A stretch of DNA of 64,000 nt from Blastocatellia bacterium (GTDB taxonomy: Bacteria; Acidobacteriota; Blastocatellia; UBA7656): contig CAVXWP010000016.1 in assembly GCA_963765495.1 (NCBI GenBank), positions 128,001 to 192,000 on the forward strand. The letters are read 5' to 3'. Under the pieces are notes generated by a model. The model searched no databases. It had not been told where the DNA came from and saw only the letters and a list, made by a program, of their open reading frames with translations. Shown one piece after another: positions 1-64,000 of the stretch; positions within the stretch are counted from its first letter, which is position 1; each line of letters begins with the position of its first letter. Made by a program: the position numbers and the translations under genes.

Positions 1-2
1 CA

Positions 3-221
3 CGCAAGTTTTTCAAGAGCAGCGGCTTCAGTTTCACCACGCTTCTCGACGAGCAACAGCAGGTTGCCGCAAGCTATCATATCACCGCCATTCCACAGGT
101 ATTCATAATAGGGAGAGACGGAAAGATAGTCGCGCATTACATAGGGGCTCGAAGTGAAGACGAGTTGCGAGCAGGTTTGAAACAGGCGGGCATCGGCGCG
201 GCCCAGCCGGCCTCCAGGTAA
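3..221 (+). CDS. 3' end of a TlpA/redoxin-family thioredoxin-like protein (partial, runs off window)
   Basis: Own translation of frame 3: RKFFKSSGFSFTTLLDEQQQVAASYHITAIPQVFIIGRDGKIVAHYIG...*. Matches the C-terminal half of TlpA/AhpC-TSA proteins (LLD..VA..Y.I..IP..FIIGRDGKI). The CxxC lies outside the window. Confidence 0.75.
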   Translation, partial: RKFFKSSGFSFTTLLDEQQQVAASYHITAIPQVFIIGRDGKIVAHYIGARSEDELRAGLKQAGIGAAQPASR

Positions 222-257
222 AGAATAAAACTTCCGCATCATAAATGAAAAACCGCT

Positions 258-860
258 ATGAATGACAAGCCGATAAAGGTTGACCCCGTCACGCTCGACG
301 GCCTTCACGTGCGCCTCGAGACTTTGAGCCTCGAACATCATCCGGCGCTGTGCGATGCCGGGCTGGACGAAGAGCTATGGCGCTGGACCACCGCATTTAT
401 CCGAACGCCCGAAAACATGCGCAAGTACATTGAGACGGCGTTGAAAGAACTGGCCGAAGGCACGGCCCTGCCTTTTGCGACCGTTGACAAAGCCTCGAAT
501 CGCGTAGTGGGCAGCACTCGATTTGCAAATATAGACAGATTCAATCGCCGGCTTGAGATCGGCTGGACCTGGATCGCCCGCCCCTTTCAACGTACGGTCG
601 TCAACACCGAAGCAAAATACCTGATGCTAAGACATGCATTTGAGACGCTCGGCTGTATTCGAGTCGAGTTAAAAACCGATTCGCTCAACGAGCGGTCGAG
701 ACGCGCGATCCTTCGCATAGGCGCGAAAGAAGAAGGCGTATTTCGCAATCATATGATCTGCGCGGACGGGCGTCTGCGCCATTCGGTTTACTACAGCATC
801 ATCGATTCGGAATGGCCCGAGGTAAAGACCGGTCTCGAAGAAAAATTGAATCGCGCCTGA
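258..860 (+). CDS. GNAT family N-acetyltransferase (RimJ/RimL-like)
   Basis: Motifs VVGSTRF, LEIGWTW, NTEAKYLMLRHAFETLGCIRVELKTDSLNERSRRAILRIGAKEEG. Confidence 0.9.
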   Translation: MNDKPIKVDPVTLDGLHVRLETLSLEHHPALCDAGLDEELWRWTTAFIRTPENMRKYIETALKELAEGTALPFATVDKASNRVVGSTRFANIDRFNRRLEIGWTWIARPFQRTVVNTEAKYLMLRHAFETLGCIRVELKTDSLNERSRRAILRIGAKEEGVFRNHMICADGRLRHSVYYSIIDSEWPEVKTGLEEKLNRA

Positions 861-861
861 T

Positions 862-897
862 AAATCTCGAATTTGAGATTGAGATTTGAGATCTCAG
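862..897. repeat. Short (TGAGATT)n heptamer array with inverted unit, right after the GNAT stop
   Basis: aaatctcga atttgagatt gagatttgag atctca; same unit as 3669-3715. Confidence 0.55.
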
Positions 898-924
898 ATG
901 AGCGGCATAATCTTCAACTAAAGT

Positions 925-2325
925 TTAGGGCCGCGAATACAAATCTATGACTCGCTCGATAGCCCGTCTGCACACGGCGCAGAAAGGCACGTCGTTGCGC
1001 GTAAACATGATGCAATCCGCTTCGGGGCGATAATAACCCCTGGCCTCGTACATCGCGCCTTCGAAAGCGCCTACCTTGCCGTAATATTTTTCGGAAGACA
1101 GTTGTCGGCTTTCGTGTTCTTTCTCTTCCAGAAAGAGCGCGTCCATCTCTTTTTCAGGTCGGCCAAGCCTGCGAATCTCTCGCCTGCGTTTCTGGATTTC
1201 GAGCGAGTATTTTTCAAACTCTTCCTTATTCCAGGGCGTGGGAATCGGCGTACCCGGCGCGACCAGGTCTTTCCACTTCAGGTTATCGGGGTCGAGCAGC
1301 GCCGTGGCGTTTGGCTCCCACGGCTCCACGCGGTCGGTGGCGGGCGCATAAGCCACCGATGAAGTGTAGTATTCATCGGCAAGCCCGGCGATGTGGTGCC
1401 CGAATTCATGGATAAAGACGTACGGCGACCAGAGACTGTCGGCGGCTACGGTCGAGTAAAGACCGAATATGCCCCCGCCGCCGTAGGTCTGGTTGTTGAC
1501 GAGTATCTCTACGAACTCGTAGGGCGCAAACGAAGCGATGGTGCGAAAGGCCCGGTTGTCAAAGGTCAGGACGTATCGCTCCGAGCCGAAAGCGTCATAA
1601 GTTGCCCCTAGCGGCGACCCGTGATGCACTCCGGTCGAAGGACGCGAGACTCCCGATTCAGCCGAAGGCGGGCAAAGCGCCCAGACATTGAAATCCGACC
1701 GCCGTTCCTTGAAAGGCGATTTCGAGAAAAGGATGTCGGAAAGCCTTCGCGCATCCTTCTCGAATTTGCCGCGCTCGGCCAGGGTGTACCCGTCGCCGAG
1801 TATGAGAAAGTCAACCTTTGAAGCCGGGTCGCCGCTGTTTTGAATCTCGATGAGCGGCCCGGGCGAGGCGGGCTTCGAAGTGTCTACGAACATATCTGCC
1901 GGGTCGAGTATGGTTGACCAGATTTCGCGAAAGGCATTATGAGCATCGCGCTTTTTCAGGACTACCTGAACGACGGATGCGGGCGCGGGAAAGCGAAGCG
2001 ATTCGTGAAAGGTGCGATTGACGGTCTTCGCCTCATCAGTAGTCTCCCACTCGCCGTAGATCGAAGCGAAGCCGCGCGAGTAAAGCAGGCGATTCGTCTT
2101 GCGGTCAATCACCTCGAAGAGATACTTGCCCAGGTTTGTATCGTCAATCGGCTTCTGCGGGTTTCCCGGCCAGGGAAGCGGTTCGATGACGACCCGGTCT
2201 ACGCTGAATATTTCCTGAGAAGCGTTACCCGTGTGATAGTAATCCAGCCGCATAGTCGGCGTGGCCGCAGAAGCCGCTACGGCAAAGATCGTGAGCAGAA
2301 TGGGGAGTGAGACAAAAAGTTTCAT
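925..2325 (-). CDS. Secreted M64-family (IgA peptidase-like) zinc metallopeptidase
   Basis: Signal peptide MKLFVSLPILLTIFAVAASAA (start moved to 2325). HEFGHHIAGLADEY zinc motif, YGGGG, and C-terminal YYRPEADCIM..FCAVC typical of M64. Confidence 0.88.
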   Translation of the reverse strand: MKLFVSLPILLTIFAVAASAATPTMRLDYYHTGNASQEIFSVDRVVIEPLPWPGNPQKPIDDTNLGKYLFEVIDRKTNRLLYSRGFASIYGEWETTDEAKTVNRTFHESLRFPAPASVVQVVLKKRDAHNAFREIWSTILDPADMFVDTSKPASPGPLIEIQNSGDPASKVDFLILGDGYTLAERGKFEKDARRLSDILFSKSPFKERRSDFNVWALCPPSAESGVSRPSTGVHHGSPLGATYDAFGSERYVLTFDNRAFRTIASFAPYEFVEILVNNQTYGGGGIFGLYSTVAADSLWSPYVFIHEFGHHIAGLADEYYTSSVAYAPATDRVEPWEPNATALLDPDNLKWKDLVAPGTPIPTPWNKEEFEKYSLEIQKRRREIRRLGRPEKEMDALFLEEKEHESRQLSSEKYYGKVGAFEGAMYEARGYYRPEADCIMFTRNDVPFCAVCRRAIERVIDLYSRP

Positions 2326-2382
2326 AATCATATCAGCGATCATACCTCGCAGTGTTATTGAAAATCGCAGTAACTCAAAGTA

Positions 2383-2443
2383 GCCACAGAGGCACAGAGA
2401 AAAGATTATAAAGAAATCTCTGTGTCTTTGTGTCTGCGGTGGC
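2383..2443. repeat. REP-like imperfect inverted repeat built of 8-bp CACAGAG(G/A) units
   Basis: gccacagaggcacagaga ... tctctgtgtctttgtgtctgcggtggc between dut and the M64 gene. Confidence 0.6.
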
Positions 2444-2479
2444 AAATCTTCCCCCTCTCAAGAGAGGCTGGGAATCGAG

Positions 2480-2935
2480 TCATCGAGAAGCCGACCGACC
2501 TGCCCTGCCCGTGCTGCCGAATCCGCCCTCGCCGCGTGACGTAAGGTCGAGCTCTTTTACCTCGACTACGGTTGCCTCGACTACTTTTTGAATCACGAGT
2601 TGAGCTATGCGGTCGCCGCGATGAATGTGAAACGGCTCGCGTTTGTCTGTGTTGAGCATGATGATCCTGAGTTCGCCGCGATAGCCCGCGTCAATAAGAC
2701 CGGGCGAGTTCACGCACGCTATTCCGTGACGCGCGGCAAGCCCGCTGCGAATCATCACAAACCCGGCGTAGCCCGGCGGTATCGCGACCGATACTCCGGT
2801 AGGGATCATGGCGCGCTCGCCCGGTTCAAGAACGAAATCTACGCGGCTGGGCAGATCAAGTCCGGCATCGCCTTCGTGCTGATAACGAGGTGCGGGCAAG
2901 TCTTCTTCGAGCATCTTGACGGCAAGCTCTATCAT
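2480..2935 (-). CDS. dut: dUTP diphosphatase
   Basis: All five dUTPase motifs: AGLDL, RSGLA, GLIDAGYRGE, GDRIAQL, RGEGGFGSTG. Confidence 0.95.
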   Translation of the reverse strand: MIELAVKMLEEDLPAPRYQHEGDAGLDLPSRVDFVLEPGERAMIPTGVSVAIPPGYAGFVMIRSGLAARHGIACVNSPGLIDAGYRGELRIIMLNTDKREPFHIHRGDRIAQLVIQKVVEATVVEVKELDLTSRGEGGFGSTGRAGRSASR

Positions 2936-2994
2936 CGTTTGCCTGCTCCAAAGTCTTTGACAGGGTTAAAGGGAATTATAAAATTTTGAGCCCC

Positions 2995-3591
2995 TCATTT
3001 GAACTCGACCGATTTGATGAAATCCATGTACTGCTGGTCCTGGCCGGCAATTGTCTTTTCGGGGCCGACCAGTTTGACGAAGTAAGCGCCCTTCGGCGTT
3101 TCGATGACCGCCCCGCGAAGACGGTACCCGGCGTTGTTGTGATGGTCGCCGCTGCCCGGCGACATCTCCGCCGTGTAGGTTCCCGAAACATCCACGAGCG
3201 ACACTTTCAACCCGTTCACCGTCATGGTTTCGGTCCGGGCCTTCTCCTTTGGGGAGCCGCCGTCGGGTTGTTCCATCTGGCCTATCCAGCGATCCAGATT
3301 GGCCTCGGTAGAACCGCCCTGCCCCTCGCCAAAATAATAGACGACAAGCGAAGCATCCGCCGCGTCTCCTTCGGCTCGCGGCAGTTTGTACTGGGCCACT
3401 CTCATGTTGGAAGAAGGCGGTTCCTCCATCCACCCGGAGGGGGTTTTGAAATGCAGCCCGCTCGATGACGAACCTGCTTGAGTAGAAGCGGGCGCGCTCG
3501 CGGAATTTGCAGTATAGCCGTTGTCGGAACACGCCCAGCAAAGAACTAACAGAGGCAGTAATATTCCTGCTCTTTTGATCAAGTTAAACAT
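2995..3591 (-). CDS. Hypothetical lipoprotein
   Basis: Hydrophobic N-terminus ending CWAC, Ser-rich linker, then a globular domain (MRVAQY, GQGGSTEANLDRWIGQM, YFVKLVGP). Function unknown. Confidence 0.7.
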   Translation of the reverse strand: MFNLIKRAGILLPLLVLCWACSDNGYTANSASAPASTQAGSSSSGLHFKTPSGWMEEPPSSNMRVAQYKLPRAEGDAADASLVVYYFGEGQGGSTEANLDRWIGQMEQPDGGSPKEKARTETMTVNGLKVSLVDVSGTYTAEMSPGSGDHHNNAGYRLRGAVIETPKGAYFVKLVGPEKTIAGQDQQYMDFIKSVEFK

Positions 3592-3668
3592 GTAGTGAAC
3601 CTTTCCTGACCGACAGTTAAACCCTCAGGTTTTTGCGCTGGAAATGGCTTCATTCCCACCCGTTCATA

Positions 3669-3715
3669 TGAGATTTGAAAGCTGAGATTTGAGATTTGAG
3701 ACCCAAAATCTCAGA
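3669..3715. repeat. (TGAGATT)n heptamer array with inverted unit, just downstream of the alaS stop
   Basis: tgagatttgaaagctgagatttgagatttgagacccaaaatctcaga. Confidence 0.6.
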
Positions 3716-3719
3716 CAGG

Positions 3720-6481
<2,762 letters not shown>

Positions 6482-6626
6482 TTATAGCAATTTTGAATTG
6501 TGCGTAACAGGCGGCGACCATATTGAATGCCAATTTGAAAGAGAGGAGAGTGAGAATAGACCGGGTCCCGTTAAAGTTTCACCTTGCGCGAATGTGCCGC
6601 GCTTGCCATTATCGAAATCTAAGCTT

Positions 6627-8378
6627 ATGAAACCCGAAGAACTTTCACTGTTTGAGCTTTTGCAAATAGACGAGGCCGCCGGGACCATTTATTTCAAAAA
6701 CCGGCGGATGCTGATCTTTGACGCCGACGCGATGGGGCTGCTGCGAAAAGAGCTTATAGAACATCTCGGGGTCGGGCTTGCCCGGCAGATACTCGCCCGC
6801 TTTGGCTATGCCAGAGGCTATCGCGATGCGCTCACTTCGAAGGAGATGTTCGAATGGGAGACGCTCAAACAGTGGTGGAAGGCCGGTACGCGCCTGCACG
6901 CCCTCGAAGGCATAGTCGGCGTGCGCCCGATCATATTCAGGCTCGATGAGCAGACGGGCGATTTCGAGGTCGAAGCCGAATGGATCAATTCGTATGAAGC
7001 CGAGCAACACCTCAAACACATAGGCAAAAGCGATACGCCCGTTTGCTGGACGCTGACAGGTTACGCAAGCGGCTACACATCGGCGGTTCTCGGTCGAAAC
7101 GTCTTTTATTTCGAGCGCGAATGCATAGGCCGGGGCGATGACAGGTGTCTTGTCTTTGCAAAATCCGATCTCGATCAGCGGGGCGAGGATGCGCGCCGCG
7201 CGATGGAGCATTACCACATCGAGGATTTCGACATTCAGCAAATCGTCGAAGGAAGAACCCGCGTCAGACAATTGATGGTTGAGCTTGATCAGAGATCGAA
7301 AGCCCTGACCGCCGAGCGCGAACGGGTCGAAGAACTTCAATCCCAGGTGATTTATCTGCAAGAGGCGATAAATCAAAACTACAACATCAACGAATTGATC
7401 GGCACAAGCGCCGCCTTTCGTCAGGTGATGAATGAAGTAAACCGCATCGCCCAATCGGATGTGACCGTGCTGATATCGGGCGAGACCGGAACCGGCAAGG
7501 AAATCATAGCCCGCTCCATCCACGCGCAAAGCCGGCGGCGCGGCAAGCCCCTCGTTACGGTCAATTGCGCTGCCTTGCCATCGGGGCTTGTCGAGAGCGA
7601 GTTGTTCGGGCACGAAAAGGGCGCGTTCACAGGGGCGAGCGGGCGAAAACTCGGACGATTCGAAATCGCAAATCAGGCTACTATCTTCCTTGATGAAGTC
7701 GGAGAATTGTCGCTCGAAACTCAGGCGAAGTTTCTTCGAGTCTTGCAGGAAGGAGAGTTCGAACGCGTAGGCTCTACCAGAACAATCAAGGTTGATGTGA
7801 GAGTCATCGCAGCCACCAACCAACCGCTCGCCCGGCTGGTTGAGGAAGGCAAATTCCGCTCTGATCTTTTCTATCGCCTTAATGTTTTCCCCTTGCAGGT
7901 TCCGCCTTTGCGCGAGCGAGGCAACGATATAGTTTTGCTGACAAATTACTTCGCGCAGAAATTTCGCGTCCTCTTCAAAAAGAATATATCCTCGATAAGT
8001 CAGGCATCGCTTGAGCGACTTCAGAGCTATTCCTGGCCCGGCAACATCCGCGAACTCGAACACATAATCGAGCGCGCCGTTCTGCTTTCGGATGGAGAGG
8101 TCCTGACGATTGATTTGCCGATCGCAAACACAGCCCCGGCCTTATCGGATCACGCACCTGCAAACAACTCACCTGCAAACAACTCACCTGCAAACAACTC
8201 ACCTGCCCCCCTCGTTACCCTCGAAGAGATGGAACGCGGCTATATTGAGCGCGTCCTCAAACACACAAAAGGAATGATAGGGGGGAAGGGCGGCGCGGCA
8301 GACATTCTTGGCCTGCCCGCCTCTACCCTGCGCAGTCGCATGAAAAAACTCGGCATGAAAAAGCTCGGCATGAAATAG
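6627..8378 (+). CDS. XylR/DmpR-type sigma54-dependent transcriptional activator (XylR_N + V4R + AAA+ + HTH)
   Basis: N-terminal NRRMLIFDADAMGLLRKEL, SYEAEQH, PVCWTLTGYASGY, EREC...GDDRC; GETGTGKE; ESELFGHEKGAFTGA; C-terminal Fis-type HTH. Start set at MKPEEL. Confidence 0.92.
   Translation: MKPEELSLFELLQIDEAAGTIYFKNRRMLIFDADAMGLLRKELIEHLGVGLARQILARFGYARGYRDALTSKEMFEWETLKQWWKAGTRLHALEGIVGVRPIIFRLDEQTGDFEVEAEWINSYEAEQHLKHIGKSDTPVCWTLTGYASGYTSAVLGRNVFYFERECIGRGDDRCLVFAKSDLDQRGEDARRAMEHYHIEDFDIQQIVEGRTRVRQLMVELDQRSKALTAERERVEELQSQVIYLQEAINQNYNINELIGTSAAFRQVMNEVNRIAQSDVTVLISGETGTGKEIIARSIHAQSRRRGKPLVTVNCAALPSGLVESELFGHEKGAFTGASGRKLGRFEIANQATIFLDEVGELSLETQAKFLRVLQEGEFERVGSTRTIKVDVRVIAATNQPLARLVEEGKFRSDLFYRLNVFPLQVPPLRERGNDIVLLTNYFAQKFRVLFKKNISSISQASLERLQSYSWPGNIRELEHIIERAVLLSDGEVLTIDLPIANTAPALSDHAPANNSPANNSPANNSPAPLVTLEEMERGYIERVLKHTKGMIGGKGGAADILGLPASTLRSRMKKLGMKKLGMK
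8155..8206 (+). repeat. In-frame 15-bp tandem repeat x3.5 (PANNS)n in the activator linker
   Basis: cacctgcaaacaact repeated at 8155, 8170 and 8185, partial at 8200. Confidence 0.9.
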
Positions 8379-8446
8379 CCCCGCGAGACGGCGGATTTTC
8401 AGACCTGTTTTCGATCTTCCTCGTGATTTATTTCCAGCTTCACCTT

Positions 8447-8496
8447 GACGCGACATATCGCGTCGACACGAAATATCGCGTCGAAATCTTTTCGAC
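8447..8496. promoter_or_regulatory. Tandem palindromic upstream activator sequences (candidate binding sites of the adjacent enhancer-binding protein)
   Basis: GACGCGA-cata-TCGCGTC (8447-8464), GACACGA-aata-TCGCGTC (8465-8482) and GTCGAAA-tct-TTTCGAC (8480-8496), about 85-135 bp upstream of a sigma54 motif. Confidence 0.65.
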
Positions 8497-8580
8497 TTTA
8501 TCTGCCCGATTCTAATTGCACGCGAGCGTAAACATTATCTATCAAGAGTTTAGGCTCACAAGCGCGATCTCCGTCAGATG

Positions 8581-8596
8581 TGGAAGGGGGATTGCA
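8581..8596 (+). promoter_or_regulatory. sigma54 (-24/-12) promoter
   Basis: TGG-AAGGGGGATT-GCA has GG and GC separated by exactly 10 nt with TTGCA at -12. GGAGG RBS and ATG 8623 follow. Confidence 0.6.
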
Positions 8597-8622
8597 ATAT
8601 CTATAGACGGAGGTTTGGATTA

Positions 8623-8904
8623 ATGAGCGTGCGCATATCTCAAGCTGAGGATCGAAGCACCGGGCAGACATCGCTGCGGGTGGAAGGCTCACTTACGGGC
8701 GAGGCGGTCGAGTTGCTCGAAAATCTTTGCCTGAACCTGCTCAAGCAGCCCGAGACCAGTGTAGTCATCAATCTGGGCGAGGTCGATTTTCTCAACGAAG
8801 ACGCGGCCAGATTATTATGTCGCCTCAAGCGCGAGCAGGGAATTTCACTGGAAGGATGCCGGCTTTTCACTCGGCAGGTCATAGAGGATATGAACGCCTC
8901 ATAG
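8623..8904 (+). CDS. STAS-domain (anti-sigma-factor antagonist-like) small protein
   Basis: LRVEGSLTGEAVELLE...VVINLGEVDFLNEDAARLL, a STAS pattern; GGAGG RBS. Confidence 0.75.
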   Translation: MSVRISQAEDRSTGQTSLRVEGSLTGEAVELLENLCLNLLKQPETSVVINLGEVDFLNEDAARLLCRLKREQGISLEGCRLFTRQVIEDMNAS

Positions 8905-8936
8905 CAATCGGCAGGTTAGAGATCGAGGAAGGAACT

Positions 8937-10394
8937 ATGTCGAAAGTAATAGACGAAAATAGAGAGGGACAATTCGCCTTTGACGGCGACCGGGACGATG
9001 CAGAGTTGCCGGAGATAAACGAAGAGGAATTGAAAAATCTGCTCCGCTCAGCCCCCGCAGAACAACCCGACGCAGAGCAGCCGCTCAGAAAGAAACGGCC
9101 TCTTTATAAACGGCCTGTTGCGATTCTCATCGCGTCATTGCTGGTTATTGCGGGGCTCATTTTCGGGACGCGATACTACCTTTACGCAAGCGCGCACGAA
9201 TCCACGGACGATGCTTTTATAGATGCGCGCATCATACAGATAAGCCCGCAGGTGACCGGCCATATCCTGAAGGTCTATGTTTCAGACAATCAGGAAGTAA
9301 AGAAGGGCGATCTATTGGCAGAGATAGACCCTCGCGATTACCAGGCGCGTCTCGATCAGGCCAGCGCCGCGTTGCAGGCTGCCCAGACAAAACAGCAGGC
9401 TGCCCAGATAAACGTAGGGTTGACAACCACTACATCGAGCGCGGGCGTCGAGCAGGCCGCATCTCAGGTAGAGATGGCGAAATCGGGTGTTGAAACGGCT
9501 CGCGCTCAGGTGAGCGCCGCCGAAGGGCGTTTGGAGCAGGCGCGAGCGCAGGTGAAGACCGCTCAGGCAAACGTGGCTCAGGCGCGGGCACAGGTCGAAG
9601 CGGCACAGGCGGAAGCCGTCCGCGCACAGGCCGATCAGGTGCGGTATCAGAAGTTGTACGAGTCCGAAGACGTATCGCGCCAGCAACTCGATAACGCCAT
9701 AGCGACGGCGCGAACGGCGAACGCGCAGCTTGAGGCGGCGCGAACAAAAGCCGCAGCCACGGAAGCTCAGGTGGCCGAAGCCCGCGCCGCCGAAGGAGCG
9801 GCCGAGGGAAATCTGCAACAGGCAAGGTCGGGGATCACAACCGCTCTGGCTCACGTAGGCGAAACCGCCGGACAATTAGCCGCCGCCAATTCCGCGCCTC
9901 AGCAGGTCGCGGCTAGCCGGTCTCAGGCTCAGACCGCGAGCGCCGACGTTCAACAGGCGCAGGCCAACGTAGCTCAGGCGGAACTCAACCTCTCATATAC
10001 AAAGATATATGCGCCCGAAGACGGGCGGGTGGCTCGCAAATCTATAGAAGAGGGCGCGTTTGTGCAGATCGGTCAGTTGCTTATGGCCGTCGTCCCCGAC
10101 GAGCTTTGGGTTACGGCCAACTTCAAAGAGACCCAGCTTGACAACATAAAGCCGGGCGAGCCGGTCGAAATAAAGACGGATGCCTATCCAGATAAAGTAT
10201 TCAAGGGACACGTTGACAGCATACAGGCGGGTACGGGCGCGCGCTTCAGCTTGCTTCCGCCGGAAAACGCTACGGGCAATTACGTCAAGGTCGTGCAGCG
10301 CGTGCCGGTAAAGATAGTCTTTGATGAACAGCCCGACCCCAGTTACCCGCTCGGCCCCGGCATGTCCGTGATCCCGGAAGTAAAGATTCAGTGA
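8937..10394 (+). CDS. emrA: EmrA/HlyD-family efflux membrane-fusion protein
   Basis: ESTDDAFID, long Ala/Gln coiled coil, WVTANFKETQL, FSLLPPENATGNYVKVVQRVPVKI. Confidence 0.9.
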   Translation: MSKVIDENREGQFAFDGDRDDAELPEINEEELKNLLRSAPAEQPDAEQPLRKKRPLYKRPVAILIASLLVIAGLIFGTRYYLYASAHESTDDAFIDARIIQISPQVTGHILKVYVSDNQEVKKGDLLAEIDPRDYQARLDQASAALQAAQTKQQAAQINVGLTTTTSSAGVEQAASQVEMAKSGVETARAQVSAAEGRLEQARAQVKTAQANVAQARAQVEAAQAEAVRAQADQVRYQKLYESEDVSRQQLDNAIATARTANAQLEAARTKAAATEAQVAEARAAEGAAEGNLQQARSGITTALAHVGETAGQLAAANSAPQQVAASRSQAQTASADVQQAQANVAQAELNLSYTKIYAPEDGRVARKSIEEGAFVQIGQLLMAVVPDELWVTANFKETQLDNIKPGEPVEIKTDAYPDKVFKGHVDSIQAGTGARFSLLPPENATGNYVKVVQRVPVKIVFDEQPDPSYPLGPGMSVIPEVKIQ

Positions 10395-10455
10395 ACCAGA
10401 GCGGTTAAAGACCGCCCGGTCATGAGAGCGTGAAAGCGGACAAGGAAGAGTCAAG

Positions 10456-12045
10456 TTGAGCAGCGAAGTCAAAACCAATTTAATAAACAGCCCCGCCGAT
10501 GAATGGAAGCCGAGTTTCAATCCGTGGCTTATAGCGATGTCGGTCATGCTGGCTACGTTTATGGAGGTGCTCGACACGTCGGTTGCAAACGTAGCTCTTC
10601 CGCACATCGCGGGCAATCTTTCGGCCAGCACCGATCAGGCTACGTGGGTGCTTACGAGCTATCTGGTCTCGAATGCCATCATCCTGCCCGCAACCGGGTG
10701 GCTTGCAAATACATTCGGGCGCAAGCGACTCCTCGTGATCTGCATAATAATCTTCACGCTCTCTTCATTCATGTGCGGCGCGGCGATGAGCCTCGGCATG
10801 CTTATAGTGGCCCGCGTGATTCAGGGCGCGGGAGGCGGAGCGTTGCAGCCCATCGCGCAGGCGGTGATGCTTGAAAGCTTTCCGCCGATCAAACGCGGAG
10901 CGGCGATGGCCGTCTACGGCATGGGAGTGGTCGTAGCCCCCATCATCGGGCCTACGCTCGGCGGGTGGATCACGGATAATTACTCGTGGCGGTGGGTTTT
11001 CTACATCAATCTTCCCGTAGGCATCCTCGCCATATTGATGGCTCAGGCGTTTGTCGAAGACCCGCCTTATATCAAGAGAGCCGCCCGAAAGAGTATTGAT
11101 TATATAGGGTTCGGCCTTATGGCGCTGTGGCTCGCAGCCTTGCAGATAATGCTCGACAAGGGACAGGATGAAGACTGGTTCTCATCGAACTGGATAATCC
11201 TGCTCGCCGTCATTTCAGCCGTCTCGATGGTGGCCTTTATAATCTGGGAGCTTCGCTCGGACGAGCCTATAGTCAACTTGCGGGTTCTTGCAAATCGCAA
11301 CTTCGCGGCGGGCACTTTTCTGATCGCAATCGTAGGCATAGTTCTCTACGGCACGACGGCGCTCTTGCCGCTGTTTCTGCAAAACCTGATGGGCTATCCG
11401 GCCCTGCAAAGCGGTATGGCGGTCAGCCCGCGCGGGCTTGGCACTATGGTCGCGATGATAATCTCCGCCCGCCTGATAGGCCGTGTTGACAGCCGATGGC
11501 TGATCTCAATCGGTTTTTGTTTGCTCGGTATTTCGGTCTACCTGCTTGGCGGCATAAATCTGGACATCACGGCGACGAGCGTCATCTGGCCGATTATCAT
11601 AAGCGGCGCGGCGATGGGATTCGTCTTTGTTCCGCTTTCGACGACTGCGGTGGGCACGCTTCGGCAGGATGAGATGGGCAATGCCACCGGTCTCTACAAC
11701 CTTATGCGAAACATCGGCGGCGGCATAGGCATCTCTGCCGTAACCACCATGCTCGCGCGCGGAGCGCAGGCGCATCAGGCAGCTATGGCCTCGCACATGA
11801 GCATGTATGATCCGGCATTCCAGCAACGTTTACACGCCTTACAGGAAAGACTCGCGTCACAACTCGGGCCGGTCGAGGCGCTACAGCAGGCGACCTCCAT
11901 GCTTTATGGCATGCTTCAGAAGCAGGCCATGCTGTGGGCGTTTATTGACAACTTTCGCTTGCTGGGCCTTGTTTGCCTGATATGCGTTCCTGCCGTTTTC
12001 TTGTTAAAGAAGGTAAGGGCGCGCGGCCCCGTGGCGGCACATTGA
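10456..12045 (+). CDS. emrB: EmrB/QacA DHA2-family MFS efflux permease
   Basis: FMEVLDTSVANVALP, WVLTSYLVS, GPTLGGWITDNYSWRWVFYINLPVG; about 14 TM segments. Confidence 0.92.
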   Translation: MSSEVKTNLINSPADEWKPSFNPWLIAMSVMLATFMEVLDTSVANVALPHIAGNLSASTDQATWVLTSYLVSNAIILPATGWLANTFGRKRLLVICIIIFTLSSFMCGAAMSLGMLIVARVIQGAGGGALQPIAQAVMLESFPPIKRGAAMAVYGMGVVVAPIIGPTLGGWITDNYSWRWVFYINLPVGILAILMAQAFVEDPPYIKRAARKSIDYIGFGLMALWLAALQIMLDKGQDEDWFSSNWIILLAVISAVSMVAFIIWELRSDEPIVNLRVLANRNFAAGTFLIAIVGIVLYGTTALLPLFLQNLMGYPALQSGMAVSPRGLGTMVAMIISARLIGRVDSRWLISIGFCLLGISVYLLGGINLDITATSVIWPIIISGAAMGFVFVPLSTTAVGTLRQDEMGNATGLYNLMRNIGGGIGISAVTTMLARGAQAHQAAMASHMSMYDPAFQQRLHALQERLASQLGPVEALQQATSMLYGMLQKQAMLWAFIDNFRLLGLVCLICVPAVFLLKKVRARGPVAAH

Positions 12046-12051
12046 TAAAGA

Positions 12052-12141
12052 GTGATTTGTGATTCGTGATTAACCAGATTTTCAAATTGTCCTTTACAGG
12101 CAGGCTCCGTAAGAATCACGAATCACTCATCACGAATCACG
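12052..12141. repeat. Inverted (GTGATTC)n array with conserved ~45-bp core (family A, copy 1)
   Basis: gtgatttgtgattcgtgatt-core-aatcacgaatcactcatcacgaatcacg. Core is homologous to those at 20912, 42941 and 63071. Confidence 0.85.
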
Positions 12142-12169
12142 CAGACGTGCCGATCTCAAACGGTTTGAT

Positions 12170-12892
12170 TCAGATGATAACGCCCGCCTCTTCTTCATCC
12201 TGTATGCGGAGCAGGTCGAGCAGCAATCCCATGTTGCTTGTGGCCTGCACCTGGCGTTCGTATTCGACTTCGACTCTCTTAAACTCGAAGGTGCCTTCGG
12301 TGGCGCCCAGAAATCTGGTGATCGCTTCTACGCCCGTATCCGTGGCTGAACGGCCTCCTGCGATCAATCCCTCATTGAAATGTATCTCGCCCTTTGTGGC
12401 GGGAGATGTTATCACGAGCGCCCCGGTCAACCGGCTGTTTTCGATGATCTGAATCACATCGAACAGACTGACGAGCGCAAAATTCCCCGTCAAAATGATT
12501 TCAGATGTGGAAGGCAAGAGGGCCGCTTCCTGCAAATTATTGCTCGCTTCGATCACTTCTTCGGCAGAAGGCAGTGGCTTGCCATCGACAAAATTCTCGA
12601 TCACTTTTCGATGGTAGGGCTTTAAATCGAGAAAATGTATCCCCATGCCGACCTGCGGCATACCATAACGCACTTCGCCCGTCACTACGATAGGCACATC
12701 TCGAACCGCGAATTTCATTGTCAGCTTCGTGCCGACTTTATAACTGGTCATCGAATCAATGAAGACTCCGGTCGCACTCAGATCGTTTATCCGAGTGTTG
12801 AGACGAGAGACGTTGTCGCCTTCGCACTGCACCTCGCATACATAGCTGATTCGCTTTGCTTCCCGTCTCTCTTTACCGCGCCTTATCATCAT
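12170..12892 (-). CDS. PilZ + DUF4388 domain protein (putative c-di-GMP receptor)
   Basis: RxxxR (REAKR) and DxSxxG (DLSATG) PilZ motifs; C-terminal LTGNFALVSLFDVIQII..SRLTGAL..GEIHF..G DUF4388 pattern. Confidence 0.8.
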   Translation of the reverse strand: MMIRRGKERREAKRISYVCEVQCEGDNVSRLNTRINDLSATGVFIDSMTSYKVGTKLTMKFAVRDVPIVVTGEVRYGMPQVGMGIHFLDLKPYHRKVIENFVDGKPLPSAEEVIEASNNLQEAALLPSTSEIILTGNFALVSLFDVIQIIENSRLTGALVITSPATKGEIHFNEGLIAGGRSATDTGVEAITRFLGATEGTFEFKRVEVEYERQVQATSNMGLLLDLLRIQDEEEAGVII

Positions 12893-13452
12893 TCATCATC
12901 CTCGACGCTTGCCCTGAGCGAGCGGAGCTTGCGCATGATCAAATCGTAGTCGAAGCCGCGCCGCGCCAGATGGTCGAACATACGCTTTTCGCCGTTGCGG
13001 TCCGTGGGACGGCCGTGTGTGCGAATGCGCTTCTCTATGGCTCGTTCAATCAATGTCTCTTCTTCCACCTCGTCAAAGACTATATCGAGCGCCTCATCTA
13101 TCCTCTCGCGAGGAACCTTCTTTCCGGCCAACTCGCGAGCCAGCCGCGATCTCCCCACAGGCTTTGTGCTGACGCGATAGCTGGCGTAATTCCGGGCATA
13201 CTGGCTGTCGTTTATGAGCCCCTGCTCTTTCAATCGGGCCATGCACTGATCAACAAGATCAGGATCGGCCCAGGGCTTTGCCAGCAATCGCTCTCGCAAT
13301 AGACGCTCGCTAAACGGACGCGAGGCCAGCATCTTTAAGGCCGCCCCCATGGTGCGCTTCCCCGCACGCTCCCTGCTCGCTTCTCCCCCTGCTTGCGTCT
13401 CTCCTCGCTCGCTCGCAGCAGACCCCTCTGCTCGCGCGCGAGCGCGGCTCAT
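12889..13452 (-). CDS. recX: Regulatory protein RecX
   Basis: ALKMLASRPFSERLLRERL, GLINDSQYA, GRSRLAREL, LARRGFDYD. ATGA overlaps with both pilT and the PilZ gene. Confidence 0.85.
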   Translation of the reverse strand: MSRARARAEGSAASERGETQAGGEASRERAGKRTMGAALKMLASRPFSERLLRERLLAKPWADPDLVDQCMARLKEQGLINDSQYARNYASYRVSTKPVGRSRLARELAGKKVPRERIDEALDIVFDEVEEETLIERAIEKRIRTHGRPTDRNGEKRMFDHLARRGFDYDLIMRKLRSLRASVEDDE

Positions 13453-14660
13453 CTGGTCACTTGCTCTGTTCCTTCGAGTAGCCAATTTACAAACTGTTTC
13501 GTTTCGGGCTTGCCCGATTCCGTTGACCCGGGCCGCCTTCTATTTGAGCGCTCCATGTCCTCTCGCGCCTGCTCGGATACCGATCTGACCCCTGAAACCC
13601 GCAGCTTGAACTCGTCGGGGTTTGTAGCCCCGGCAAGCGCTTCGTCGTATGTTATCAATCCGCGAGAATACAAATCAAACAGCGACTGGTCGAAGGTCTG
13701 CATGCCGTATTGCGAAGTGCCCTGGGCTATCGCATCGCGTATGAGCGATGTCTTTTCGGCGTGGATGATACAGTCGCGTATGTATGGAGTGACGACCAGA
13801 ACCTCGACGGCCGGAACCCGCCCCTGAATAGGCTCTGCTGCCCTGACCAGTCGCATGGAGATCACCGCCTTGAGCACGCTCGCAAGCTGTAGACGGATCG
13901 CGCGCTGCTGATGAGGCGGGAATACCGAAACTATTCGGTTGATGGTCTCGGTCGCATCGAGCGTGTGCAGCGTAGAGAGCACGAGATGGCCGGTCTCGGC
14001 TGCCGTAAGCGCCGTCTCTATCGTTTCGTAATCGCGCATTTCGCCTACCAGAATCACGTCCGGGTCCTGGCGCAGGGCGCTACGCAGAGCTTCTGAAAAA
14101 CTGCGCGTGTCTACGTCCACTTCGCGCTGATTCACATAAGATTTCTTGTCGCGGTGAAGAAACTCTATAGGGTCTTCGATGGTGACGATATGACCCGTGC
14201 GTATGCGATTTATATAATCAATCATCGCGGCGAGCGTCGTTGACTTGCCCGATCCCGTAGTTCCCGTGACCAGTATCAGGCCCCGGGTTTCATCGGCAAT
14301 CTTATCGATGACCCCCGGCAAGCGAAGCTCTTCTATCGTGCGCACAGTCGTCGGGATGACCCTCAAGACCATGCCGACCGTCCCGCGCTGCTGAAATATG
14401 TTGCAACGAAACCGCCCCAATCCCGACACCCCGTACGCGATATCGATCTCGGAATTTTCGGTAAAGCGTTGCTTTTGCCGGTTGTTCATTATCGAGAATG
14501 CCATATTGAGCGTGTCTTCGCCCGCAAGTCTCTGCGCCTCTACCATAGGCTGCAACTCGCCGTTTACGCGAACGAAGGGAAAACTTCCGGCTTTTATATG
14601 CAGGTCGGATGCGCCTTTGCTGCATGCTATTGTCAGCAATTGGTCAATGCTCGGTGCCAT
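13449..14660 (-). CDS. pilT: Type IV pilus retraction ATPase PilT/PilU
   Basis: ASDLHI, GTTGSGKSTTLA, TIEDPIE, ALRQDPDVILVGEMRD, AETGHLVLSTLHT, GMQTFDQSL. Confidence 0.92.
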   Translation of the reverse strand: MAPSIDQLLTIACSKGASDLHIKAGSFPFVRVNGELQPMVEAQRLAGEDTLNMAFSIMNNRQKQRFTENSEIDIAYGVSGLGRFRCNIFQQRGTVGMVLRVIPTTVRTIEELRLPGVIDKIADETRGLILVTGTTGSGKSTTLAAMIDYINRIRTGHIVTIEDPIEFLHRDKKSYVNQREVDVDTRSFSEALRSALRQDPDVILVGEMRDYETIETALTAAETGHLVLSTLHTLDATETINRIVSVFPPHQQRAIRLQLASVLKAVISMRLVRAAEPIQGRVPAVEVLVVTPYIRDCIIHAEKTSLIRDAIAQGTSQYGMQTFDQSLFDLYSRGLITYDEALAGATNPDEFKLRVSGVRSVSEQAREDMERSNRRRPGSTESGKPETKQFVNWLLEGTEQVTR

Positions 14661-14858
14661 TAGCGCTTGCCTCGTTAGAACTAGTCCAGCGATTCATTGA
14701 AGTTGTGTGGGGACCAATCAAGCAGCATCAGCTTCTGATGATTGCCGGGGTAGAAATTAAAGAGGGGGCCTCACGAGGGTCTGTCGAGCTTCTAACTGCA
14801 AAACCCTCAGCGGCTGTATTATAAACATAACTCTAAATGGGGGCAACAGTAATAAAAT

Positions 14859-15023
14859 GGGGGTCAGGGGCCGGGGGCCGGGGGCCGGTGTTGTTGAATG
14901 TTGCATTGAATCGGTTAAATCGCAGTTTCCGCGCCCGGATTCATCTAAGGCCATTATGTTTCGTTATAACCAGCGTCTTCTCAAATTCATAACCGACCCC
15001 CGACCCCCGACCCCCGGCCCCTA
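14859..15023. repeat. Inverted (GGGGCCG/GGGGTCG)n array with ~100-bp spacer (family B, copy 1); includes the TAG stop of the HD gene
   Basis: gggggtcaggggccgggggccgggggccgg ... ccgacccccgacccccgacccccggcccccta. Confidence 0.85.
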
Positions 15024-17108
15024 TTTTTTGGCGCGGTCGGCGATGATTATGTAGTTATGCAATCCGCCCGTCACTTCGGTCAAATCCTTTGAGTAAGTCG
15101 CGCGCACGGGCCGGTGCTCTTTTATAAGCTCGCTGATGTCGCGAGCCGAGGCCAACCCGACTTCCTGGTATTCGATTGCCCACGTGGGAAGGTGCGCGGC
15201 CGAGCGTAACAATCGATCAATCATCGCCAGGTATGATTGTTTGGATTGGGGAACGCTCGAAAGCTTTGCCAGATCGTCAGCGCAAGGCTCATCCGCGCCA
15301 CGCACCCAGCAATCGCGCCAGTCTGATCTCGTCCCCGAACCGGCTCGCTCGGCGTGCGCGGACGGCAGATTGAGATAGAGCAGGTCGGCCCGCGTGCGGC
15401 TGACAAACTCTTCGACCGGCACGTTATAGCCACGATTGTGAGGATGGCCCGGCGGGCCGCTCAAAACGCGACCGGCCAGCCGCCAGAATATCGTCGTAAG
15501 CGGGCGTTTCAATTCCCGCGTCTCTTCATTGAACGACATCGCGTAATCGCCCGTCTGAAGTCCAAGCACAAGCGCCTGCGCCCGCAATGTCTCGTCTTCA
15601 ATCCTCTCGATTGAGCGGCGGAGATTATCGAGCCACCACGCATCAATTTCGCCAAACCAGCGCCTCAGACCGGGATTGCTCAAATTGACGCCGGGCACGT
15701 AAACATCTTCGAGCAGACGTGTGATCTGCTGTTCGTCGAGCCAGCTTTTCGATTCGAGCATCGCTCGCGTAGCCGCAGCCGCCCAGGGGCGCGGATCGTT
15801 CGACAATATGAGCTTGCCCCAGCCTTTCAAATACCAGTCGAGCTTCGCCCATCCGCTAAAGGCTATGGCAATCGAGCGGAACTCGATCTGACGCAGGACG
15901 CTGGCTTCAAACCCGAGCAGAGCCTTCTTGTTGTAGCGGCTCCTCGTCCATCCCTTCCACCTGTCAGACTCATCTCCGGCAAGCTCTTTCGCACCTCGGC
16001 GGGCAAGCAATAGCTCAACGGGAGGCAGTTTTTCCGGGCGTGGACCGGCAGAGACTATGCGAGGGCTGGCCGCACTTTCTTCTATGCTTTCTTCCGCGCT
16101 TTCTTCCGTCACGGGCGCTTGTTCCCCGTTGGGCGCTGCTTCCGCTGCGGGCGCTTCCTCTACGACAGGCGACTGCTCCCGGGCGGGCGGGACCTCTGTT
16201 CCCACCTCTTCATATGCAACCTCGGCGGGCTGATCGCCCGAGGGCGTTTCCCCCTGTTTAGCGGTCGGTTGCTCCTGCTGAAAAGCGGGGATCTCCATTC
16301 CGGTAAGGGTCTTGGCGTATTGCGGGCGAAAGCCTTCTTCCTCGTTTGCGGCAGTTTCAGACGATCCTTCGGCAGGAGGCGCAGGCCCGGCATCAGGGTC
16401 GGGTCCAGGTTCGGTTTCAAGTTCGGTTCTAAATTCGGCGGCAGGTTCAACCTTTGCTTCCGGGGCAGCCTGTTCAGGCTGTTCCGGCGTAAATGATAGA
16501 GGTTCCGCCGGTTCGTCTTTTTTCGCCTGCTCTCGCAAATCGTCAAGCAAAGCTACCAGCGCTTGAACGACATAGGGATCGCATTCGATGCCTGCCGACG
16601 ATAGAAGCGTTTCTTTGGCTTCGTCGTCTGTGAGCGCGGCGCGGTATGTTCTATCGGATATGAGCGCGCTGTAAAGCTCGACTGCGCGCAATATTCGCGC
16701 GCCTATGGGGATGTCTTCGAAGGCCAGCATATCGGGATATCCCGATCCGTTCCACCATTCATGATGCCATCTTACAAGCAATTGGGCCTGTCGCGAGGCT
16801 TCTCTTTTGGCCATCTGCTGTTCGCCTATGATGGGATGTCGCCACAGGTCTATGCGTTCTTCAAAGGTGAGAGGGCCGGGCGAAGCGAGATATGGAGGCG
16901 TCATCGCGTACAGCCCTATGTCGACCAGCAGCGCAGCTTCGGCCACGGCGTGAACATCAGGCTCAGTAAGCCCGAATCTCCGGGCCAGGTGCGCAGCCAG
17001 TTCGGCCATCACACGCGAATGCGGGCGGGTGTATCTTTTGTAGCTGTCGATTCGTTCGGCGAGCCTGCTGATTATCTCTTCCCGAGTCTTACCCTTGGCC
17101 GTCTCCAC
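15021..17108 (-). CDS. Degenerate HD-GYP domain + acidic Pro/Glu linker + degenerate N6-adenine DNA methyltransferase-like domain
   Basis: HSRVMA, LLVDIG (HD replaced by VD), HHEWWNGSGYPD, IPIGARI. C-terminal part has SIAIAFSG..LKGWGKLILSND (motif I-like) and DLLYLNLPS (DPPY position). Confidence 0.7.
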   Translation of the reverse strand: METAKGKTREEIISRLAERIDSYKRYTRPHSRVMAELAAHLARRFGLTEPDVHAVAEAALLVDIGLYAMTPPYLASPGPLTFEERIDLWRHPIIGEQQMAKREASRQAQLLVRWHHEWWNGSGYPDMLAFEDIPIGARILRAVELYSALISDRTYRAALTDDEAKETLLSSAGIECDPYVVQALVALLDDLREQAKKDEPAEPLSFTPEQPEQAAPEAKVEPAAEFRTELETEPGPDPDAGPAPPAEGSSETAANEEEGFRPQYAKTLTGMEIPAFQQEQPTAKQGETPSGDQPAEVAYEEVGTEVPPAREQSPVVEEAPAAEAAPNGEQAPVTEESAEESIEESAASPRIVSAGPRPEKLPPVELLLARRGAKELAGDESDRWKGWTRSRYNKKALLGFEASVLRQIEFRSIAIAFSGWAKLDWYLKGWGKLILSNDPRPWAAAATRAMLESKSWLDEQQITRLLEDVYVPGVNLSNPGLRRWFGEIDAWWLDNLRRSIERIEDETLRAQALVLGLQTGDYAMSFNEETRELKRPLTTIFWRLAGRVLSGPPGHPHNRGYNVPVEEFVSRTRADLLYLNLPSAHAERAGSGTRSDWRDCWVRGADEPCADDLAKLSSVPQSKQSYLAMIDRLLRSAAHLPTWAIEYQEVGLASARDISELIKEHRPVRATYSKDLTEVTGGLHNYIIIADRAKK

Positions 17109-17130
17109 TCTGCCTCCTGATTGACCGTCA

Positions 17131-17166
17131 AGGCTGTAACTTACAGCCTAAGCCTGCGACAGTCAA
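17131..17166 (-). promoter_or_regulatory. sigma70-like promoter of the HD fusion gene overlapped by a perfect 9-bp palindrome
   Basis: Minus strand TTGACT (17166-17161)-17 nt-TAAGTT (17143-17138). Palindrome AGGCTGTAA-C-TTACAGCCT at 17131-17149. Confidence 0.55.
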
Positions 17167-17200
17167 GGCAGAGCATTCCAGATAACGATTATGAATCGAA

Positions 17201-17392
17201 TCACGCGGCCATCTCTACCGAGGCGCTAACGGGTCGCGCACGGAGATTGAAACAGGAGTTGCACCAGCCGTAAAGGATTCCGTCAATAAGGTGATACGCT
17301 ACCGTATCCTCTGCTGAAACCGTCCGATGGCATTGTTTACATTCCCACGAATCGTTTTGAGTAGTCGCTGCTTGTTCGAGCACTGTTGCCAT
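17201..17392 (-). CDS. Small Cys-rich (CxxC...CxxC) putative zinc-binding protein
   Basis: 63 aa with CKQC and CNSC, AAAGGGA upstream of the ATG, no signal peptide. Confidence 0.6.
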   Translation of the reverse strand: MATVLEQAATTQNDSWECKQCHRTVSAEDTVAYHLIDGILYGWCNSCFNLRARPVSASVEMAA

Positions 17393-17547
17393 TTCCCTTT
17401 GCAGAGCCCTTCTGGCCCTGCCTCTCCCTTCAAGTAATTTACCGGCTATTTTATTAGAACGACCGGGACATCATTTGATACGTACTTTCAAACGCCACTC
17501 TTTTTACATGGTTCCACATAATGATCAACGGCACAATGCTTATCTTT

Positions 17548-17734
17548 GGGGGCCGGGGGCCAGGGGTCAGGGGCCGGGGGTCAGCAGGGGCTAATCTTGA
17601 AGCCTGGCTAAATCATATTCGCGTAGATTCGCCGCATCCGTGGCCTATTGCCGTTTACCCATCCACGTGCTTCGGTTTAATCAAAATTTTTCTGAACTCA
17701 CCCCCGGCCCCTGGCCCCCGGCCCCCGGCCCCTA
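17548..17734. repeat. Inverted (GGGGCCG)n array (family B, copy 2); includes the TAG stop of the helicase gene
   Basis: gggggccgggggccaggggtcaggggccgggggtcag ... cccccggcccctggcccccggcccccggcccta. Confidence 0.85.
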
Positions 17735-19780
17735 ATTGATAAGCCGGGGGTTGTCTTCGGATTCGAGTTCGAGTGTTTCTTCTTCGACCGACCATACCTC
17801 AAGCAGTTCGCGGGGAATTTCGGTGATAAAACGCGAGGGCTTTTGAATGACGGTCTGACGCGACCAGTCGGTTACTACCAGCGGATAGCAGAGATAAAGC
17901 TCGTCTTTCGCTCGCGTGACGGCGACATAAAACAGGCGGCGCTCCTCTTCTTCGCTTTCCGGGTCTTTCAGGCTGCGAGCGGATGGGAACTTACCGTCTG
18001 CTGCCCAGATCAAAAACACGACCCGCCATTCGAGACCCTTGCCCTGATGTATAGAACTTAAAACCAGCTTTTCGTCTTCGTCGCCACCCATCACTACGTC
18101 TTCGGCAGTAGTCCCCTCGGGTGCGCCGAATCGCTCGGTGTTGACAAGCGCAAGCTCCGAAAGAAACTCTTCCGTAGATTCATACCGCGCGGCGTAATTG
18201 GCAAGCTGGCGCAAATCTTCCATCCGAAGGTCGGCATTCTCATAGCTGTTTTCAAGATGTTCCTGGTATCCGCTTGTAAGTATCAACTCGATCTGCGCCC
18301 CCGGACGGTCGAGGTACTCGGGGCTGACGAGAAGCTCCACGAGTCGAACAAAATCGCGCCACCCGATTGCAGCGCGCGGCTGCGCGTCGAAATCCGAGCG
18401 ACGAATGAGCGCAAGCGGCTCATCGACGTAGGCGATCCGTTCCCAGATTCGATTCGCCGTGGCGTTGCCGATCTTCGGTATGAGCTTTAAGACCCGCTTC
18501 CAGGCAAGCTCGTCGTGCGGGTTGACGATCAATCGTAAATAACAGATCACATCTTTTATGTGCGCCTGCTCAAAAAAACGCATCCCGGAACGAACTACAT
18601 AAGGAATATCGCGCCTGACAAGTTCGAGTTGAAGTTCGAGCGCGTGCCAGTGACTGCGATAGAGCACGGCGATTTCAGACAACTCAACGCCCTCTTCGCG
18701 CAATTCCAGTATGCGACCCGCGACAAAGGCGGCCTGCTGGTCCGTATCCTGTAGCGGAATCATCGCGGGCGTATTGCCCGCAGATTGCCGCGCGGCATGC
18801 AGGTTTTTTGGGAATTGTTTTCTGTTGTTTCTGATCGAAGCGTTTGCCAGAAAGACTATTTCAGGCCGCGAGCGATAGTTGGTCTCAAGATGATATTCCA
18901 AAGCATCGGGGTAGCGCTCTTTGAAGGTGTAGATGTTTGCGAAGTGCGCGCCTCGCCAGCCAAAGATCGATTGCGCATCATCGCCCACGACCATGATGTT
19001 GCGATGGCGGACGGCGAGCAGGTCAACGATCTCCGCCTGAATCTTGTTTGTGTCCTGATATTCATCTACGAGAATCTGCTCGAACTGCCCGGCCCAGTAC
19101 TCTCCGATCTCAGGCTTTTCGACAAGCAATCGCTTCCAGTTGATAAGCAGATCGTCGTAGTCCATCGAGTTGCGCTCAAGCTTCCGCGCCTGATAGATGC
19201 GGTCTACGCGCTCGATCTGCGTAGAGAGCAGCTCGAAGTGCGGATAATTCTGGATCAGGCAATCGCGGATCATCATATCGCGGTTGTTTGCAAAGCTGAT
19301 TATATCGCCGATGACTTCGGCTTTCGGGAAACGGCGCGCCTTCTGGTCTATGCCTGCTTCCTGAATCGAAGCCTCGATCATGTCGCGAGCGTCTTCGGAA
19401 TCGAGTATGGTGAAACTCTGTTGATAGCCAAGGGATTCAGCGTGACGGCGCAATATGCGATTTGCGATTGAGTGAAACGTGCCGCCCCAGATTCTTCGCA
19501 CGTCTGCCTGCACGAGCCCTTCGACCCTGTGCAGCATCTCGCGCGCGGCCTTGTTTGTGAAAGTCACAAGCAGGATATGAGCCGGGGCGATGCCGCTTTC
19601 GATCAACCGCGCCACCCTGTAAGTGACCGTGCGCGTTTTGCCCGATCCCGCGCCCGCTATCACAAGCATTGGCCCCGCGCCCGCCGTCACAACCCGGTAT
19701 TGCTCCTCGTTGAGATCGGCCTTGTAGTTGACCAGAAACTTGCGCGGCACATCGCGTTTTATTACATACCGCTTAGACAT
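17732..19780 (-). CDS. UvrD/PcrA/Rep-family SF1 ATP-dependent DNA helicase
   Basis: AGAGSGKT, TFTNKAA, VDEYQD, VGDDAQSI, NYRS, SIHQGKGLEW, EERRLFYVAVTRA. Confidence 0.93.
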   Translation of the reverse strand: MSKRYVIKRDVPRKFLVNYKADLNEEQYRVVTAGAGPMLVIAGAGSGKTRTVTYRVARLIESGIAPAHILLVTFTNKAAREMLHRVEGLVQADVRRIWGGTFHSIANRILRRHAESLGYQQSFTILDSEDARDMIEASIQEAGIDQKARRFPKAEVIGDIISFANNRDMMIRDCLIQNYPHFELLSTQIERVDRIYQARKLERNSMDYDDLLINWKRLLVEKPEIGEYWAGQFEQILVDEYQDTNKIQAEIVDLLAVRHRNIMVVGDDAQSIFGWRGAHFANIYTFKERYPDALEYHLETNYRSRPEIVFLANASIRNNRKQFPKNLHAARQSAGNTPAMIPLQDTDQQAAFVAGRILELREEGVELSEIAVLYRSHWHALELQLELVRRDIPYVVRSGMRFFEQAHIKDVICYLRLIVNPHDELAWKRVLKLIPKIGNATANRIWERIAYVDEPLALIRRSDFDAQPRAAIGWRDFVRLVELLVSPEYLDRPGAQIELILTSGYQEHLENSYENADLRMEDLRQLANYAARYESTEEFLSELALVNTERFGAPEGTTAEDVVMGGDEDEKLVLSSIHQGKGLEWRVVFLIWAADGKFPSARSLKDPESEEEERRLFYVAVTRAKDELYLCYPLVVTDWSRQTVIQKPSRFITEIPRELLEVWSVEEETLELESEDNPRLIN

Positions 19781-20025
19781 AAAAAGTCTCTATATTCGAT
19801 TATAAACCACTACGGCTTAGTGATGGACCGAATATAGAGATTTGCCGCCGTTCGGTCAATCAAAGTGAGCCGCGCCCGCCTGCTCGCGTCCCGTGAAAAA
19901 CAAATGTAATAGTTTTGTATTATCAGCCTTTTTGAAGGGCTGAATTATTGTCTTTTAACATCTTACCGTTTAGGCTGGTACAGGGACGAATTAACTTTTG
20001 CCTGGCCCTCAACTAAGGAGAATCA

Positions 20026-20907
20026 ATGCTTGAAATAAAGACGCTACCACCAACCCTGCTCAACAAAGACGCAGACGCGGCGACCGATTATGTCGAGAAC
20101 AAAGACAAAATCTCGCCCAAGATCATACCTTTTATCTTCATGCATCTTGCCTGTATCGCGGTCATATTCGTCGGAGTCAGTCTTCCGGCAGTTCTGCTTT
20201 GCCTCGGGCTTTATGCGCTAAGGATGTTCGGACTGACCGCCGGATTTCACAGATATTTTTCCCATCGGACTTATAAGACGAGTCGGGTTTTTCAGTTTAT
20301 CATCGCTTTTATAGGCACACTGGCCGTGCAGAAGGGGCCGCTTTGGTGGGCGGCGCATCACCGTCGTCATCATAAGTACACCGATCAGGAAGGCGACGTT
20401 CATTCGCCCGTCCAGGACGGTTTCTGGTGGTCTCATGTCGGGTGGATTATCAGCACAAAATACGACCCCACGGACTGGAGCGCGATCAAAGATTTCGCTC
20501 AGTACCCGGAGCTTCGCCTGCTGAACAAATACAGCACGACTCCGGGCATAGCCCTTGCCGTGTTGTGTTTCTTAATCGGCGGATGGCAATTCCTGGTTTG
20601 GGGCTTTTTCGTAAGCACAGTGCTTTTGTATCACGGCACGTTTTCGGTCAATTCGCTCGCGCACATGTGGGGCAGCCGCCGCTTCAAATCAAACGACGAC
20701 AGTCGAAACAACTTCTGGATAGCGCTGTGGACCGGCGGCGAAGGCTGGCACAACAATCATCATCACTACATGTCATCGGTCAATCAGGGCTTTTACTGGT
20801 GGGAAGTTGATTTCACTTACTACACCCTGAAGGTGCTGTCGTGGTTCGGGATAGTCTGGGACATGCGCCGCCCGCCCGAACGCATTCTTGCCGAAGGCAA
20901 ACGCTAG
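20026..20907 (+). CDS. Delta-9-type acyl-CoA/fatty-acid desaturase
   Basis: His boxes HRYFSH, HHRRHH and GEGWHNNHHH; AAGGAG RBS. Confidence 0.92.
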   Translation: MLEIKTLPPTLLNKDADAATDYVENKDKISPKIIPFIFMHLACIAVIFVGVSLPAVLLCLGLYALRMFGLTAGFHRYFSHRTYKTSRVFQFIIAFIGTLAVQKGPLWWAAHHRRHHKYTDQEGDVHSPVQDGFWWSHVGWIISTKYDPTDWSAIKDFAQYPELRLLNKYSTTPGIALAVLCFLIGGWQFLVWGFFVSTVLLYHGTFSVNSLAHMWGSRRFKSNDDSRNNFWIALWTGGEGWHNNHHHYMSSVNQGFYWWEVDFTYYTLKVLSWFGIVWDMRRPPERILAEGKR

Positions 20908-20911
20908 ATCA

Positions 20912-21007
20912 CGTGATGCGTGATTCGCGATGCGTGAAATTTAGAGAGCCTGCCTGTTAAAGACAACTTGCAAGCCCGGTAAATCACGCATCACGCATCA
21001 CGCATCA
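20912..21007. repeat. Family A inverted (GTGATGC)n array with conserved core (copy 2); supplies the last codons and stop of the ROK gene
   Basis: cgtgatgcgtgattcgcgatgcgtga-aatttagagagcctgcctgttaaagacaacttgcaagcccggta-aatcacgcatcacgcatcacgcatca. Confidence 0.88.
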
Positions 21008-21996
21008 TCCAATGTTTTTTTATCCTCCCACTCCTGTTGGACTTCTCGCGCAAGCATCGCCGCCCCGATTATTCCCGCATCATCGCCAAGCGCAGACCGC
21101 GCTATATTCACATCTTTTCTTATGGATTCGAAGACCACCTTGCGGGCGGCGCGATCAATGCGATGGATGAAATCATCGCTCATGGCTTCGATCATGCCCC
21201 CGCCGAGAACTATTATTTCAGGGCCGAGCAGATTGACCACGCTCCCCACGGCGATTCCTATGTATCGGGCCGCGTTGTGAATTACCTGCGTGACCACTTT
21301 ATCGCCCTCATCATAAGCCTTCCTGAGAGCGCTGCTCCGAAGAGCGCCGGGTTGTTTGTCGAGCAGTTTGGCCAGAGACGATTTCTCGCCGCGCTTAATG
21401 GCTTTTTTTATATCGCGCGTCATGGCTACACGGCTTGCAAGCGCTTCGAGGCAACCGCGAGCGCCGCAGCCGCAACGCGGGCCATCCGCCTCTATGACGA
21501 TGTGGCCTATTTCGCCCGCGTTCCCCGTGAAGCCGGTATAGAGCGCGCCGTTTAGGATCAGGCCGCCACCGATACCCGTTCCGATAAACATGCCCAGCAC
21601 GTCGCTTGCGCCGCGCGCCGCTCCGGCTTTGAATTCGCCGTATGTGCCCGCGTCCACATCGTTTGAGACGATTACGGCGCAACCGAACCTTTCGGCCATG
21701 AGAGGGCCGAGGGGGAAATTATTGAAATTCAAGTTGACGGATTCGATTATATAACCCGTCTTTGAATCGAGCGGGCCGGGTGAGCCTATGCCTATCGCGG
21801 CCAGATTTTGCGCCTCAACGCCCGCGCGGGCGAGGGCTTTTTGAGCGATGCCCGCGATGGTTTCGAATACTTCTTCGTTTGCGCGCCAGGCTTTTGTTTT
21901 TGCGCGTGCGCGGCCAGTGATGTGTCCCTCCCCGTCAATTACTCCCGCGCTGACCTTCGTTCCTCCAAGATCAATTCCCAGAACCTGTGATTGCAT
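20998..21996 (-). CDS. ROK family sugar kinase (glucokinase-like)
   Basis: GIDLGGTK, GIGSPG, GTGIGGG, GEIGH, CGCGARGCLEA. Confidence 0.92.
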   Translation of the reverse strand: MQSQVLGIDLGGTKVSAGVIDGEGHITGRARAKTKAWRANEEVFETIAGIAQKALARAGVEAQNLAAIGIGSPGPLDSKTGYIIESVNLNFNNFPLGPLMAERFGCAVIVSNDVDAGTYGEFKAGAARGASDVLGMFIGTGIGGGLILNGALYTGFTGNAGEIGHIVIEADGPRCGCGARGCLEALASRVAMTRDIKKAIKRGEKSSLAKLLDKQPGALRSSALRKAYDEGDKVVTQVIHNAARYIGIAVGSVVNLLGPEIIVLGGGMIEAMSDDFIHRIDRAARKVVFESIRKDVNIARSALGDDAGIIGAAMLAREVQQEWEDKKTLDDA

Positions 21997-22110
21997 AGGG
22001 TCTTCTCATAGCCTTCATTCGATAAAATAAGAGCAGGGCTAATATAAAAGCGCCGCGCGCAATTGTCTATGCGGTTTCTGACGGATGGGTCTTTATCGCC
22101 CGGCCTCGGT

Positions 22111-22400
22111 TCAGGCATCGAGCCTGTAGCCGGGATCAATCTGTTGAAACCCCAGCAGGATTTCGTGTACGTCGAATGGATTGGTGTTCTGGCCCGTAAA
22201 AATGGGCCTCAGGACCTGGAAGATGTGTTCTATTCCCTGAGCATCGTCCATGTCGGCGTCAATTATGAATTCCAGAGTCTCGGGATTGCTGAAGAATGTG
22301 AGCTGGAGGTTACCGTAGAGGTCCGGCGTCTTCAGCGAATCGGATGACTTGAAGCCCGGCGGCGGGAGGAGTTTTGGTGTCACGAGAAGGGGTAAGCATT
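22111..22400 (-). pseudogene. Probable 3' remnant of a larger hypothetical protein gene
   Basis: Codons from ...PPPGFKSSDSLKTPDLYGNLQLTFF...DDAQGIEHIFQVL...DVHEILL..QIDPGYRL look genuinely coding (GC3-rich). The ORF's 5' part looks non-coding and has no RBS. Confidence 0.4.
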
Positions 22401-22500
22401 CAAGGCAGTAATCACAGCTTTTCGCACACTTCAACGGTTTATTTCTACCCGCCATCTAGCCTAGACGGGTTTTTGCGCGCGAATTCTGCAAATGTTTTTT

Positions 22501-22639
22501 CAGTAGGCAGCAGGCAGTAGGCAGTTATCGGAGTCGGGTGCCAACTACTCATATCCATACCCGGCCTCCTGCCTTTAGCTTCCCGGGTTAGCATGATTTA
22601 TCGGTTTATTACAAACTGCCTACTGCCTACTGCCTACTG
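22501..22639. repeat. Inverted (CAGTAGG)n array, just downstream of the 22643 stop
   Basis: cagtaggcagcaggcagtaggcagtt ... aactgcctactgcctactgcctactg. Confidence 0.85.
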
Positions 22640-22642
22640 TTT

Positions 22643-23467
22643 TTAGTGTACACCCAATCTTTCGGCCGTTTCGCGATCAATGCGCCCGGTCACAGGTAGA
22701 TTGCTGTCACGCTGAAATTGGCGGAGCGCCCCGCGAGTCCGCGTACCCATCAGCCCGTCGGCCGGGCCGGCGTTGTAGCCCTTTTGATTAAGCTCGCGCT
22801 GCACCTCCATGATGGTCGCGCGAGTGACGTGGAAGCTATCATAGCCTTCTTCAGAAGCTCGACCCGTCGTTTTGAGTGCGCGGATTTCTATCTCCGTGCC
22901 GGAATCGAGTCTCAACTCTTTTTCGCCGTCAATGACAAGCGAGCCTGCTCCCGCGCCGCCGCCTAAGAGGATTCCTATCGCGGCTCCTTTGCCGCCGCCA
23001 ATCAACCCGCCCAGCACGCCGCCTACGGCAGCGCCGATGGCCCCGCGCTTGATTGCCTGTTTGCCACGGCTGCCGGATTCGATATGGCCCTCTTCATCGA
23101 CTACCTTGACGGATTCGGACTGGCGCACCTCCATCAACTCTGCGCTGAGCGGAGATGTTCGCCCGCCCGGCAGTTCTATTGAATCGAAAACCAGAGACAT
23201 CTCCGTCTTGCCTTTGACCTTGCCCGATTCTTTTATCTGAGCGATATGACCGTGCACCGTGCCGTTTTCGTATTCGAGCGGCGAGATGATCGTCCCCGTG
23301 AAACGGTCTCCGGCGCGGCTCGTCTTGCTGCTGATCCCGTTATTGAGTTTCATCAATATGCGAGTCCGAGCCGGCACAGGCAGCTTCTGAACCGGCGCGG
23401 CGAACATCGGCAGCGCAAGAAACGCCAGGGTGATGATTGATAAGATGCCCGTACGGTAATTCTTCAT
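22643..23467 (-). CDS. Secreted protein with glycine-zipper segment and C-terminal peptidoglycan-binding (PG_binding_1) domain
   Basis: Signal peptide; ISSKTSRAGDRF beta-domain; GAIGAAVGGVLGGLIGGGKGAAIG; VQRELNQKGYNAGPADGLMGTRTRGALRQFQRDSNLPVTG. Confidence 0.8.
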   Translation of the reverse strand: MKNYRTGILSIITLAFLALPMFAAPVQKLPVPARTRILMKLNNGISSKTSRAGDRFTGTIISPLEYENGTVHGHIAQIKESGKVKGKTEMSLVFDSIELPGGRTSPLSAELMEVRQSESVKVVDEEGHIESGSRGKQAIKRGAIGAAVGGVLGGLIGGGKGAAIGILLGGGAGAGSLVIDGEKELRLDSGTEIEIRALKTTGRASEEGYDSFHVTRATIMEVQRELNQKGYNAGPADGLMGTRTRGALRQFQRDSNLPVTGRIDRETAERLGVH

Positions 23468-23682
23468 AATTCGCCTCCTTCTGGTTGCTCTTTGATTAAG
23501 CTCTTCAAAGCTCTTTCGGTTGAATCGCGCTCATAGTTTTCACTCGATCTGCTTATCATTATGTTATCACATGCCTTTCGACAACCGGCTGAAACGCTTC
23601 TCGTTGCCAATTAAAAATACGCCTTAAAGAGGATGCGCACAGCGGGCAAAAAGATTTCTGCGGTTCAAATAAATATCGCAGA

Positions 23683-24636
23683 TTACATCAGCGCCTGTTT
23701 CAAGTGCTCGAGTGAAGTGTTGCCGCCCGAACAGACCATTCCCACCCTTTTTCCCGCAAGTTCCTCGCGCATCGCGTAGATCACGGCCAGCGCCGCCGCC
23801 CCCGCCCCTTCGGCAAGCGTATGCGCGCGCTCGATCATCCACACCATCGCTCGTTTTATCTCTTCATCACTCGTCAGGCGAAAATCAGCAAGCCGATCCC
23901 ACAGGATCATCTGCGGCAAAGCGAAGGCCGTGCCCGTCGCAATCCCCTCGGCAAAGGTGTGATTCGGCGCTTCTACAAGTCGGCGCTCCTTCCACGAATT
24001 GTAGGCAGCGGGCGAGCTCTCCGATTGGACTCCCACGACGCGAATGCCGGGATTGACGGCTTCCGCAGCAATCGCAACACCGGCGGCACCGCTGCCTCCG
24101 CCCACGGGCACAAAGATAAGGTCGAGGCCCGGTTCGTCTTCGAGCATCTCTAAAGCCTCGGTTGCGACCCCGGCAATCAGCAGAGGTTCGTCGCCCGAAT
24201 GGATGTAGCGATAGCCTCGCTCGGCGGCAAGCGATTCGCAATGGAGGCGCGCATCGTCGAATTTTTCGCCGTGAAAAATCACCTCGGCCCCAAGCCCGCC
24301 GATAGCGGCCACCTTGCCGGGATTAGCCGCTTCCGGCACCACTATGCGAGCTTCGACTCCAAACAATCTGGCAGCGTAAGCCACCGACTGCCCGTGATTG
24401 CCGGTCGAGGCGGCGATCACTCCGCGCGCGCGCTCCTTCGGGCTTAACTGTGAAATCAGGTTTATGCCGCCGCGCACTTTGAAAGCGCCCGTTGGCTGAT
24501 AGTTTTCGTGTTTGATAAAGACCTCGGTGCCGATCAAATCATTGATCGCCGGGTATGAGTGCAGAGGCGTGCGCAACAGATAAGGCTCGATCCGTTTGCG
24601 AGCCATCAGCACATCTTGAAAATCCGGTATTTTCAT
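23683..24636 (-). CDS. PLP-dependent threonine/serine dehydratase family enzyme
   Basis: KHENYQPTGAFKVRGG, ASTGNHGQ, PVGGGSG, SGGN. Confidence 0.9.
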   Translation of the reverse strand: MKIPDFQDVLMARKRIEPYLLRTPLHSYPAINDLIGTEVFIKHENYQPTGAFKVRGGINLISQLSPKERARGVIAASTGNHGQSVAYAARLFGVEARIVVPEAANPGKVAAIGGLGAEVIFHGEKFDDARLHCESLAAERGYRYIHSGDEPLLIAGVATEALEMLEDEPGLDLIFVPVGGGSGAAGVAIAAEAVNPGIRVVGVQSESSPAAYNSWKERRLVEAPNHTFAEGIATGTAFALPQMILWDRLADFRLTSDEEIKRAMVWMIERAHTLAEGAGAAALAVIYAMREELAGKRVGMVCSGGNTSLEHLKQALM

Positions 24637-25385
24637 AGCTCGATCTCCTTTTCCAGATCACTGCGTCTTCCGGCCAGGTGAAAGAACACATCTTCAAACG
24701 GCGCGTCGGCAAGTCCGGTCAAGACTCGCAAATCAGAGGGCGCGTCATTGGCTACCAGACGACCCGTGCGCATTATGGCCACGCGATCCGAGACGCGCTC
24801 GACAAAACTCATCACGTGCGAAGAGACAAGCACGGCGCGGCCCTGCCTGCTTTCGGCTTCTATTCTGAGCCTCAGATTGCGCATCATCTCTACATCCAAA
24901 CCGTTGAGCGGTTCGTCGAGCACAACCACATCGGGCGAGCCGATCATAGCCGCCGCAAGCCCAAGCTTTTTACGCATACCGAGCGAGTAACCGCCTACGA
25001 GTTTATCCTTGGCTTGCGTAAGCTCAAAAAAATCGAGTTCTTCGGGGATAGTCTCGCCGCTGATCTCCTTCAGACCGGCTACTAGATGCAGGTATTCGCT
25101 GCCCGTCAATTGTTCGTACAGTATAAGCTCTTCGGGCAGGTAGCCGAGATGTCGTTTGGCCGTAGGCATCTGACTCGTCAGCGCCTCGCCGTGGATAAAG
25201 ACCTTTCCCGCGTCAGGTTCTGTGATGCCGACGATCATACGTATCAAGGTAGATTTGCCCGCGCCGTTTGCGCCTACCAGCCCGCAGACCTGTCCGGCAG
25301 GAATGTCGAGGCTTACCTCATTGACCGCCGTGATGTCGCCGTATCGCTTTGTGACCGCGTCAACTCTTATCAGGCTTTCGCTCAA
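24633..25385 (-). CDS. ABC transporter ATP-binding protein
   Basis: GANGAGKST, YSLGMRKK, LDEPLNGLD, SSH. Start set at the TTG overlapping the upstream TGA. Confidence 0.9.
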   Translation of the reverse strand: MSESLIRVDAVTKRYGDITAVNEVSLDIPAGQVCGLVGANGAGKSTLIRMIVGITEPDAGKVFIHGEALTSQMPTAKRHLGYLPEELILYEQLTGSEYLHLVAGLKEISGETIPEELDFFELTQAKDKLVGGYSLGMRKKLGLAAAMIGSPDVVVLDEPLNGLDVEMMRNLRLRIEAESRQGRAVLVSSHVMSFVERVSDRVAIMRTGRLVANDAPSDLRVLTGLADAPFEDVFFHLAGRRSDLEKEIEL

Positions 25386-26827
25386 TCGTCCTCCGTAATC
25401 AGATAGTACCTGACTCTTGCCCGCCCGCGTTCGGGCAAACCGTGCATCGCCTGAAAGTATATTATTATCCCGAAAGGCCATAACAAAGCCGCGAGGGCTC
25501 CGCCCGCAAGCCCGACTGTCACCATAAAGATGATCGCAAGACCGGGCCGGTTCGGCATCTCGAATGAAAGCGAGCCCATGAGGGAACTGACCAGCCACCA
25601 CAGAAACAGAGACTCGGCAAGCAAGGGTATCGCGTAATAGAGCGGGACCTCCGCGCTGACAAACCCCAGCAGCCACACGATGATTGGCGCAGGCGCGCTC
25701 ACCATTCGCGTGTACCAGAGCTTTGCCTGCCATATCTCGAGACCGGTAGTGCCGAGCGAGCGTTCAAGCCAGAGATGAGGCAGTTCGTATGCCACAAGCA
25801 CCGGGGTCAGAGCCGAAAGTGACACCACAACAAGCGCGCAGCCCGCTTTCACGGCCATCACGGAAGGCCGCCATGTCGCGTTGAACCCGCTTGCGTCGTC
25901 GGGGCCGAGCGGTATAACGCTCGCCGCAAGAGGCAGCAGCCGCGCCGTGAGCGCGATGAAAAGCGCAAAGAGCCAGAGCACAGAGATGCCCAGTGCCACA
26001 TACACGGCAGATGAAAACGCCCTCACCGTCAATTGCAGATCACGAGCCAGTTCGGCCGCCACCTTCGCTCCAAACCAGCGCCTGAAAATCCTCACGCTAA
26101 AGATGCTGCGGCGATTCGCATCCTGTAGCCGCTTGACAAACTCGATGTCTGCCGCTCGCCAGCGCGCGTGCAGCCTTTGCGTTATCAGATAGACGAGCGC
26201 GCACAAGAATGCGCTCGCAGCCATTGATAATACGCCCGTGAGACGCGAGACCGAATTCGGCTCAAGCGAGAGCACAAGCAACTCTCCCGCTGCAATTGAA
26301 GTAAAAATTATGATGACAAGCGCGATTGCTGCCGCTCGCAGATTTCGCCTATGGCCCCAGTGAATCCAGTTTAGCCCGGCAAACAATTGCGTGAGCGCCG
26401 TGAGGATGACAAATAACGCGAGAGGCGGCAGGCTTCGCGGATTTGTCAAAGCGGTTTCGCCTGAAAGCGACCAGACTTCAATGACAACCACGCCCGCGAC
26501 AAGGGTTCGGGTGATGCGAATTGCGAGCGCGGCATTTAGGTGAAGGGCGGGAGAGAGGGGAAAAGATTCGAAAAATGATTCCGGTCGCTTGAGATGATAA
26601 ATCTCGATGCTCGCGCGCGACAGGTTGAGCGCCGTCAGACAAAGCACAAACAGCGTCGCAAGCGACAGGGCGAGCCCGAGCGAAGGCCGCCACGCGGGAA
26701 GATTATCTGAGAGGCGGCTTATTGTGAACCAGGTGAGCCCGAGAACCACAGGGCCAAGCACAAGCCAGGTGTAAATATGCCGGACGGCCCATCTAAACTC
26801 TGAGCGAAGCGCCGCACCCACGAGCAA
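25382..26827 (-). CDS. Multi-pass membrane protein, probable ABC exporter permease (start uncertain)
   Basis: About 12 hydrophobic segments; stop overlaps the ATPase start. The ORF extends upstream into a heptamer repeat element. Confidence 0.7.
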   Translation of the reverse strand: MLVGAALRSEFRWAVRHIYTWLVLGPVVLGLTWFTISRLSDNLPAWRPSLGLALSLATLFVLCLTALNLSRASIEIYHLKRPESFFESFPLSPALHLNAALAIRITRTLVAGVVVIEVWSLSGETALTNPRSLPPLALFVILTALTQLFAGLNWIHWGHRRNLRAAAIALVIIIFTSIAAGELLVLSLEPNSVSRLTGVLSMAASAFLCALVYLITQRLHARWRAADIEFVKRLQDANRRSIFSVRIFRRWFGAKVAAELARDLQLTVRAFSSAVYVALGISVLWLFALFIALTARLLPLAASVIPLGPDDASGFNATWRPSVMAVKAGCALVVVSLSALTPVLVAYELPHLWLERSLGTTGLEIWQAKLWYTRMVSAPAPIIVWLLGFVSAEVPLYYAIPLLAESLFLWWLVSSLMGSLSFEMPNRPGLAIIFMVTVGLAGGALAALLWPFGIIIYFQAMHGLPERGRARVRYYLITEDD

Positions 26828-26831
26828 TTTG

Positions 26832-26974
26832 AAAGGATGAAGGATGTTCGGAAGGATGAAGGATGAGCGATGAAAAGAACTGTGAGGAGGCATTTCGTTA
26901 CCTGGCCAATCGCATGAAGCAGATTATGTCAACATGCTCCTTTTCATCCCTCATCCCTCATCCCTCATCCCTCA
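26832..26974. repeat. Inverted (GGATGAG/GGATGAA)n array (family C, copy 1); includes the TGA stop of the FKBP gene
   Basis: aaaggatgaaggatgttcggaaggatgaaggatgagcgatgaaaag ... cttttcatccctcatccctcatccctcatccctca; ends match 51668-51813. Confidence 0.88.
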
Positions 26975-27487
26975 TTGGATTCCAAGCAGTTCGACTTCGA
27001 AGGTAAGCGGAGCATTGGGCGGTATTAAGGGTGGTTTTCCTGCCGCACCATAGGCGAGGTTGTAAGGGATCATCAGCTTGCGTTTGCCGCCTACTTTCAT
27101 CGTCATTATGCCTTCGTCCCAACCTTTGATGACCGCGCCAGTGCCGATCCTGAATGTAATCGGCTCTCCACTGTCTAACGAACTTTGAAATTTCGTTCCG
27201 TTTTCAAGCCAGCCCGTATAATGCACGGAGACGGTCTGGCCCGGCTTCGGGGTCTCTCCTGTGCCTTCGACAAGGTCAATGTATTTCAACCCCGAATCGG
27301 TAGTGACTATGTGATTGCCGCGTGTGAGCAAAAAGGCCGCCGCGCCAACTGCGAGCACGCCGATCACCACGGCTGCGATTATGATATATCGAGTCGTTTT
27401 TTTCTGCTTCGATCTCCTGCCCGAAGCATAGACCTGTCTGGAGGATATTCCGCCCTTTCCGGACTTTCTTTTGCGACTTTGTGGCAA
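26972..27487 (-). CDS. Membrane-anchored FKBP-type peptidyl-prolyl isomerase
   Basis: N-terminal TM; [50 protein letters not shown]. Confidence 0.92.
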
Positions 27488-27582
27488 CTCTCATACTCCT
27501 TTGAAACTAAGATAAAACCGGCCGAGCCGAAGAGTTATACCCGATTGCTCTATGCCGGTTCAATTCAAACGGCGACCCGGCG

Positions 27583-28902
27583 TCAGGCGCTGGTCGTGGC
27601 ATTTTCCGTTTCCTCTTTGCGCTCGTCAATCAGCGTGTAATCGCGCTCATCGTATCCCAGATAAATCTGGCGCGGGCGGGCAATCTTTTGCTCGCTGTCG
27701 TTGAGCATCTCTACCCATTGCGCGAGCCATCCCGATACGCGCGGAATTGCGAAGAGCACAGGGAACATGTCTACGGGGAAACGCATCGCCTGATAAATTA
27801 TCCCCGAATAGAAATCCACATTCGGGTAGAGCCTTCGTTTTATGAAGTACTCGTCTTCAAGCGCGATCCGTTCAAGTTCGAGCGCGATGTCTAAGACGGG
27901 ATTACTGCCCGTCACCTCGAAGACATCATAGGCGATCTGCTTGATTATCTTTGCGCGCGGGTCGTAATTCTTATAGACGCGATGTCCGAATCCCATCAAT
28001 CGAACATCGCCTTTTTTCACTCGCTCGATATAGGCGGAGATGTTCGACTTGGAGCCGATCTCGTTCAACATCCTGAGAACAGCTTCGTTTGCTCCGCCGT
28101 GAAGCGGGCCGTAAAGCGCCGCCGCCGCTCCGGCTACCGCAGAATAAGGGTCGGATTCGGAACTGCCTATGCTGCGCATGGCGTTTGTGCTGCAATTCTG
28201 TTCGTGATCAGCGTGCAGTATAAACAGCACGCTGAGCGCGCGTTCGAGCACCGGGTTTGGCTCGTACTTTACCTCCGTAGCCTTAAACATCATGTTGAGG
28301 AAATTGCCCGTGTAGCTCAGGTCATTATCGGGATAGGCATAAGGCATTCCTACGCTGTGGCGATAGGCAAAGGCTGCTATCGTGGGCATCTTCGCTATGA
28401 GACGATGAATCTGTTTGCGACGCTGTTGATCGTCAAAGATATTTTTCGCCTCCGGGTAGAAGGTCGAAAGGGCGCCCACCGTGGCTACGAGCATCCCCAT
28501 CGGGTGCGCGTCGTAATGAAACCCGTCCATGAATTTCTTTATCTGTTCGTGGAGCAGCGTGTGATGCGTGATGTCCCATATCCACTCCTTGAGATGCACC
28601 TCACTGGGCAATTCGCCGTGAAGGATCAGGTAAGCCACTTCGAGATAGGTGCTGTGTTCGGCAAGCTGTTCGATAGGGTATCCGCGATAGCGCAATATGC
28701 CACGGTCGCCGTCTATGTATGTGATGCGGCTCTTGCACGAAGCAGTGTTTGTAAATGCCGGGTCGTAGCCCATAAGCCCGAAGTCATCGTCTGAGACCTT
28801 TATCTGTCTGAGGTCCATCGTTTTTATAGTGCCTTCTTCGATGGGAACCTCGTACTGCTTCCCTGTCCTGTTGTCGGTTATTGTCAAAGTGTCTTTACTC
28901 AT
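27583..28902 (-). CDS. gltA: Citrate synthase
   Basis: YIDGDRGILRYRGYPI, HADHEQNCST, GPLHGGANE, GFGHRVYKNYDPRA, YPNVDFYSG. GGAGG RBS before MSKD. Confidence 0.95.
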   Translation of the reverse strand: MSKDTLTITDNRTGKQYEVPIEEGTIKTMDLRQIKVSDDDFGLMGYDPAFTNTASCKSRITYIDGDRGILRYRGYPIEQLAEHSTYLEVAYLILHGELPSEVHLKEWIWDITHHTLLHEQIKKFMDGFHYDAHPMGMLVATVGALSTFYPEAKNIFDDQQRRKQIHRLIAKMPTIAAFAYRHSVGMPYAYPDNDLSYTGNFLNMMFKATEVKYEPNPVLERALSVLFILHADHEQNCSTNAMRSIGSSESDPYSAVAGAAAALYGPLHGGANEAVLRMLNEIGSKSNISAYIERVKKGDVRLMGFGHRVYKNYDPRAKIIKQIAYDVFEVTGSNPVLDIALELERIALEDEYFIKRRLYPNVDFYSGIIYQAMRFPVDMFPVLFAIPRVSGWLAQWVEMLNDSEQKIARPRQIYLGYDERDYTLIDERKEETENATTSA

Positions 28903-28953
28903 GATTCCTCCGTCTGTTTTCAATCCGCCCGCGCTCTGTCTGCGTTCCACCAA

Positions 28954-30672
28954 TCAATCTACTTTGAGTTTATACCGCATATAGCGCGGATGCCACATCG
29001 TCTCTTCGATCAATCGCGTCAACTCCTCAAGAGATTTCTCTTCGGCCAGACCCGAGCGCCCGGCTTCAACCGCTACGGCGAGCGCGACGCGACGCGAGAC
29101 TTCGCGCACGTCTTCGAGCGCCGGGAAAAGCGAGCGCGAAGCGTCACGCCGGGCCGGAGACAACGCGCTCAGGGCGCGGGCAGCCGCTACAAACATCTCG
29201 TTGCTCACGCGGCGGGCGCGCGAGGCAATCACGCCAAGCCCCACGCCCGGAAAGATATAAGCATTGTTGCACTGGCCGGTGTAAAAAGTCTTTCCGTTAT
29301 AAATCACTTCTGGGAAAGGGCTGCCCGTGGCAACAAGGACGCGGCCTTCGGTGTAATTGATCAAATCAGTCGGTATCGCCTCGCATTTCGAGGTAGGGTT
29401 GGAAAGGGGAAAGATAATCGGACGCTCGACCTGGGCGGCCATCAGCCGCACGACCTCTTCGGTGAAGGCCCCCGGCTGGGCGGACGTGCCTATGAGAATA
29501 TTGGGGCGCACGTTTCTGATCACATCGAGCAACATGATTTGATTCGGGTTGTCGAGTTGCCACCCGGCGAGGCTCTCGCCGGGCTGCGAATATTTCCCCC
29601 TGGAAGATTCAACCTGATCCTGACCCGTGTGAACAAGCCCGTGTCGGTCAACCATCCAGATCGACCGGCGGGCTTCTTCTTCCGAAAGACCTTCGCTCAC
29701 CATCGCCGCGACGATCTGATCGCTTATGCCCGTAGCCGACGATCCCGCCCCGAGCATCACTATGCGCTGGCGGCTGATCTTTGAGCCGGTCACTTCGACC
29801 GCCGCAAGCAACCCCGCAACCGCGACCGCTCCCGTTCCCTGTATGTCGTCGTTGAAGGTGCACAAACGGTCGCGGTAACGTTCGAGCAAACGCCCGGCAT
29901 TGGCCTTTGCAAAATCTTCCCACTGAAGCAGCACGCCCGGAAACTTGCGCTTTACCGTCTCTACAAAGATTTCGATAAAGTCGTCGTACTCCTTGCCGCG
30001 TATGCGCTCGTGCCGCCAGCCGAGGTAAAGCGGGTCCGTGAGCAGGTCCTGATTGTCGGTTCCAACGTCGAGCGTGATGGGCAGGGTAGTGGCCGGATGA
30101 ATCCCCGCGCACAGGGTATAAAGCGACAGTTTCCCTACAGGGATTCCCATGCCTCCGACGCCCAGATCGCCCAGACCCAGTATCCGCTCGCCGTCGGTAA
30201 ATACGATCACCTGAACATCGGTCGTGGGAGCGTTGTCGAGTATCAGATCGATCTCTTCGCGTTGCGGATAAGAGATGTAAAGCCCCCGGGGCTTTCTATA
30301 TATGTGGCTGTAGTGCAGACAACCAAGCCCCACCACGGGCGTGTAGATGATGGGCATCATCTCGGTTATATGCTCCTCAAGCAATCGGTAAAAGAGCGTC
30401 TCGTTGCGGTCTTGCAGAGAGACCAGAAAGATATAGCGTTCGAGATCGGATTCTTTCCGCTTAAAGTTTTCATACAGCCGGGCCAGTTGTTGATCCATCG
30501 TCGAAACGTGTGGCGGCAAATGGCCGAGAAGTTTGAACTGGCGGCGCTCGTCTTCGGGAAACGCGCTCCCTTTATTGAGCAGAGAATGATCCAGCAGCAG
30601 GTCTCCGCTCAGTGAGACTTCGAGAAACTCTTCTCCCGTTTTTTCATCCCGAACGGGCTTATACGGACTCAT
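28954..30672 (-). CDS. maeA: NAD-dependent malic enzyme
   Basis: [58 protein letters not shown]. Confidence 0.93.
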
Positions 30673-30825
30673 ACGCGCCCCCCCGTGGCATATTGAACGA
30701 TCCCGGCATATCTGGACAAATCGGTTTGTAAGACTGGAAATCCGTCAAGAATTGATTAAACCGCAGGAAAGCGCCTTTGCGCAACGCAATAGTGCTTCAC
30801 TCAGCGCCACGAGTTTGAAAACCCA

Positions 30826-30853
30826 TTGACAAAACCTGCCTCTGTGATAGCAT
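30826..30853 (+). promoter_or_regulatory. sigma70-like promoter upstream of the DUF4331 gene
   Basis: TTGACA-16 nt-TAGCAT with a TGn extension. Confidence 0.45.
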
Positions 30854-31164
30854 ACGATTGCCTGTGTCCGGCGCGTACCGGATCTTTCGATTCAGCAGAA
30901 TCGAAAACAGCTATTATAGGGAATGGCATTTTCGTGCAATTGGGTCTTGACCAGTACAACATTATTGCGCATACGCCATCCTGACAGGGATTAACTCTTC
31001 GGATAACTCAAGAGTTTGAGGTCTGCAAACCCTGCATACCGACTAACCAATATTCCTCACCTTTTACAAATTCTTGAGTACTCCAATCAGGGTGGTCCAT
31101 TATGTTATGACCAGATAATTAAACATTCAAAATTGACGATCAATCGTAAATTAAGGAGGAAACC

Positions 31165-32370
31165 ATGATCTTCACACACAGCAGGAATATTGCGTTAGTC
31201 GCTCTTTGCCTGATAGTAGCTTTTGGAACGTTGTTGCTTCCAGCTCCATCAATTGTCGCTTCCGACCACGGAGATGCGCCAATCAACTCCAACGATCAGG
31301 GAATTGACCAGGGTGATACCTATGCCTTCCTCGATCCCAACGATAATACAAGGGTCGTTCTCGCACTGACCGTGCGCGGATTTATCGTGCCTGGCGAGGC
31401 AGTCAACTTTGCCTTCTTTGATGATCAGGTGCGATACAGGTTCGAGCTCGAGACGACGGGCGATGCAATACCCGATCAAGCCATCAACGTCACATTTTCG
31501 AAGCGGACATCGACAAGCACTCCGCAAACGGCAACCATCGAATTGCCTTTCGGCCAGAAATTTACCGCGCCCACGACCATAGCGACGCAGGCGGCCCAGC
31601 CAAACCCGTTCACGGTGACTACCGATCCGGCCACCGGGGTTTCGTTCTTCGCAGGCGAAACTGATGACCCGTTCTTCTTCGATATACCCGCCTTCTCCCG
31701 ATTCATTTCATCGATCAGGGCAGGCTCTCCCGACCCGTCGCAGTTCGCGCGTGGGCGCGACAGCTTTGCAGGCTACAATATTCTCTCAATCATCCTGAGC
31801 GTGCCCCGCTCTGTGCTGCGCCTCCAATCCGATAGCGTCATAGGAGTGCAATCGCTCACGCAGCGGCGGCGCAAACGCATTATCAAGGGAGATATGATCG
31901 CCGATCGCGGCGACTATGAAACGCTCGACCGCAGCGCAAATCCCGGCATCAATGCCCTGATCATCCCCTTCGCTCGCAAAGACGAATATAATGCCTCGAC
32001 GCCGGTTGACGATGCGAATGGAAAGTTTGCAAACGACATTATCGCTTTTCTCAAACTGGTAGGCACAAACGACACCAACATAAATATTCTGGCGAATGTC
32101 GTGGTAATACACGGCGATTATCTTCGCCTCAACCTCGCCGTCCCCAACAGCGGATCGGGCGGCGGGACCAGCGCCGGAGCAGGTTATCCTAACGGGCGGC
32201 GACCCGCTGATGATGTGGTTGACACGATCTTTTTCTTTGTGGCCAACCAGAATGTCTTCGGAGATTCCGTCCCGGCCAACGACGTTGCCTTTCTCGACAC
32301 CTTTCCGTTTTTTGCGCCTCCTCATCAGCCGCGACCGGCGGGAACCTTAGATGACAGTACGCGCAACTGA
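31165..32370 (+). CDS. Secreted DUF4331-family protein
   Basis: Signal peptide then ASDHGDAP..D..DTYAF, FAGETDDPFFFD, GYPNGRRPADDVVD, FPFFAPP; AAGGAGG RBS. Confidence 0.85.
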   Translation: MIFTHSRNIALVALCLIVAFGTLLLPAPSIVASDHGDAPINSNDQGIDQGDTYAFLDPNDNTRVVLALTVRGFIVPGEAVNFAFFDDQVRYRFELETTGDAIPDQAINVTFSKRTSTSTPQTATIELPFGQKFTAPTTIATQAAQPNPFTVTTDPATGVSFFAGETDDPFFFDIPAFSRFISSIRAGSPDPSQFARGRDSFAGYNILSIILSVPRSVLRLQSDSVIGVQSLTQRRRKRIIKGDMIADRGDYETLDRSANPGINALIIPFARKDEYNASTPVDDANGKFANDIIAFLKLVGTNDTNINILANVVVIHGDYLRLNLAVPNSGSGGGTSAGAGYPNGRRPADDVVDTIFFFVANQNVFGDSVPANDVAFLDTFPFFAPPHQPRPAGTLDDSTRN

Positions 32371-32380
32371 CAAAAGACGT

Positions 32381-32419
32381 ATAGACTACCATCCGTTCCG
32401 GCACCGGATGGTAGTCTAT
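32381..32419 (+). terminator. 15-bp perfect hairpin after the DUF4331 gene
   Basis: atagactaccatccg-ttccggcac-cggatggtagtctat; U-tract is weak. Confidence 0.6.
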
Positions 32420-32821
32420 TGCTGCTGCCCTGGCTTTGCGGGGCGCGATTCACATGAAAATCGGGCCGGATAAACTCGTTGACTTTAAGTATGCTCTACT
32501 ATAGAATCGCGCTGGCTTGTTGGTAGGATACCCAAAAGGCAAGTAAATTCCTTTCGTGCAAAAACCAGCTTATGGTTGAGGTCATCTTCGATCAAATAAG
32601 TTTCTTGCGGCTCAGGCATCCGAACTAATAATCGCAAGCGTATTTTTGCAGTCAAGTCATTCTTCAGGCGCGTCGGAGCAATATTCATACAAAAGATTGC
32701 TCCGGGTTGAAATGTTGTGCAGATACAAACGAACCAAAACATCTATGAGGATATGACAAACCGATTTTCAGGCGGGACCCGAACCGCTTTGTTTTGAGAT
32801 GAGAAAGGAGTGGATTCGCAC

Positions 32822-33325
32822 ATGCGAAAAAACCTGATCGTAGCAGCAATAGCTGTAGTCTTTGCATTCGGCTCATTCTCTGCCGCATTTGTTCGCGGGC
32901 AAGAGATGAAGCACAACGACAAGAAAATGAAGCACAGCGACAAGAAGATGAAGGAAGAGTCGCTGTACAAGAGGCTGGGCGGAAAGAAATCCATTTCAGC
33001 CGTTGTGGACCAGTTTGTCGATAATGTCGCGCACGATGATCGAATCAACAAGTTTTTTGCGGACACCGCCAAAGATCCCAAACGACTGAAAAAGTTCAAA
33101 GGAAATCTGGTTGACCAGATTTGCCAGGCCAGCGGTGGACCGTGCAAGTATAAAGGCAAAAGCATGAAGGCGGCTCACGAAGGCATGGGCGTAACCGAAG
33201 CTGACTTCAACGCGCTGGTTGAAGATCTTGTTGCGGCGCTCGATAAATTCAAGGTGGGCGAAAAAGAGAAGGGCGAGCTACTGGGCGCGCTTGGACCGAT
33301 GAAGGGCGATATAGTCGAGCAATAA
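32822..33325 (+). CDS. Group 1 truncated (2/2) hemoglobin with N-terminal signal peptide
   Basis: [49 protein letters not shown]; signal-like [22 protein letters not shown]. Confidence 0.9.
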
Positions 33326-33427
33326 CCGGCTATTTGCCACATCGCCTCGGGGCGAATGGCAAAACAGAAAGCCTATCCCCTGATTGATCTGCTCGTTCGG
33401 TCTGGATGAGGGAATGATCGGGAAATG

Positions 33428-33465
33428 AAAGAGGAGTGAGGCGAAATCGTCTCACTCCTCTTTTT
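33428..33465 (+). terminator. Rho-independent terminator
   Basis: aaagaggagtgag-gcgaaatcgt-ctcactcctc-ttttt, between convergent genes. Confidence 0.8.
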
Positions 33466-33494
33466 GTATGGCAGCTTGATGCGCCGTCTTTTGC

Positions 33495-35555
33495 CTAGCG
33501 ATTCGGATGGCGCGGGAACTTTACAAAGGGCAATCTTATGCCGCGCACGAACACGCGGTCGGCGCGCATCTCAGGCGGAGACTCAAATCCCGTGCTTCCC
33601 ATGGTGGCTATGATGTCGTCCTGATCCACACCGTCGCCGCTCAACCCTATGCCCCCGGCGAGCTTTCCGTTTTTGTAAAGAGGCACGCTGCCCGGAAATA
33701 TCTGGTTTCCGTTTCCGAGATTGAAGAAAGATGTGCAAGGAAAGGCTACCGCGTTGAGCAGAGACCCGACATCCTGCCCGTTGGAATTGAGAAATCTCAG
33801 GATATTGCCGTAATACTCATCCAGCACGAGGTCGAGTTGCAGTCCATCGTGGAAAGGAGAGAAGTCTTCGATAGGCACGGAAAACGGTCCGTGCTCAGTT
33901 TCGTCAATACCGTCCGGGAAGAAAGGCCGGCTGAGGAATCCCCCCGCGCGGTCTGAAAAGGCCACAGTCCCGTCAAGACCAAGCCCGTCTGCGGCAGCCG
34001 CGTCAACATACCTGCCAAGTCCGGCCTGTCGTAGCGTTCGGCCCGCTACGGGGTTGCTGAAGAAGGCGGCTGTGCGCGCCTTTTGCGCCGAAACGTCGAA
34101 ACCGAATATAGGGGCGTCAATCGTGCTGAATATACCCAGTATGGTTCCATCGACATCAACGACGGTCATATTCACCTGTGTAGGGCTATTGAGCGGCTGG
34201 CGAATAGCCGCGCGCGTGATAAAGGCCTGGGCCGCCGCCTGGGTTATCACCTGCAATACGTCGTTGGCCGTAAGCACCGAGCCGTTCTTGAACGGGAAGA
34301 AGCGATTATCCACTCTGCCGGGCGGCACTTTATCAGGGTCTGCGCCGGGCAATGTGATGACTCTGAACCTGGACGGTTGAGCGGGCAGCACGGTTGCCGG
34401 GGCCAGAGGCAACCTGTCGGGATGAGCCGGGTCGGGGGCGTTTGTGCACGGGCCTATCAAAGAGCCGGGCAGATTATCAAACGCCTTGAGCGTAAGCGAG
34501 GCAGGCATCGGCGTGTTGACGTATGGAAACCTGATGCCGTTTACGACTATCTTGTCTCCGGTGATTGCGTCCGGGGCCTCGAAACCGCGCGATGCCGCCA
34601 CCGCTACCAGTTCTTCAACCGGCTGGTCTTTGTCTGTCGGGTCGGGGTCGAGGCTATAGACTCCGTCGCCCTCGATGCCGATTCCGCCGACCTTCAGCCC
34701 GTTCTTGTAAAGCGGTATCCCGCCCGCGTCTGCCGAGAGTCCAAGAGGCGCTCTGGCATTGACATCGCTACAGAGAAACTGCGAAAACTGCACGCCAAAC
34801 AGCGGGCCCCCGGGCTGAAAGTTTACGCCCGGAGGGAAATGCTCCTGTACGATAAAGCTTGCCGTGCGCGTGCTGAATGCGTGTCCGCCGCTGCTTAGAA
34901 ACGATCCCGTGACAGCCTTCGATATGGCAGCCGAGCAGGAAGGAACCTTGACACCCTCAAGCCCGCAATTGGGGAAATCTCCGAAACACCGGGTTCCTAT
35001 GCCTACCACTGTATTTTTGGGAGTGCCGTTCATGGTGAAGTTGGCCAGAATGTTGCCTTCCGCATCAACGACGGCTATCGAAGCTCTCAACCCGCTTGCT
35101 TCGGCCTGCGCCACGGCCTGCGCGATTATGGTCTTGACATCGCTTACGGTAAGGCGGGTGTCGTCGGCCACGCTCACGGCTATATGAGCCGTCACAAAGG
35201 AGCCGTTGGGGTTTGTGACCTTCACATCCACCCCATCGGCGATGTCGGCTTCGGCCACGCTCTTTATTACTATCTTGGTCTCGCCTTTGATCTTAGCATT
35301 GCTAAAGCTGATCGGCCCCGCCGCATTAGTGAGCGTCAGCGCCGCCCCTTTTTGAAAATTCTCTCCCTTGATCGTCAGAGCGCCTTTCCGTGGATTGAAA
35401 GAAGCTTTGTCGGAGAAGATGAGCGGAGTCGGTCCCGACTGCAACCAGGCAAGTGAATGTCCACTCAGGCACACCATACCAATCGCTAGAAAGCAACTCA
35501 GGACTATCAGCGCTCGTCTTCCTGAGCGTTTGCGCTTTACAACCATGTATCTCAT
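33495..35555 (-). CDS. Secreted heme-binding protein with two GlcG/HbpS (DUF336)-like domains and an N-terminal Ig-like domain
   Basis: Two copies of the V..II.QA..QA / VVD..G / KA.T..F.S / GG(I/V)PLYKNG..GGIG..GDG pattern; signal peptide with SGRRAL. Confidence 0.8.
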   Translation of the reverse strand: MRYMVVKRKRSGRRALIVLSCFLAIGMVCLSGHSLAWLQSGPTPLIFSDKASFNPRKGALTIKGENFQKGAALTLTNAAGPISFSNAKIKGETKIVIKSVAEADIADGVDVKVTNPNGSFVTAHIAVSVADDTRLTVSDVKTIIAQAVAQAEASGLRASIAVVDAEGNILANFTMNGTPKNTVVGIGTRCFGDFPNCGLEGVKVPSCSAAISKAVTGSFLSSGGHAFSTRTASFIVQEHFPPGVNFQPGGPLFGVQFSQFLCSDVNARAPLGLSADAGGIPLYKNGLKVGGIGIEGDGVYSLDPDPTDKDQPVEELVAVAASRGFEAPDAITGDKIVVNGIRFPYVNTPMPASLTLKAFDNLPGSLIGPCTNAPDPAHPDRLPLAPATVLPAQPSRFRVITLPGADPDKVPPGRVDNRFFPFKNGSVLTANDVLQVITQAAAQAFITRAAIRQPLNSPTQVNMTVVDVDGTILGIFSTIDAPIFGFDVSAQKARTAAFFSNPVAGRTLRQAGLGRYVDAAAADGLGLDGTVAFSDRAGGFLSRPFFPDGIDETEHGPFSVPIEDFSPFHDGLQLDLVLDEYYGNILRFLNSNGQDVGSLLNAVAFPCTSFFNLGNGNQIFPGSVPLYKNGKLAGGIGLSGDGVDQDDIIATMGSTGFESPPEMRADRVFVRGIRLPFVKFPRHPNR

Positions 35556-36000
35556 CATAACCTCCAAACCCGGTTTGCTTTGGTGGGTGCACTCAAGCCC
35601 CAACACAAAAGCGAGAAAATGCTTAAGGATTTTTAGCGCGGATTTTTGCCATAAGCTGTGTAACGAATCTTGAAGTCAAACGACCGCTTACTGCACCCAC
35701 TCCCTTGTTCGATTGTTCAAACGCGTTGGTTGATCAGCCTTTCTAGCCAAAAGCCTTTCGTGCAATAAGAGCCGAATATTATCTTCCTTAATACCTGCAC
35801 CGCCCAAATCCGGCTGCTTTTGGGCGGGAAGTATAGCTTATGAAAAAAAGCGTTGCAAGCGAAAAGACGAAACGCGTCTCTTTGGCCCTCGTGCGAGGTC
35901 TTTACACAGCCAAATAGACAAAGAATTTTTCTCAAAAATCTTTTCTCAGTGTTTTTGCGCAAAAGTAGCCTGTTTGGGTATTTGCGACGAACTTGCACTC

Positions 36001-36030
36001 TTGACTTTAGCTCTCCTCACATGTTATACC
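36001..36030 (+). promoter_or_regulatory. sigma70-like promoter for the multiheme operon
   Basis: TTGACT-18 nt-TATACC with a TGn extension, within an AT-rich divergent intergenic region. Confidence 0.4.
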
Positions 36031-36196
36031 CTCGCCTATCGCGTTGGTTTTGACGTCAATATAGTGTTTGGATTTGCAAACGTACCGCTAAGAGTTGATT
36101 GGCCAATTGAGACAGGAACAGTTCTAACTAACCCCTTCAGTTTAGACCGCTTTGTTAAAGATAGACTCAGGGTTGGCATCTCAAGTGAGGGATCGA

Positions 36197-38551
36197 ATGA
36201 AACTGAAGCTATTCATCGTTGCACTCTATGGACTGACTATGCTCGCGCTCGCGGCCCTGTCTACGAGCACATTCGCTTATTCGGGACCGGATGAAGCGAT
36301 TCAAAGCGAGGGTGAGCGAGTCGCCGTCAGATTCGACATTACAGGCAGACGCGGGCTGGTCATGTTTGACCACAAGCAACACGAGGCCCTGATAAACCCC
36401 GATCCGATCTTCCCTCACAAGACGCCGACCGGAGTCGCATGCATTGGGTGTCATCACACGGTCAAGGACATCACAGATCCAAAAGATTTTCAAAAATGCA
36501 CAAATTGTCACAAAGACCCCGGCAATCCCATAAACCCCGATGACAAGGAAGGCTTTGACCTGAACTCGATGCAGGCGTTTCACCGCCTCTGCATCAGTTG
36601 TCACAGGGCCTCGGCGGATGAGGATTTCAGAGCCGCAAGCGACAGATTCAAAGCCAAGAACGTGCGATTTGCCAATGTCGAGCGAACCATCAAATTTACA
36701 AAGTGCGGCGAGTGCCACGACCGCGACGCCACCTTTACTCCTGTAGCCGGAGAGGTGCTCGCTCAGCCTTCGCCCGACGATTCGCCCGATTTCGCACTGA
36801 GACTGAATCGCGCTCCGGCCCCGAGCGAAATCTTTAAGACGCCCTCAAATCCGCAGCTTGGATTCTCAGGGCCGTCAAGCATCGACAGACAGGAACAGAC
36901 CTCGGCCGATGCCGTGCAGGTTCCCGACCGCTGGCGCATAGGCTTTCCCGATGACCCGCGCTACAAACGCGGCGCGTGGTATAACCCCTATCGCCAGAAC
37001 ATCCTCAAAGGCGATTACCCGATCTTCAAGCAGCACAATTTCATGGTTCTGACGCTTGAAAGCGAGACCCTCGTCACCGCCAGGCGCATCCCTGTTCCAA
37101 GCAACGTCAGCGCGCAGAGACCCGATTCCGAAGAGTTCTTTGGCCGGGGCGGGCAAATCTTTACCCGGGAAAATTTCGTCGCCTCGATAGAGATTTTCCA
37201 CGGCGACACCTCCTATAAGCCTATTGATTGGAGATTCCGCTTCACGCCAAACTTCAACATCAATCACCTGAACACGCAGGAGAACTCTCTGGTCAACATC
37301 AACCCGGCTTTTGGAGCAAATCGGCTTGACGGCTATGTGGGATTTCAAGAGCTTTTCGGTGAAATGAGGCTCGGAGACACGACCAAACTACTTCCGTTCC
37401 TCAGAGGCCGGGGAAGCCAGAAAGGCGAAAGCCCGTACTTCGACACCACGTTTATCCGAGTGGGTATACAACAGTTCCAGAGCGATTTCCGGGGATTCAT
37501 CTTCAACGATTTCAACCTCGGAGCGCGACTCTTCGGACAGGCGGCAAATAACCACTACAACTTCAACGCGGCCTATTTTTACCTGCTTGAGAAAGACACA
37601 AACAGCGAATTGAACACCCGCGTAAACCTCGGCGAGTTCAGAGACCAGTCGCTGTTTATCGCCAACGTCTACAAGCAGGACACGATCTGGAAAGGCTACC
37701 AGACACAATTCAGCTTTCACTTCAACAACGACCGCCCGAGCAGGCACTTCGACGAAAACGATTTCCTTGTGCGCCCCGCCCTTATCGGAGACGCGGCCCC
37801 GCACGGAATCAAGTCTTACTACCTGGGATTTACGGGCGACGGCCACATAGGAAAGCTCAACATAGATCACGCCTTCTATCAGGTTCTGGGCCACGACACG
37901 CGCAATCCGATTGCCGGGCGCGAGGTTGACATAAACGCTCAGATGGCCGCAGCCGAGCTTTCTATTGATCGAGACTGGCTCAGGTTCAAAGGGTCGCTCT
38001 TCTTCGCTTCGGGCGATAAGAAACCCTTTGACGGCACGGCCCGTGGCTTTGATTCGATTGTGGATTTGCCGGAATTTGCGGGAGGCAAATTCAGCTTCTG
38101 GCAATTCAACCCCATCCCCTTCACAAACACGGCTGTACTTTTGACCCAGCCCGAAAGCCTGCTGCCGAACCTTCGCAGCAGCAAGACCGAAGGACAATCC
38201 AACTTTGTCAACCCCGGCATCTTCATCTACAACGTGGGAATCGAGGCGGAGATGACGCCAAAGCTCCGGGGCATCCTGAACCTGAATTACTCGCATTTTC
38301 ATCACACCGAAACGCTCGAACAACTGGAATTCCAACCGGGCATCCGCCGCGACATAGGGATTGATTACGGCGTTGGGGTACTGTATCGCCCGCTTTTGAA
38401 CGAGAACATCGTCATTGCAGGCGGGTTCTCGTCGCTGATCCCCGGCAAGGGGTTCGAAGACATCTATAGCTCTAACTGTAGCGGACAAAATTGCGGGTTC
38501 GCCACGAAGACCCTGTTTTCGACCTTTGTGAAGGTGAAAGTCATTTACTGA
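36197..38551 (+). CDS. Tetraheme class III cytochrome c3 domain fused to a predicted outer-membrane beta-barrel
   Basis: Signal peptide; FDHKQH, CIGCHH, CTNCH, AFH..CISCH, CGECH; then ~550 aa of aromatic-rich amphipathic beta-strands ending FVKVKVIY. Confidence 0.8.
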
Positions 38552-38594
38552 TTTCGACAAGGCGTTGTGTAGTCATTCGCGTTGGGAGATAGAG

Positions 38595-41500
38595 ATGAAC
38601 GTACGTACCAGTAGCGGTCTCAAACTGTCGTTGATCCTGTTGGCAGTCTGCCTTTACACCTTTATCAGTTTCGCCGACACAACCCCCTCTGCGCGGCCTG
38701 CTTCTCCGGCAAAAGAGACCGGCAAGACGAAGGCAACCGATACGAAAGCGACTGAGGCGAAGGCAACTGAGGCGAAGGCAACTGAGGCGAAGGCCGCGGC
38801 GAAGGATTCGGCCAGTAATTCTGCTTCGGCGAAAAAGGATACCGGGAAGGAGTCAAAAGCCCCGGCCTCTGCCGCGCAAAACGCAGGTGGCGCCAAACTC
38901 TGGGGCATGACCAAAGAAGAGGCCGACCGCCGCAGCGCGGGCTGCAATGACTGCCACACCGGTATCGAAGACATGCACAACGGGGCGATAAACCTCGGCT
39001 GCATTGACTGCCACGGCGGCAACGCGGATGTCCGGGCGCAGGGCCTCTCGATGGGGTCAGCCCCCTACAACGAGGCGAAAAAACAGGCGCACGTTCAGCC
39101 GCGCCTCCCCGATCTCTGGAAGACCTCCGCCAATCCCGAACGGTCTTATACAGCCATACTCAGAGAGAGCCAGGAGTATGTTCAGTTCGTCAACCCCGGC
39201 GATCTGCGCGTTGCGCGCCGAAGCTGCGGGGTAGCCGAATGCCACCCCGGCGATGTGCACAACGTCAAGAAGAGCATGATGACTACGGGCAGCATGCTCT
39301 GGGGCGCGGCGCTCTACAACAACGGGTCGTTCCCGTTCAAGGATGCTCAATACGGCGAAAGCTATGACGAGGACGGCAAGCCTCAACGCCTGCAAACGGT
39401 CCCTTCTCCCACGCCCGAAGAGACTCACAAAAAAGGCATTCTCCCCTTTATAGACCCGATGCCCAGATGGGAAGTCTCTCAGATGGGAAACATACTGAGG
39501 ACATTCGAGCGCGGCGGGCGCAAGTCCGCAGAGATAGGCAATCCCCAGCCGGAAGAGCCTCCGGGAAAGCCCACGCAAAACCTTCTGAGCCTCAGAGGGT
39601 TGGGAACCCTGCTCGCCACAGACCCGACCTTTATCGGTCTGCAAAAGACTCGCCTGCTCGACCCGACGCTTAATTTCATGGGGACCAATGACCAGCCGGG
39701 TGACTATCGCTCAAGCGGCTGCACCTCCTGTCACGTCATCTATGCCAATGACCGCGACCCTTACCATTCGGGGCCGTTCGCAAAATACGGCCACACAGGG
39801 TTAAGCGCCAGCGCCGACCCGACCATCCCGAAAAACGAATCGGGGCACCCGATAAAGCACCAGTTTACGCGAGCCATTCCGAGCAGCCAGTGCGTGGTCT
39901 GTCACATGCACCCCGGCACGCTCGTGCTGATGACCTACTACGGCACGATGTGGTGGGATCTTGAGACGGACGGCGAGAAGATGTATCCCAAAGAGCACAA
40001 AGAACTGAGCGCGGAAGAGGAACGAACCATCCTCCAGCGGAACCCGGAAGCGTCGTCGCTCAGGGGTAAATGGGGCGATCCCGAGTTTCTTAGGAACCTC
40101 CGCGAAGAGGTCAATCCCGATCTCAAACACACGCAGTTTGCCGACTTCAACGGTCACGGATGGGTCTATCGAACCACATTCAAAATGGACCGTAAGGGAA
40201 ATTATCTGGATGCCAACGGCGATATCGTCAAGGATGTAACATCGGAAAAACTCAAGAAGGCCGTCGAAGACCCTTATGATGAAAACGCCGATCGCTCAGG
40301 GATTCCCGTTCATCTGAAAGACATTCACCTCGAACGCGGGATGCACTGCATAGACTGTCACTTCCGACGCGACAGCCACGGGAACGGAAATCTCTACAGC
40401 GGGCCTCGCAACGCCATAGAGATTTCATGCGAAGACTGTCACGGCACTATAGACAAACGCGCCGACCCGACATCTCTTGATGCGCGAACATCGGCAGCCG
40501 CGGGCGGCAACCGCATGCTCGAATACCGCAAGGTCTCTCCGCTCGGCGATAACCCGGCCTTAAAGAAAGACAGGTTTTTCAAGAAAGACGGCAAGCTTTT
40601 CCAGCGATCGGCGGTCGAAGCCGACAAGACGTGGGAGGTTAAACAGCTTGTTGACATAATCACGCCGGGCAACCCCGAATACAACGAGAAGGCGGCGCTT
40701 GCCAAGACCGTGCTAAAGGACGGAAAGACCTGGGGCACGGTGCCCGCAGATGATCGCAATCTCGCGCACGCAAACAGCAAGATGACATGTTTTGCGTGTC
40801 ACATGTCGTGGACGCCAAGCTGTTTCGGATGTCACCTGAAGCAGACCGCAAATCAACAGCGCGCGATGCTGCACAACGAAGGCGATGAGGAACTGCGAAA
40901 TTATGTGACCTATAATTTCCAGACCCTCCGCGACGATGTCTTCATGCTTGGGAAAGACGGCACGGTAACAGGCAAACGGTTTGCGCCCATCAGATCGGCA
41001 TGCGCCGTTCTGGTCAGTTCCAGAAACGCCCTTCGCGAATACCTCTACTGGCAGCAGCAGACCGTATCTCAGGAAGGCTACAGCGGGCAGGCGTTCAGTT
41101 CTCACTTCCCGCACACGGTCAGGACCACCGAGACAAAAGGATGCACCGATTGCCATCTGTCTAAGGAAAATGACAACAACGCATACATGGCCATGGTGTT
41201 GATGCAGGGGACGAATTTCTATAACTGGATAGGGCGATACGTCTATGTCGCCACAGGCGAAGGCGGTTATTCGGCCATCGTCGCCACCGAGCGCGAGGAA
41301 CCGCAGGCCGTCATCGGCAGCCATCTGCATAAACTGGCCTTCCCCGAGGAGTACAAGAAACACCAGGAAGACCACGAGGAGCTTCACGAATTTTACGAGC
41401 ATCCGGGCAACGATATAGGCAACTCGCTCAAGCTTTTCGGCAAGGACAAGACCGAAGTGCAAAGCCTTCAGCTTCGCGGCGAATACCTTTATGCCGCGAC

Positions 41501-42944
41501 CGGAGAGGGTGGCTTCCGCATCTATGACGTTGCAAATATCGACCAGAAGGGATTCTCTGAAAGAATGACCACGGCTCCGTTCTCGCCGATGGGACAGAAA
41601 TTCTATATAAAGTCGAAGTACGCGACCGCCATCGCATCGCCGTCAACACTTGCGGTTGACCCGACGGCGACCGTGGGCGAAGTCCTGAAAGAGAAGACGC
41701 GCCGCATCTACCGGCCCGAAAACGACGAAGGAAAGTATCGCGACGACGGGCAGTTGATACCCGCGCTTTACGGCTTCCTCTACGGCACGGACAGGTACGA
41801 GGGGCTTGTGGTCATAGGCAACCCGCTCACCGAAAAGAAAAAAGGACCGGGCGTGGCCACATTGCTCGACGGCGACCCGAACAACAACTTTATCAAGCGC
41901 GCTCTGGCCTTCAATCCTGACGGCCTGCTCAACGGGGCCAACAACATCGTCATCGCGGGTTTCCACGCCTACATAACCTGCGATAAGGGGCTGGTTATCA
42001 TAGACCTTCACGACCCGCTCAAGCCAAAAGTTGTGGGGCAGATCGGAGAGCCGTTTATAAAGAAACCGCGAGCCGTGCAGATACAATTTCGCTACGGTTT
42101 CGTCTGCGACGAGGAAGGCGTAAAGGTCATTGACGTGACCGATCCCGATCACGTTCGTCCGGTCGAAGGCGCGGTCGTGCGGCTCGAAGATGCCCGAAAC
42201 ATCTACCCCGTCAGGACCTATGCTTACGTAGCAGGCGGCAAACAGGGGCTTGTCATTCTCGACATCGAAAACCCGGAAAAGCCGAAACTCGATCAGGTCT
42301 ATAACGCCGACGGGCAGATCAACGATACAAACGATGTGAAGGTGGGCATGACAAACGTGAGCCTGTTTGCTTATCTGGCCGATGGTCACAACGGGTTGCA
42401 GGTAGTTCAACTGATCTCGCCCGAAGATACGCCCGGCCATTACGGGTTCAGCCCCCGCCCGACCCCGCATCTGATCGCGCATCATCACACGCACGAACCG
42501 GCCCTCGCCATAAGCGAAGGGATAGACCGCGACCGCGCCGTGGATGAAAGCGGCAATCAGCTTTCCGTGTTTGGCCGCAGAGGCGCTCGTCCGATGAACC
42601 TCGAAGAACAGCATCGAATGTATATGAAAGACGGGAAGCTCTTTTCCTTCCCCGAAATCAAAGACAGCAACATCAAAAACAACAAAGACATCCGAGACTA
42701 CTTCGGGCCGCCGCCGCTAAACGAGTCGGCCGGTGGCAGCGGGTCGAAACCTGAGGCCCCGAAGGGTACTCAAAAAGAAGAGAAAAAATCGGAAGCCGCT
42801 TCCGGTCACAGTCCGGGACAGGCGCGCCTGGTCGAGCCTGACCAGATCAGGCCAAACGATTCAGCGGAATTGTTCGGGCTTGCGGGTCTGTTTTTGCCGC
42901 TGGCAATAACTCTGTTCCAACAGCGTAGGCGCAACAAAAAGTGA
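38595..42944 (+). CDS. Large decaheme c-type cytochrome with LVIVD-repeat beta-propeller and C-terminal membrane anchor
   Basis: 9 CxxCH plus 1 CX4CH (CGVAECH). LVIVD-like repeats ([46 protein letters not shown]). Ends [24 protein letters not shown]. Confidence 0.85.
38727..38792 (+). repeat. In-frame 15-bp tandem repeat (KATEA)n in the N-terminal linker
   Basis: acgaaggcaaccgat acgaaagcgactgag gcgaaggcaactgag gcgaaggcaactgag gcgaag. Confidence 0.8.
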
Positions 42945-43035
42945 CTCGTGATTCGTGATTGACCAAACTTGCAAGATGCCTTTGACATGCAGGCTTCTTA
43001 AAAGTCACGAATCACGAATCACTCTTCACGCATCA
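42941..43035. repeat. Family A element (copy 3); includes the TGA stop of the decaheme gene
   Basis: gTGActcgtgattcgtgatt-gaccaaacttgcaagatgcctttgacatgcaggcttcttaaaa-gtcacgaatcacgaatcactcttcacgcatca. Confidence 0.85.
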
Positions 43036-43050
43036 GATCGAGGGATTGAT

Positions 43051-43608
43051 ATGAGATTGAAGCTGGCTGTTCTTACGATATACGCGCTAGGCGTGATTAC
43101 GCCCGCGGCTTTGATGGCCGGACCCGCTGCCTCCGAGGATCAGGGCAACAGGGACAGCTATCAGAGTAAGAACCCCATTATCATGCTCAACACCAAGGGC
43201 GTGCGCACGCGCGGCCCTGTGCGCTTTGACCACGACGAACACGATTCGCTCATCAATCCCGACCCGAATAATCCTCACCCGGCTAAAGAGGGCGCGGCCT
43301 GCATAGGATGTCATCACACGGAGGACGCGCGCGGCATCGTGCAGTTGTGGAAATGCACTTCGTGCCACAAGACCGAAGGCGGGGGCGACGGGAAATTCAT
43401 AAACACAAAGAACAAGGACTGCGATCAATCGGGCAATCCCAAGAATCGCGAATGCGACGAGGTCTATTTCGAGCGGGCCTTTCACGACAAATGCATAAGC
43501 TGTCATATAGCGTCGAATAAAGAGTTCACCCTGAAGCAACCCGCGCCCGTGACGTGCGGCGGCTGCCACGAGTCTTTAGGAGCGAGCGCGGCCATGAATT
43601 CTAAATAG
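43051..43608 (+). CDS. Periplasmic tetraheme cytochrome c3 (class III)
   Basis: Signal peptide; FDHDEH, CIGCHH, CTSCH, AFHDKCISCH, CGGCH. Paralog of the N-terminal domain of 36197-38551. Confidence 0.88.
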   Translation: MRLKLAVLTIYALGVITPAALMAGPAASEDQGNRDSYQSKNPIIMLNTKGVRTRGPVRFDHDEHDSLINPDPNNPHPAKEGAACIGCHHTEDARGIVQLWKCTSCHKTEGGGDGKFINTKNKDCDQSGNPKNRECDEVYFERAFHDKCISCHIASNKEFTLKQPAPVTCGGCHESLGASAAMNSK

Positions 43609-43709
43609 CACGAATTCTAAATAGGAAGTTGGACCGGATTTGAGGTGTAATTAGGGGCTGTCCGAATTTTGCTATGACAGGTGGCAGTCATCTGGAGGAT
43701 TACCAGACC

Positions 43710-44693
43710 ATGCTGGGAACGAAAAGGATAGTACTCGCTTTAGGCTGTCTGTTGTTGATGGGGGCGTATTTCGGATTTACGCCGTCCGAGGCTAGTGAAA
43801 CCGACGCGCTCGTTTCCCAGCCCGTTCAGGGCGCGAGGCGAAACGCCAGCTTTCCACACGAAAAACAGAAGCACTCCGAGCTCGATTGCTCGAAATGTCA
43901 CCGGGTCACAAATCAGCCGCCCTTCGATGTCAAATCTCCCACGAGCGGTTCGGTTTATCCGGGGCACGCAAGCTGCGCGGGGTGTCACAACTTTGCCCAG
44001 ATGTTTTTCACGCAGCCGCAGTTTTGCGCCATCTGTCACAACGGAAGAGCCGTATCCCGTTCACAGCCCGCGCTCTTTGACCGCATCCCCAAGGCCGACC
44101 GCCCGAGCGATTTCGGATTGGATTTTTCACACGTCAATCACAAAAAGTCGCTTCCGCAAAACATACAGATAGAGCGATTTGATGTTAAGCCGATCTCTCA
44201 TTTCGGAGACATGTTCCAGCCGGGCGACGCTCCTAAATGCACCGGCTGTCACGAACAGACCCGCCCCCTGCGCGACAACCCGGATGATATGCGGACGGCC
44301 ACGGGGCACACGGCCTGCTTTGTCTGCCACGGCGCAATTCCTTCGAGCGGACGGTTGAAAAGCGTAAAGGAATTTCCTTACATGAACGATTGCCGCGAGT
44401 GTCACGACCTGCGCGGAGGGCGCTCGCCGCATCTGTTTGCAAATTACCATATAATGGATTTCAGGCACGAGGACCACGATTACGACATACGCCCGAGAAC
44501 CAAACAGCAGATCCGCGAGATAAAAGCCGAGGATCGTTTGTGTTCCGAGTGCCACAAGTCTGCGGCTACGGCTGAAAGCCTCAATGCCATAAAGCTGCCG
44601 GAAGAAAATTACTGCAACCAGTGCCATAACGGTAAGATCGGGCTGCCCGATCCTCTGGCTCAGGATGTTATGGATACGCTTAGAAGGCGTTAA
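43710..44693 (+). CDS. Periplasmic octaheme c-type cytochrome (repeated triheme c7-like modules)
   Basis: Signal peptide; 8 CxxCH arranged 3+3+2, each module preceded by FxHxxH. Confidence 0.85.
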   Translation: MLGTKRIVLALGCLLLMGAYFGFTPSEASETDALVSQPVQGARRNASFPHEKQKHSELDCSKCHRVTNQPPFDVKSPTSGSVYPGHASCAGCHNFAQMFFTQPQFCAICHNGRAVSRSQPALFDRIPKADRPSDFGLDFSHVNHKKSLPQNIQIERFDVKPISHFGDMFQPGDAPKCTGCHEQTRPLRDNPDDMRTATGHTACFVCHGAIPSSGRLKSVKEFPYMNDCRECHDLRGGRSPHLFANYHIMDFRHEDHDYDIRPRTKQQIREIKAEDRLCSECHKSAATAESLNAIKLPEENYCNQCHNGKIGLPDPLAQDVMDTLRRR

Positions 44694-44713
44694 ACCGATA
44701 GGGCGGTAATGAC

Positions 44714-45724
44714 ATGAGAAACGATACAGCGACAAGGCTCAAGCAAATAGTTCTGGCGATAACCGTGACACTTCTCATAGCGGGGGTCGCCTGCCGCAGC
44801 ACACAGCAGAATTTGAATAAACCGCCCGAAAACACAAATGGAAACTCAAACACCGCAGCGCCCGTCGACACAGGCATAATCACGGCCGAATCGCCCGTGG
44901 TCCGCACCTCGACTTTTGACCATTTCAGGGCCGAGCACCGGGTGGGGGCTGATGCGAAGATAAAAGACTGCGCCGTCTGCCATAAGAGAGACACCGCCGC
45001 GCCCTCAGACCCGCAGGTAAAACAGCCGAACCGGGATGGCTGGACGCCTTATCACGATTCTTGCGAGGTCTGTCATAACAAAGAGAATTTCCGCGAAACA
45101 TCGGCAACCGTACTGAAAGAAAAACCCCTCTGCGCGGGGTGCCACAAGGCGGAGGGCAACCAGATCGCCATATCTTCGGGCGGCGGGTTGAAAGGCGTCG
45201 TGATCGATTACCCGAAAGTGGAGACCGAATTCGGCATCAAAGGCGGCGCGAAAGGCTTCTCTCATAAGACTCACATGGACCTGCAAAAGATGGCCAACGA
45301 AGGCCAGGAAGTCAAATGCGAGACCTGTCACCAGTTCGGCAACAGAGGCATTCAGGCCTCCTTCCCGGAGCACCCGAACTGCTTTGGCTGTCACAGCCAT
45401 CAGGCCGGGCAGAAATTCGGCTCCTGCGACGTTTGTCACGTAAAGGCGCAGATGGCCGTAAGCTTCAGCCCCGGGACGGGGACGGCAGCCCGGCTGTATA
45501 ATTTCAGACACAGCAACTCTCATTTGAAGGCGGCAAACTGCGACCGATGTCATAAGACGAGGGAGATAGAAGCTCAGGCTGAAACCGATACGAAACCTCC
45601 TACCGATATAATGCAAATCAGCACGGCGCGAGGACAACGACACACTTCAGCCTGCTGGAGTTGTCACAGCCAGGCGCGTGAAACCGTTTGTACGAAATGC
45701 CATGTCGGGTCCCTGCCATTCTAA
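44714..45724 (+). CDS. Nonaheme c-type cytochrome, probable lipoprotein
   Basis: Hydrophobic leader ending GVAC plus Asn/Thr-rich tether; 9 CxxCH arranged 3+3+3. Confidence 0.85.
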   Translation: MRNDTATRLKQIVLAITVTLLIAGVACRSTQQNLNKPPENTNGNSNTAAPVDTGIITAESPVVRTSTFDHFRAEHRVGADAKIKDCAVCHKRDTAAPSDPQVKQPNRDGWTPYHDSCEVCHNKENFRETSATVLKEKPLCAGCHKAEGNQIAISSGGGLKGVVIDYPKVETEFGIKGGAKGFSHKTHMDLQKMANEGQEVKCETCHQFGNRGIQASFPEHPNCFGCHSHQAGQKFGSCDVCHVKAQMAVSFSPGTGTAARLYNFRHSNSHLKAANCDRCHKTREIEAQAETDTKPPTDIMQISTARGQRHTSACWSCHSQARETVCTKCHVGSLPF

Positions 45725-45782
45725 ATTCAACAGGTCTTTTACGGCGCATCCTCGGCTAAGGGACGGGCCAGGCCAAACAACA

Positions 45783-45811
45783 TTGACTCAAGAATGCCCG
45801 TGGTGTATCGT
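45783..45811 (+). promoter_or_regulatory. Internal sigma70-like promoter before the cNMP/Fe-S gene
   Basis: TTGACT-17 nt-TATCGT; AGAGGTGG RBS before ATG 45886. Confidence 0.5.
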
Positions 45812-45885
45812 CCCTACCAAACCTTCCTGGTTTGATCCGGGGGATCATCAGGCTTGATTTCTTTTCCGAACAGAGGTGGTATTTT

Positions 45886-48324
45886 ATGGCGCAAGAACGC
45901 AAAAGCCGGCGCGAGGTACTCGACGCAATCAAAACCATCCCTTCGATAGCCGAGCTTTTATCGGCTCACGAAGGCCATTACGAACACGAGCTTGACCTTG
46001 AAGTCACCGTTTACGGGCGCAATTATGGCGGTAAGAAGGTCGGCCCCTATGTCCGCCTGCTCAGCTACGACCCGGGAGAGGCTGTGATTAAGGAAGGCGA
46101 CTGGGGCGGGAATACATTTTACATTGTAGCCGGCGGCCACGTGGATGTTTTTATAAATGCCCCCGGTCAGGGCGAAGTCAAAGTGGCGGAATTGCCCTCC
46201 GGCACTCAATTCGGAGAGATGAGCGTGCTTGCCGGTGTGCCTCGTAACGCCACGGTTAGGGCGCCTGCCGCGGGCCCCGCACAGGTGCTTGAAGTTCAGC
46301 GCCCGGCCCTGCGCCTGCTTCGCAAACTCCCAAAGTTCAGCGAGAGCCTCGATAAGACATATCGCTCGCACGGCAGAAATGCAACGATCGAAGATCTGAA
46401 GCTTCTCTTCGACATACCCGGAGAGCTTGCCGAGGACATCAAAAACATGTCGCTCTTCAGGGTCTTCTCAAAAAACCACGTCCTCTTCCGCGAAAACGCC
46501 GCCATCGACCGCATCTACGTGATAAAAGAGGGATGGATTCGCCGCAGCAAAGAGACGGGCGAAGTCGAAACGGAAGACTTCCTCGGCAAGGGCTATTGTC
46601 TGGGCGTAGAGGGGTTGTCGCAAAGCGCATCCTGGCCATACACCGTCACATTGCTCGGACGAACCGAGGTGCTTGAAATTTCGCTTCTCAGGCTTCGCCA
46701 GAACCCGGAACTCTTAAATGCCATTGCTAAAGGGATAGGCAGATTCGCGCCGCCGCCTTTTATGGCAAAGGTGAGCGAATTTAAGCCCGAAGTCCGCGAT
46801 AAGATTTTGGCCGCGCAGGAGAGCCTTATAGACACGGGCCTCGTCGATGGAAACAACCTGCTCGTCATGGACATGGACCTCTGCGTCAGATGCGGCAACT
46901 GCTCGCTTGCCTGTCACAAGATTCACGGCCAGTCGCGGCTGCTCAGAAGAGGCGTCCACGTGACCCGGCTCGACCGGCCGCGCCCGAGCGCCGTTCAAAG
47001 CATACTCTCTCCATCTGTCTGCATGCACTGCAAAGACCCCGAATGCCTGACCGGATGCCCTACGGGGTCGATAGGCAGGTTCGGCGCGGGGCAGGTAGAC
47101 ATCGACGCGAAGACCTGCATAGGCTGCGGCGATTGCGCCACCCAGTGCCCTTACAACGCCATCTCGCTGATTCCACGCAAACCGCCCGAAGCGGTAAAGA
47201 GCAACGGCGGATTTGCGGGTAAACTGCGCGATCTTTTAAGGCTTTCGCCCGACCCGCTCCCGCCCCCCGTAGAGACTACGGACAATCTGGTAGCCGTCAA
47301 ATGCAATCTCTGCAATAACACTCCGATAAATCCTCCGGGCAGCAAACGTCAGGCTTATAGCTGTGAAGAGAACTGCCCGACAGGGGCGCTTGCCCGCGTC
47401 AACCCGAGAGAGTATTTCAGCGAAATAGGCAATATCGAAGGGCTGATGTTGATGGATCAGACCCACGCTTACGGGCGCAATATTCATCAGTCCGATCCGC
47501 CAAAACGACTCACTCACATCGCAGGCATTCTGCTGACCGTGCTTCTGACTGCCGGAACCATATTGGGTATAGAACGCTACGGGCTTGGCGAACGTCTCTT
47601 CAGTTTCCTCAACATGCGCTGGATCACGGGGCTTGTCGGCCTCTTAGGCATCGCGGTCGTGATGACCTATCCCGTGCGCCGTCAGATGTACCGTCGCCGC
47701 GCGGGAGCCTTGCGTTACTGGATGCTCATACATTCTTATGTGGGAGTCATCGCGGGGCTTATGATACTGCTGCACGGCGGCACAAGTTCGGGCGGGTTGC
47801 TCACGACGGCGCTCATGATAAGCTGGGACCTCGTGATATTCACGGGTCTTTTTGGCATCTTCGCTTATCTGATCGGGCCTCGGATACTGACAAAGATCGA
47901 AGGCTCACCGCTTCTGATCGACGATCTGAAGACACGGCGCGAAGAGTTGCAAAAAGAGATAGCAACGATAGCAAGCTCGCCAAACGGGCAGCTTCACAAT
48001 CTGGTCAGAAACAAAGTCGTGCCGCACTTTGTCAACTTCGGATATCTGCTCAGACAGTATCTGAAGCGCGAGAACATTGATGAGATGCTTGAATCAGCCA
48101 AAGCCGAATTCAGTTCCGACGCCGCGACGCTTGCCGACGAAAAAGACCGGCGCAAGCTGCTGCGCGCAGTCGAAGCGGCGGCAACCCTGCGCAGAGTCGA
48201 CGCGCTCATCTACATCCATCGCGGTCTGAAGCTCTGGCTCATTCCACACGTAGCCTCAACTTCGCTAATGCTCGCGCTCATGACAGTTCACATAATACAG
48301 GTCATCTATTACGCATCGCGCTAG
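45886..48324 (+). CDS. Two cNMP-binding domains + DmsB/NrfC-like 4x[4Fe-4S] domain + di-heme-b (ferric-reductase-like) membrane domain
   Basis: FGEMSVLAGVPRNATVRA; CVRCGNCSLAC, CMHCKDPECLTGCP, CIGCGDCATQCP, CNLC...CEENCP; TM helices with two His pairs 14 residues apart (WMLIH...LLH, IPH...TVH). Confidence 0.82.
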   Translation: MAQERKSRREVLDAIKTIPSIAELLSAHEGHYEHELDLEVTVYGRNYGGKKVGPYVRLLSYDPGEAVIKEGDWGGNTFYIVAGGHVDVFINAPGQGEVKVAELPSGTQFGEMSVLAGVPRNATVRAPAAGPAQVLEVQRPALRLLRKLPKFSESLDKTYRSHGRNATIEDLKLLFDIPGELAEDIKNMSLFRVFSKNHVLFRENAAIDRIYVIKEGWIRRSKETGEVETEDFLGKGYCLGVEGLSQSASWPYTVTLLGRTEVLEISLLRLRQNPELLNAIAKGIGRFAPPPFMAKVSEFKPEVRDKILAAQESLIDTGLVDGNNLLVMDMDLCVRCGNCSLACHKIHGQSRLLRRGVHVTRLDRPRPSAVQSILSPSVCMHCKDPECLTGCPTGSIGRFGAGQVDIDAKTCIGCGDCATQCPYNAISLIPRKPPEAVKSNGGFAGKLRDLLRLSPDPLPPPVETTDNLVAVKCNLCNNTPINPPGSKRQAYSCEENCPTGALARVNPREYFSEIGNIEGLMLMDQTHAYGRNIHQSDPPKRLTHIAGILLTVLLTAGTILGIERYGLGERLFSFLNMRWITGLVGLLGIAVVMTYPVRRQMYRRRAGALRYWMLIHSYVGVIAGLMILLHGGTSSGGLLTTALMISWDLVIFTGLFGIFAYLIGPRILTKIEGSPLLIDDLKTRREELQKEIATIASSPNGQLHNLVRNKVVPHFVNFGYLLRQYLKRENIDEMLESAKAEFSSDAATLADEKDRRKLLRAVEAAATLRRVDALIYIHRGLKLWLIPHVASTSLMLALMTVHIIQVIYYASR

Positions 48325-48374
48325 GCTCGTCTGAAAGACGACCGGGCGAAGCAACAAGCCAGAGGATAGCCATC

Positions 48375-51300
48375 ATGGCCAAGAACATATTCATCATCAA
48401 AAGGACGGATAAGGATAGCGGCGTTGACGATGTCGTTATCGAAAGCGAAGGCTTAACCATAGGACGGCTCGTCGGTAACGACCTCGTCCTAAACCACAGG
48501 GCCGTGTCCAGAACCCACGCCGGGATAAAAGAGATCAACGGCGAATTCTGGATATTCAATCTCTCAACCTCTAACGGGACGGTGCTAAACGGCCAACTGG
48601 CTGACAAGACGCCGCTCGCCGACGGGGACGTGCTTCAGATAGGCCCTTATATGCTCGTGATTGAATACGGCAAGAACGCGCTCTCGATAATCGTTCAAAG
48701 AGAGATCGAGGTCAATCCGCTCGAGGCATATGGAGCGGCGCAGTCGGCAGGCGCGGACGAAACCGGAAAGACCATGATGATCCAGATACCGGGTCTTGCG
48801 GGCAAAATTCCGGGCGGCACAAAAAGCATCAGAGGCACAGGGCTTCTCGGCAATGTGCTTCCCTCGATGGATCAGGCGGCGCTCGATGTCTTCTGGGAGA
48901 AGAGAAAAAGAGAGGCAGGCAAGATCGCCGAAGTCACGCCGCTTCATCCGAAGGGGGGCGAACGACTCGGGAGAGCCAGAAACAACTGGCGTCCTACGGT
49001 TGATCTGCGGAGGCTGTGGCGCAAGTCTTACTTCTATCTTGGCGCGGCCGTCGTCGTGTTGCTTTCGATTATCGCGATAATCATCTATGAGAGCGCATAT
49101 TCGCCCGGCTCGCTGGCCGACCCGCACGTGCGCGCGATGGATCAGAGCGCGCTCTTTACGCGAAATATCGCCAGCCGCGAAAACGCCAATTCGTGCTCCA
49201 CGTGCCACGGCGTCACAACAGGTATGCTCGACAACTGCATAACCTGTCATACGACTACGACCACGGGCGCGAGCGGCGCGACGAAGGCCGGGTTTTTGCC
49301 CCGCACCCTGATCGCAGGGCACAATAATCAGAACCTCGTATGCACCGACTGCCACATCGAGCATCAGGGGAGAGATGTTACAGCGGGTCTTGTGAGCTAC
49401 CGCCTCTGCTACAACTGTCACAACGGCGTTTACACGATCAAGAACGCGGGCAAGATCGGGCCTGCCGGTTCTGTGCTCCCCATTCCGCACGGCGGCAAGA
49501 CCGGATACACGGAACTGAGCACCGAGACAAAAGGCGGAAAATACTGGCCGGGGCTTTCCGCCGCGAGATGGGAAAAATCTATCGCCCGGTGGAGGGCGAA
49601 AGACCCCAACATCATCGCCGACGCGAAGAGTCTGGAAAACAGCCCCTCAAATCAGCAGTTTCACAAACTGCACCTCGGCGGCATAGGAATAGAAGGCAAG
49701 CAGAACAACCAGATATGCGCCATATGCCACTTCGATCAAAGCGGCAAAAATCTCGACACACAGACCAATTACGGTTTGCACGAAGCGCCGCGCCTGTCCT
49801 GCGCCAAGTGCCATACGGTCTCATACACGGTCGCGGGGGCAGCAAGTCAGGTCCCGGCAAGTTGCGAGACCTGTCATCAACAGCACGGCGCTGACGAAGG
49901 CATCCTCAACACGGCAAAGATCGTAGCCGACCCCGGCAAAGAACAGGAGTTTCTGGCTTCGCTCAACAAACCCGCGGCGGGACTCGAAAGTGGATTCCTG
50001 CCCTCGGCCGGGGCCATTGGAAGCGCCGATGTGATAAGGCAGAACAGAGATGTGGTCAGCCTTTCAAGCGCCGCTTCCAGTTTCGGCGCGCTTCCCTGGT
50101 ACGGGTGGGTGGCGGTCATCGGCATCATCCCCATCGCGGGTCTCGTCTTTATGTTCACCGACACGGCCCGCCGCAAATCTTATTTGAAGACGACTAAAAT
50201 AGAGGTCAAACCCGAGGATGAGGCGGCACTTGCGCTGACGGGTCTGCTCGACCTCGACAAACTGAAAGAGCAGGGACCGGCCTATCCTCACCCGGTCATA
50301 AACCAAATGACGTGCATAGGCTGTCACGCCTGCGTTGATGCCTGCCCTCACGATGTACTGGCAATCGTCAACGGAAAGTCTACGCCCATCGCGCTCGATC
50401 AGTGTATGGAAGACACCGCCTGTCAGGTCGAGTGCCCTACAAGTCCAAAATCCTGCATAGTAGTAAACACCAAGAAAGTGATTCCGCCGCGCAAGGTCCC
50501 GGCTCGTGACGGGCGGTTGGAGACCAACGTGCCGGGCATATATATGACGGGAGACGTTTCGGGTACGCCGCTTATCAAGAACGCCATAAACGAAGGGCGG
50601 AGGGTGATCGATTCCGTCAAGGAAGACCTTGAAAAGAACGGGCGCGCTCCGGGGGCGGATTATGATGTGGCAATCGTAGGATGCGGTCCGGCGGGATTGT
50701 CTGCGACGGTCCTTGCCAAAATAGAGGGGCTGAGTTATATCGCGGTGGAACAGGATCGTCTGGCCGGAATGATTCAGGAAGTCTATCAGGCAGGCAAGTT
50801 TGTCTTTTACACACCCGCCGATAAAGAAGTGGTCGGCGGCGTCCCGCTCCTCCCAGACCCCGACAAGCCCGAAGGAAATCTGAAAGAGAACATGCTCAAG
50901 GGCTGGTTCGACGCGATGATGCAAAACGGCGTGGTTGTAAATGAAGAGGAAGGATGCCGGGCGGTCAAGAGCGAAAACGGGTACTTCGTTCTTTCGACCG
51001 AAAAGGGCAAGTCGAAACAGAAGGTGGAGTACAAGGCTCGCAAGGTGATTCTCTCCATCGGCAATCGCGGAGCACCGATGAAACTCGGCGTTCCGGGCGA
51101 AGACCTAAAGATAACCGTCACGCCTCCGCCACAGATCGCCAATCACTGCCCGAAATGCGGGATGGCCCGCAAAGGCACCCAGCTTTTCTGCGTTCAGTGC
51201 GGGCAGCAACTCCCTTCAAAGACCCTGCCGCCTTTCGAGGACGACAGAGTGCAATACAAGCTCTCTGACCCGAAAGACTATGTCAACCGCAAGTGCATAG

Positions 51301-51674
51301 TCGTGGGCGCGGGCAATTCGGCCATAGAGGTAGCCGTAGGTCTTACAGGGTTTGAGCGCGACGGAGACAAGATCAATTTCACAAGCGACAACGAAGTCAC
51401 TTTGATCGTCCGCTCGGATTTCAAAGGAGACCTCGCTTTAGGAAACAAGATGAACGTCTATGATTGCATAGACTCGGGCCGCATGAAGGCATATTTCGGA
51501 TGCGGGATCAAAGAGGTGCTGCCCGGCGAGGTAGTCATAATGAACGCTCGCACAAAAGAAGAGAAGGCCCGCATCCCGAACGACTATATCTTCGCCCTGA
51601 TCGGTGCCGAAAAACCCATAAAATTCCTCGAAAGCATGGGCGTAAAGATCGGCGCGGAGGCAAAAAAGGGATGA
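48375..51674 (+). CDS. FHA + TM + heptaheme cytochrome c + TM + 2x[4Fe-4S] ferredoxin + thioredoxin-reductase-like FAD/NAD(P)H oxidoreductase fusion
   Basis: IGR..SRTH..SNGT FHA; 7 CxxCH between two TM helices; CIGCHACVDACP and CMEDTACQVECP; ETNVPGIYMTGD, VGCGPAGLSA, VVGAGNSAIEVA; inserted CPKC..CVQC ribbon. Confidence 0.85.
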   Translation: MAKNIFIIKRTDKDSGVDDVVIESEGLTIGRLVGNDLVLNHRAVSRTHAGIKEINGEFWIFNLSTSNGTVLNGQLADKTPLADGDVLQIGPYMLVIEYGKNALSIIVQREIEVNPLEAYGAAQSAGADETGKTMMIQIPGLAGKIPGGTKSIRGTGLLGNVLPSMDQAALDVFWEKRKREAGKIAEVTPLHPKGGERLGRARNNWRPTVDLRRLWRKSYFYLGAAVVVLLSIIAIIIYESAYSPGSLADPHVRAMDQSALFTRNIASRENANSCSTCHGVTTGMLDNCITCHTTTTTGASGATKAGFLPRTLIAGHNNQNLVCTDCHIEHQGRDVTAGLVSYRLCYNCHNGVYTIKNAGKIGPAGSVLPIPHGGKTGYTELSTETKGGKYWPGLSAARWEKSIARWRAKDPNIIADAKSLENSPSNQQFHKLHLGGIGIEGKQNNQICAICHFDQSGKNLDTQTNYGLHEAPRLSCAKCHTVSYTVAGAASQVPASCETCHQQHGADEGILNTAKIVADPGKEQEFLASLNKPAAGLESGFLPSAGAIGSADVIRQNRDVVSLSSAASSFGALPWYGWVAVIGIIPIAGLVFMFTDTARRKSYLKTTKIEVKPEDEAALALTGLLDLDKLKEQGPAYPHPVINQMTCIGCHACVDACPHDVLAIVNGKSTPIALDQCMEDTACQVECPTSPKSCIVVNTKKVIPPRKVPARDGRLETNVPGIYMTGDVSGTPLIKNAINEGRRVIDSVKEDLEKNGRAPGADYDVAIVGCGPAGLSATVLAKIEGLSYIAVEQDRLAGMIQEVYQAGKFVFYTPADKEVVGGVPLLPDPDKPEGNLKENMLKGWFDAMMQNGVVVNEEEGCRAVKSENGYFVLSTEKGKSKQKVEYKARKVILSIGNRGAPMKLGVPGEDLKITVTPPPQIANHCPKCGMARKGTQLFCVQCGQQLPSKTLPPFEDDRVQYKLSDPKDYVNRKCIVVGAGNSAIEVAVGLTGFERDGDKINFTSDNEVTLIVRSDFKGDLALGNKMNVYDCIDSGRMKAYFGCGIKEVLPGEVVIMNARTKEEKARIPNDYIFALIGAEKPIKFLESMGVKIGAEAKKG

Positions 51675-51813
51675 GGGATGAGGGATGAGGGATGAAAAGG
51701 ACTGTAGGGAATTATGCTGATGAAATGGTGAGCGGCTTTTTATCAGGGTGTCGCGCTAAACTCTTTTCATCCCTCATCCCTCCTGAAATCCCTCCGAAGT
51801 TCCTTCATCCTTT
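51668..51813. repeat. Family C element (copy 2); includes the TGA stop of the FHA-heme-flavoreductase gene
   Basis: gggaTGAgggatgagggatgagggatgaaaagg ... cttttcatccctcatccctcctgaaatccctccgaagttccttcatccttt. Confidence 0.88.
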
Positions 51814-51871
51814 CACTATATTGCTGTAGTATGTCAGGCAGGTTGAATCTGAGATAAAGGGAGGCAAAGGC

Positions 51872-52642
51872 TTGAAAGTCAGACTTCTGCCGAGCAGCGC
51901 GGGGCGACATTCCCAGGAGCAGTCGCTAACCAGTTTCCTCATAAACGATCTGGTTTCGATTGACGGCGGCAGCATTGGATTTGCCCTGACGCCACCTGAA
52001 ATGGGCAAGGTCCGAGACATCGTGATAACGCATACGCACAGCGATCATCACGCATCTTTGCCTATTTTCATAGCCGAAGCATTCACAATGCTCGACGGAC
52101 CCGTTACGATTTACGGCCTGCCGGAAGTGATCTCGGCGTTGAGGGAGTTTATATTCAACGACAAAATATGGCCGAACTTCGAAAAGATTCCGCTTATGAA
52201 CGGCAAATCTTCTACGATAGAGTTTCGCGTCTTAGAGCCGAGAGAGACGATCGAGATTGCGGGGCTGCGCGTGACGCCAATACCCGTAAATCACCTTGTT
52301 CCGACTATCGGATTGCTGGTCGAGGACGACGGGGCCGCCGTGATCTTCACCTCCGATACTTACGTGACGGACGAGATATGGCAGCGCGGCAGAGAGAGCG
52401 AAGAGCTAAAAGCCGTCTTTGTTGATATTTCATTTCCGAACGAGCTTGGCAAACTTGCTGCCGACTCCAAGCACCTGACCCCTGAGTTGCTTGCCGGAGA
52501 GCTGAAAAAACTGAACCGGGATGCCGAAGTCTTTGCGGTCCATATCAAGCCTACCAACAGGGATCAGGTAATTCACCAGCTTGGCCTGCTCGACAATCCG
52601 CTTGTTTCAGTGGCCGAAATCGGGCGGGTTTATGAGTGGTAA
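51872..52642 (+). CDS. Class II 3',5'-cyclic-nucleotide phosphodiesterase (metallo-beta-lactamase fold)
   Basis: LTSFLIND.VSIDGG, ITHTHSDHHA, FIFNDKIWPNF, PVNHLVPT, FTSDT, SFPN..A..SKHLTP, HIKP; GGGAGG RBS before TTG. Confidence 0.85.
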   Translation: MKVRLLPSSAGRHSQEQSLTSFLINDLVSIDGGSIGFALTPPEMGKVRDIVITHTHSDHHASLPIFIAEAFTMLDGPVTIYGLPEVISALREFIFNDKIWPNFEKIPLMNGKSSTIEFRVLEPRETIEIAGLRVTPIPVNHLVPTIGLLVEDDGAAVIFTSDTYVTDEIWQRGRESEELKAVFVDISFPNELGKLAADSKHLTPELLAGELKKLNRDAEVFAVHIKPTNRDQVIHQLGLLDNPLVSVAEIGRVYEW

Positions 52643-52693
52643 CTGACGGGTGGTAATTGCCCCAGACCGGTCGCCGCAGAATTTGAAGATGTT

Positions 52694-54319
52694 ATGTCTC
52701 TAAAACTATTAATAAGAAACACCGAAACAGGACAGGTAACCGAGAACGTATTGTCTGCCCCCGAAGTGCGGATAGGCCGGTCAGCCGAATATAACGACAT
52801 AGTGCTTGACGACTCTCAGGTCTCGCGCCGACACGCGATGCTACAGCGACTGGGCAGTTCATACATGCTTGTGGACCTAAACAGCGCCAACGGCACCTTC
52901 GTTGACGGTGAGCGGATCAAAGACCGCATCCTCAACGACGGCAATTCGTTTTCAATCAGCAAGTACACGCTCACATACAAGAGCGAAGGAGCGGTTGCCG
53001 TCAAATTCGACAACCAGCGAATCGGCAACACCGTACTGCTGCGCAACCCGGAACAGGTCGCGGCAAGTATAGCGCAACTGGATAAGTCTGTTATCTCTGA
53101 AGCCGCGGTTGATTCCAAGGACTTGCTCGAAGACATAGAAGCGCTCAGGAAAAAAGCGGAAACGCTGTCGCGCCTCTACGAATTGAATCAGATGCTCGGG
53201 TCGGTCTTTTCGCTCGAAGACATATTCAAGAAAGTAAGCGAGATGTTGTTCCGTCTGACGCCGGCCGACCGTTTTCTGGTTCTGTTGAAAGACACGGGCA
53301 CGGGCAAGCTCTCTCCGGTAGCCACGGAATTCCGCATACAGGCGGGCCGGTTGATAGCCGGTGACATATCGGTCTCTCAGACTGTGATGGACCGCGTCTT
53401 AAACGAGCGAATGTCGCTGCTCTCCTTCGATGCGCAGGGCGATGAGAGGTTGAAATCGTCTCAGTCCATCATCATGCAGAATATCCATTCGGTTATGTGC
53501 GCTCCTTTGCTTGGCAAAAACGGCGTGCTGGGTGTCGTCTATGTCGATTGCCTGCAAATCATTCAGACCTTTAAGGAAGACGACCTTGAATTATTGAATG
53601 CGCTCGCGGCTGAGACCGCCATAGCCGTCGACAACGCCATAACACACGAGCAACTGGTCAGAGAAGCCCTGGCTCGCGCTACCTATGGCCGCTTCATGCC
53701 CAAGCACGTGGTTGATGCAATACTGGCCAACCCCGATCAGATAAGCATGGGAGGGTCAAACGCCCTCGTTACCATGCTCTTTTCCGACGTTCGCGGATTC
53801 ACAAGCATGTCTGAGAATCTGCCGCCTGAGACCGTAGTCCAGATGCTTAATGAGTATTTTGGCGATATGGCTCCAATTGTATTCGAGTATCAGGGTTTGC
53901 TCGACAAGTATATCGGAGACGGTTTGATGGCGCTCTTCGGCGTGCCTTATCAAAACGAAAAATCTGCCACAAACGCCGTGGCCGCCGCCGTAACCATGCA
54001 ACGCCAGATGGAAAAGGTAAACAAAGAACTAACGAATAGAGGGCTTGCTGAAATCGCCATCGGGATAGGCATAAACACTGGAACGGTGACGGTCGGCTAT
54101 ATAGGTTCGGAAGAGCGGACCGATTATACCGCGATTGGCGACGCGGTCAATCTGGCTGCGCGATTGGAAAAAGAAGCGGGCCGAGGTCAGATAATAATCA
54201 GTTATTCCACGCTCGAAGCAATCGGAGACGGCTTTCCCGTAAAGCCAAAAGGCGAAGTGCTTGTAAAGGGGAAGCGAGAAGCGGTTAAGATTTATGAGGT
54301 TCTCTGGCAGGAGGCCTGA
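52694..54319 (+). CDS. FHA-GAF-class III adenylate cyclase
   Basis: IGRS..SRRH..ANGT; GAF (SVMCAPL..GVVYVD..F.EDDL); FSDVRGFT, DKYIGDG, DYTAIGDAVNLAARLE with Lys/Thr adenine-specifying residues. Confidence 0.92.
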   Translation: MSLKLLIRNTETGQVTENVLSAPEVRIGRSAEYNDIVLDDSQVSRRHAMLQRLGSSYMLVDLNSANGTFVDGERIKDRILNDGNSFSISKYTLTYKSEGAVAVKFDNQRIGNTVLLRNPEQVAASIAQLDKSVISEAAVDSKDLLEDIEALRKKAETLSRLYELNQMLGSVFSLEDIFKKVSEMLFRLTPADRFLVLLKDTGTGKLSPVATEFRIQAGRLIAGDISVSQTVMDRVLNERMSLLSFDAQGDERLKSSQSIIMQNIHSVMCAPLLGKNGVLGVVYVDCLQIIQTFKEDDLELLNALAAETAIAVDNAITHEQLVREALARATYGRFMPKHVVDAILANPDQISMGGSNALVTMLFSDVRGFTSMSENLPPETVVQMLNEYFGDMAPIVFEYQGLLDKYIGDGLMALFGVPYQNEKSATNAVAAAVTMQRQMEKVNKELTNRGLAEIAIGIGINTGTVTVGYIGSEERTDYTAIGDAVNLAARLEKEAGRGQIIISYSTLEAIGDGFPVKPKGEVLVKGKREAVKIYEVLWQEA

Positions 54320-54413
54320 TGAGTTTTGAGTTTTGAATTTTGAGTTTTGAGTTTTGAGTTTTGAGTTTTCCTGATTCACAGAATTCAAAACTCAAAATTC
54401 AAAACTCAAAACT
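54320..54413. repeat. Inverted (TGAGTTT)n array filling the gap between convergent stops
   Basis: tgagttttgagttttgaattttgagttttgagttttgagttttgagtttt-cctgattcacagaa-ttcaaaactcaaaattcaaaactcaaaact. Confidence 0.9.
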
Positions 54414-54416
54414 ATT

Positions 54417-56045
54417 TCAAGCGCCGGCCGCGTTTCCCAGACCGAAGAATTTTATTATCCGGGCGAAGATGTCCTTCTGCGCGTGGCCCATGCGACTGGC
54501 CGTGGCTTCGGCATCAAGCCCGTCGCGGGCCGCTTCGTATTCCGTTCGGCGTCGCGCAAGCACATGAGATATATACTCGGCTATCTCGGGGCGCTTGAGC
54601 AGGATGTCGTGAAAGGCTTCTTTGTCCAGCCGGTAACATTCCACGTCTTCGAGCGCCATAACCGTAGCCGACCTCTTTTCCCCGGTCATCAAAGACATCT
54701 CTCCAAAAAAATCTCCGGGGTGCAAAACGGCAAGGCTGCGAGTCTGTCCGCTCTCAATCGAAAGAGTGACCTCCGCCACTCCTTCCGTGATGATGTAGAG
54801 CCAGTGTCCTTCGGCTCCCTGTCTGGTAATCGCCTCGCCCTTTGTGAACGGAGCGGGGACGAGTCGCTCGGCAAGCACCCGGCGCTCTTCATCGCTCAGA
54901 GTATGGAACAGGTCTACACCTGCAAGCGCGGCAAGACGACCCTCGATCTCGCGTTCCTGTTTTCTGCCCCTTCGCTTCTCGGTCTCTTCTGTGACAAAGA
55001 CGCTCTGCGCGGGGATAGAGAGCGGAATCCCGGCGCGTTTGAGCGCGAAATATATCCGCGTGCGAACTATGGAGTCGGTCGGGTCATCCACGGCCAGGTC
55101 GGTCAGCCAGTACCGCGCGGCATAGTAACAGAAACTCTCTTTGAAATCATAAAGTATGCAATGAATCTTAGGCTCGGCGGCGACCCGCTCTATCGGTTCG
55201 GCCTGGAGCGCCTCGTTTACTATCGAGATGACCTGGGTCGGCGGGACGCGAAAGTCCACGTTGAAATAGACCCACTGGCGATGCTGCGTAGCCTGCCCGG
55301 TCCTGCGGCCCAGCACCGTGACCTGCCCTTTCATCAACATGCTGTTTGGGAAAATGATCGTGTCCCAGTTGCGCGTCTCAATCGAAGTGTGCCGCCAGCG
55401 TATCTCTTTTACCTTCCCGACATTTTGATCAATCTTCACCCAGTCGCCGACGTTTATAGTCTTTTCCAGTTGCAGTGCCAGCCCGCCCATGATGTTGCCA
55501 AGCGTATCCTGAAGCGAAAAGGCGATCACAGCCGTCAGCACCGCCGATGTCGTGATTATGTCTGAAAGACTCAATCCCCCGTGCCAGAGCAACCCCATTC
55601 CAACCATGATATAGCCTAAGGCTACAAGCAGGTCGCGGAGTATTCGAGGCGTGTGAACATGGATCAGATTGAGCAGGATATCGAATATGAATATGCTCGC
55701 AAGATTTACGATTGCAATCCCGCCTATCAACAGCCCCGTGTTGAGAGTAAAGTTGCTGGACGATTTTGCTCCACTCGATTCGAACAGGCTCGATGCCGAA
55801 ATCAGCACAAGCGCCAGCAGGAAAAACCAGCTTGCCGCCCGAATGCGAGAGCGCGCGGCAGGCACATATTTCACAAGCAAGATCGCGACTACGGCAAACG
55901 TCGCGGTCACAGGCAATACGTTGTGTTTGGAATAGACGGCGCGCAAATCGTTCCAGAGGCTCGATAGATTCAGCCCTGCGGAGTCTTGCAGAACGGCAAT
56001 CGTAAGAAGGTAAAACGGTTTCTGAAGAGAGACGAAAAAATCCAT
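54417..56045 (-). CDS. MscS-family channel with C-terminal cNMP-binding domain
   Basis: TSAVLTAVIAFSLQDTLGNIMGGL, VGDWV, IRWRHT, FPNS; FFGEMSLMTGEKRSATV. Confidence 0.9.
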   Translation of the reverse strand: MDFFVSLQKPFYLLTIAVLQDSAGLNLSSLWNDLRAVYSKHNVLPVTATFAVVAILLVKYVPAARSRIRAASWFFLLALVLISASSLFESSGAKSSSNFTLNTGLLIGGIAIVNLASIFIFDILLNLIHVHTPRILRDLLVALGYIMVGMGLLWHGGLSLSDIITTSAVLTAVIAFSLQDTLGNIMGGLALQLEKTINVGDWVKIDQNVGKVKEIRWRHTSIETRNWDTIIFPNSMLMKGQVTVLGRRTGQATQHRQWVYFNVDFRVPPTQVISIVNEALQAEPIERVAAEPKIHCILYDFKESFCYYAARYWLTDLAVDDPTDSIVRTRIYFALKRAGIPLSIPAQSVFVTEETEKRRGRKQEREIEGRLAALAGVDLFHTLSDEERRVLAERLVPAPFTKGEAITRQGAEGHWLYIITEGVAEVTLSIESGQTRSLAVLHPGDFFGEMSLMTGEKRSATVMALEDVECYRLDKEAFHDILLKRPEIAEYISHVLARRRTEYEAARDGLDAEATASRMGHAQKDIFARIIKFFGLGNAAGA

Positions 56046-56075
56046 CCGGGTCAGCCCCTTTGCCTGATCGTTTAA

Positions 56076-57509
56076 TTAACCGAGTTTGAAGAATCGCTGA
56101 ATGCGGCGCAACACGGTCTCTCTTTGCATGCGTTTTTCGCTTTCAGGGACACTGTGCGCATATTCGGCGAGACGCGCCTGCCGGTCGGCGATCTTGTGAG
56201 AGAAAGCCTCGACCAGTTTGTCATTCTCGTTGAACAACTGCTCGATGGCCTGCTTTCTTATTTCGAAGATCTCGACTTCTTCCAGGGCGTTGACATCCGC
56301 CGTCCTGGGTTCGCCCGTGAAAAGCGCCATCTCTCCAAAGAAATCGCCCGCTGCAAGCACGGCCACGCGCTGAGATTGACCATTCGAACCCGAGACTTTA
56401 ACCTCGGCCTTGCCTCGATAAATTATAAACATCGAATCGCCTTCATCGCCGCGATGCAGAATCTCTTCGCCGGGAGCATAAATGTATCTGGCCAGCGAAT
56501 GGGTCAGCACAGTCCTCTCTTCATCCGTGAGCGGCTCGAAAATTTCTACCGACCGGATCACCTTATCATAGTCGGTCTCGTCGCGCTTCACCTCTACCTT
56601 CTGCCTCTCAAACAGGACGTGCCGCACGGGGAAGGGGATATGCAGATCGTTGCGGCTGAAGAGATACCATATTCGCTCTCTGATTTGCGCATCCATATTC
56701 GGGGTCCACATATAATCCTTGACCCAGTAGAGGACTTCATAGGTTACGCTCGATTCCGAAAACTCGTGGATACGCACAACGGGGATTTTTTCAGGCGAAA
56801 CCCTCGGCATAGTGCGGACGGTTTCGCGCACAAGCGGGATCACCTTTTGCGGGGGGGTCGCATAAGGAGCCGGGAACCGCAGCACGCGCCGGTTGAGGCC
56901 GTGCAGCGGGTATATTTCAAGCGGCTCGCGCGCGATCTTGCTGTTTGGGAATATGATGACGCTGTTGTTGTTTGTGCGAATGGCGGTCGTGCGCCATGTT
57001 ACCGATTCCACCTTGCCGAGCATATCGCCCATTCGAATCGCGTCACCGATGTAATAAGGCTGCTCGACGTGCAACGACAACCCGGCAAAGAAATTTCCCA
57101 GCGTGTCCTGTAATGCGAGACCGATGATAACCGTGACGACAGCCGATGTTGCGAGCACTCCGCTCAGGTCTTTCTTAAAGACAAAGCTATAGATGACAAC
57201 AAAAAGCGCCGAATATCCGATTATCGAAATCACAAGGCGAAGCAGTGCGGGCGCTTCGCGTCCCTTTCGCTTCTGAAAGATTATGTCAAACAGCACATAG
57301 CTTACGGCTCGGACTACTGTCACGCCGATGCTTATGACCAGCACCGTTTGAAAGTACACATAGCCCTGGATATCCATCAAGCCGTGGGCAAAGAGTCTGA
57401 GGATGATATAGATCAGGCCCAGCAGCAGGCTGACGGTAGCCGTCACTGTCAGCCTTTTCAGCGCCGAATTAGAGTCTTCCATTGCCTGATTGCTCGTCAT
57501 CTCATTCAC
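56076..57509 (-). CDS. MscS-family channel with C-terminal cNMP-binding domain (paralog)
   Basis: TSAVVTVIIGLALQDTLGNFFAGL, IGDAI, VTWRTT, FPNS; FFGEMALFTGEPRTADV. Confidence 0.9.
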   Translation of the reverse strand: MNEMTSNQAMEDSNSALKRLTVTATVSLLLGLIYIILRLFAHGLMDIQGYVYFQTVLVISIGVTVVRAVSYVLFDIIFQKRKGREAPALLRLVISIIGYSALFVVIYSFVFKKDLSGVLATSAVVTVIIGLALQDTLGNFFAGLSLHVEQPYYIGDAIRMGDMLGKVESVTWRTTAIRTNNNSVIIFPNSKIAREPLEIYPLHGLNRRVLRFPAPYATPPQKVIPLVRETVRTMPRVSPEKIPVVRIHEFSESSVTYEVLYWVKDYMWTPNMDAQIRERIWYLFSRNDLHIPFPVRHVLFERQKVEVKRDETDYDKVIRSVEIFEPLTDEERTVLTHSLARYIYAPGEEILHRGDEGDSMFIIYRGKAEVKVSGSNGQSQRVAVLAAGDFFGEMALFTGEPRTADVNALEEVEIFEIRKQAIEQLFNENDKLVEAFSHKIADRQARLAEYAHSVPESEKRMQRETVLRRIQRFFKLG

Positions 57510-58491
57510 AGGTTCCGGCTTTTAGCCGGGCCGCCACGCGCGCGGCTCCAAGAAGCGCCGTCTTGTCGTTCAAGATTACCTGCACGCGCATGCTGGCAAG
57601 CAGCGGAGTCAATCGCCCCTTTTCCATGAAGGCTCCGATAAAGGTCCCGTCCTTGATCTTTTCGATGAGTTTCGGAGCTATGCCTCCGCCGATGTAAACG
57701 CCTCCGACGGCCTTTAGCACCAGCGCCATATTGCCCGTAGTCGCCCCGTATATGCTGACGAATGTGTCGAGCGCCTTTACGCATAACTCGCATTCGTGAG
57801 CGAGGGCCGCGCTTGCGATGACGCCGCTCGGGTCTTCGCGCGTCATGCGCTCGTTTACAGCGGGCGATTCCTTGCCGTAATTCACGGATAAAAGGAACTG
57901 GTAGATGTTAAGCAGACCCGGACCCGAAAGCACTCGCTCTACGCTTACGCGCCCAAACCTCGTCATAAGGTAGCGGAGCAGTTCGATCTCTAAAGCATCG
58001 CGCGGCGAAAAATCTATATGCCCGCCTTCGGAGGCGGAAGGGTAGTAATTCTCTCCGTTCCAAAACAGGCTCGCCACACCAAGCCCCGTGCCCGCCGCCA
58101 CAAGCACCGCATTGCCCTTTATTGCCGCCCCCTCGTTGAGCGTGAGCATCTCTTCGGGTTTGACCGACGCTATCCCATAAGCGGTCGCCTCAAGATCGTT
58201 GATAAGTCCGACCGTTTCAAGATTCAGGCCCCGCGCCAGAGCGTGCGAATTGACTACCCAGGGCAGATTGGGCGTTATTGATTGCCCGTCCACCACGGGT
58301 CCGGCCACGCCGAAACATGCGTCCTGCATCTTTTCGCTCACGTCTGCCATAAACTCGCCGACTATCGCTTCGAGGCCGACATAATTCTTGCTTCGAAAAC
58401 TCTGTTGCCTTTGCAGACGCAGAGCCCCCGCCTCAACCTCAAACAAACCGAGGTTTGTCTTTGTGCCTCCAATGTCACCGGCCAGGATCAT
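57502..58491 (-). CDS. glk: Glucokinase (non-ROK Glk family)
   Basis: ILAGDIGGTKT, GVAGPV, INDLEA, GTGLG, SEGGH, ERVLSGPG, GGGIAPK, FMEKGR. Confidence 0.93.
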   Translation of the reverse strand: MILAGDIGGTKTNLGLFEVEAGALRLQRQQSFRSKNYVGLEAIVGEFMADVSEKMQDACFGVAGPVVDGQSITPNLPWVVNSHALARGLNLETVGLINDLEATAYGIASVKPEEMLTLNEGAAIKGNAVLVAAGTGLGVASLFWNGENYYPSASEGGHIDFSPRDALEIELLRYLMTRFGRVSVERVLSGPGLLNIYQFLLSVNYGKESPAVNERMTREDPSGVIASAALAHECELCVKALDTFVSIYGATTGNMALVLKAVGGVYIGGGIAPKLIEKIKDGTFIGAFMEKGRLTPLLASMRVQVILNDKTALLGAARVAARLKAGTCE

Positions 58492-58515
58492 TCAAACTCT
58501 CCTAACAACAGCCAA

Positions 58516-58641
58516 CAGCGCGCAGTTGGCTCGAAGTAGTAGTCTGAAAATCCACAACAAGAAAATAGCCACAACAAGAAAATAGCAGGGCTTTTCTTTT
58601 GACTTTGTCTACCACTACTTCTGACAGCCGACAACGCGCTG
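58516..58641. repeat. Imperfect inverted repeat enclosing a 17-bp direct duplication
   Basis: cagcgcg/gttggct/gaagtagt pair with actacttc/agccgac/cgcgctg; ccacaacaagaaaatag x2 at 58552-58585. Confidence 0.6.
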
Positions 58642-58663
58642 ACAGCCGAATATTGTTTCTCGC

Positions 58664-59809
58664 TCAGGAGCGATTTAGCGCGCCAAAAAGCTCTCCGGCC
58701 GAAGTCACCGCCTGTTCATACACGCGGTCGTGGCCGAGAATTTCCAGCTCTCTTGCTATCAACGCGCTTTCGCTCCAATCATCATAATTGAGGACTCGTT
58801 GTATCTGCCTCTCCTCGCCGATGGCGGCAAGAGTCTCGATGCGGTTCCCATCGCCACTCCGCCTCACGACAAAGGAGGCCGATTCATCGGCCGCGCTCGA
58901 AAACGTAGCCCTGGCCAGACCCGGCTTGATACCGGGGTCGCTTATCGAAACAAACTCAATCGTGATGTTGCGCCCGTCTGCAACCATATTGTAGATGGTC
59001 GAGTTATCGCCCGATGTGGGTGCGCCGTCTGCCAGATGCCAGCCCAGACGGCTTGCGATCCACCCGGCCAGCAACGCCGCGCGGGGTGTCACTTGAGCGC
59101 TGTCCCCGGATGCAGGCGCGTATTCGATCACCACTCGATTCATCTGATCAAGCAGAGGCCGGTACTGAGGCACATCGTAAAAACTTGCGACCAGCGCCCG
59201 CCACGCAGTGAGTCTCGCCCAGTTCAAATCGCTGATTGCGGTCCAGCGCGGGCTGTCTCGCAAAACGGCCGCGAGACTCGCCATATCTTCCTGCGGATTT
59301 GCGAAATCCGCCGAATCGATGATCACCCGATCCGAAACCTCGACCAGACGTTTGAATATTCGATCCCCGAGTCGCGGGACCGCGTTCCACCACAGATAGA
59401 CAGGCAGATCCGAAAGCAGAAGCGGGACCACGACGCTCGGCACTTCATTGATCATCTCGCCCGTGGCAGTGATCGTGACCTGCTCGCAGCAGACCTGCTT
59501 CGAGCTTCCGGTAGGAATCGTACAGCGCGATGTCACCTGCGCGTTTATCGAAGAGTCTTCGCTTTCCCGGTCGCTGACGATCAGGATCGCCCGCGACGGA
59601 TGAGTGGCAGTGACATCTATAATACAGTCATCGGCCTTTGTGAGTTCAGCCTGACTGGGAACGTAAACCAGCAGGTTTAGCAGGCACGCTCGCGTAATCC
59701 CGCTATGCTCGTCTTCGCTCGCGGCTTTCCATAAAGAGGTCAACTCACGCTCGATGGTCGCTATGTTGACCCCGGAGGGTTGCTTTGGTTGTTCAGATAC
59801 CGTGTTCAT
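58664..59809 (-). CDS. opcA: Glucose-6-phosphate dehydrogenase assembly/activator protein OpcA
   Basis: IERELTSLW, RACLLNL, HPSRAI, CCEQV, LLLSDLPVYLWW, RVIIDS, DLNWARLTAWR; immediately downstream of zwf. Confidence 0.88.
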   Translation of the reverse strand: MNTVSEQPKQPSGVNIATIERELTSLWKAASEDEHSGITRACLLNLLVYVPSQAELTKADDCIIDVTATHPSRAILIVSDRESEDSSINAQVTSRCTIPTGSSKQVCCEQVTITATGEMINEVPSVVVPLLLSDLPVYLWWNAVPRLGDRIFKRLVEVSDRVIIDSADFANPQEDMASLAAVLRDSPRWTAISDLNWARLTAWRALVASFYDVPQYRPLLDQMNRVVIEYAPASGDSAQVTPRAALLAGWIASRLGWHLADGAPTSGDNSTIYNMVADGRNITIEFVSISDPGIKPGLARATFSSAADESASFVVRRSGDGNRIETLAAIGEERQIQRVLNYDDWSESALIARELEILGHDRVYEQAVTSAGELFGALNRS

Positions 59810-59823
59810 AACTCATCCCTTCG

Positions 59824-61362
59824 TTACGGTCTTCGCCATCGTCGTCCGTCTCGCTCCATAAGCTCATCCGAGGCAGCCGGTCCCCACGTGCCTGATTCAT
59901 AGTTTGGGAAGTCCGTCGGTTTTTGCTCTTGCCAGTGTTCGAGGATAGGCATGACGATCTCCCATCCGCGTTCGGTCATATCGCGGCGCGCATAGAGGGT
60001 CGAATCTCCGAGTATGCAATCGAGCAGGAGTCGCTCGTATGCTTCGGGAGATGCTACGCCAAACGATGCGCCGTAGCGGAAATCCATGTCGACCCATCGT
60101 ATGCGCGTGGCCTGGCCGGGAACCTTTGCGCCTATTCGCAGCGTGATTCCTTCGTCGGGTTGGACGCGGACTACCAGCACATTTGGCTCAAGCTGTTGCG
60201 TGGCCACATCTTTGAATAACAGGTGCGGCGCTTCTTTGAACTGGATGGCGATCTCGGTCACGCGCTTTGGCATGCGCTTGGCCGAGCGCAGGTAAAAAGG
60301 CACGCCCGCCCAGCGCCAGTTGTCGAAAAATAGCTTCACGGCGGCGTAGGTCTCGGTGCTCGACTCGGGGTTTACATCCTTCTCGTCGCGATATGCCTTG
60401 CCGGATTTGCCTCCGACCGAGCCTTCTCCATACTGGCCGCGCACTACGAATTCATCCACGCGGTCGCGCGGTATGGGCCGGACCGCCTGCATAACCTTTA
60501 TCTTTTCATCGCGCACGGCGTTTGCCGAAAGATCCATAGGCGGCTCCATCGCCACAAGCGACAGCACCTGAAAGACGTGATTTTGAATCATGTCGCGCAG
60601 GACGCCGCTCGTGTCATAGTACCCGCCGCGATCTTCGACGCCGATTGCCTCGGCATTTGTTATCTGAACATGGTCTATGTACTGCCGGTTCCATATAGGC
60701 TCGAATATGCCGTTTGCAAATCGGAAGACCATGAGGTTCTGCACCGTCTCTTTGCCGAGATAGTGGTCGATTCTATAGACCTGATCTTCATCGAATACCT
60801 CTCCCACTTCCTGATTCAGTTGTTTTGCGGATTCGAGATCGTGGCCAAACGGTTTTTCGATGATTATGTGGGTCCATCCCTTGCCTTCGGGTTTGGCAAG
60901 GCCGGCGGCACCAAGCTGGCGAACGGCCTCGCCGTAATGGCCCGGCGCGGTCGAAAGATAAAAGACGCGATTTCCGGCCGTGCCCCGGTCGCGGTCTATC
61001 TGGTCGAGCAGTTCGCTCATCTGGCGATACGCCTCTGCGTCGCTTATATCGCCGGCAATGTAATAGAGCCCTTGAGCAAAGCTCTCCCATACGGCCTCGT
61101 CAACGCTCTTGGCTTCGGAGTAGGTGGCAATGGCATCCTTCATTTTAGCCCGGAAGTCGTCGTGGCTCATCTTCGAGCGCGAGAATCCGACTATTGCAAA
61201 TTCTGCCGGCAGCAGCCTCTCTTGCGTCAGGCGATAAAGAGCCGGGACGAGCTTGCGTTTTGTCAGGTCGCCCGAAGCGCCAAAAATTATAACGGTGCAA
61301 GGGTCGGCCGTGCGTTCGAGCCTCACGCCTTCGCGCAGGGGATTATCATTTGTGCTAGACAT
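59824..61362 (-). CDS. zwf: Glucose-6-phosphate 1-dehydrogenase
   Basis: GASGDLTKRKL, EKPFG, RIDHYLGKETVQN, RDMIQNH, WRWAGVPFYLR, EAYERLL. Confidence 0.96.
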   Translation of the reverse strand: MSSTNDNPLREGVRLERTADPCTVIIFGASGDLTKRKLVPALYRLTQERLLPAEFAIVGFSRSKMSHDDFRAKMKDAIATYSEAKSVDEAVWESFAQGLYYIAGDISDAEAYRQMSELLDQIDRDRGTAGNRVFYLSTAPGHYGEAVRQLGAAGLAKPEGKGWTHIIIEKPFGHDLESAKQLNQEVGEVFDEDQVYRIDHYLGKETVQNLMVFRFANGIFEPIWNRQYIDHVQITNAEAIGVEDRGGYYDTSGVLRDMIQNHVFQVLSLVAMEPPMDLSANAVRDEKIKVMQAVRPIPRDRVDEFVVRGQYGEGSVGGKSGKAYRDEKDVNPESSTETYAAVKLFFDNWRWAGVPFYLRSAKRMPKRVTEIAIQFKEAPHLLFKDVATQQLEPNVLVVRVQPDEGITLRIGAKVPGQATRIRWVDMDFRYGASFGVASPEAYERLLLDCILGDSTLYARRDMTERGWEIVMPILEHWQEQKPTDFPNYESGTWGPAASDELMERDGRRWRRP

Positions 61363-61376
61363 TCTCTCACTCCCTC

Positions 61377-61475
61377 GATTTTGGATTTTAGATTTCCGAT
61401 TTTAGATCATAGGATTCCATCTCCTATAATCCTCGGTCGTCAATCTAAAATCCAAAATCCAAAATCTAAAATCTA
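61377..61475. repeat. Inverted (GATTTTG/GATTTTA)n array; includes the TAG stop of gnd
   Basis: gattttggattttagatttccgattttagat ... atctaaaatccaaaatccaaaatctaaaatcta. Confidence 0.88.
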
Positions 61476-62930
61476 CTGTTGGGCCAGTTCTTCCCACTCC
61501 GTGTGGATAGGCTCGCCGCCGGGCTGATCCAGGCGCTGATAGGTGTGCGAGCCGAAGAAGTCGCGCTGCGCCTGCGTGAGGTTCAGCGGGAGGTTGGCCG
61601 TGCGATAGGCATCGAAATAGGCAAGGCTTGCAGACATTGCCGTCGCCGGAATGCCGCGCGATTGCGCTATGGTGACCGCCTGCCGCCAGCGCGGCTGCGC
61701 GTCGAGCACCCACGCCTTGAAATCATCGTCGAGCAGGAGGTTTGGCAGGTCGGGCCGGCGCTGATAGGCCTGCTTGATCTTGTCGAGGAACTGAGCCCGG
61801 ATGATGCATCCGCCTTTCCATATGCGGCTCACTTCGCCGAGATTTATGTCCCAGCCGTACTCCTCCGCGCCCCTGCGAATCACATTCATGCCTTGCGCGT
61901 AAGAGCAAATCTTCGACGCATAAAGCGCATCGTGAACCGCCTTTATAAACTCGTCGCGGTCGCCCGTATACTCGCTCACGTCGGGGCCGGGCAGATGTTT
62001 GCTCGCTTCGACGCGCTCGTCCTTGCGCATCGAAAGCACGCGCATATCGACCGCCGCCTGCATGGTCGGAATCACAATGCCCAGATTTAGCGCGACCTCA
62101 GATGTCCATCGCCCGGTTCCCTTCTGCGCCGCCGCGTCGAGTATCTGATCTACGAGCGGCTTGCCCGTTTGGGGATCGTTTACCGTAAAAATCTTTGCGG
62201 TGATTTCGATGAGGAACGAGTTGAGCGGGCCTTCATTCCATTTTGAGAACACCTCGGCAAGTTCCGGGGCCTGCATTCCGAGCACGTTTCTGAGAAGGTC
62301 GTAGCCTTCGGCTATAAGCTCCATATCGCCGTACTCGATGCCGTTGTGAACCATCTTGACGAAATGGCCTGCGCCGTCCGATCCGATATAGGTGACGCAC
62401 GGGCCGTCATCGACCTGCGCGGCTATCTTTTCCCAGATGGGTCTAAGATTTTCGTAGGCTTCGCGGTCCCCGCCCGGCATAAGCGACGGTCCCCACAGAG
62501 CGCCTTTCTCTCCGCCCGACACGCCGCAGCCTATAAAGTTGAAGCCTTCGGCCTTTAGGTCTTTTTCGCGCCTTCGAGTGTTCTCGAAGAAAGAGTTGCC
62601 TCCGTCAATGATGATGTCGCCCTGTTCGAGATGGGGCTTGAGTTGCTCGATTACGGCATCGACGGCCCCGCCCGCCTTGACCAGAAGGATGATCTTGCGC
62701 GGTTTCTCAAGCGAATTGACAAACTCTTCGATTGAGTAAGCGCCTATAACCTGCTGGCCTTCGGCATGGCTCTGGGCGCGGTTGAGGAACTTGTCTACCT
62801 TTGTCGTATCACGGTTGTAAACTGCTATAGGGTATCCGTTGCGCGCGATGTTCAGCGCGAGGTTTTCTCCCATCACGGCCAGTCCAACCATTCCTATTTT
62901 TGCTAGTTCAGCTTTGGTCGTTGCACTCAT
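61473..62930 (-). CDS. gnd: NADP-dependent 6-phosphogluconate dehydrogenase
   Basis: GLAVMGENLALN, YNR, IIDGGN, VSGGEKGA, KMVHNGIEYG, QKGTG, WKGGCIIRA, QAQRDFFGSH. Confidence 0.96.
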   Translation of the reverse strand: MSATTKAELAKIGMVGLAVMGENLALNIARNGYPIAVYNRDTTKVDKFLNRAQSHAEGQQVIGAYSIEEFVNSLEKPRKIILLVKAGGAVDAVIEQLKPHLEQGDIIIDGGNSFFENTRRREKDLKAEGFNFIGCGVSGGEKGALWGPSLMPGGDREAYENLRPIWEKIAAQVDDGPCVTYIGSDGAGHFVKMVHNGIEYGDMELIAEGYDLLRNVLGMQAPELAEVFSKWNEGPLNSFLIEITAKIFTVNDPQTGKPLVDQILDAAAQKGTGRWTSEVALNLGIVIPTMQAAVDMRVLSMRKDERVEASKHLPGPDVSEYTGDRDEFIKAVHDALYASKICSYAQGMNVIRRGAEEYGWDINLGEVSRIWKGGCIIRAQFLDKIKQAYQRRPDLPNLLLDDDFKAWVLDAQPRWRQAVTIAQSRGIPATAMSASLAYFDAYRTANLPLNLTQAQRDFFGSHTYQRLDQPGGEPIHTEWEELAQQ

Positions 62931-63070
62931 GTGTTCTACCTCTGTGCCAAATGTGGCAATCTATAGTTAAAGACGCGCCTACCGGGGGCGCAGGATAAAT
63001 CATCGCTACCCAGAAAATCAGGGCGATAATCGCTTGAAATAACTCAGTGTTTCAATCTCTAATGCGCTCA

Positions 63071-63195
63071 CGTAATTCGTGAATCGTGAATCGTGATGCG
63101 TGAATCGTGAATCGTGATTCGTGACTTTTAGGCGGGTTGCAGGTTAAAGACAACTTGCAAGCCCGGTCAATCACGCATCACGCATCACGCATCAC
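63071..63195. repeat. Family A element (copy 4); supplies the last codons and stop of pgl
   Basis: (cgtgaat/cgtgatg)n-cttttaggcgggttgcaggttaaagacaacttgcaagcccggtc-aatcacgcatcacgcatcacgcatcac. Confidence 0.88.
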
Positions 63196-63997
63196 TTTTC
63201 GTCTCGCTCAACTGGCTGGCGGCGGCTTCGTCCACCATCCAGAGCAGCGACCCGTTGCGCGGACGAATCATCTGGCTTGGATATAGGTCAGGCTGATACG
63301 GCCCTTCGAGCACGGCCTTGAGCGTTTCGGCCTTATCGCCTCCTCCGGCGACAAACGTCACATTGCGCGCATTGTTGATCGTGGCCGCCGTCAGGGTGAT
63401 TCGATATGCGTCGAACTTCTCTACAAAATTGGATACGGCGATCTGCTCGCCCGCGTGTAGAGCGGTCGTTCCCGGGAAAAGCGATGCCGTGTGCCCGTCA
63501 GGCCCCATCCCCAGAAACACCAGGTCGAATCGGGGCAGCAGGGCGAGCGGCGCGGTCCCGGTTCGCGAGGCTCCCGCGCCAGTCAGGAAAAAATTTCTGA
63601 GCGTGGTCGAATACTCTTCCGCCGCCGCTTCGTGGTCTTCCATCTCGGCCGGGATTCGAAATACGTTCTCTTCGGGGATCGCTACTTTTGAAAGCAGCGT
63701 CTCACGCGCCATGCGGTAATTGCTGTCCTGATGATCGGGCGGCACGCATCTTTCATCGCCCCAGAAGAAATAGATCGACGACCAGGGAACCGTTTCCGCA
63801 TAAGGCTCGGCGGCAAGCAGCGAAAACATCGCTCGCGGAGTAGAGCCGCCCGAAAGGGCCACGGTGAAATGACCGCAGCCGATCACATACTGGTCGGCCA
63901 GCCGCGCAAACGCCCGCGCAGCCTTAAGGGCCAGCTCGTTTGCGTCGCGGTAGACGCGCACCTGCGCATCGCTTTTGTTCAGCATCTTTGTTGACAT
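63185..63997 (-). CDS. pgl: 6-phosphogluconolactonase
   Basis: ALSGGSTP, FWGDERCVPPDHQDSNY, LGMGPDGHTASLFP, RITLT. Confidence 0.94.
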   Translation of the reverse strand: MSTKMLNKSDAQVRVYRDANELALKAARAFARLADQYVIGCGHFTVALSGGSTPRAMFSLLAAEPYAETVPWSSIYFFWGDERCVPPDHQDSNYRMARETLLSKVAIPEENVFRIPAEMEDHEAAAEEYSTTLRNFFLTGAGASRTGTAPLALLPRFDLVFLGMGPDGHTASLFPGTTALHAGEQIAVSNFVEKFDAYRITLTAATINNARNVTFVAGGGDKAETLKAVLEGPYQPDLYPSQMIRPRNGSLLWMVDEAAASQLSETKSDA

Positions 63998-64000
63998 ACT

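Follow-up and report, generated by a model that had tools for sequence, protein, structure and literature searches.

A candidate multihaem electron conduit with signal-receiver domains in the Blastocatellia

Known porin-cytochrome conduits draw electrons from quinol dehydrogenases, and to our knowledge none of them carries cNMP or FHA domains. In MtrCAB, the Pcc systems (OmaB/OmbB/OmcB) and the Ext clusters, periplasmic multihaem cytochromes, an outer-membrane protein and a surface multihaem protein are co-encoded, as they are in the cluster described here, which lies in the genome of a soil acidobacterium (Blastocatellia, Acidobacteriota) within a window of 64,000 nucleotides, the whole stretch of DNA that was analysed. 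The NCBIfam matches of the cluster to MtrC/OmcA, DmsE and ExtM reached 23-84 bits, far under the cut-offs of 192-800. The Cyc2-type cytochrome-porin, which acts in Fe(II) oxidation, resembles G1 of the cluster by layout, as a c-type domain stands N-terminal to an outer-membrane domain; however, G1 has four c3-type haems against one in Cyc2, and its barrel is putative. In the TmcABCD and HmcABCDEF complexes of sulfate reducers, a membrane b cytochrome links a periplasmic c3-type cytochrome to an FeS protein in the cytoplasm. The wiring proposed for our cluster is similar, although the taxon differs, Pfam found no CCG-domain protein of the TmcABCD/HmcABCDEF type in the cluster, and a flavoprotein, cNMP and FHA domains and outer-membrane parts are added. 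NOX/FRE enzymes follow the logic that we propose, from NAD(P)H to flavin and through two b haems across the membrane to an external acceptor, whereas here six FeS clusters would be interposed and the flavoprotein has a TrxR fold.

The ptdABCDEFG operon, uncharacterised and of unknown function, was proposed in a 2024 preprint to encode a porin-cytochrome complex and is reported there from marine or saline Alpha- and Gammaproteobacteria, Nitrospirales and Planctomycetes (bioRxiv 10.1101/2023.11.21.568154). As outlined in that preprint, its parts include a porin, several multihaem cytochromes (tetra- and decahaem proteins among them), an oxidoreductase that binds FAD/NAD(P), a cNMP-binding protein carrying 4Fe-4S clusters and a membrane protein resembling ferric reductases. 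Compared with this outline, the cNMP/FeS and membrane parts are here joined in one protein, G6, and the flavoprotein is fused to ferredoxin, heptahaem and FHA domains in G7; the G7 flavoprotein has a TrxR/YpdA fold, whereas PtdC is described as flavohaemoprotein-like; and a c3-outer-membrane fusion, an LVIVD decahaem protein, an HbpS-like protein, a cyclase and a PDE are also present. The suggestion of the first-pass annotation that similar uncharacterised clusters exist elsewhere is thus borne out by the parts list of this operon, and, in line with its statement, no characterised system of the same architecture was met in the literature searched. In Shewanella, cAMP is tied to extracellular electron transfer through control of the Mtr genes by cAMP-CRP, which is described as transcriptional (PMC4417206), whereas here a cNMP module is found within the electron-transfer protein itself.

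We regard the cluster as a real, uncharacterised, fused variant of porin-cytochrome systems. That it forms an envelope-spanning electron conduit peculiar to Blastocatellia is a tentative reading, to which we give slightly less than an even chance. Electrons from inside the cell would then probably reach its surface along a chain of about 50 iron cofactors. With cAMP-binding and phosphothreonine-binding domains present in the inner-membrane entry proteins, this current may be under the control of cell signals. Most Blastocatellia in culture are aerobes, which counts against the conduit by making the need for it less evident.

The features are listed in Table 1. The ORF coordinates and Pfam domains agree with nine co-directional genes (36197-54319) and three flanking genes as initially described, and Pfam and hydropathy agree with the parts list and topology. 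The 42 c-haem motifs claimed for G1 to G5 and G7 were recounted as 41 CXXCH and one CX4CH, the CXXCH motifs numbering 4 in G1, 9 in G2 (which also has the CX4CH), 4 in G3, 8 in G4 and 9 in G5, while 7 of the 8 in G7 are haem sites. The remaining CXXCH of G7, at residue 647, starts a CX2CX2CX3C iron-sulfur motif and was rejected as a haem site. With it, the strict CXXCH count in the six proteins is 42; 500 shuffles averaged 0.17 and never gave more than 2. For comparison, we used 80 related loci, with alignments of 80 sequences for G6 (79 homologues aligned) and 56 for G7, and 16 full-length G7 sequences with the ferredoxin-flavoprotein half. Domains, motifs, hydropathy topology, conservation and gene linkage were read directly from these sequences.

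Table 1. Features of the cluster, in window coordinates.
Feature	Position	Strand	Description
G0	33495..35606	-	Exported/anchored protein with two HbpS/GlcG-like domains, divergent from G1
G1	36197..38551	+	Signal peptide, tetrahaem c3 domain, ~580-aa putative outer-membrane domain
G2	38565/38595..42944	+	1459-aa decahaem LVIVD-repeat protein, 9 CXXCH and 1 CX4CH
G3	42955..43608	+	Tetrahaem c3-type cytochrome (4 CXXCH; Pfam class III cytochrome c)
G4	43674..44693	+	Octahaem periplasmic cytochrome (CXXCH count, Pfam)
G5	44714..45724	+	Nonahaem cytochrome (CXXCH count, Pfam)
G6	45886..48324	+	Tandem PKA-R-like cNMP module, four-cluster [4Fe-4S] domain, 5-helix membrane domain (putative di-haem b)
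G7	48375..51674	+	FHA, TM helix, heptahaem c domain, TM helix, 2-cluster ferredoxin, TrxR-fold NAD(P)H-type flavoprotein, Zn-ribbon insert
Hairpin	51673..51790	+	Long GGGATGA-repeat hairpin between G7 and G8
G8	51872..52642	+	Metallo-beta-lactamase-fold hydrolase, class II cNMP phosphodiesterase-like (Pfam PDEase_II/Lactamase_B_2)
G9	52694..54319	+	FHA-GAF-class III adenylate cyclase (Pfam FHA, GAF, Guanylate_cyc)
G10	54417..56045	-	MscS-type channel with C-terminal cNMP-binding domain (Pfam MS_channel, cNMP_binding)
G11	56076..57509	-	MscS-type channel with C-terminal cNMP-binding domain (Pfam MS_channel, cNMP_binding)

In layout, G6 is comparable to NarGHI and FdnGHI, having sixteen Cys in four ferredoxin motifs beside a membrane domain that carries a pair of His on each of two helices, an analogy that suggests transmembrane electron transfer through two b haems. 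It differs from these enzymes in being a single fused chain with no catalytic Mo subunit and in having multihaem c as the periplasmic partner. Pfam assigned two cNMP_binding domains and Fer4 families to G6, and hydropathy placed five hydrophobic helices C-terminal to the FeS domain. The 16 Cys and H616, H630, H788 and H802 are invariant in the 80 sequences; these four His form two pairs, each on one helix (the third and the fifth, as in the NOX/FRE family) with a spacing of 14 residues, and putatively hold one b haem near each membrane face. In the AF2 model, the pLDDT was 87 for the TM domain and <50 for the FeS domain. Sub-threshold Pfam matches of the TM-domain homologues were to DUF4405 (16/80), Ni_hydr_CYTB (13/80, best E 1.6e-4) and Cytochrome_B (5/80), di-haem b families whose matches we count in favour of the conduit, and the Atlas lead was 'ferric reductase like transmembrane component' (0.84). 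The G6 TM domain had no significant match at the Pfam threshold or in the PDB by sequence; its best Foldseek E was only 0.58, with no match to NOX or STEAP structures; hhalign gave no similarity to E. coli MsrQ and YodB (probability 0.2%); and these four approaches (Pfam, PDB sequence, Foldseek, hhalign) detected no similarity to NarI, FdnI or b561.

The conserved core of the 80 related loci is G6 followed by G7. Wherever 700 nt or more of room was available (73 of 73 loci), the N half of G7 lies downstream of G6 and shares its strand; in 64 of these loci it is no more than 300 nt away. Pfam identified FHA, cytochrome c7/c3, Fer4 and Pyr_redox_2/3 in G7, for which hydropathy predicts the FHA domain inside, a TM helix at 217-245, the haems outside, a second TM helix at 572-598, and the Fer4 and flavoprotein domains inside. 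Seven CXXCH and seven further His are invariant in the 56 sequences, as are the eight Fer4 Cys in the 16 full-length G7 sequences, and the closest PDB relatives of the flavoprotein are YpdA-type reductases (E 2.5e-13). The first-pass annotation had proposed modelling the products of 45886 and 48375 together. Prediction with the G6 TM domain and G7 residues 160-600 scored 0.40, compared with 0.00 for the best of three controls, with a contact agreement between runs of at least 52% and a partner pLDDT of at least 58. Of 80 solved complexes, 58 attained the mark for this score, as did 2 of 110 mismatched pairs, and passing scores of at most 0.60 comprised seven of the solved complexes and both mismatches; structure prediction lends weak support to a G6-G7 complex.

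In one clade the flavoprotein half is part of G7 by fusion; in its sister clade it is encoded separately downstream and keeps the TM helix, a pattern that constitutes a Rosetta-stone link. Fused or split, the flavoprotein is confined to one of the two major clades; no flavoprotein was found within the flank at the loci of the 50-row Pyrinomonadaceae-type clade, and NAD(P)H entry is therefore not universal. This large clade requires another donor, as would be expected if the G6 membrane domain traded electrons with the quinone pool like NarI, FdnI and CbcL, quinol feeding the c-haem chain as in known conduits and the FeS/flavoprotein parts serving as a side branch or second entry. The four-cluster cytoplasmic FeS domain with a di-haem b anchor is also a NarHI-type layout, and the best NCBIfam matches of G6 are CISM beta subunits (ArrB, DsrO, DmsB). 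However, we consider a quinone link unlikely: the searches with the TM domain revealed no similarity to quinone-reactive b cytochromes, the cluster contains no quinone-related genes, and in 16 loci the flavoprotein-ferredoxin and the haem subunit form one polypeptide, a fusion that speaks for direct feeding.

The outer module is kept with the G6-G7 pair in both major clades despite rearrangement; it comprises periplasmic 4-, 8-9- and 9-haem cytochromes, a double HbpS-like protein and a putative outer-membrane protein. Among fused-clade loci with at least 9.5 kb upstream, 8 of 10 have all of G1 to G5; of the 17 N-only loci in which the flank reaches 8 kb or more, 16 have G0, beside the G1-like gene, which is itself found in 14 of the 17. 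The two HbpS-like stretches of G0 (Pfam E 1.8e-17) follow an N-terminal hydrophobic segment (28-53). G1 was initially taken as a fusion of cytochrome c3 and a beta-barrel. The c3 part stands (Cytochrom_CIII, E 1.2e-8), but the C-terminal 580 residues are a putative barrel; they end in ...VKVKVIY, and the Atlas lead for G1 was Alginate_exp (0.95). Homologues in the other clade have CarboxypepD_reg in place of c3 and end in ...LKLVF. G3 is a paralogue of the N-terminal domain of G1, residues 1-139 of which match the G3 position in related loci with 37-42% identity. G2 (LVIVD, E 5e-16) has a low-complexity N-terminal linker and a C-terminal TM helix with an RRRNKK tail, and its local ExtM match of 84 bits compares with a cut-off of 800.

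A wire from the cytoplasmic face to the outer membrane is plausible, and to that extent the continuous path first proposed holds, although its NAD(P)H and "own cyclase/PDE" features are lineage-specific. In the conduit reading, we infer cofactor loading, the G6-G7 complex, flow direction, quinone bypass and gating. The conserved heart would be the inner-membrane pair, in which the four [4Fe-4S] clusters of G6, facing the cytoplasm, would connect with its five-helix membrane domain and b haems, and G7, anchored beside G6, would expose seven bis-His c haems on the periplasmic side; the second helix of G7 would, in this lineage, lead back to the cytoplasmic two-cluster ferredoxin and TrxR-fold flavoprotein. 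Electrons would most likely flow from NAD(P)H through FAD and the FeS clusters of G7 to the four FeS clusters of G6, the two b haems and the seven c haems, and from there, again most likely, through the periplasmic nona-, octa- and tetrahaem cytochromes and the tetrahaem outer-membrane protein G1 to the surface decahaem G2. NADPH-generating pentose-phosphate genes adjoin flavoprotein-bearing loci in several arrangements (the window, L002, L004, L005, L007, L012, L014, L020 and L022), and none were seen beside loci of the other two clades; such neighbours suit outward flow better than the reverse, in which an extracellular or periplasmic donor such as Fe(II) or reduced humics would feed a cytoplasmic reductase through the c and b haems and the cytoplasmic FeS clusters, generating membrane potential as in NarGHI. 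A haem/FeS wire is reversible in principle, fused cytochrome-porins such as Cyc2 serve iron oxidation, and the N-only clade has no NAD(P)H enzyme. Nevertheless, inward flow appears improbable: no cytoplasmic terminal reductase is encoded, the sole cytoplasmic enzyme being the TrxR-fold NAD(P)H-type flavoprotein, and NAD(P)+ reduction from such donors would be strongly uphill. Outward flow would bypass the proton pumps and spend both NAD(P)H and membrane potential; the conduit would therefore be less a main respiratory chain than a regulated valve for electron disposal or reduction, which would explain the receiver domains on its entry proteins, PKA-R-like cNMP on G6 and FHA on G7.

These receivers, noted in the first-pass annotation, are conserved. 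The cNMP module is found in 79 of 79 aligned G6 homologues and matches PKA R subunits (Foldseek E 2.6e-13); in its first cassette, G110 is invariant and E111, R120 and A122 are conserved in at least 90% of the 80 sequences, while the consensus of the second domain has no Arg-containing cassette. In the FHA domain of G7, the pThr-binding residues G30 and R31 are invariant and S45 and N67 are at least 90% conserved (56 sequences). HbpS-like proteins are known redox-stress sensors in Streptomyces, and together with the dense signalling domains (cNMP, two FHA, GAF, cyclase, PDE and two cNMP-gated MscS-type channels) they favour a chain whose role is to inform the cAMP and Ser/Thr-phosphorylation networks of the redox state outside the cell and not to carry metabolic current. 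We give this little credence, however: cNMP-binding and FHA domains are receivers and not outputs, the cyclase has no redox-cofactor domain and is missing from 44 of 55 loci with flank, and the 42 c haems, together with the outer-membrane protein and the surface decahaem, far exceed the needs of a sensor.

Under the valve, the cAMP level in this sub-clade would be set by the adjoining cyclase and PDE. G9 aligned with the Cya2-derived cyclase 6fht (PDB alignment, E 1.9e-50), with Lys at the substrate-specifying position (DKYIGD). The best PDB match of G8 is yeast PDE1 (4ojv, E 6.4e-7), with HxHxDH aligned, and its PDEase_II match (E 1.1e-15) covers only positions 82-166 of the 340 in the profile. 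G11 has homologues with 58-59% identity in L002, L004, L005, L007 and L020; G10 carries an FGE...RSA cassette and has no close counterpart among the related loci. The predicted co-occurrence of the redox genes with cyclase and PDE genes across phyla was not borne out. Of 55 loci whose flank extends 2.5 kb or more, 11 link the cyclase and 10 the PDE, and in the G6 tree every such locus belongs to a single sub-clade of 14 rows (SH-aLRT 98). This linkage is consistent with a single origin, as one evolutionary event within one class. The cAMP genes (PDE, cyclase and MscS-cNMP channels) could accordingly be mere neighbours of the redox cluster in one sub-clade, the cNMP module of G6 answering cNMP made elsewhere or having become a structural domain, which we judge rather unlikely but the most serious of the alternatives. 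Close relatives with fused G7 (L009, L013, L022) have no cyclase or PDE within ~6 kb, and a strong hairpin (MFE -81.1 kcal/mol, z -4.8, 0/200 shuffles as stable) separates G7 from G8, so that the two may belong to separate transcription units. By contrast, the cyclase and G7 have an N-terminal FHA domain in common (29% identity, E 3e-12), L012 keeps the cyclase without the PDE and channels, and the cassette residues of G6 are conserved. A Ser/Thr kinase gene adjoins G7 in L014 and L055, which we count in favour of the signal-regulated conduit.

The ORF map of the cluster (table below) agrees with the first-pass annotation, which had described nine co-directional genes flanked by G0 on one side and by G10 and G11 on the other. 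The 42 c-haem motifs that it had claimed were recovered by motif search in G1-G5 and G7, and every domain that it had named was confirmed by Pfam. The strict CXXCH count is 42, whereas 500 shuffles gave 0.17 on average and never more than 2. In G7 the eighth CXXCH (residue 647) is the opening of a ferredoxin motif, and this protein therefore has seven haem sites. Cytochrom_CIII, Cytochrome_C7, and related Pfam families were matched, and the cytochromes fit the c3/c7 class of exported multihaem proteins, which have CXXCH motifs with distal histidines. The genes are separated by 10-65 nt from G1 to G5 and by 161, 50, 197, and 51 nt before G6, G7, G8, and G9, respectively. All NCBIfam matches of the redox proteins are below the cut-off, so that no curated named family includes any of them; for MtrA/DmsE, MtrC/OmcA, and Ext the scores fall far short of membership (TIGR03507, 23-34 bits versus 209; TIGR03508, 26-28 versus 192; ExtM, 84 versus 800). 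No RNA families were found in an Rfam scan of the 64-kb window.

Genes of the cluster from the ORF map, with haem motifs
Gene	Position	Strand	Remark
G0	33495-35606	-	upstream flank of cluster
G1	36197-38551	+	4 CXXCH
G2	38565/38595-42944	+	9 CXXCH + 1 CX4CH
G3	42955-43608	+	4 haem motifs
G4	43674-44693	+	8 haem motifs
G5	44714-45724	+	9 haem motifs
G6	45886-48324	+	
G7	48375-51674	+	7 haem motifs
G8	51872-52642	+	
G9	52694-54319	+	
G10	54417-56045	-	
G11	56076-57509	-	

The inner-membrane protein G6 has no signal peptide, and hydropathy gives five hydrophobic helices after its FeS domain; both the cNMP and the FeS domains must lie in the cytoplasm. The orientation is fixed by an Arg-rich loop past helix 2 and by a long, basic, helical insert that precedes the last helix. 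This would put H616 and H788 close to the inner face of the membrane and H630 and H802 close to the outer one (numbering of the 812 residues from 45886). These four histidines, H778, and the 16 ferredoxin cysteines are invariant in 80 G6 sequences, the best 80 of 168. The pairs H616/H630 and H788/H802 are each 14 residues apart inside predicted helices, which is the pattern of a di-haem b protein, namely four suitably spaced histidines on two TM helices. The cysteines fall into four ferredoxin groups (C333-C343, C379-C391, C411-C421, and C473-C497, invariant in the 80 sequences), and Fer4_11 scores 30.6 against a Pfam cut-off of 26.2. The FeS part of G6 is a predicted four-cluster protein of the DmsB/NrfC/NarH kind, and no named subunit in NCBIfam has G6 as its equivalog (ArrB, 57 bits versus 450). 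The N-terminus has a tandem fold like that of the cNMP domains of the PKA regulatory subunit (Foldseek E 2.6e-13). Its first domain carries FGEMSVLAGVPRNATV, with the FGE...R-x-A pattern of the cNMP phosphate-binding cassette; G110 never varies among the 80 sequences, and at least 90% of them keep each of E111, R120, and A122. The second domain is without the cassette Arg in the consensus, and the cassette is retained by the first domain only.

No known family was found to fit the TM domain of G6. With the whole G6 model, Foldseek matched the cNMP module alone; the FeS part of this model is unreliable (pLDDT <50). The TM domain is modelled confidently (pLDDT 87, pTM 0.73); a PDB profile search returned nothing relevant (best E 0.42, a caspase), Foldseek against solved folds gave a best E of 0.58 with TM scores of at most 0.28, and hhalign against E. 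coli MsrQ and YodB gave a probability of 0.2% each. A minority of the homologues show sub-threshold Pfam matches to di-haem b families, and the Atlas match, "ferric reductase like" at 0.84, serves as a lead only.

Hydropathy and basic residues give G7 a layout with the FHA domain inside, a TM helix at 217-245, the haems outside, a second TM helix at 572-598, and the Fer4 and flavoprotein domains inside. Seven CXXCH motifs, seven further histidines, and the FHA residues G30 and R31 are invariant in 56 G7 sequences, whereas S45 and N67 are kept in at least 90% of them. The FHA domains of G7 and G9 have Pfam E values of 2.4e-14 and 1.4e-18, and that of G9 carries GR, SRRH, and NG. Both G7 and G9 thus present the Arg, Ser, and Asn residues that presumably bind pThr. 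A juxtamembrane cytoplasmic stretch of G7 (residues 165-215, window 48870-49010) is also invariant in the 56 sequences at F173, W174, R177 ... W205, T208, D210, and L211; its T-x-D-L could be a phosphosite bound by an FHA domain, for docking to itself or a neighbor, or a contact with G6.

The flavoprotein part of G7 has the TrxR fold, with YpdA-type proteins as its nearest relatives (7a76, E 2.5e-13), and scores 121 bits versus 340 for TIGR04018 in NCBIfam. It contains no CXXC, and the sole Cys near the FAD motif, C770, occurs in 6% of 16 sequences. A bacillithiol- or thioredoxin-type disulfide reductase is therefore rejected, since the conserved active-site Cys is absent. With no redox-active Cys at the flavin, the ferredoxin-fused flavoprotein reads best as a putative reductase of the NAD(P)H:ferredoxin type.

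A genome scan with G6, one genome per species, matched 204 stretches, of which 168 encode relatives; it detects close relatives only. The best 80 of the 168 are covered over the full length at 49-82% identity. Their MAG titles are Blastocatellia, Pyrinomonadaceae, Chloracidobacterium, and Acidobacteriota, with a few Clostridia, Heliobacteriaceae, and "bacterium", and these relatives place the source of the window in the class Blastocatellia. Four contigs titled Clostridia or Heliobacteriaceae (L009, L017, L019, and L023) carry a G6 that nests among Acidobacteriota sequences in the tree, and they are probably mis-binned or mislabelled. In each of the 73 loci that leave 700 nt or more after G6 (among the best 80 of 168), a homologue of the N-terminal half of G7 follows G6 on the same strand, at a distance of 300 nt or less in 64 of the 73. 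In one related locus an IS200-like transposase ORF lies between G6 and G7 (L013:12358-12993).

A quick maximum-likelihood tree of these 80 sequences divides into clades of 50 and 30 rows. In the 50-row clade, G7 stops past the haem domain at about 465-490 aa, without the second helix, and no flavoprotein was seen in the flanks of its loci. The 30-row clade bears the flavoprotein, as a separate downstream gene in 9 rows and fused in 21, including the window; the separate gene retains the TM helix, Fer4, and flavoprotein. In one of the related loci an AAA+ (AAA_2) ATPase gene stands between the N-terminal half of G7 and the separate flavoprotein gene (L032:13960-15255). The occurrence of fused and split forms argues for a functional tie of the flavoprotein to the G6-G7 pair. 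The NAD(P)H link first proposed for the cluster is thus a trait of the 30-row clade and not a universal one, as the 50-row clade has no such gene in its flanks.

Complex prediction with the TM domain of G6 and residues 160-600 of G7 gave weak support (score 0.40; best of three controls, 0.00). Of 80 solved complexes, 58 attain the mark used, as do 2 of 110 mismatches; at 0.60 or below, it is attained by only 7 of the 80 solved complexes and by both passing mismatches. The runs share at least 52% of their contacts, with a partner pLDDT of at least 58. The predicted binding of G6 to G7 is taken as likely because their adjacency is invariable.

The outer module is kept in both clades. In the fused clade, G1-G5 stand in the window order in 8 of the 10 loci that extend 9.5 kb or more upstream (best 80 of 168). 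In the 50-row clade the partners lie downstream on the opposite strand and comprise 4-, 9-, and 9-haem cytochromes, a 270-aa protein without a known family, the double HbpS-like protein G0, and a divergent G1-like gene; of the 17 such loci that have 8 kb or more of flank (best 80 of 168), 16 carry G0 and 14 the G1-like gene. The G1-like protein has CarboxypepD_reg at the site taken in the window's G1 by a c3 domain, itself a paralogue of G3. Since the partners are kept and their order changed, the inner and outer modules stay linked across the class.

The C-terminal part of G1 is a candidate for the outer-membrane beta-barrel of an Mtr/Pcc-type conduit. In its favor, it belongs to a protein with a signal peptide and ends in an aromatic residue conserved in the homologues; the Atlas places it at 0.95 with an Alginate_exp cluster, and its crude beta-amphipathicity z is 2.1 versus 2.4 for a Pfam-confirmed OMP. 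Against this, neither Pfam (20 homologues) nor PDB profiles matched it, only the c3 domain being found, and hhalign against the Pfam-confirmed OMP_b-brl_4 protein of a related locus (L032) gave a probability of 0.6%, that is, no relation. G2 has a KATEA-type low-complexity linker past its signal sequence (window 38700-38810) and a C-terminal TM helix followed by RRRNKK (42850-42944), which resembles a sorting or anchor signal; its NCBIfam match to 'choice-of-anchor B' is weak (21.5 bits versus 100). Just upstream of G0, at 31165-33325 (+), one gene encodes a DUF4331 protein and another a truncated globin (Bac_globin) with a signal anchor.

The cluster had also been credited with its own cyclase and PDE. 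Both are present in the window and its sub-clade, but of the 55 loci with at least 2.5 kb past G7 (best 80 of 168), 11 have a homologue of the cyclase and 10 one of the PDE, all in one 14-row sub-clade (SH-aLRT 98 in the G6 tree), and both genes are absent from L009, L013, and L022, close relatives with fused G7. The neighborhood evidence therefore amounts to one event, and a cAMP island unrelated to the conduit is an alternative to be set beside it. The robust signalling link lies in the receiver domains fused to G6 and G7 throughout the family.

G9 matches Guanylate_cyc (Pfam E 2e-30) and aligns to 2w01 and 6fht, with DKYIGD where the cyclase 2w01 has DEFMGD and 6fht, its engineered adenylate-cyclase form, has DKFMGD. 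The Lys of this motif stands at what we take to be the purine-specifying position of class III cyclases, as in adenylate cyclases of the class, and G9 is a predicted adenylate-type class III cyclase. In G8, THTHSDH aligns with the HxHxDH metal motif of yeast PDE1; the PDEase_II match is partial (positions 82-166 of 340, Pfam) and NF041851 scores 29 bits versus 400. On this partial evidence, G8 is a putative class II PDE-like metallo-hydrolase. The cNMP cassettes of the MscS channels G10 and G11 are canonical, and both channels match one and the same gene in the related loci, G11 at 58-59% and G10 at 29-32% identity. No close counterpart of G10 was found in these loci, and it is a predicted extra paralogue specific to the window. 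The G7-G8 gap holds a very stable GGGATGA-repeat hairpin with a 25-bp stem (window 51673-51790; MFE -81 kcal/mol, z -4.8), which may serve as a terminator or attenuator or may be a REP-like element. A Ser/Thr kinase gene adjoins the G7 homologue in two related loci (L014:16617-18737, -; L055, about 7469, +) and may encode the enzyme that writes the mark the FHA domains read; a scan of 45 ORFs in the window showed no such kinase.

An oxidative pentose-phosphate operon, glk-opcA-zwf-gnd-pgl, is convergent with the cluster and abuts it (window 57502-63997, -). The arrangement differs in related loci with the flavoprotein, which carry zwf-opcA on the same strand directly past the cyclase (L012:17917-21067), pgl-opcA-zwf (L014:18855-22472), gnd on the same strand (L022:13552-14994), or glk and opcA nearby (L002, L004, L005, L007, and L020). 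No pentose-phosphate genes were seen beside loci of the other two clades, nor beside any that lack the flavoprotein. As these loci are all of one clade, it is suggestive only that the NADPH-producing genes supply the conduit.

The cluster is genuine, conserved, and uncharacterised, and its mechanism is what we infer from these parts. Electrons would flow outward from NAD(P)H through FAD, FeS, haem b, and haem c to the outer membrane and the surface; inward electron uptake is the rival to this direction. On chemiosmotic reasoning, such a conduit would spend membrane potential and make none, and it should therefore stay shut unless needed, which would account for the receiver domains. We hold it to be rather unlikely that cAMP on the G6 module and pThr on the FHA domain of G7 directly open and close a quinone-independent NAD(P)H path across both membranes. 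If they did, the cluster would be a ligand-gated 'electron valve', with the second messenger acting post-translationally and not via transcription. Further rivals to the main reading are a quinone-linked module and a sensor. The entry module here differs from the quinol dehydrogenases that Shewanella and Geobacter use: its FeS/flavin donor, on the cytoplasmic side, would pass electrons via the putative di-haem b domain directly to the c haems of the periplasm, and the same polypeptides bear receivers for cAMP and pThr.

The first-pass annotation knew of no characterised system with this architecture, and the literature bears this out: no characterised multihaem/FeS conduit with cNMP or FHA domains was found, and the search returned only two preprints. 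One, in the part of its text available, describes the uncharacterised operon ptdABCDEFG of marine bacteria, which has genes for a porin and for penta-, tetra-, and decahaem proteins, along with those for an FAD/NAD(P) oxidoreductase, a 4Fe-4S protein that binds cNMP, and a membrane protein resembling ferric reductases (bioRxiv 10.1101/2023.11.21.568154); no other literature on this operon was found. Compared by parts list alone, and with that part of the preprint, it is the nearest description in print, and the window cluster looks like a fused, elaborated Ptd relative or analogue. The other preprint, on peat, reports porin-cytochrome clusters in Terriglobia (Acidobacteriota), and its available part mentions no FHA, cyclic nucleotide, or 4Fe-4S.

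With relatives in 168 species-level genomes, the cluster is a concrete conserved candidate for electron exchange with minerals or humic matter. Blastocatellia and Pyrinomonadaceae are plentiful in soils and crusts. The cluster also offers a fused 'Rosetta stone' for interpreting the uncharacterised Ptd-type clusters of marine bacteria. If the gating were real, it would be the first case found in which a second messenger acts directly on an electron-transfer protein of a bacterium, and bioelectrochemical engineering would gain a compact switch that is genetically encoded.

Elsewhere in the window, at 3720-6454 (-), the alanyl-tRNA synthetase gene lies in two overlapping ORFs (6104-6454 and 3720-6113), a split that is a frameshift or an assembly error.

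Follow-up and report, generated by a model that had tools for sequence, protein, structure and literature searches.

A candidate NAD(P)H-linked multihaem electron-export cluster in a Blastocatellia bacterium: gene content, co-inheritance and relation to described systems

Introduction

Can a set of multihaem cytochromes be supplied with electrons from NAD(P)H, where would these electrons go, and do second messengers control their flow? These questions are raised by a locus from a Blastocatellia bacterium (GCA_963765495.1, contig CAVXWP010000016.1), which the original prediction described as a conduit across the whole envelope, gated by cAMP and phosphothreonine. In the MtrCAB and Pcc conduits a barrel gene lies beside genes for multihaem cytochromes and entry is by a CymA-like quinol dehydrogenase; the MtrB-type barrel has 26 strands and holds the haem wire. 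We analysed positions 128,001 to 192,000 of the forward strand of the contig (the window, 64,000 nt) and compared the locus with other genomes and with described systems.

Results

Gene content of the locus

All nine predicted co-directional genes were found as open reading frames on the + strand between 36197 and 54319, with intergenic gaps of 20–197 bp, and the divergent double-GlcG gene and both MscS-cNMP genes lie where they had been placed (Table 1). The count of 42 c-haem motifs also held, as 4, 10 (9 CxxCH and 1 CX4CH), 4, 8, 9 and 7 in gene order; no CxxCH was found in any other open reading frame of at least 120 aa in the window, shadow frames included. The domain content agreed with Pfam, which gave cNMP, Fer4, FHA, Pyr_redox, PDEase_II, GAF, Guanylate_cyc, MscS, LVIVD and HbpS/GlcG. 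Beyond the end of the window the pentose-phosphate block goes on to include another gnd gene, tkt and GH63. A promoter scan of the sequence did no better than chance (9 vs 9.8 expected), and nothing usable came from the terminator-like sites (36 vs 24.6 expected).

Table 1 Features of the locus by position in the window; in the text, genes are named by their first coordinate.
Position	Strand	Predicted product	Basis or remark
33495..35606	-	Exported double-GlcG/HbpS haem-binding protein	PF03928 twice; core component
36197..38551	+	Signal peptide, tetrahaem c3 domain and 18-stranded outer-membrane barrel (AlgE-like fold)	Motifs, Pfam, model
38595..42944	+	Decahaem cytochrome (9 CxxCH + CX4CH) fused to LVIVD beta-propeller; hydrophobic segment and basic tail at the C-terminus	
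43051..43608	+	Secreted tetrahaem cytochrome c3	Paralogue of barrel c3 domain, 35–37% identity
43710..44693	+	Secreted octahaem cytochrome, c7-like repeats	Motif count, Pfam
44714..45724	+	Nonahaem cytochrome, predicted lipoprotein (lipobox Cys27)	Motif count, N-terminus
45886..48324	+	Two cNMP domains, DmsB/NrfC-like 4x[4Fe-4S] domain and five-helix membrane domain (PtdE+PtdF-like fusion)	
48375..51674	+	FHA, TM helix, periplasmic heptahaem, TM helix, 2x[4Fe-4S] ferredoxin, FAD reductase	
51872..52642	+	Class II cyclic-nucleotide phosphodiesterase	THTHSDH motif; gene found throughout the class, beside the system in this family
52694..54319	+	FHA-GAF-class III adenylate cyclase	Carries the catalytic motifs; likewise a gene of the whole class, beside the system in this family
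54417..56045	-	MscS channel with cNMP domain	Pfam; accessory
56076..57509	-	Second MscS-cNMP channel	Pfam; accessory
57502..63997	-	glk, opcA, zwf, gnd, pgl: block for glucose entry and the oxidative pentose-phosphate pathway	

Distribution and co-inheritance

The gene set is widespread, and its inner and outer halves are inherited together. The decahaem protein was found in 31 of 301 Acidobacteriota genomes and 23 of 201 Planctomycetota genomes, about one in ten. All 31 of the former belong to the 38 genomes which carry the cNMP-FeS protein, and the decahaem protein was found in none of the 263 which do not; this co-inheritance persists where the genes lie far apart. For the Planctomycetota, the cNMP-FeS protein was present in 21 of the 23 decahaem-bearing genomes vs 56 of 201 overall. 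The full set is also present in cultured Sphingobium strains, and the redox genes thus behave as one system in all three groups, as had been proposed. Seven Acidobacteriota genomes have the inner but not the outer half, and four of these carry a PtdAB-like pentahaem/porin pair instead. A metagenome scan returned a single lineage.

For neighbouring genes, 120 neighbourhoods of the system were compared with 331 control windows; the enrichment figures given below are overstated, because related loci do not count as independent cases and because the cluster loci themselves served to build the profiles.

The inner half and its supply of electrons

The 16 Cys of the FeS domain of 45886 are arranged as four DmsB/NrfC-like groups, and its nearest relatives are ArrB/DsrO/DmsB/NrfC subunits, a type which works in quinone-linked chains. 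The membrane domain has five hydrophobic segments and two His pairs (H616/H630 and H788/H802) with ferric-reductase-like H-x13-H spacing on two separate helices, invariant in 48/48 membrane domains. Its Atlas neighbours (0.92) are automatically named ferric-reductase-like, and it has no match in Pfam or, by sequence, among the solved structures of the PDB, so that the two b-haems are putative.

In 48375, the seven haem motifs and seven further His are invariant across 25 sequences. An eighth CxxCH (residue 647) belongs to a CxxCxxCxxxC ferredoxin motif, so that the count of seven haems is right; the motif of the second cluster is CxxDxxC. The flavoreductase is circularly permuted and Bdr/YpdA-like, with a zinc-ribbon insert.

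Two entry modules replace one another: the FAD reductase was found in 31/120 neighbourhoods and a NuoEF/G' diaphorase in 26/120, never together, with neither in the remaining 63, many of which are short. Here the flavoreductase forms one protein with the FHA-multihaem part, in Sphingobium it is joined to the cNMP-FeS protein, and elsewhere it stands alone; the NuoEF gene of other loci adjoins a cNMP-FeS protein carrying a NuoG-like N-terminus. Because these modules swap, the cytoplasmic end is read as an NAD(P)H dehydrogenase, and this part of the original prediction was strengthened.

The pentose-phosphate block is a likely source of NADPH. Genes for zwf, gnd or tkt occur in 12/120 neighbourhoods vs 2/331 controls, and the SthA transhydrogenase (above the NCBIfam cut-off) in 13/120, nine of them with NuoEF and none with the FAD type; these recurrent neighbours favour the export direction. 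Two loci have, next to the decahaem gene, a zwf gene with a fused cNMP domain. Such fusions are uncommon (2 of 201 Planctomycetota genomes, both system-bearing and probably close kin), and in the one case where large contigs permit a comparison of coordinates the fusion gene is not adjacent.

The periplasmic and outer components

The octahaem protein 43710 is homologous to the nonahaem protein 44714 and to the PtdG-like decahaem protein of other loci. The Cys and His of the CX4CH motif in 38595 are invariant in 79 aligned sequences, 20 of which have a plain CxxCH at this site, and the motif is therefore counted as a real haem motif. All ten haems of this protein could be bis-His, which would suit a carrier and an enzyme alike; a sequence search gave only motif-level matches to eight-haem nitrite reductase, and a fold search with the decahaem model as query returned propellers only.

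The predicted model of the barrel in 36197 has 18 long strands (pLDDT 86), and its top structural match is the AlgE exporter. A barrel gene was present in 82/98 decahaem neighbourhoods, directly preceding the decahaem gene in most loci, and the fusion with a c3 domain is confined to some lineages. The decahaem protein, a 1200-residue multi-domain protein, ends in an anchor-like tail (a hydrophobic segment followed by basic residues), by which it may be attached to the inner membrane and which 8/77 homologues share. Both the AlgE-like barrel and this possible tether weaken the proposed passage of electrons through the outer membrane. The double-GlcG gene, regarded at first as a flank, is instead a core part: it was found in 52/120 neighbourhoods and in 16/301 genomes, each system-bearing, and in other lineages it lies within the operon and often encodes a lipoprotein. 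A Tat signal as a shared feature of the GlcG protein was rejected, not being conserved among the N-termini.

Second messengers, FHA domains and channels

The phosphate-binding cassette GE...R-x-A-T marks cAMP receptor (CNB) domains. It is intact in the first cNMP domain of 45886 only, the second being without the Arg, and the pattern was present in 59 of 81 cNMP-FeS homologue rows and absent in 22. Cyclases of three architectures (FHA-GAF, CHASE2 and GAF) recur across three phyla, in 14/120 neighbourhoods vs 3/331 control windows; this part of the original prediction was supported, but 106/120 neighbourhoods are without a cyclase and one lineage had none in 46 loci within the flanking sequence covered. 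From the retained binding pocket and the recurrence of cyclases, cAMP control of the system is plausible. The adjacent cyclase and phosphodiesterase had been taken as the cluster's own; their orthologues occur in 4/5 class relatives which are without the system, and genes dedicated to it are ruled out.

Gating by phosphothreonine was weakened. The residues GR...SxxH...NG, which bind phosphothreonine in FHA domains, are present in both 48375 and 52694 and in 17/25 homologues of the former. Enrichment of Ser/Thr kinases was rejected (20/120 neighbourhoods vs 61/331 controls), and that of PP2C was marginal (7/120 vs 6/331). The MscS-cNMP genes, with 2/120 neighbourhoods, are accessory and were discarded as core components. 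Putative cNMP-gated channels (MscS, aquaporin) were seen near some loci. No cyclase, phosphodiesterase or kinase domain was fused to a redox protein across the 120 mapped neighbourhoods.

Comparison with described systems

The original prediction knew of no characterised match. This holds in that the inner half appears in print only in uncharacterised form, but two preprints have already described it, and the cluster is not unique: its inner half matches, by description, ptdC–G and the NHC cluster of Ferrigenium straubiae. The ptdABCDEFG operon, to which the available text of its preprint assigns no function, encodes an FAD/NAD(P) oxidoreductase, a tetrahaem cytochrome, a cNMP and 4Fe-4S protein, a ferric-reductase-like membrane protein, a periplasmic multihaem cytochrome and an outer-membrane barrel (bioRxiv 10.1101/2023.11.21.568154). 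By description rather than by the paper's sequences, 45886 corresponds to PtdE and its C-terminal domain to PtdF; the Pyr_redox domain of 48375 corresponds to PtdC, again by description and not by flavoprotein family. Compared with the periplasmic decahaem PtdG, 48375 has seven haems, in a region homologous to the decahaem protein found at the same position elsewhere (probability 99.6), and compared with PtdD, 43051 is c3-type whereas ptd-like loci have a c554-like tetrahaem protein, and the alignment spans just 39 columns. Here the counterparts of PtdE and PtdF are fused, as are the counterpart of PtdC and the putative one of PtdG, and the octahaem and nonahaem genes are extra. The outer half, a barrel, decahaem-LVIVD and double-GlcG, is unrelated to PtdA and PtdB (hhalign probability 0.1 and 25.9), and PtdA/PtdB profiles from four ptd-like loci, so called by description alone, gave no hit in the genome (at most 52 bits). 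The cyclase, FHA domain, NuoEF swap, transhydrogenase and pentose-phosphate link are unmentioned in the available text of that preprint.

The Ferrigenium NHC, likened here by description and not by sequence homology, combines a cytosolic FHA domain, one TM helix and a periplasmic multihaem region, with a five-helix membrane protein and a [4Fe-4S] protein as neighbours (bioRxiv 10.64898/2026.01.22.701106). It differs in that electrons are proposed to flow inward to quinone, and a barrel or decahaem-propeller, a flavoreductase and a cNMP domain are not described in the text available. FRD domains hold two bis-His haems, at either membrane side, and NOX and MsrPQ share with our locus a cytosolic NAD(P)H/flavin source, two bis-His sites across the membrane and a periplasmic partner (PMC12525009, as far as available). 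The two bis-His motifs on TM helices are present in 45886, but it has five predicted helices vs the six of the FRD fold, an FeS relay and cNMP domains precede its haems, and its partner is a multihaem network.

As in MtrCAB and Pcc, a barrel gene adjoins multihaem cytochromes, but the barrel is 18-stranded and AlgE-like and the entry is of NAD(P)H type. Scores with the MtrA/DmsE and MtrC/OmcA models (TIGR03507/03508) were 23–34 against cut-offs of 209/192, and MtrB family models did not hit the barrel. The haem region of 38595 is partially similar to Geobacter ExtM/ExtN (NF040943, NF040967; E 6e-24), but with a score of 84 vs a cut-off of 800 and with the propeller fusion absent from the model. 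No paper on the barrel-LVIVD-GlcG half or on the cyclase/pentose-phosphate link was found in a search which covered mostly literature outside subscription journals, with the ptd work in the available text of its preprint. In their available texts, a Tenderiales preprint describes an LVIVD protein without haems and PMC8100337 merely notes unassigned multihaem proteins.

Discussion

On balance, we think that the locus probably encodes a dedicated, regulated chain exporting NADPH electrons by way of an inner-membrane dihaem protein to the decahaem-propeller, barrel and GlcG proteins, tuned by cyclic nucleotides. NADPH would reduce the FAD of 48375; from the ferredoxin of this protein, electrons would move along the four [4Fe-4S] clusters in 45886 and arrive at two b-haems at the His pairs. 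As in NOX and ferric-reductase domains, these haems would take electrons over the inner membrane, with no need for the quinol pool, and deliver them to the heptahaem region of 48375 in the periplasm. From there, the tetra-, octa- and nonahaem proteins would act as a relay to the decahaem-propeller, which would work together with the barrel and GlcG proteins on the periplasmic side of the outer membrane; the acceptor, soluble or delivered by the barrel, would reach the decahaem there. Cyclic nucleotide bound to 45886 would tune the flux.

A true Mtr/Pcc-like wire, with haems running through the barrel to insoluble or polymeric external acceptors such as humics and metal oxides, is a less likely but credible explanation. 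The order of barrel and decahaem genes, the c3 domain fused to the barrel, the apparently bis-His haems and the substitution of a PtdAB-like pair for the absent outer half would all suit it; the strand number and AlgE-like fold of the barrel, the MtrB/MtrA models scoring below cut-off, and the size and occasional anchor-like tail of the decahaem protein speak against it. We consider it rather improbable that the membrane domain trades electrons with quinone, which would make the system a respiratory branch of the NAD(P)H:quinone or quinol:periplasmic-acceptor type. The DmsB/NrfC-like subunit and the NuoEF/G'-like entry in 26 neighbourhoods would fit such a branch, the FRD protein MsrQ binds ubiquinone (PMC12525009), and the Ferrigenium preprint proposes that NHC reduces quinone. 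However, the His pairs are ferric-reductase-like, no NrfD/CymA-type subunit was seen among the annotated recurrent neighbour clusters, and MsrQ is fed by a cytosolic NADH oxidoreductase, ubiquinone being argued to be an acceptor in the text available (PMC12525009).

Flow in the opposite direction, from an outside donor to NAD(P)+, seems very unlikely: a related FHA-nonahaem/five-TM/FeS cluster is expressed in an Fe(II) oxidiser (bioRxiv 10.64898/2026.01.22.701106, text available) and the cofactor chain is reversible in principle, but an energy-coupling module is not encoded and the recurrent neighbours are NADPH-generating and transhydrogenase genes. We give scarcely any weight to a system which is mainly a sensor relaying the outside redox state into cAMP or phosphothreonine signalling, an alternative offered by the original prediction which gained no support. 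The many FHA domains and the recurrent nearby cyclases and cNMP-gated channels would fit a sensor, but cNMP and FHA domains are receptor modules, signalling enzymes were not found fused to redox proteins in the 120 mapped neighbourhoods, most loci are without a cyclase, and 42 haems would be costly.

Beyond the export chain itself, we tentatively suggest, as a possibility which we would not yet call probable, a hitherto unrecognised, quinone-independent outlet in aerobic soil and freshwater bacteria. It would link NAD(P)H from the pentose-phosphate pathway with the cell surface by way of an exchangeable dehydrogenase, a dihaem membrane wire and a terminal of barrel, decahaem and GlcG proteins. 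A cyclic nucleotide would switch on both the supply (zwf-cNMP fusions) and the wire, and the outer ends (the one described here and PtdAB) would be exchangeable, so that the whole would be a redox conduit gated by a second messenger. As the full set is present in cultured Sphingobium, the system is open to genetic testing. If the export reading is true, the orphan ptd operon would gain a function, and many heterotrophs of soil and freshwater would be able to dispose of electrons from NAD(P)H independently of the quinol pool, with cyclic nucleotides in control. This would bear on the redox balance of these abundant bacteria and on their action on iron, humics or oxidants.

Gene content of the cluster

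The nine plus-strand genes predicted at 36197-54319 (genes are named here by their start positions) were all present, as were the genes which flank them, one for a double-GlcG protein (divergent) and two for MscS-cNMP channels. The predicted total of 42 haem motifs includes the CX4CH of the decahaem LVIVD propeller protein (38595) and omits the CxxCH within the ferredoxin of 48375, and both choices were upheld. The source assembly is 98% complete, and its proteins are most similar to ones labelled Blastocatellia. It has cytochrome c assembly genes and carries the barrel, decahaem and double-GlcG genes in one copy each; class III cyclases number 4, and Ser/Thr kinases gave 53 hits.

Features observed in the window and in related gene neighbourhoods (L; G000 is the source genome, G221 a comparison genome, C a contig)
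Feature	Locus	Positions	Observation
Malic enzyme	window	28954-30672	3 kb left of GlcG gene; possible further NAD(P)H source; L092 is the sole other locus with one close to the system
Secreted DUF4331 protein and globin	window	31165-33325	just left of GlcG gene; globin with apparent export signal; L070 and L110 likewise have DUF4331 close to the system
Short GGGATGA repeats, complementary TCATCCC run	window	51669-51790	3' of 48375, before PDE gene; hairpin-capable
Stand-alone 48375 paralogue	L001 (G000:C1:861816-864950)	16811-19957	46% identical; all domains present
Second octa/nonahaem gene pair	L003 (G000:C3)	11595-16110	related to 43710 and 44714; adjoins monohaem and seven-motif membrane cytochrome
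Tandemly duplicated inner module	L037	G221:C8:1-22000	flanks barrel-decahaem genes on both sides; 48375 split in two in one copy
Aquaporin (MIP)-cNMP fusion	L110	3799-4944	adjoins barrel-decahaem pair, with MBL-fold hydrolase
Aquaporin (MIP)-cNMP fusion	L112	4026-5198	as L110
c554-like tetrahaem with cNMP-FeS domains	L148	4847-7369	single frame
Planctomycete double-GlcG protein	L155	3464-6547	fused to matrixin-like metallopeptidase domain
Planctomycete double-GlcG protein	L168	3305-6580	as L155
Glucose-6-phosphate dehydrogenase-cNMP fusion	L157	4714-6918	intact cassette
Glucose-6-phosphate dehydrogenase-cNMP fusion	L167	6733-9075	intact cassette

Inner-membrane proteins

The cNMP-FeS protein (45886) has two cNMP domains, a DmsB/NrfC-like arrangement of 16 Cys and five hydrophobic segments, and the four His of its membrane domain form two H-x13-H pairs which are invariant in 48/48 aligned domains, down to 18% identity. 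48375 is predicted to start with an FHA domain inside, followed by two helices which bracket seven haems on the outer side, and then by the ferredoxin and flavoreductase, again inside; the seven haem motifs and seven further His were invariant (n = 25 sequences). Its reductase most resembles Bdr/YpdA, without the CxxC of thioredoxin reductase, and the segment normally found at the C-terminus precedes the FAD motif; an Arg after the second Rossmann strand suggests NADPH. Because the helices of 48375 lack cofactor ligands, electrons would have to cross the inner membrane through 45886.

The stand-alone paralogue of 48375 is divergent from genes that we take to encode NADPH:F420 reductase and enzymes of F420 biosynthesis; like 48375 itself, it may connect to 45886. 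In L148 the tetrahaem and cNMP-FeS domains may be truly fused, or their single frame may stem from an error of long-read sequencing.

Distribution of the redox genes

The redox genes behaved as one inherited system in 301 genomes of the phylum Acidobacteriota: the cNMP-FeS protein was found in 38 and the decahaem protein in 31. Every decahaem genome also had the cNMP-FeS protein, and the 263 genomes lacking the latter had no decahaem. The inner and outer halves co-occurred even in the approximately ten Acidobacteriota genomes where they are widely separated or sit on separate contigs. Of the seven cNMP-FeS genomes without the decahaem, four carry instead a pentahaem/porin pair which by description fits PtdAB. 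A one-query search for double-GlcG, which overlooked remote copies visible in individual loci, found it in 16/301 genomes, all system-bearing, and in 13/14 other system-bearing class members vs 0/11 without the system.

Among Planctomycetota (n = 201 genomes), the membrane domain was present in 56, the decahaem in 23 and both in 21. In Sphingobium herbicidovorans the set is complete, with different fusions, and is accompanied by a CHASE2 cyclase and an SpdA/CpdA-like phosphodiesterase (the latter below cut-off). Two loci from records titled uncultured Clostridia (L095 and L098) contain the cluster at 66-72% identity in Blastocatellia gene order and are probably mislabelled bins.

Outer end of the system

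The barrel model has 18 long strands, with AlgE as best match. The decahaem protein combines a propeller with 10 invariant haem motifs and 10 further invariant His (n = 79 sequences), and a search with the whole 38595 model gave no fold match for its haem domain. Nothing shows the predicted crossing of the outer membrane by haems. The decahaem of the window and 8/77 homologues have an anchor-like C-terminal tail, GlcG homologues are frequently lipoproteins and the barrel is small. Our preferred reading is that the system ends at the periplasmic face, working on an acceptor which enters or binds via the barrel. The main rival, a true haem wire through the outer membrane, is opposed by that same tail and by a barrel of this size and AlgE-like form.

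Electron entry and supply

We combined 2 plasmid loci, 58 from the genome collection and 80 from a locus search, 140 in all, into 120 neighbourhoods of 3-44 kb each, and used as controls 331 windows, 40 from 13 other genomes and 291 from the source genome. An FAD reductase was found in 31/120 and a NuoEF gene in 26/120, never together; neither was visible in 63/120, many of them short. Where NuoEF is present, the cNMP-FeS protein carries a NuoG-like segment at its N-terminus. The NuoF and GH63 profiles were seeded from one of the 26, L084, which comes from an unpublished genome (G049) that is one row in both the 38 and 31 tallies; L108 shows the same as L084, therefore no claim depends on G049 or L084 alone.

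Soluble transhydrogenase (SthA) occurred in 13/120 neighbourhoods vs 1/331 controls, nine of the 13 also having NuoEF and none an FAD reductase, a pairing mostly within one class which therefore counts as few events. Genes for zwf, gnd or tkt occurred in 12/120 vs 2/331, and a pentose-phosphate block begins at 57502 in the window. Fusions of zwf to a cNMP domain adjoin the decahaem in two planctomycete loci (see table); two more such fusions were seen among the 201 Planctomycetota genomes. The two entry modules, the transhydrogenase and zwf/gnd/tkt neighbours and the zwf-cNMP fusions point to NAD(P)H as electron donor and to export as the direction.

Cyclic-nucleotide and phosphothreonine signalling

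The original prediction of gating by cAMP and phosphothreonine was retained only in part. The cNMP phosphate-binding cassette pattern was kept in 59/81 cNMP-FeS rows (a few rows duplicate). Cyclases were found in 14/120 neighbourhoods vs 3/331 controls and class II PDEs in 6/120 vs 1/331, with profiles derived from these same loci and related genomes not independent. These cyclases are of FHA-GAF, CHASE2 and GAF types, in Acidobacteriota, Planctomycetota and Sphingobium, and all cyclase/PDE neighbourhoods lie within the 98 with the decahaem, vs none of the 21 with the inner half only. In a set of 80 returned loci from one lineage, 0/46 of those at least 12 kb long had a cyclase or PDE within the flanks covered.

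Against gating, full-length orthologues of the window's cyclase and PDE occur in 4/5 class relatives without the system, and they are unlinked in 5/5 class relatives with it. Control by phosphothreonine was weakened: Ser/Thr kinases were not enriched in the 120 neighbourhoods vs controls, and only 17/25 homologues of 48375 retain the pThr residues of the FHA domain. From these sequence comparisons, cyclic-nucleotide modulation is likely, given the cassette and cyclase linkage, and strict gating and phosphothreonine control are much less so, given class-wide cyclases and PDEs and the lack of kinase enrichment.

Relationship to known systems

It had been stated that no characterised system with this architecture was known. 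Our literature search, with supplements and most subscription papers outside its scope, returned no account of the barrel-LVIVD-GlcG half, of pentose-phosphate/transhydrogenase supply or of cyclase links. However, the inner half matches by description the inner genes of the ptd operon, described in the ptdABCDEFG preprint (bioRxiv 10.1101/2023.11.21.568154), where their function is called completely unknown; the outer half differs in not being homologous to the PtdAB-like pair (named by description). An FHA-nonahaem with five-helix and FeS neighbours appears in a Ferrigenium preprint (bioRxiv 10.64898/2026.01.22.701106). The system is real, widespread and uncharacterised, and is a variant of a ptd-type system rather than a categorically new one.

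Follow-up and report, generated by a model that had tools for sequence, protein, structure and literature searches.

A fused FHA, heptaheme cytochrome c and permuted flavoprotein gene with a cyclic-nucleotide-binding partner in Blastocatellia-class Acidobacteriota: a candidate signal-gated transmembrane electron wire

Parts of the locus reported here are known from several described systems. YpdA/Bdr (7a7b, 7a76; TIGR04018) has a two-dinucleotide-binding-domain core with GxGxxG and GxGxxA motifs and an Arg after the second strand, and the Cys of its GGGPCG motif is conserved and functional. In thioredoxin reductase (TrxR) the NADPH domain carries the redox CxxC, on the stretch that joins the PGE block to GxGxxA, and TrxR-type ferredoxin-NADP+ reductases (FNRs; 3lzw, 3ab1, 2zbw, 6gas, 5ygq) cover their flavin with a C-terminal extension. 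The accounts drawn on here describe these FNRs as lacking CxxC and as exchanging single electrons with Fe-S proteins. Enzymes of the NOX/FRE/MsrQ type combine an NAD(P)H-flavin donor in the cytoplasm, an acceptor on the outside and, between them, two b hemes bound by two pairs of His that a pair of TM helices carries. CbcL of Geobacter is said to join a b-type TM domain to a periplasmic multiheme c domain. As presented in PMC12307469, CbcL and ImcH are inner-membrane proteins that pass electrons to periplasmic multiheme cytochromes, with menaquinol as the donor, and that account gives them no module for NAD(P)H, flavin or Fe-S on the cytoplasmic side. MsrQ-like proteins with NAD-binding domains are on record in PMC8238504.

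The window (the whole stretch of DNA that was analysed, 64,000 nucleotides from a Blastocatellia bacterium) contains a gene, here called F (positions 48375 to 51674, + strand), whose coordinates match one ATG-to-stop ORF of 1099 aa exactly, with GAGGA 10 nt 5' of the ATG. Its product is composed of an FHA domain, a TM helix, seven CxxCH hemes, a TM helix, a two-cluster ferredoxin and a YpdA/TrxR-like flavoprotein, a module order proposed in an earlier note on this DNA and upheld by residue conservation and by Pfam (FHA at aa 28-90, E = 2.4e-14; cytochrome c3/c7-type stretches at 270-350 and 443-502; Fer4 at 640-690; Pyr_redox_3/2 at 763-1093, E = 3e-25). Residue invariance in F was scored over 25 full-length homologues, the F family was surveyed in the 150 nearest 50%-identity cluster representatives, and genomic context was surveyed in 80 related loci. 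Together with protein E, encoded upstream, F is read here, with a probability of roughly 55%, as a signal-gated wire that would carry electrons from NAD(P)H over FAD, Fe-S clusters, two b hemes and seven c hemes to periplasmic multiheme cytochromes. A literature search found no experiment on any member of the F/E system.

The N-terminal FHA domain of F (aa 1-110; 48375 to 48704, + strand) scored 54 bits, above the PF00498 cutoff of 20.7, and was modelled at a pLDDT of about 57-85. G30, R31, S45, R46, H48, N67, G68 and T69 are invariant in the 25 homologues, the pThr-contact residues (GR, SxxH and NG, here G30-R31, S45/H48 and N67-G68) are intact, and a regular-expression search picked up the signature in 68 of the 73 locus ORFs. 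A scan of all ORFs in the window that reach 120 aa, 41 in number, revealed no protein kinase domain, consistent with the absence of a kinase claimed earlier. A conserved cytoplasmic juxtamembrane segment (FW-KRKRE-GK ... NW ... DL; aa 160-218; 48852 to 49028, + strand) precedes the membrane; it returned no family match, and its A169, F173, W174, R177, K178, R179, G182, K183, L190, P192, G199, N204, W205, D210 and L211 are invariant in the same homologues. Outside the flavoprotein F has only two hydrophobic TM-like segments, helix 1 running in to out (approximately aa 219-241; 49029 to 49097, + strand; Kyte-Doolittle maximum 2.68) and helix 2 running out to in (approximately aa 575-598; 50097 to 50168, + strand; maximum 2.16). 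Five K/R fall within the 15 residues before TM1 and six within the 15 after TM2, a bias that places both the N terminus and the C-terminal module in the cytoplasm and the hemes on the far side of the membrane, and so agrees with the opposite-face placement of hemes and flavoprotein that had been suggested. Attachment of c-type hemes takes place outside the cytoplasmic membrane.

Between the two helices, the periplasmic domain (aa 242-574; 49098 to 50096, + strand) contains the seven CxxCH motifs that were expected (aa 274, 288, 323, 345, 448, 476 and 497). These use all 14 of its Cys, and no more than two CxxCH arose in any of 20,000 composition-preserving shuffles of the stretch. The seven motifs and seven further His (H251, H316, H330, H372, H430, H433 and H504) are invariant in the 25 full-length homologues, and complete homologous locus ORFs contain seven CxxCH in all but one case (72/73, the other having eight). 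Judged by its CxxCH set, predicted export and candidate distal His ligands, the domain has the features of a multiheme cytochrome c, with heme attachment predicted at each motif. Pfam matches (Cytochrome_C7/c3_2) are weak, and a sequence search of the PDB found no relative of the domain. The ferredoxin domain that follows TM2 (aa 638-700; 50286 to 50474, + strand; Fer4 family matches) had been described as 2x[4Fe-4S]. That description holds in part: the first motif is canonical (C647xxC650xxC653xxxC657P), while in the second, C677xxD680xxC683xxxC687P, Asp takes the usual position of a Cys and the four-Cys pattern is broken, so that the cluster types are putative. C647, C650, C653, C657, C677, D680, C683, C687 and an additional Cys, C694, are all invariant in the 25 homologues. 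Since the heme, ferredoxin and Fe-S domains of F and E were modelled at pLDDT <50, no inter-cofactor distances were taken from the models.

The remainder of F is a flavoprotein. A transposed "GD" FAD-binding segment (strand, G726-D727 and long helix; aa 706-758; 50490 to 50648, + strand) comes first, followed by the N-terminal part of the FAD domain up to the PGE block (G769xG771P772xG774, E792; aa 762-912; 50658 to 51110, + strand) and, beyond an insert, by the NAD(P)H domain with its return strands (G978-A-G-N-S982, R1013-S1014; aa 959-1099 plus stop; 51249 to 51674, + strand). The tDBDF motifs are all present and invariant in the 25 homologues (G769/G771/G774, G978/G980, G726-D727), with the other motif residues of the FAD domain invariant as well, but the canonical order given in PMC1924876 (FAD motif, NAD(P) motif, GD motif) is ruled out for F, where the GD segment stands before the FAD motif at 769 and the chain stops where that segment normally comes next. 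Alignment to YpdA (7a76) pairs aa 765-913 with residues 6-148 and aa 969-1096 with residues 159-273, ending three residues short of the F terminus, and the C-terminal part of YpdA aligns to the GD segment. Residues 706-761 likewise align to C-terminal parts of the TrxR-type FNR 5ygq (270-294, E = 1.3e-4), of GltD 7mfm (439-495, E = 1.5e-3) and of TIGR01317 (432-476 of 485, E = 4.2e-5), and the segment was modelled as a strand (722-724) and a helix (733-755) at pLDDT 67-91. The circular permutation put forward in the earlier note is thus borne out. It was found in 129 of the 150 nearest representatives, with three representatives of canonical order as internal controls, and on these alignments it is a trait of the family, not peculiar to the F gene.

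Within the flavoprotein, a Cys4 ribbon is inserted after the PGE block and ahead of the NAD(P) GxGxxA, where TrxR has its CxxC (aa 913-958; 51111 to 51248, + strand; C925, C928, C939 and C942). The insertion, also claimed before, is evident from the PGE-to-GxGxxA spacing (58 residues in F vs 17 in TrxR 2q7v) and from the invariance of C925, C928, G929, C939, C942 and G943 in the 25 homologues; the bound metal is putative. Zinc-ribbon matches in F are weak (Zn_Ribbon_1 at aa 924-945, E = 0.008; other E = 0.026; PF13240/PF12773), and the ribbon of the relative P0245 matches Zn_Ribbon_1 at E = 1.6e-6 and DZR at E = 3e-9. The ribbon (model pLDDT 75-82) was present in 12 of the 150 representatives and, by this distribution, is clade-specific.

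Foldseek returned YpdA (7a7b/7a76) as the best match to the F model (E = 5e-18; TM-score 0.55, normalised to the target; pLDDT 65-92 in the region), and YpdA/Bdr is also the closest family by sequence (TIGR04018, E = 3e-35; phmmer, E = 1.7e-13). YpdA/Bdr and the TrxR-type FNRs, the best matches in sequence and fold, are NADPH-dependent. F shares the two-dinucleotide-binding-domain core of YpdA/Bdr, with both glycine motifs and the Arg after the second strand, but has its GD segment first, a membrane anchor, a preceding ferredoxin domain and a ribbon insert. Membership in YpdA/Bdr was rejected (121.5 bits vs a TIGR04018 cutoff of 339.9), the GGGPCG Cys aligning to A773 and the neighbouring C770 varying among homologues, as was membership in low-Mr thioredoxin reductase (TIGR01292; 43.3 bits vs 343.45). 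Those best family matches, and the annotation of relatives as "thioredoxin reductase" in source records, would fit a thiol-disulfide reductase that acts on a thiol substrate like TrxR or YpdA, apart from the hemes. We find this barely credible: both scores fall far under their cutoffs, the motif Cys is replaced, the NAD(P) domain has no CxxC besides the two ribbon knuckles (alignments over the 25 homologues confirm the claimed loss of the TrxR CxxC), and Fe-S domains precede or are linked to the permuted flavoprotein in 103 of the 150 representatives. Most likely the module is TrxR-type FNR-like and exchanges single electrons with Fe-S proteins. TrxR-type FNRs share its fold class and lack of CxxC, but they are soluble proteins with motifs in the canonical order and a separate ferredoxin partner; their flavin-covering extension is impossible in F because the F chain ends earlier. 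R1013 is invariant in the 25 homologues, an Arg stands at the equivalent position in 125 of 136 aligned representatives, and the strand end has no acidic residue, a pattern with which a preference for NADPH is plausible.

Gene E (45886 to 48324) ends 50 nt before F. Among the 74 loci in which the FHA end was seen, 71 have an E homologue as the immediate upstream neighbour, in the same orientation; two of the three loci without an adjoining E end before upstream sequence, and another locus has a fused F preceded by 6.4 kb in which there is no E, which counts against the pairing. The E protein begins with two cyclic-nucleotide-binding domains (aa 1-300; 45886 to 46785, + strand; Pfam cNMP_binding, E = 1.3e-26, two stretches), for which tandem CNB domains of PKA/PKG regulatory subunits were the top Foldseek matches. 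A four-cluster Fe-S domain follows (aa 320-520; 46843 to 47445, + strand), with 16 invariant Cys in four motifs, resembling NrfC, DmsB, DsrO, ArrB and FDH beta (E = 1e-15 to 1e-12; NCBIfam ArrB 1.5e-15 and DsrO 4.7e-14, every score below the family cutoff) but differing from them in its cytoplasmic Fe-S clusters, its own fused TM domain and the two preceding cNMP-binding domains. The C terminus is a five-helix TM domain and candidate di-heme cytochrome b (aa 535-812 plus stop; 47488 to 48324, + strand; model pLDDT mostly 62-93), whose four His (H616/H630 and H788/H802) lie on two H-x13-H helices (i, i+14) and are invariant in 26 sequences. By charge bias the Fe-S domain, the TM2-3 loop (mean 6.0 K/R) and the post-TM4 segment are cytoplasmic, the outer loops having 0.3-1.4 K/R.

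Of the 150 representatives, 8 that carry ferredoxin and permuted flavoprotein also have a C-terminal tail matched by the E TM-domain HMM (E = 1e-13 to 3e-5), and in tails fused to the permuted flavoprotein the His are kept at H616/H630 in 13 of 13 aligned rows and at H788/H802 in 12 of 12. This single-chain flavoprotein-TM family is large, with 1288 matches, of which the best 120 span 92% or more of the query; the few source names of its members are from Myxococcota. The genomic linkage and the single-chain fusions together support the proposal that F needs the gene at 45886, with its putative b hemes.

NOX/FRE/MsrQ-type membership of E was considered and rejected. PF01794 (ferric reductase domain) gave no match in 23 E TM domains, even at E up to 10, or to the whole E protein, and the Atlas lead "ferric reductase like" for E, at 0.82, falls short of the score from which that tool is to be trusted. 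Searching the PDB with a TM-domain profile gave no relative (best E = 2.1), and Foldseek on the E model gave cNMP-domain matches only and none for the TM domain. The pair E and F follows NOX/FRE/MsrQ logic, but differs from those enzymes in having no PF01794, a TrxR/YpdA-type flavoprotein rather than an FNR-type dehydrogenase domain, six extra Fe-S clusters and seven extra c hemes, and parts spread over two proteins.

The sole family signal of the E TM domain is a sub-threshold one, to PF01292 (prokaryotic cytochrome b561; 13 of 23 domains, best E = 2.2e-4), and cytochromes b of this type are usually quinone-reactive. The domain could then be an FdnI/HydC/CbcL-type quinone-reactive di-heme cytochrome b through which menaquinol reduces the heptaheme, leaving the flavoprotein and Fe-S chain either to feed quinone from NAD(P)H in a type-II-like manner or to serve as a regulatory side branch. 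The likeness of the E Fe-S domain to partners of quinone-reactive anchors (ArrB, DsrO, NrfC, DmsB, FDH beta) points the same way, as does the oxidation of menaquinol by Geobacter inner-membrane cytochromes that feed periplasmic ones, in the account of PMC12307469. The TM domain of E and the heme domain of F would together parallel CbcL; a sequence relationship of E or F to CbcL or ImcH was not detected. We regard quinone coupling as unlikely, if worth keeping in view: every PF01292 match lies below threshold, no quinone-site motif was identified in the E TM domain, and single-chain relatives contain ferredoxin, flavoprotein and TM bundle only. A cytoplasmic donor and a periplasmic acceptor flank the b-heme bundle, moreover, which suits a wire and exceeds the needs of a quinol oxidase.

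In the preferred reading as a wire, F would work in complex with E, the two presumably in physical contact. NAD(P)H, probably NADPH, would reduce FAD in the permuted flavoprotein, and single electrons would pass through the two clusters of the F ferredoxin to the four clusters of the cytoplasmic E Fe-S domain, cross the membrane over two b hemes on the four invariant His of the E TM bundle, independently of quinone, and reach seven bis-His c hemes in the periplasmic domain of F. From there they would move to the multiheme cytochromes encoded just upstream of E by five co-directional genes (36152 to 45724) with 4, 9, 4, 8 and 9 CxxCH (34 in total), hydrophobic N termini suggestive of signal peptides and intergenic distances of 10-65 nt. 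The membrane-potential cost of outward flow counts against a wire. Because outward electrons dissipate membrane potential, we interpret the wire as a gated valve or as a supply of reductant and not as an energy-conserving respiratory step. The chain is reversible in principle, and TrxR-type FNRs are described, in the accounts cited for them, as running in both directions, so electrons from external donors might instead pass inward over c and b hemes to reduce cytoplasmic NAD(P)+; such uptake would be opposed by the membrane potential and by the low potential of NAD(P)+, E and F contain no ion-translocating energy-coupling module, and we consider it very improbable.

Gating of the wire would fall to the two cNMP-binding domains of E and the FHA domain of F. 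Downstream of F lie a class-II-PDE-like gene, an FHA-GAF-adenylate cyclase and two MscS-cNMP genes, followed by oxidative pentose-phosphate genes, a source of NADPH. Conservation of the cytochrome and cAMP genes that surround E-F is confined to the closest relatives, a point against the wire (among the 80 loci, A-like, G-like and H-like neighbours matched in about 12, 14 and 12 loci, respectively). FHA and cNMP domains are also attached to this flavoprotein module in other, unrelated architectures. Such an accumulation of signalling parts, including two cNMP-binding domains in 26 of 26 aligned E sequences and the intact pThr contacts of F, could also be expected of a redox sensor that carries a small flux and informs cAMP and phospho-Thr networks of the redox state in the periplasm or outside the cell, or that works in the opposite direction. 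At least 13 redox centres and five multiheme cytochromes are heavy equipment for sensing, however, and the regulatory domains are placed as inputs, with no output domain fused to E or F, which makes a sensor a rather improbable interpretation.

The fusion of all five modules is a minority form, found in 22 of the 80 related loci. In 51 of the 80 the modules of F are split between an FHA-TM-heptaheme gene and a TM-hairpin-ferredoxin-flavoprotein gene, a positive outcome for the Rosetta-stone check put forward in the earlier note, and the "G-LPW-GW" lead-in of TM2 recurs in the second hairpin helix of these split forms. F represents the version of a membrane redox module of Blastocatellia-class Acidobacteriota in which the parts are fused, and a design of this kind is widespread within a single class of soil bacteria.

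F is encoded at 48375-51674 (+) by a single open reading frame of 1,099 aa, running from an ATG at 48375 to a stop at 51674, with a GAGGA 10 nt 5' of the ATG and the preceding gene ending 50 nt before F. Pfam and NCBIfam models placed an FHA domain at aa 28 to 90, two cytochrome c3/c7-like stretches between the transmembrane (TM) helices, a Fer4 dicluster domain at aa 640 to 690, Pyr_redox_3/Pyr_redox_2 at aa 763 to 1093 and, as a weak match, a zinc ribbon at aa 924 to 945. A motif script located seven CxxCH motifs flanked by hydrophobic helices at approximately aa 219 to 241 and 575 to 598. These motifs use all 14 Cys of the inter-helix stretch, and no shuffle of the heme stretch contained more than two CxxCH (20,000 shuffles). 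Compared by sequence with the PDB, the heme domain gave no match below an E value of 0.2. Five Lys/Arg residues lie just before helix 1 and six just after helix 2. Because the CxxCH motifs fall between two helices that carry Lys/Arg at their outer flanks, the hemes are predicted to lie outside, and the FHA domain, ferredoxin and flavoprotein inside; helices and charge bias thus agree with the module layout described in the earlier note.

A word-indexed search returned 467 relatives of F (E ≤ 1e-3). The 120 listed were 47 to 68% identical to F and nearly all spanned 99 to 100% of it; named sources among them were Acidobacteriota or Blastocatellia assemblies, and their labels were just "NAD(P)-binding domain-containing protein" or "thioredoxin reductase". 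Statements of invariance for F are based on an alignment of 25 relatives (A1). All seven CxxCH motifs are invariant together with seven further His, which is enough for bis-His ligation of the seven hemes. Also invariant are the phosphothreonine-contact residues of the FHA domain (G30-R31, S45, H48, N67-G68), the ferredoxin positions C647/C650/C653/C657-P, C677/D680/C683/C687-P and C694, the flavoprotein positions G726-D727, G769/G771/P772/G774 and E792, both ribbon knuckles (C925/C928/G929 and C939/C942/G943), and G978-A-G-N-S982 with R1013-S1014. Two Fe-S motifs are therefore present as previously claimed, but the second reads CxxDxxCxxxCP, so that their assignment as two [4Fe-4S] clusters is not established. 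Ferredoxins with CxxDxxCxxxCP carry a [3Fe-4S] or an Asp-ligated [4Fe-4S] cluster. Inspected by eye, a relative of ∼440 aa (P0297) has the motifs CxxSxxCxxxCP and CxxHxxCxxxCP, lacking the second Cys, and relative P0299 has CxxHxxCxxxCP as its second motif; non-Cys positions in these clusters thus seem to be a habit of the family rather than a local oddity.

To compare the flavoprotein with solved structures, F aa 700 to 1099 was searched with phmmer against PDB sequences. Residues 765 to 913 and 969 to 1096 aligned with residues 6 to 148 and 159 to 273 of YpdA (7a76), respectively, and the chain ends three residues past the last aligned block. Residues 706 to 761, ahead of the GxGxxG motif, aligned with the GD segment (the FAD-binding piece that is normally C-terminal in TrxR-family enzymes) of a TrxR-type ferredoxin-NADP reductase (FNR; 5ygq, 270 to 294), FNR2 (6gas, 273 to 289) and GltD (7mfm, 439 to 495). 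Alignment of this segment with residues 281 to 298 of YpdA itself was not significant alone; in the NCBIfam model of GltD, F aa 707 to 750 correspond to positions 432 to 476 of 485. By these alignment positions and the early chain end, the order is a clean rotation, in which the last ∼50 residues of the canonical enzyme now stand in front. An AlphaFold2 model of F built from A1 had a mean pLDDT of 55.8; residues 711 to 760 were modeled at pLDDT 67 to 91, with a strand at 722 to 724 and a helix at 733 to 755, followed by a strand at 763 to 768. The best Foldseek match of the model in the PDB was YpdA/Bdr (E = 5e-18; TM-score of 0.55 on the target), followed by TrxR-type FNRs and TrxRs. We infer the three-dimensional placement of the transposed GD segment from this model.

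The circular permutation claimed in the earlier note is therefore real in F, yet shared across a large unnamed family rather than special to this protein. An exhaustive phmmer search with F aa 700 to 1099 against 1.84 billion cluster representatives returned 1,788 matches at E ≤ 1e-3, of which 133 reached E ≤ 1e-30, and hidden Markov models of five pieces of F were mapped onto the best 150 representatives. In 129 of these the GD segment stood directly ahead of the FAD motif; three (P0324, P0375 and P0387) had the canonical order, so that the mapping sees both orders, and the remainder comprised one with a larger gap, six with the FAD part only and 11 fragments. The ferredoxin piece occurred in 103 of the best 150. 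Settings of the permuted module included a TM anchor with ferredoxin and flavoprotein (∼440 aa), three to five FHA domains with ferredoxin and flavoprotein (1,233 to 1,384 aa), flavoprotein with a NapH-like membrane Fe-S domain (P0286), multiheme, TM and flavoprotein parts with no ferredoxin (P0329), and a cNMP-binding domain with Fe-S, flavoprotein and TM tail (P0289). Atlas clusters sharing the Pfam make-up came from Acidobacteriota, Gemmatimonadota, Pseudomonadota and Myxococcota. For flavoprotein evolution, this large rotated branch among the nearest of the matches contrasts with the fixed motif order given in a 2007 survey of the two-dinucleotide-binding-domain superfamily, where the string "permut" is absent (PMC1924876).

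The ribbon, a Cys4 insert, has a different distribution, being found in only 12 of the best 150 representatives. From the PGE block to the GxGxxA motif of the NAD(P) domain, F has 58 residues versus 17 in the TrxR 2q7v, and the extra residues contain both invariant CxxCG knuckles; ribbonless relatives such as P0297 have a short link instead. Unlike the family-wide permutation, the ribbon is thus a local addition. Its place at the redox-active dithiol of TrxR prompted us to consider whether the insert might hold an Fe(Cys)4 relay of the rubredoxin type rather than zinc; position is the one argument for this, and family matches of the insert were to zinc-ribbon models only.

The earlier note had proposed looking for the modules of F as separate genes elsewhere, and such genes were found. 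Among shorter proteins there were 1,421 matches, many of ∼550 to 560 aa, 56 to 60% identical and spanning F aa 630 to 1099; five of six short proteins inspected consisted of a two-helix hairpin, the ferredoxin and the permuted flavoprotein with ribbon. A scan of species-representative genomes gave 601 pattern matches and 222 confirmed relatives, from which 80 loci were kept and classed by tblastn with the window proteins and by tracing of open reading frames. The gene was fused in 22 loci and split in 51: in 31 an FHA-TM-heptaheme gene (F-N; ∼470 to 510 aa) adjoins a hairpin-ferredoxin-flavoprotein gene (∼516 to 565 aa), and in 20 the halves lie 1 to 3 kb apart. In six loci the second gene alone was visible, and one was cut by a contig end. 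Unrelated genes lie between the separated halves; judged by eye, the translations in L021 (7376-9769) look like a rhomboid-like membrane protein with a zinc ribbon at its N-terminus and an AAA ATPase resembling ClpX. Helix 2 of the hairpin and its G-(V/L)PW-GW lead-in match TM2 of F, indicating that the fusion lost the first hairpin helix and kept the topology. In a quick maximum-likelihood tree of the ferredoxin-flavoprotein part (73 rows; eight loci failed a length or stop filter, and L007, truncated at its N-terminus, was excluded), all 22 fused rows, the window's included, fell on one side of a single branch (SH-aLRT of 85), which is compatible with a single fusion or fission event without proving it. 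The row nearest to the window, L001, titled Chloracidobacterium sp. UBA7656, was 76% identical in this part. Eleven contigs with E-F loci (L007, L009, L017, L022, L025, L027, L029, L037, L046, L047 and L049) bear the titles "uncultured Clostridia", "Heliomicrobium" or "Heliobacteriaceae"; those in the tree sit within Acidobacteriota clades, and the titles are probably a labeling problem.

In 71 of the 74 loci with a visible FHA end, gene E immediately precedes F or F-N in the same orientation; of the other three, two have <2.5 kb upstream and L044 has 6.4 kb of other genes. In the window (45886-48324, +) E probably starts at the ATG at 45886, giving 812 aa, while its longest open reading frame starts at a TTG at 45832. 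Its N-terminus holds two cNMP-binding domains, modeled much like the tandem CNB pair of PKA/PKG regulatory subunits, and Foldseek with the full model returned tandem cNMP-domain proteins only. The following Fe-S domain has 16 invariant Cys in four motifs and matches ArrB, DsrO, NrfC, DmsB and FDH-beta, all below cutoffs. Five TM helices are predicted; across 26 sequences, loop charge places the Fe-S domain, the TM2-3 loop (mean of 6.0 Lys/Arg) and the long segment after TM4 inside, and the Lys/Arg-poor loops outside. H616 and H630 in TM3 and H788 and H802 in TM5 are invariant, the members of each pair being 14 residues apart with one near each membrane face, as would be expected of a bundle that binds two stacked b hemes.

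The membrane domain of E is also tied to the flavoprotein independently of gene order, through gene fusion into single chains. Its hidden Markov model matched the C-terminal tails of eight of the best 150 flavoprotein representatives (P0380, P0320, P0389, P0374, P0328, P0373, P0289 and the truncated P0323); a ninth match (P0346) was weak and N-terminal. The eight proteins join ferredoxin, permuted flavoprotein and an E-type TM domain in one chain. When E and the tails were aligned, H616 and H630 were kept in 13 of 13 sequences and H788 and H802 in 12 of 12, with H544 and H778 of E not kept. The P0380 family had 1,288 matches; each of the 120 listed spans 92% or more of the query, and the few with a named source come from Myxococcota assemblies and bear a generic protein name only. 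The canonical-order representatives P0387 and P0375 continue in the same chain with a pair of cNMP-binding domains and a four-cluster Fe-S domain, which together match the N-terminal two thirds of E; to judge from these architectures, they are a second, independent link of this flavoprotein type with E-like domains. No Pfam family covered the TM domain of E: among 23 members there was no match to PF01794, and 13 had sub-threshold matches to PF01292 (prokaryotic cytochrome b561). Against the PDB, a TM-only profile (alignment A4) found nothing and a profile from alignment A3 was dominated by the flavoprotein and ferredoxin parts of fused rows; phmmer with the TM region likewise found nothing (best E of 0.26).

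Upstream of E, five co-directional cytochrome genes occupy 36152-45724 with gaps of 10 to 65 nt; their products have hydrophobic N-termini and 4, 9 (plus one Cx3CH), 4, 8 and 9 CxxCH motifs. The first (36152-38551; 799 aa) has its four CxxCH near the N-terminus, and its remaining ∼600 aa had no family match. The largest (38565-42944; 1,459 aa), with nine CxxCH, one Cx3CH and an LVIVD repeat, has sub-cutoff matches to ExtM/ExtN/ExtO, cytochromes of selenite/tellurite operons, and may be an outer or terminal component of the chain. This row is closely preceded by a gene for a bacterial-like globin (32810-33325, +) and by one whose 703-aa product has an HbpS-like heme-degrading domain (33495-35606, −). 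Downstream, 51872-57509 encodes an MBL-fold protein that matches class-II cAMP phosphodiesterases, an adenylate cyclase with FHA and GAF domains, and two MscS-type channels that end in cNMP-binding domains. The other strand then carries, at 57502-63997, glucokinase, opcA, zwf, gnd and pgl, which make up the oxidative branch of the pentose-phosphate pathway and so a source of NADPH. A homologue of the glucokinase gene is likewise found after the cluster in L003, L004, L006, L007, L008, L011 and L018. No protein-kinase domain was found in the 41 window open reading frames of at least 120 aa, as the earlier note had stated. By tblastn, window-like neighbors were detected in ∼12 (cytochrome gene A), 14 (MBL/phosphodiesterase-like gene G) and 12 (cyclase gene H) of the 80 loci. 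The cytochrome and cAMP genes join E-F in its closest relatives only; the conserved core is E-F.

In the mechanism proposed, electrons would pass from NAD(P)H to the FAD and two clusters of F, through the four clusters and the inner and outer b hemes of E, and on to the seven c hemes of F and periplasmic cytochromes. NADPH is favored as the donor on two grounds: strand 2 of the NAD(P) domain is followed by an invariant Arg, which is kept in 125 of 136 representatives, and it ends with no acidic residue. YpdA, the closest solved relative, is described as NADPH dependent in a preprint title (10.1101/2020.12.02.408641). From adjacency alone, the pentose-phosphate genes would provide the NADPH. 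Outward flow would be downhill and assisted by the membrane potential, which it would dissipate, and this would explain the regulatory input domains on both E and F. The leading alternative has E and F acting as a quinone-coupled complex, with electrons exchanged between menaquinone and the b hemes of E in the manner of the Geobacter CbcL/ImcH route; that route is menaquinone linked and leads to periplasmic cytochromes, and known Gram-negative routes of extracellular electron transfer start at the quinone pool (PMC12307469). We assign a probability of roughly 0.4 to the reading that E, F and the single-chain proteins form a new class, convergent with NOX, of NAD(P)H oxidoreductases that span prokaryotic membranes, built from a permuted YpdA-type flavoprotein, Fe-S clusters and an undescribed di-heme b bundle, and linked in Blastocatellia to a heptaheme domain and to periplasmic cytochromes for quinone-bypassing extracellular electron transfer, switched by cAMP (CNB) and Ser/Thr phosphorylation (FHA).

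E-F would work in the manner of NOX/FRE or MsrQ-type systems (PMC8238504) but has no family in common with them. By score, catalytic Cys and motif order, the flavoprotein of F falls outside both TrxR and YpdA, and it would fit the TrxR-type FNRs in function only. We regard E-F as a candidate system for exporting cytoplasmic reducing power across the membrane, assembled from novel components. A literature search, thin in its coverage of subscription journals, found no paper on the family, on a YpdA/TrxR-type flavoprotein with permuted order or on a multiheme wire fed by NADPH. The E-F pair is conserved across Blastocatellia and Pyrinomonadaceae in many assemblies (the 222 relatives come from one species-representative scan), where F carries only the two generic labels of its listed relatives. 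A wire of this kind would make it possible to test whether cytoplasmic NADPH can be discharged to periplasmic cytochromes with no part played by quinones, and whether cAMP and phosphorylation control the flow. With its own cytoplasmic NAD(P)H entry, such a wire would be a different way of exporting reducing power.
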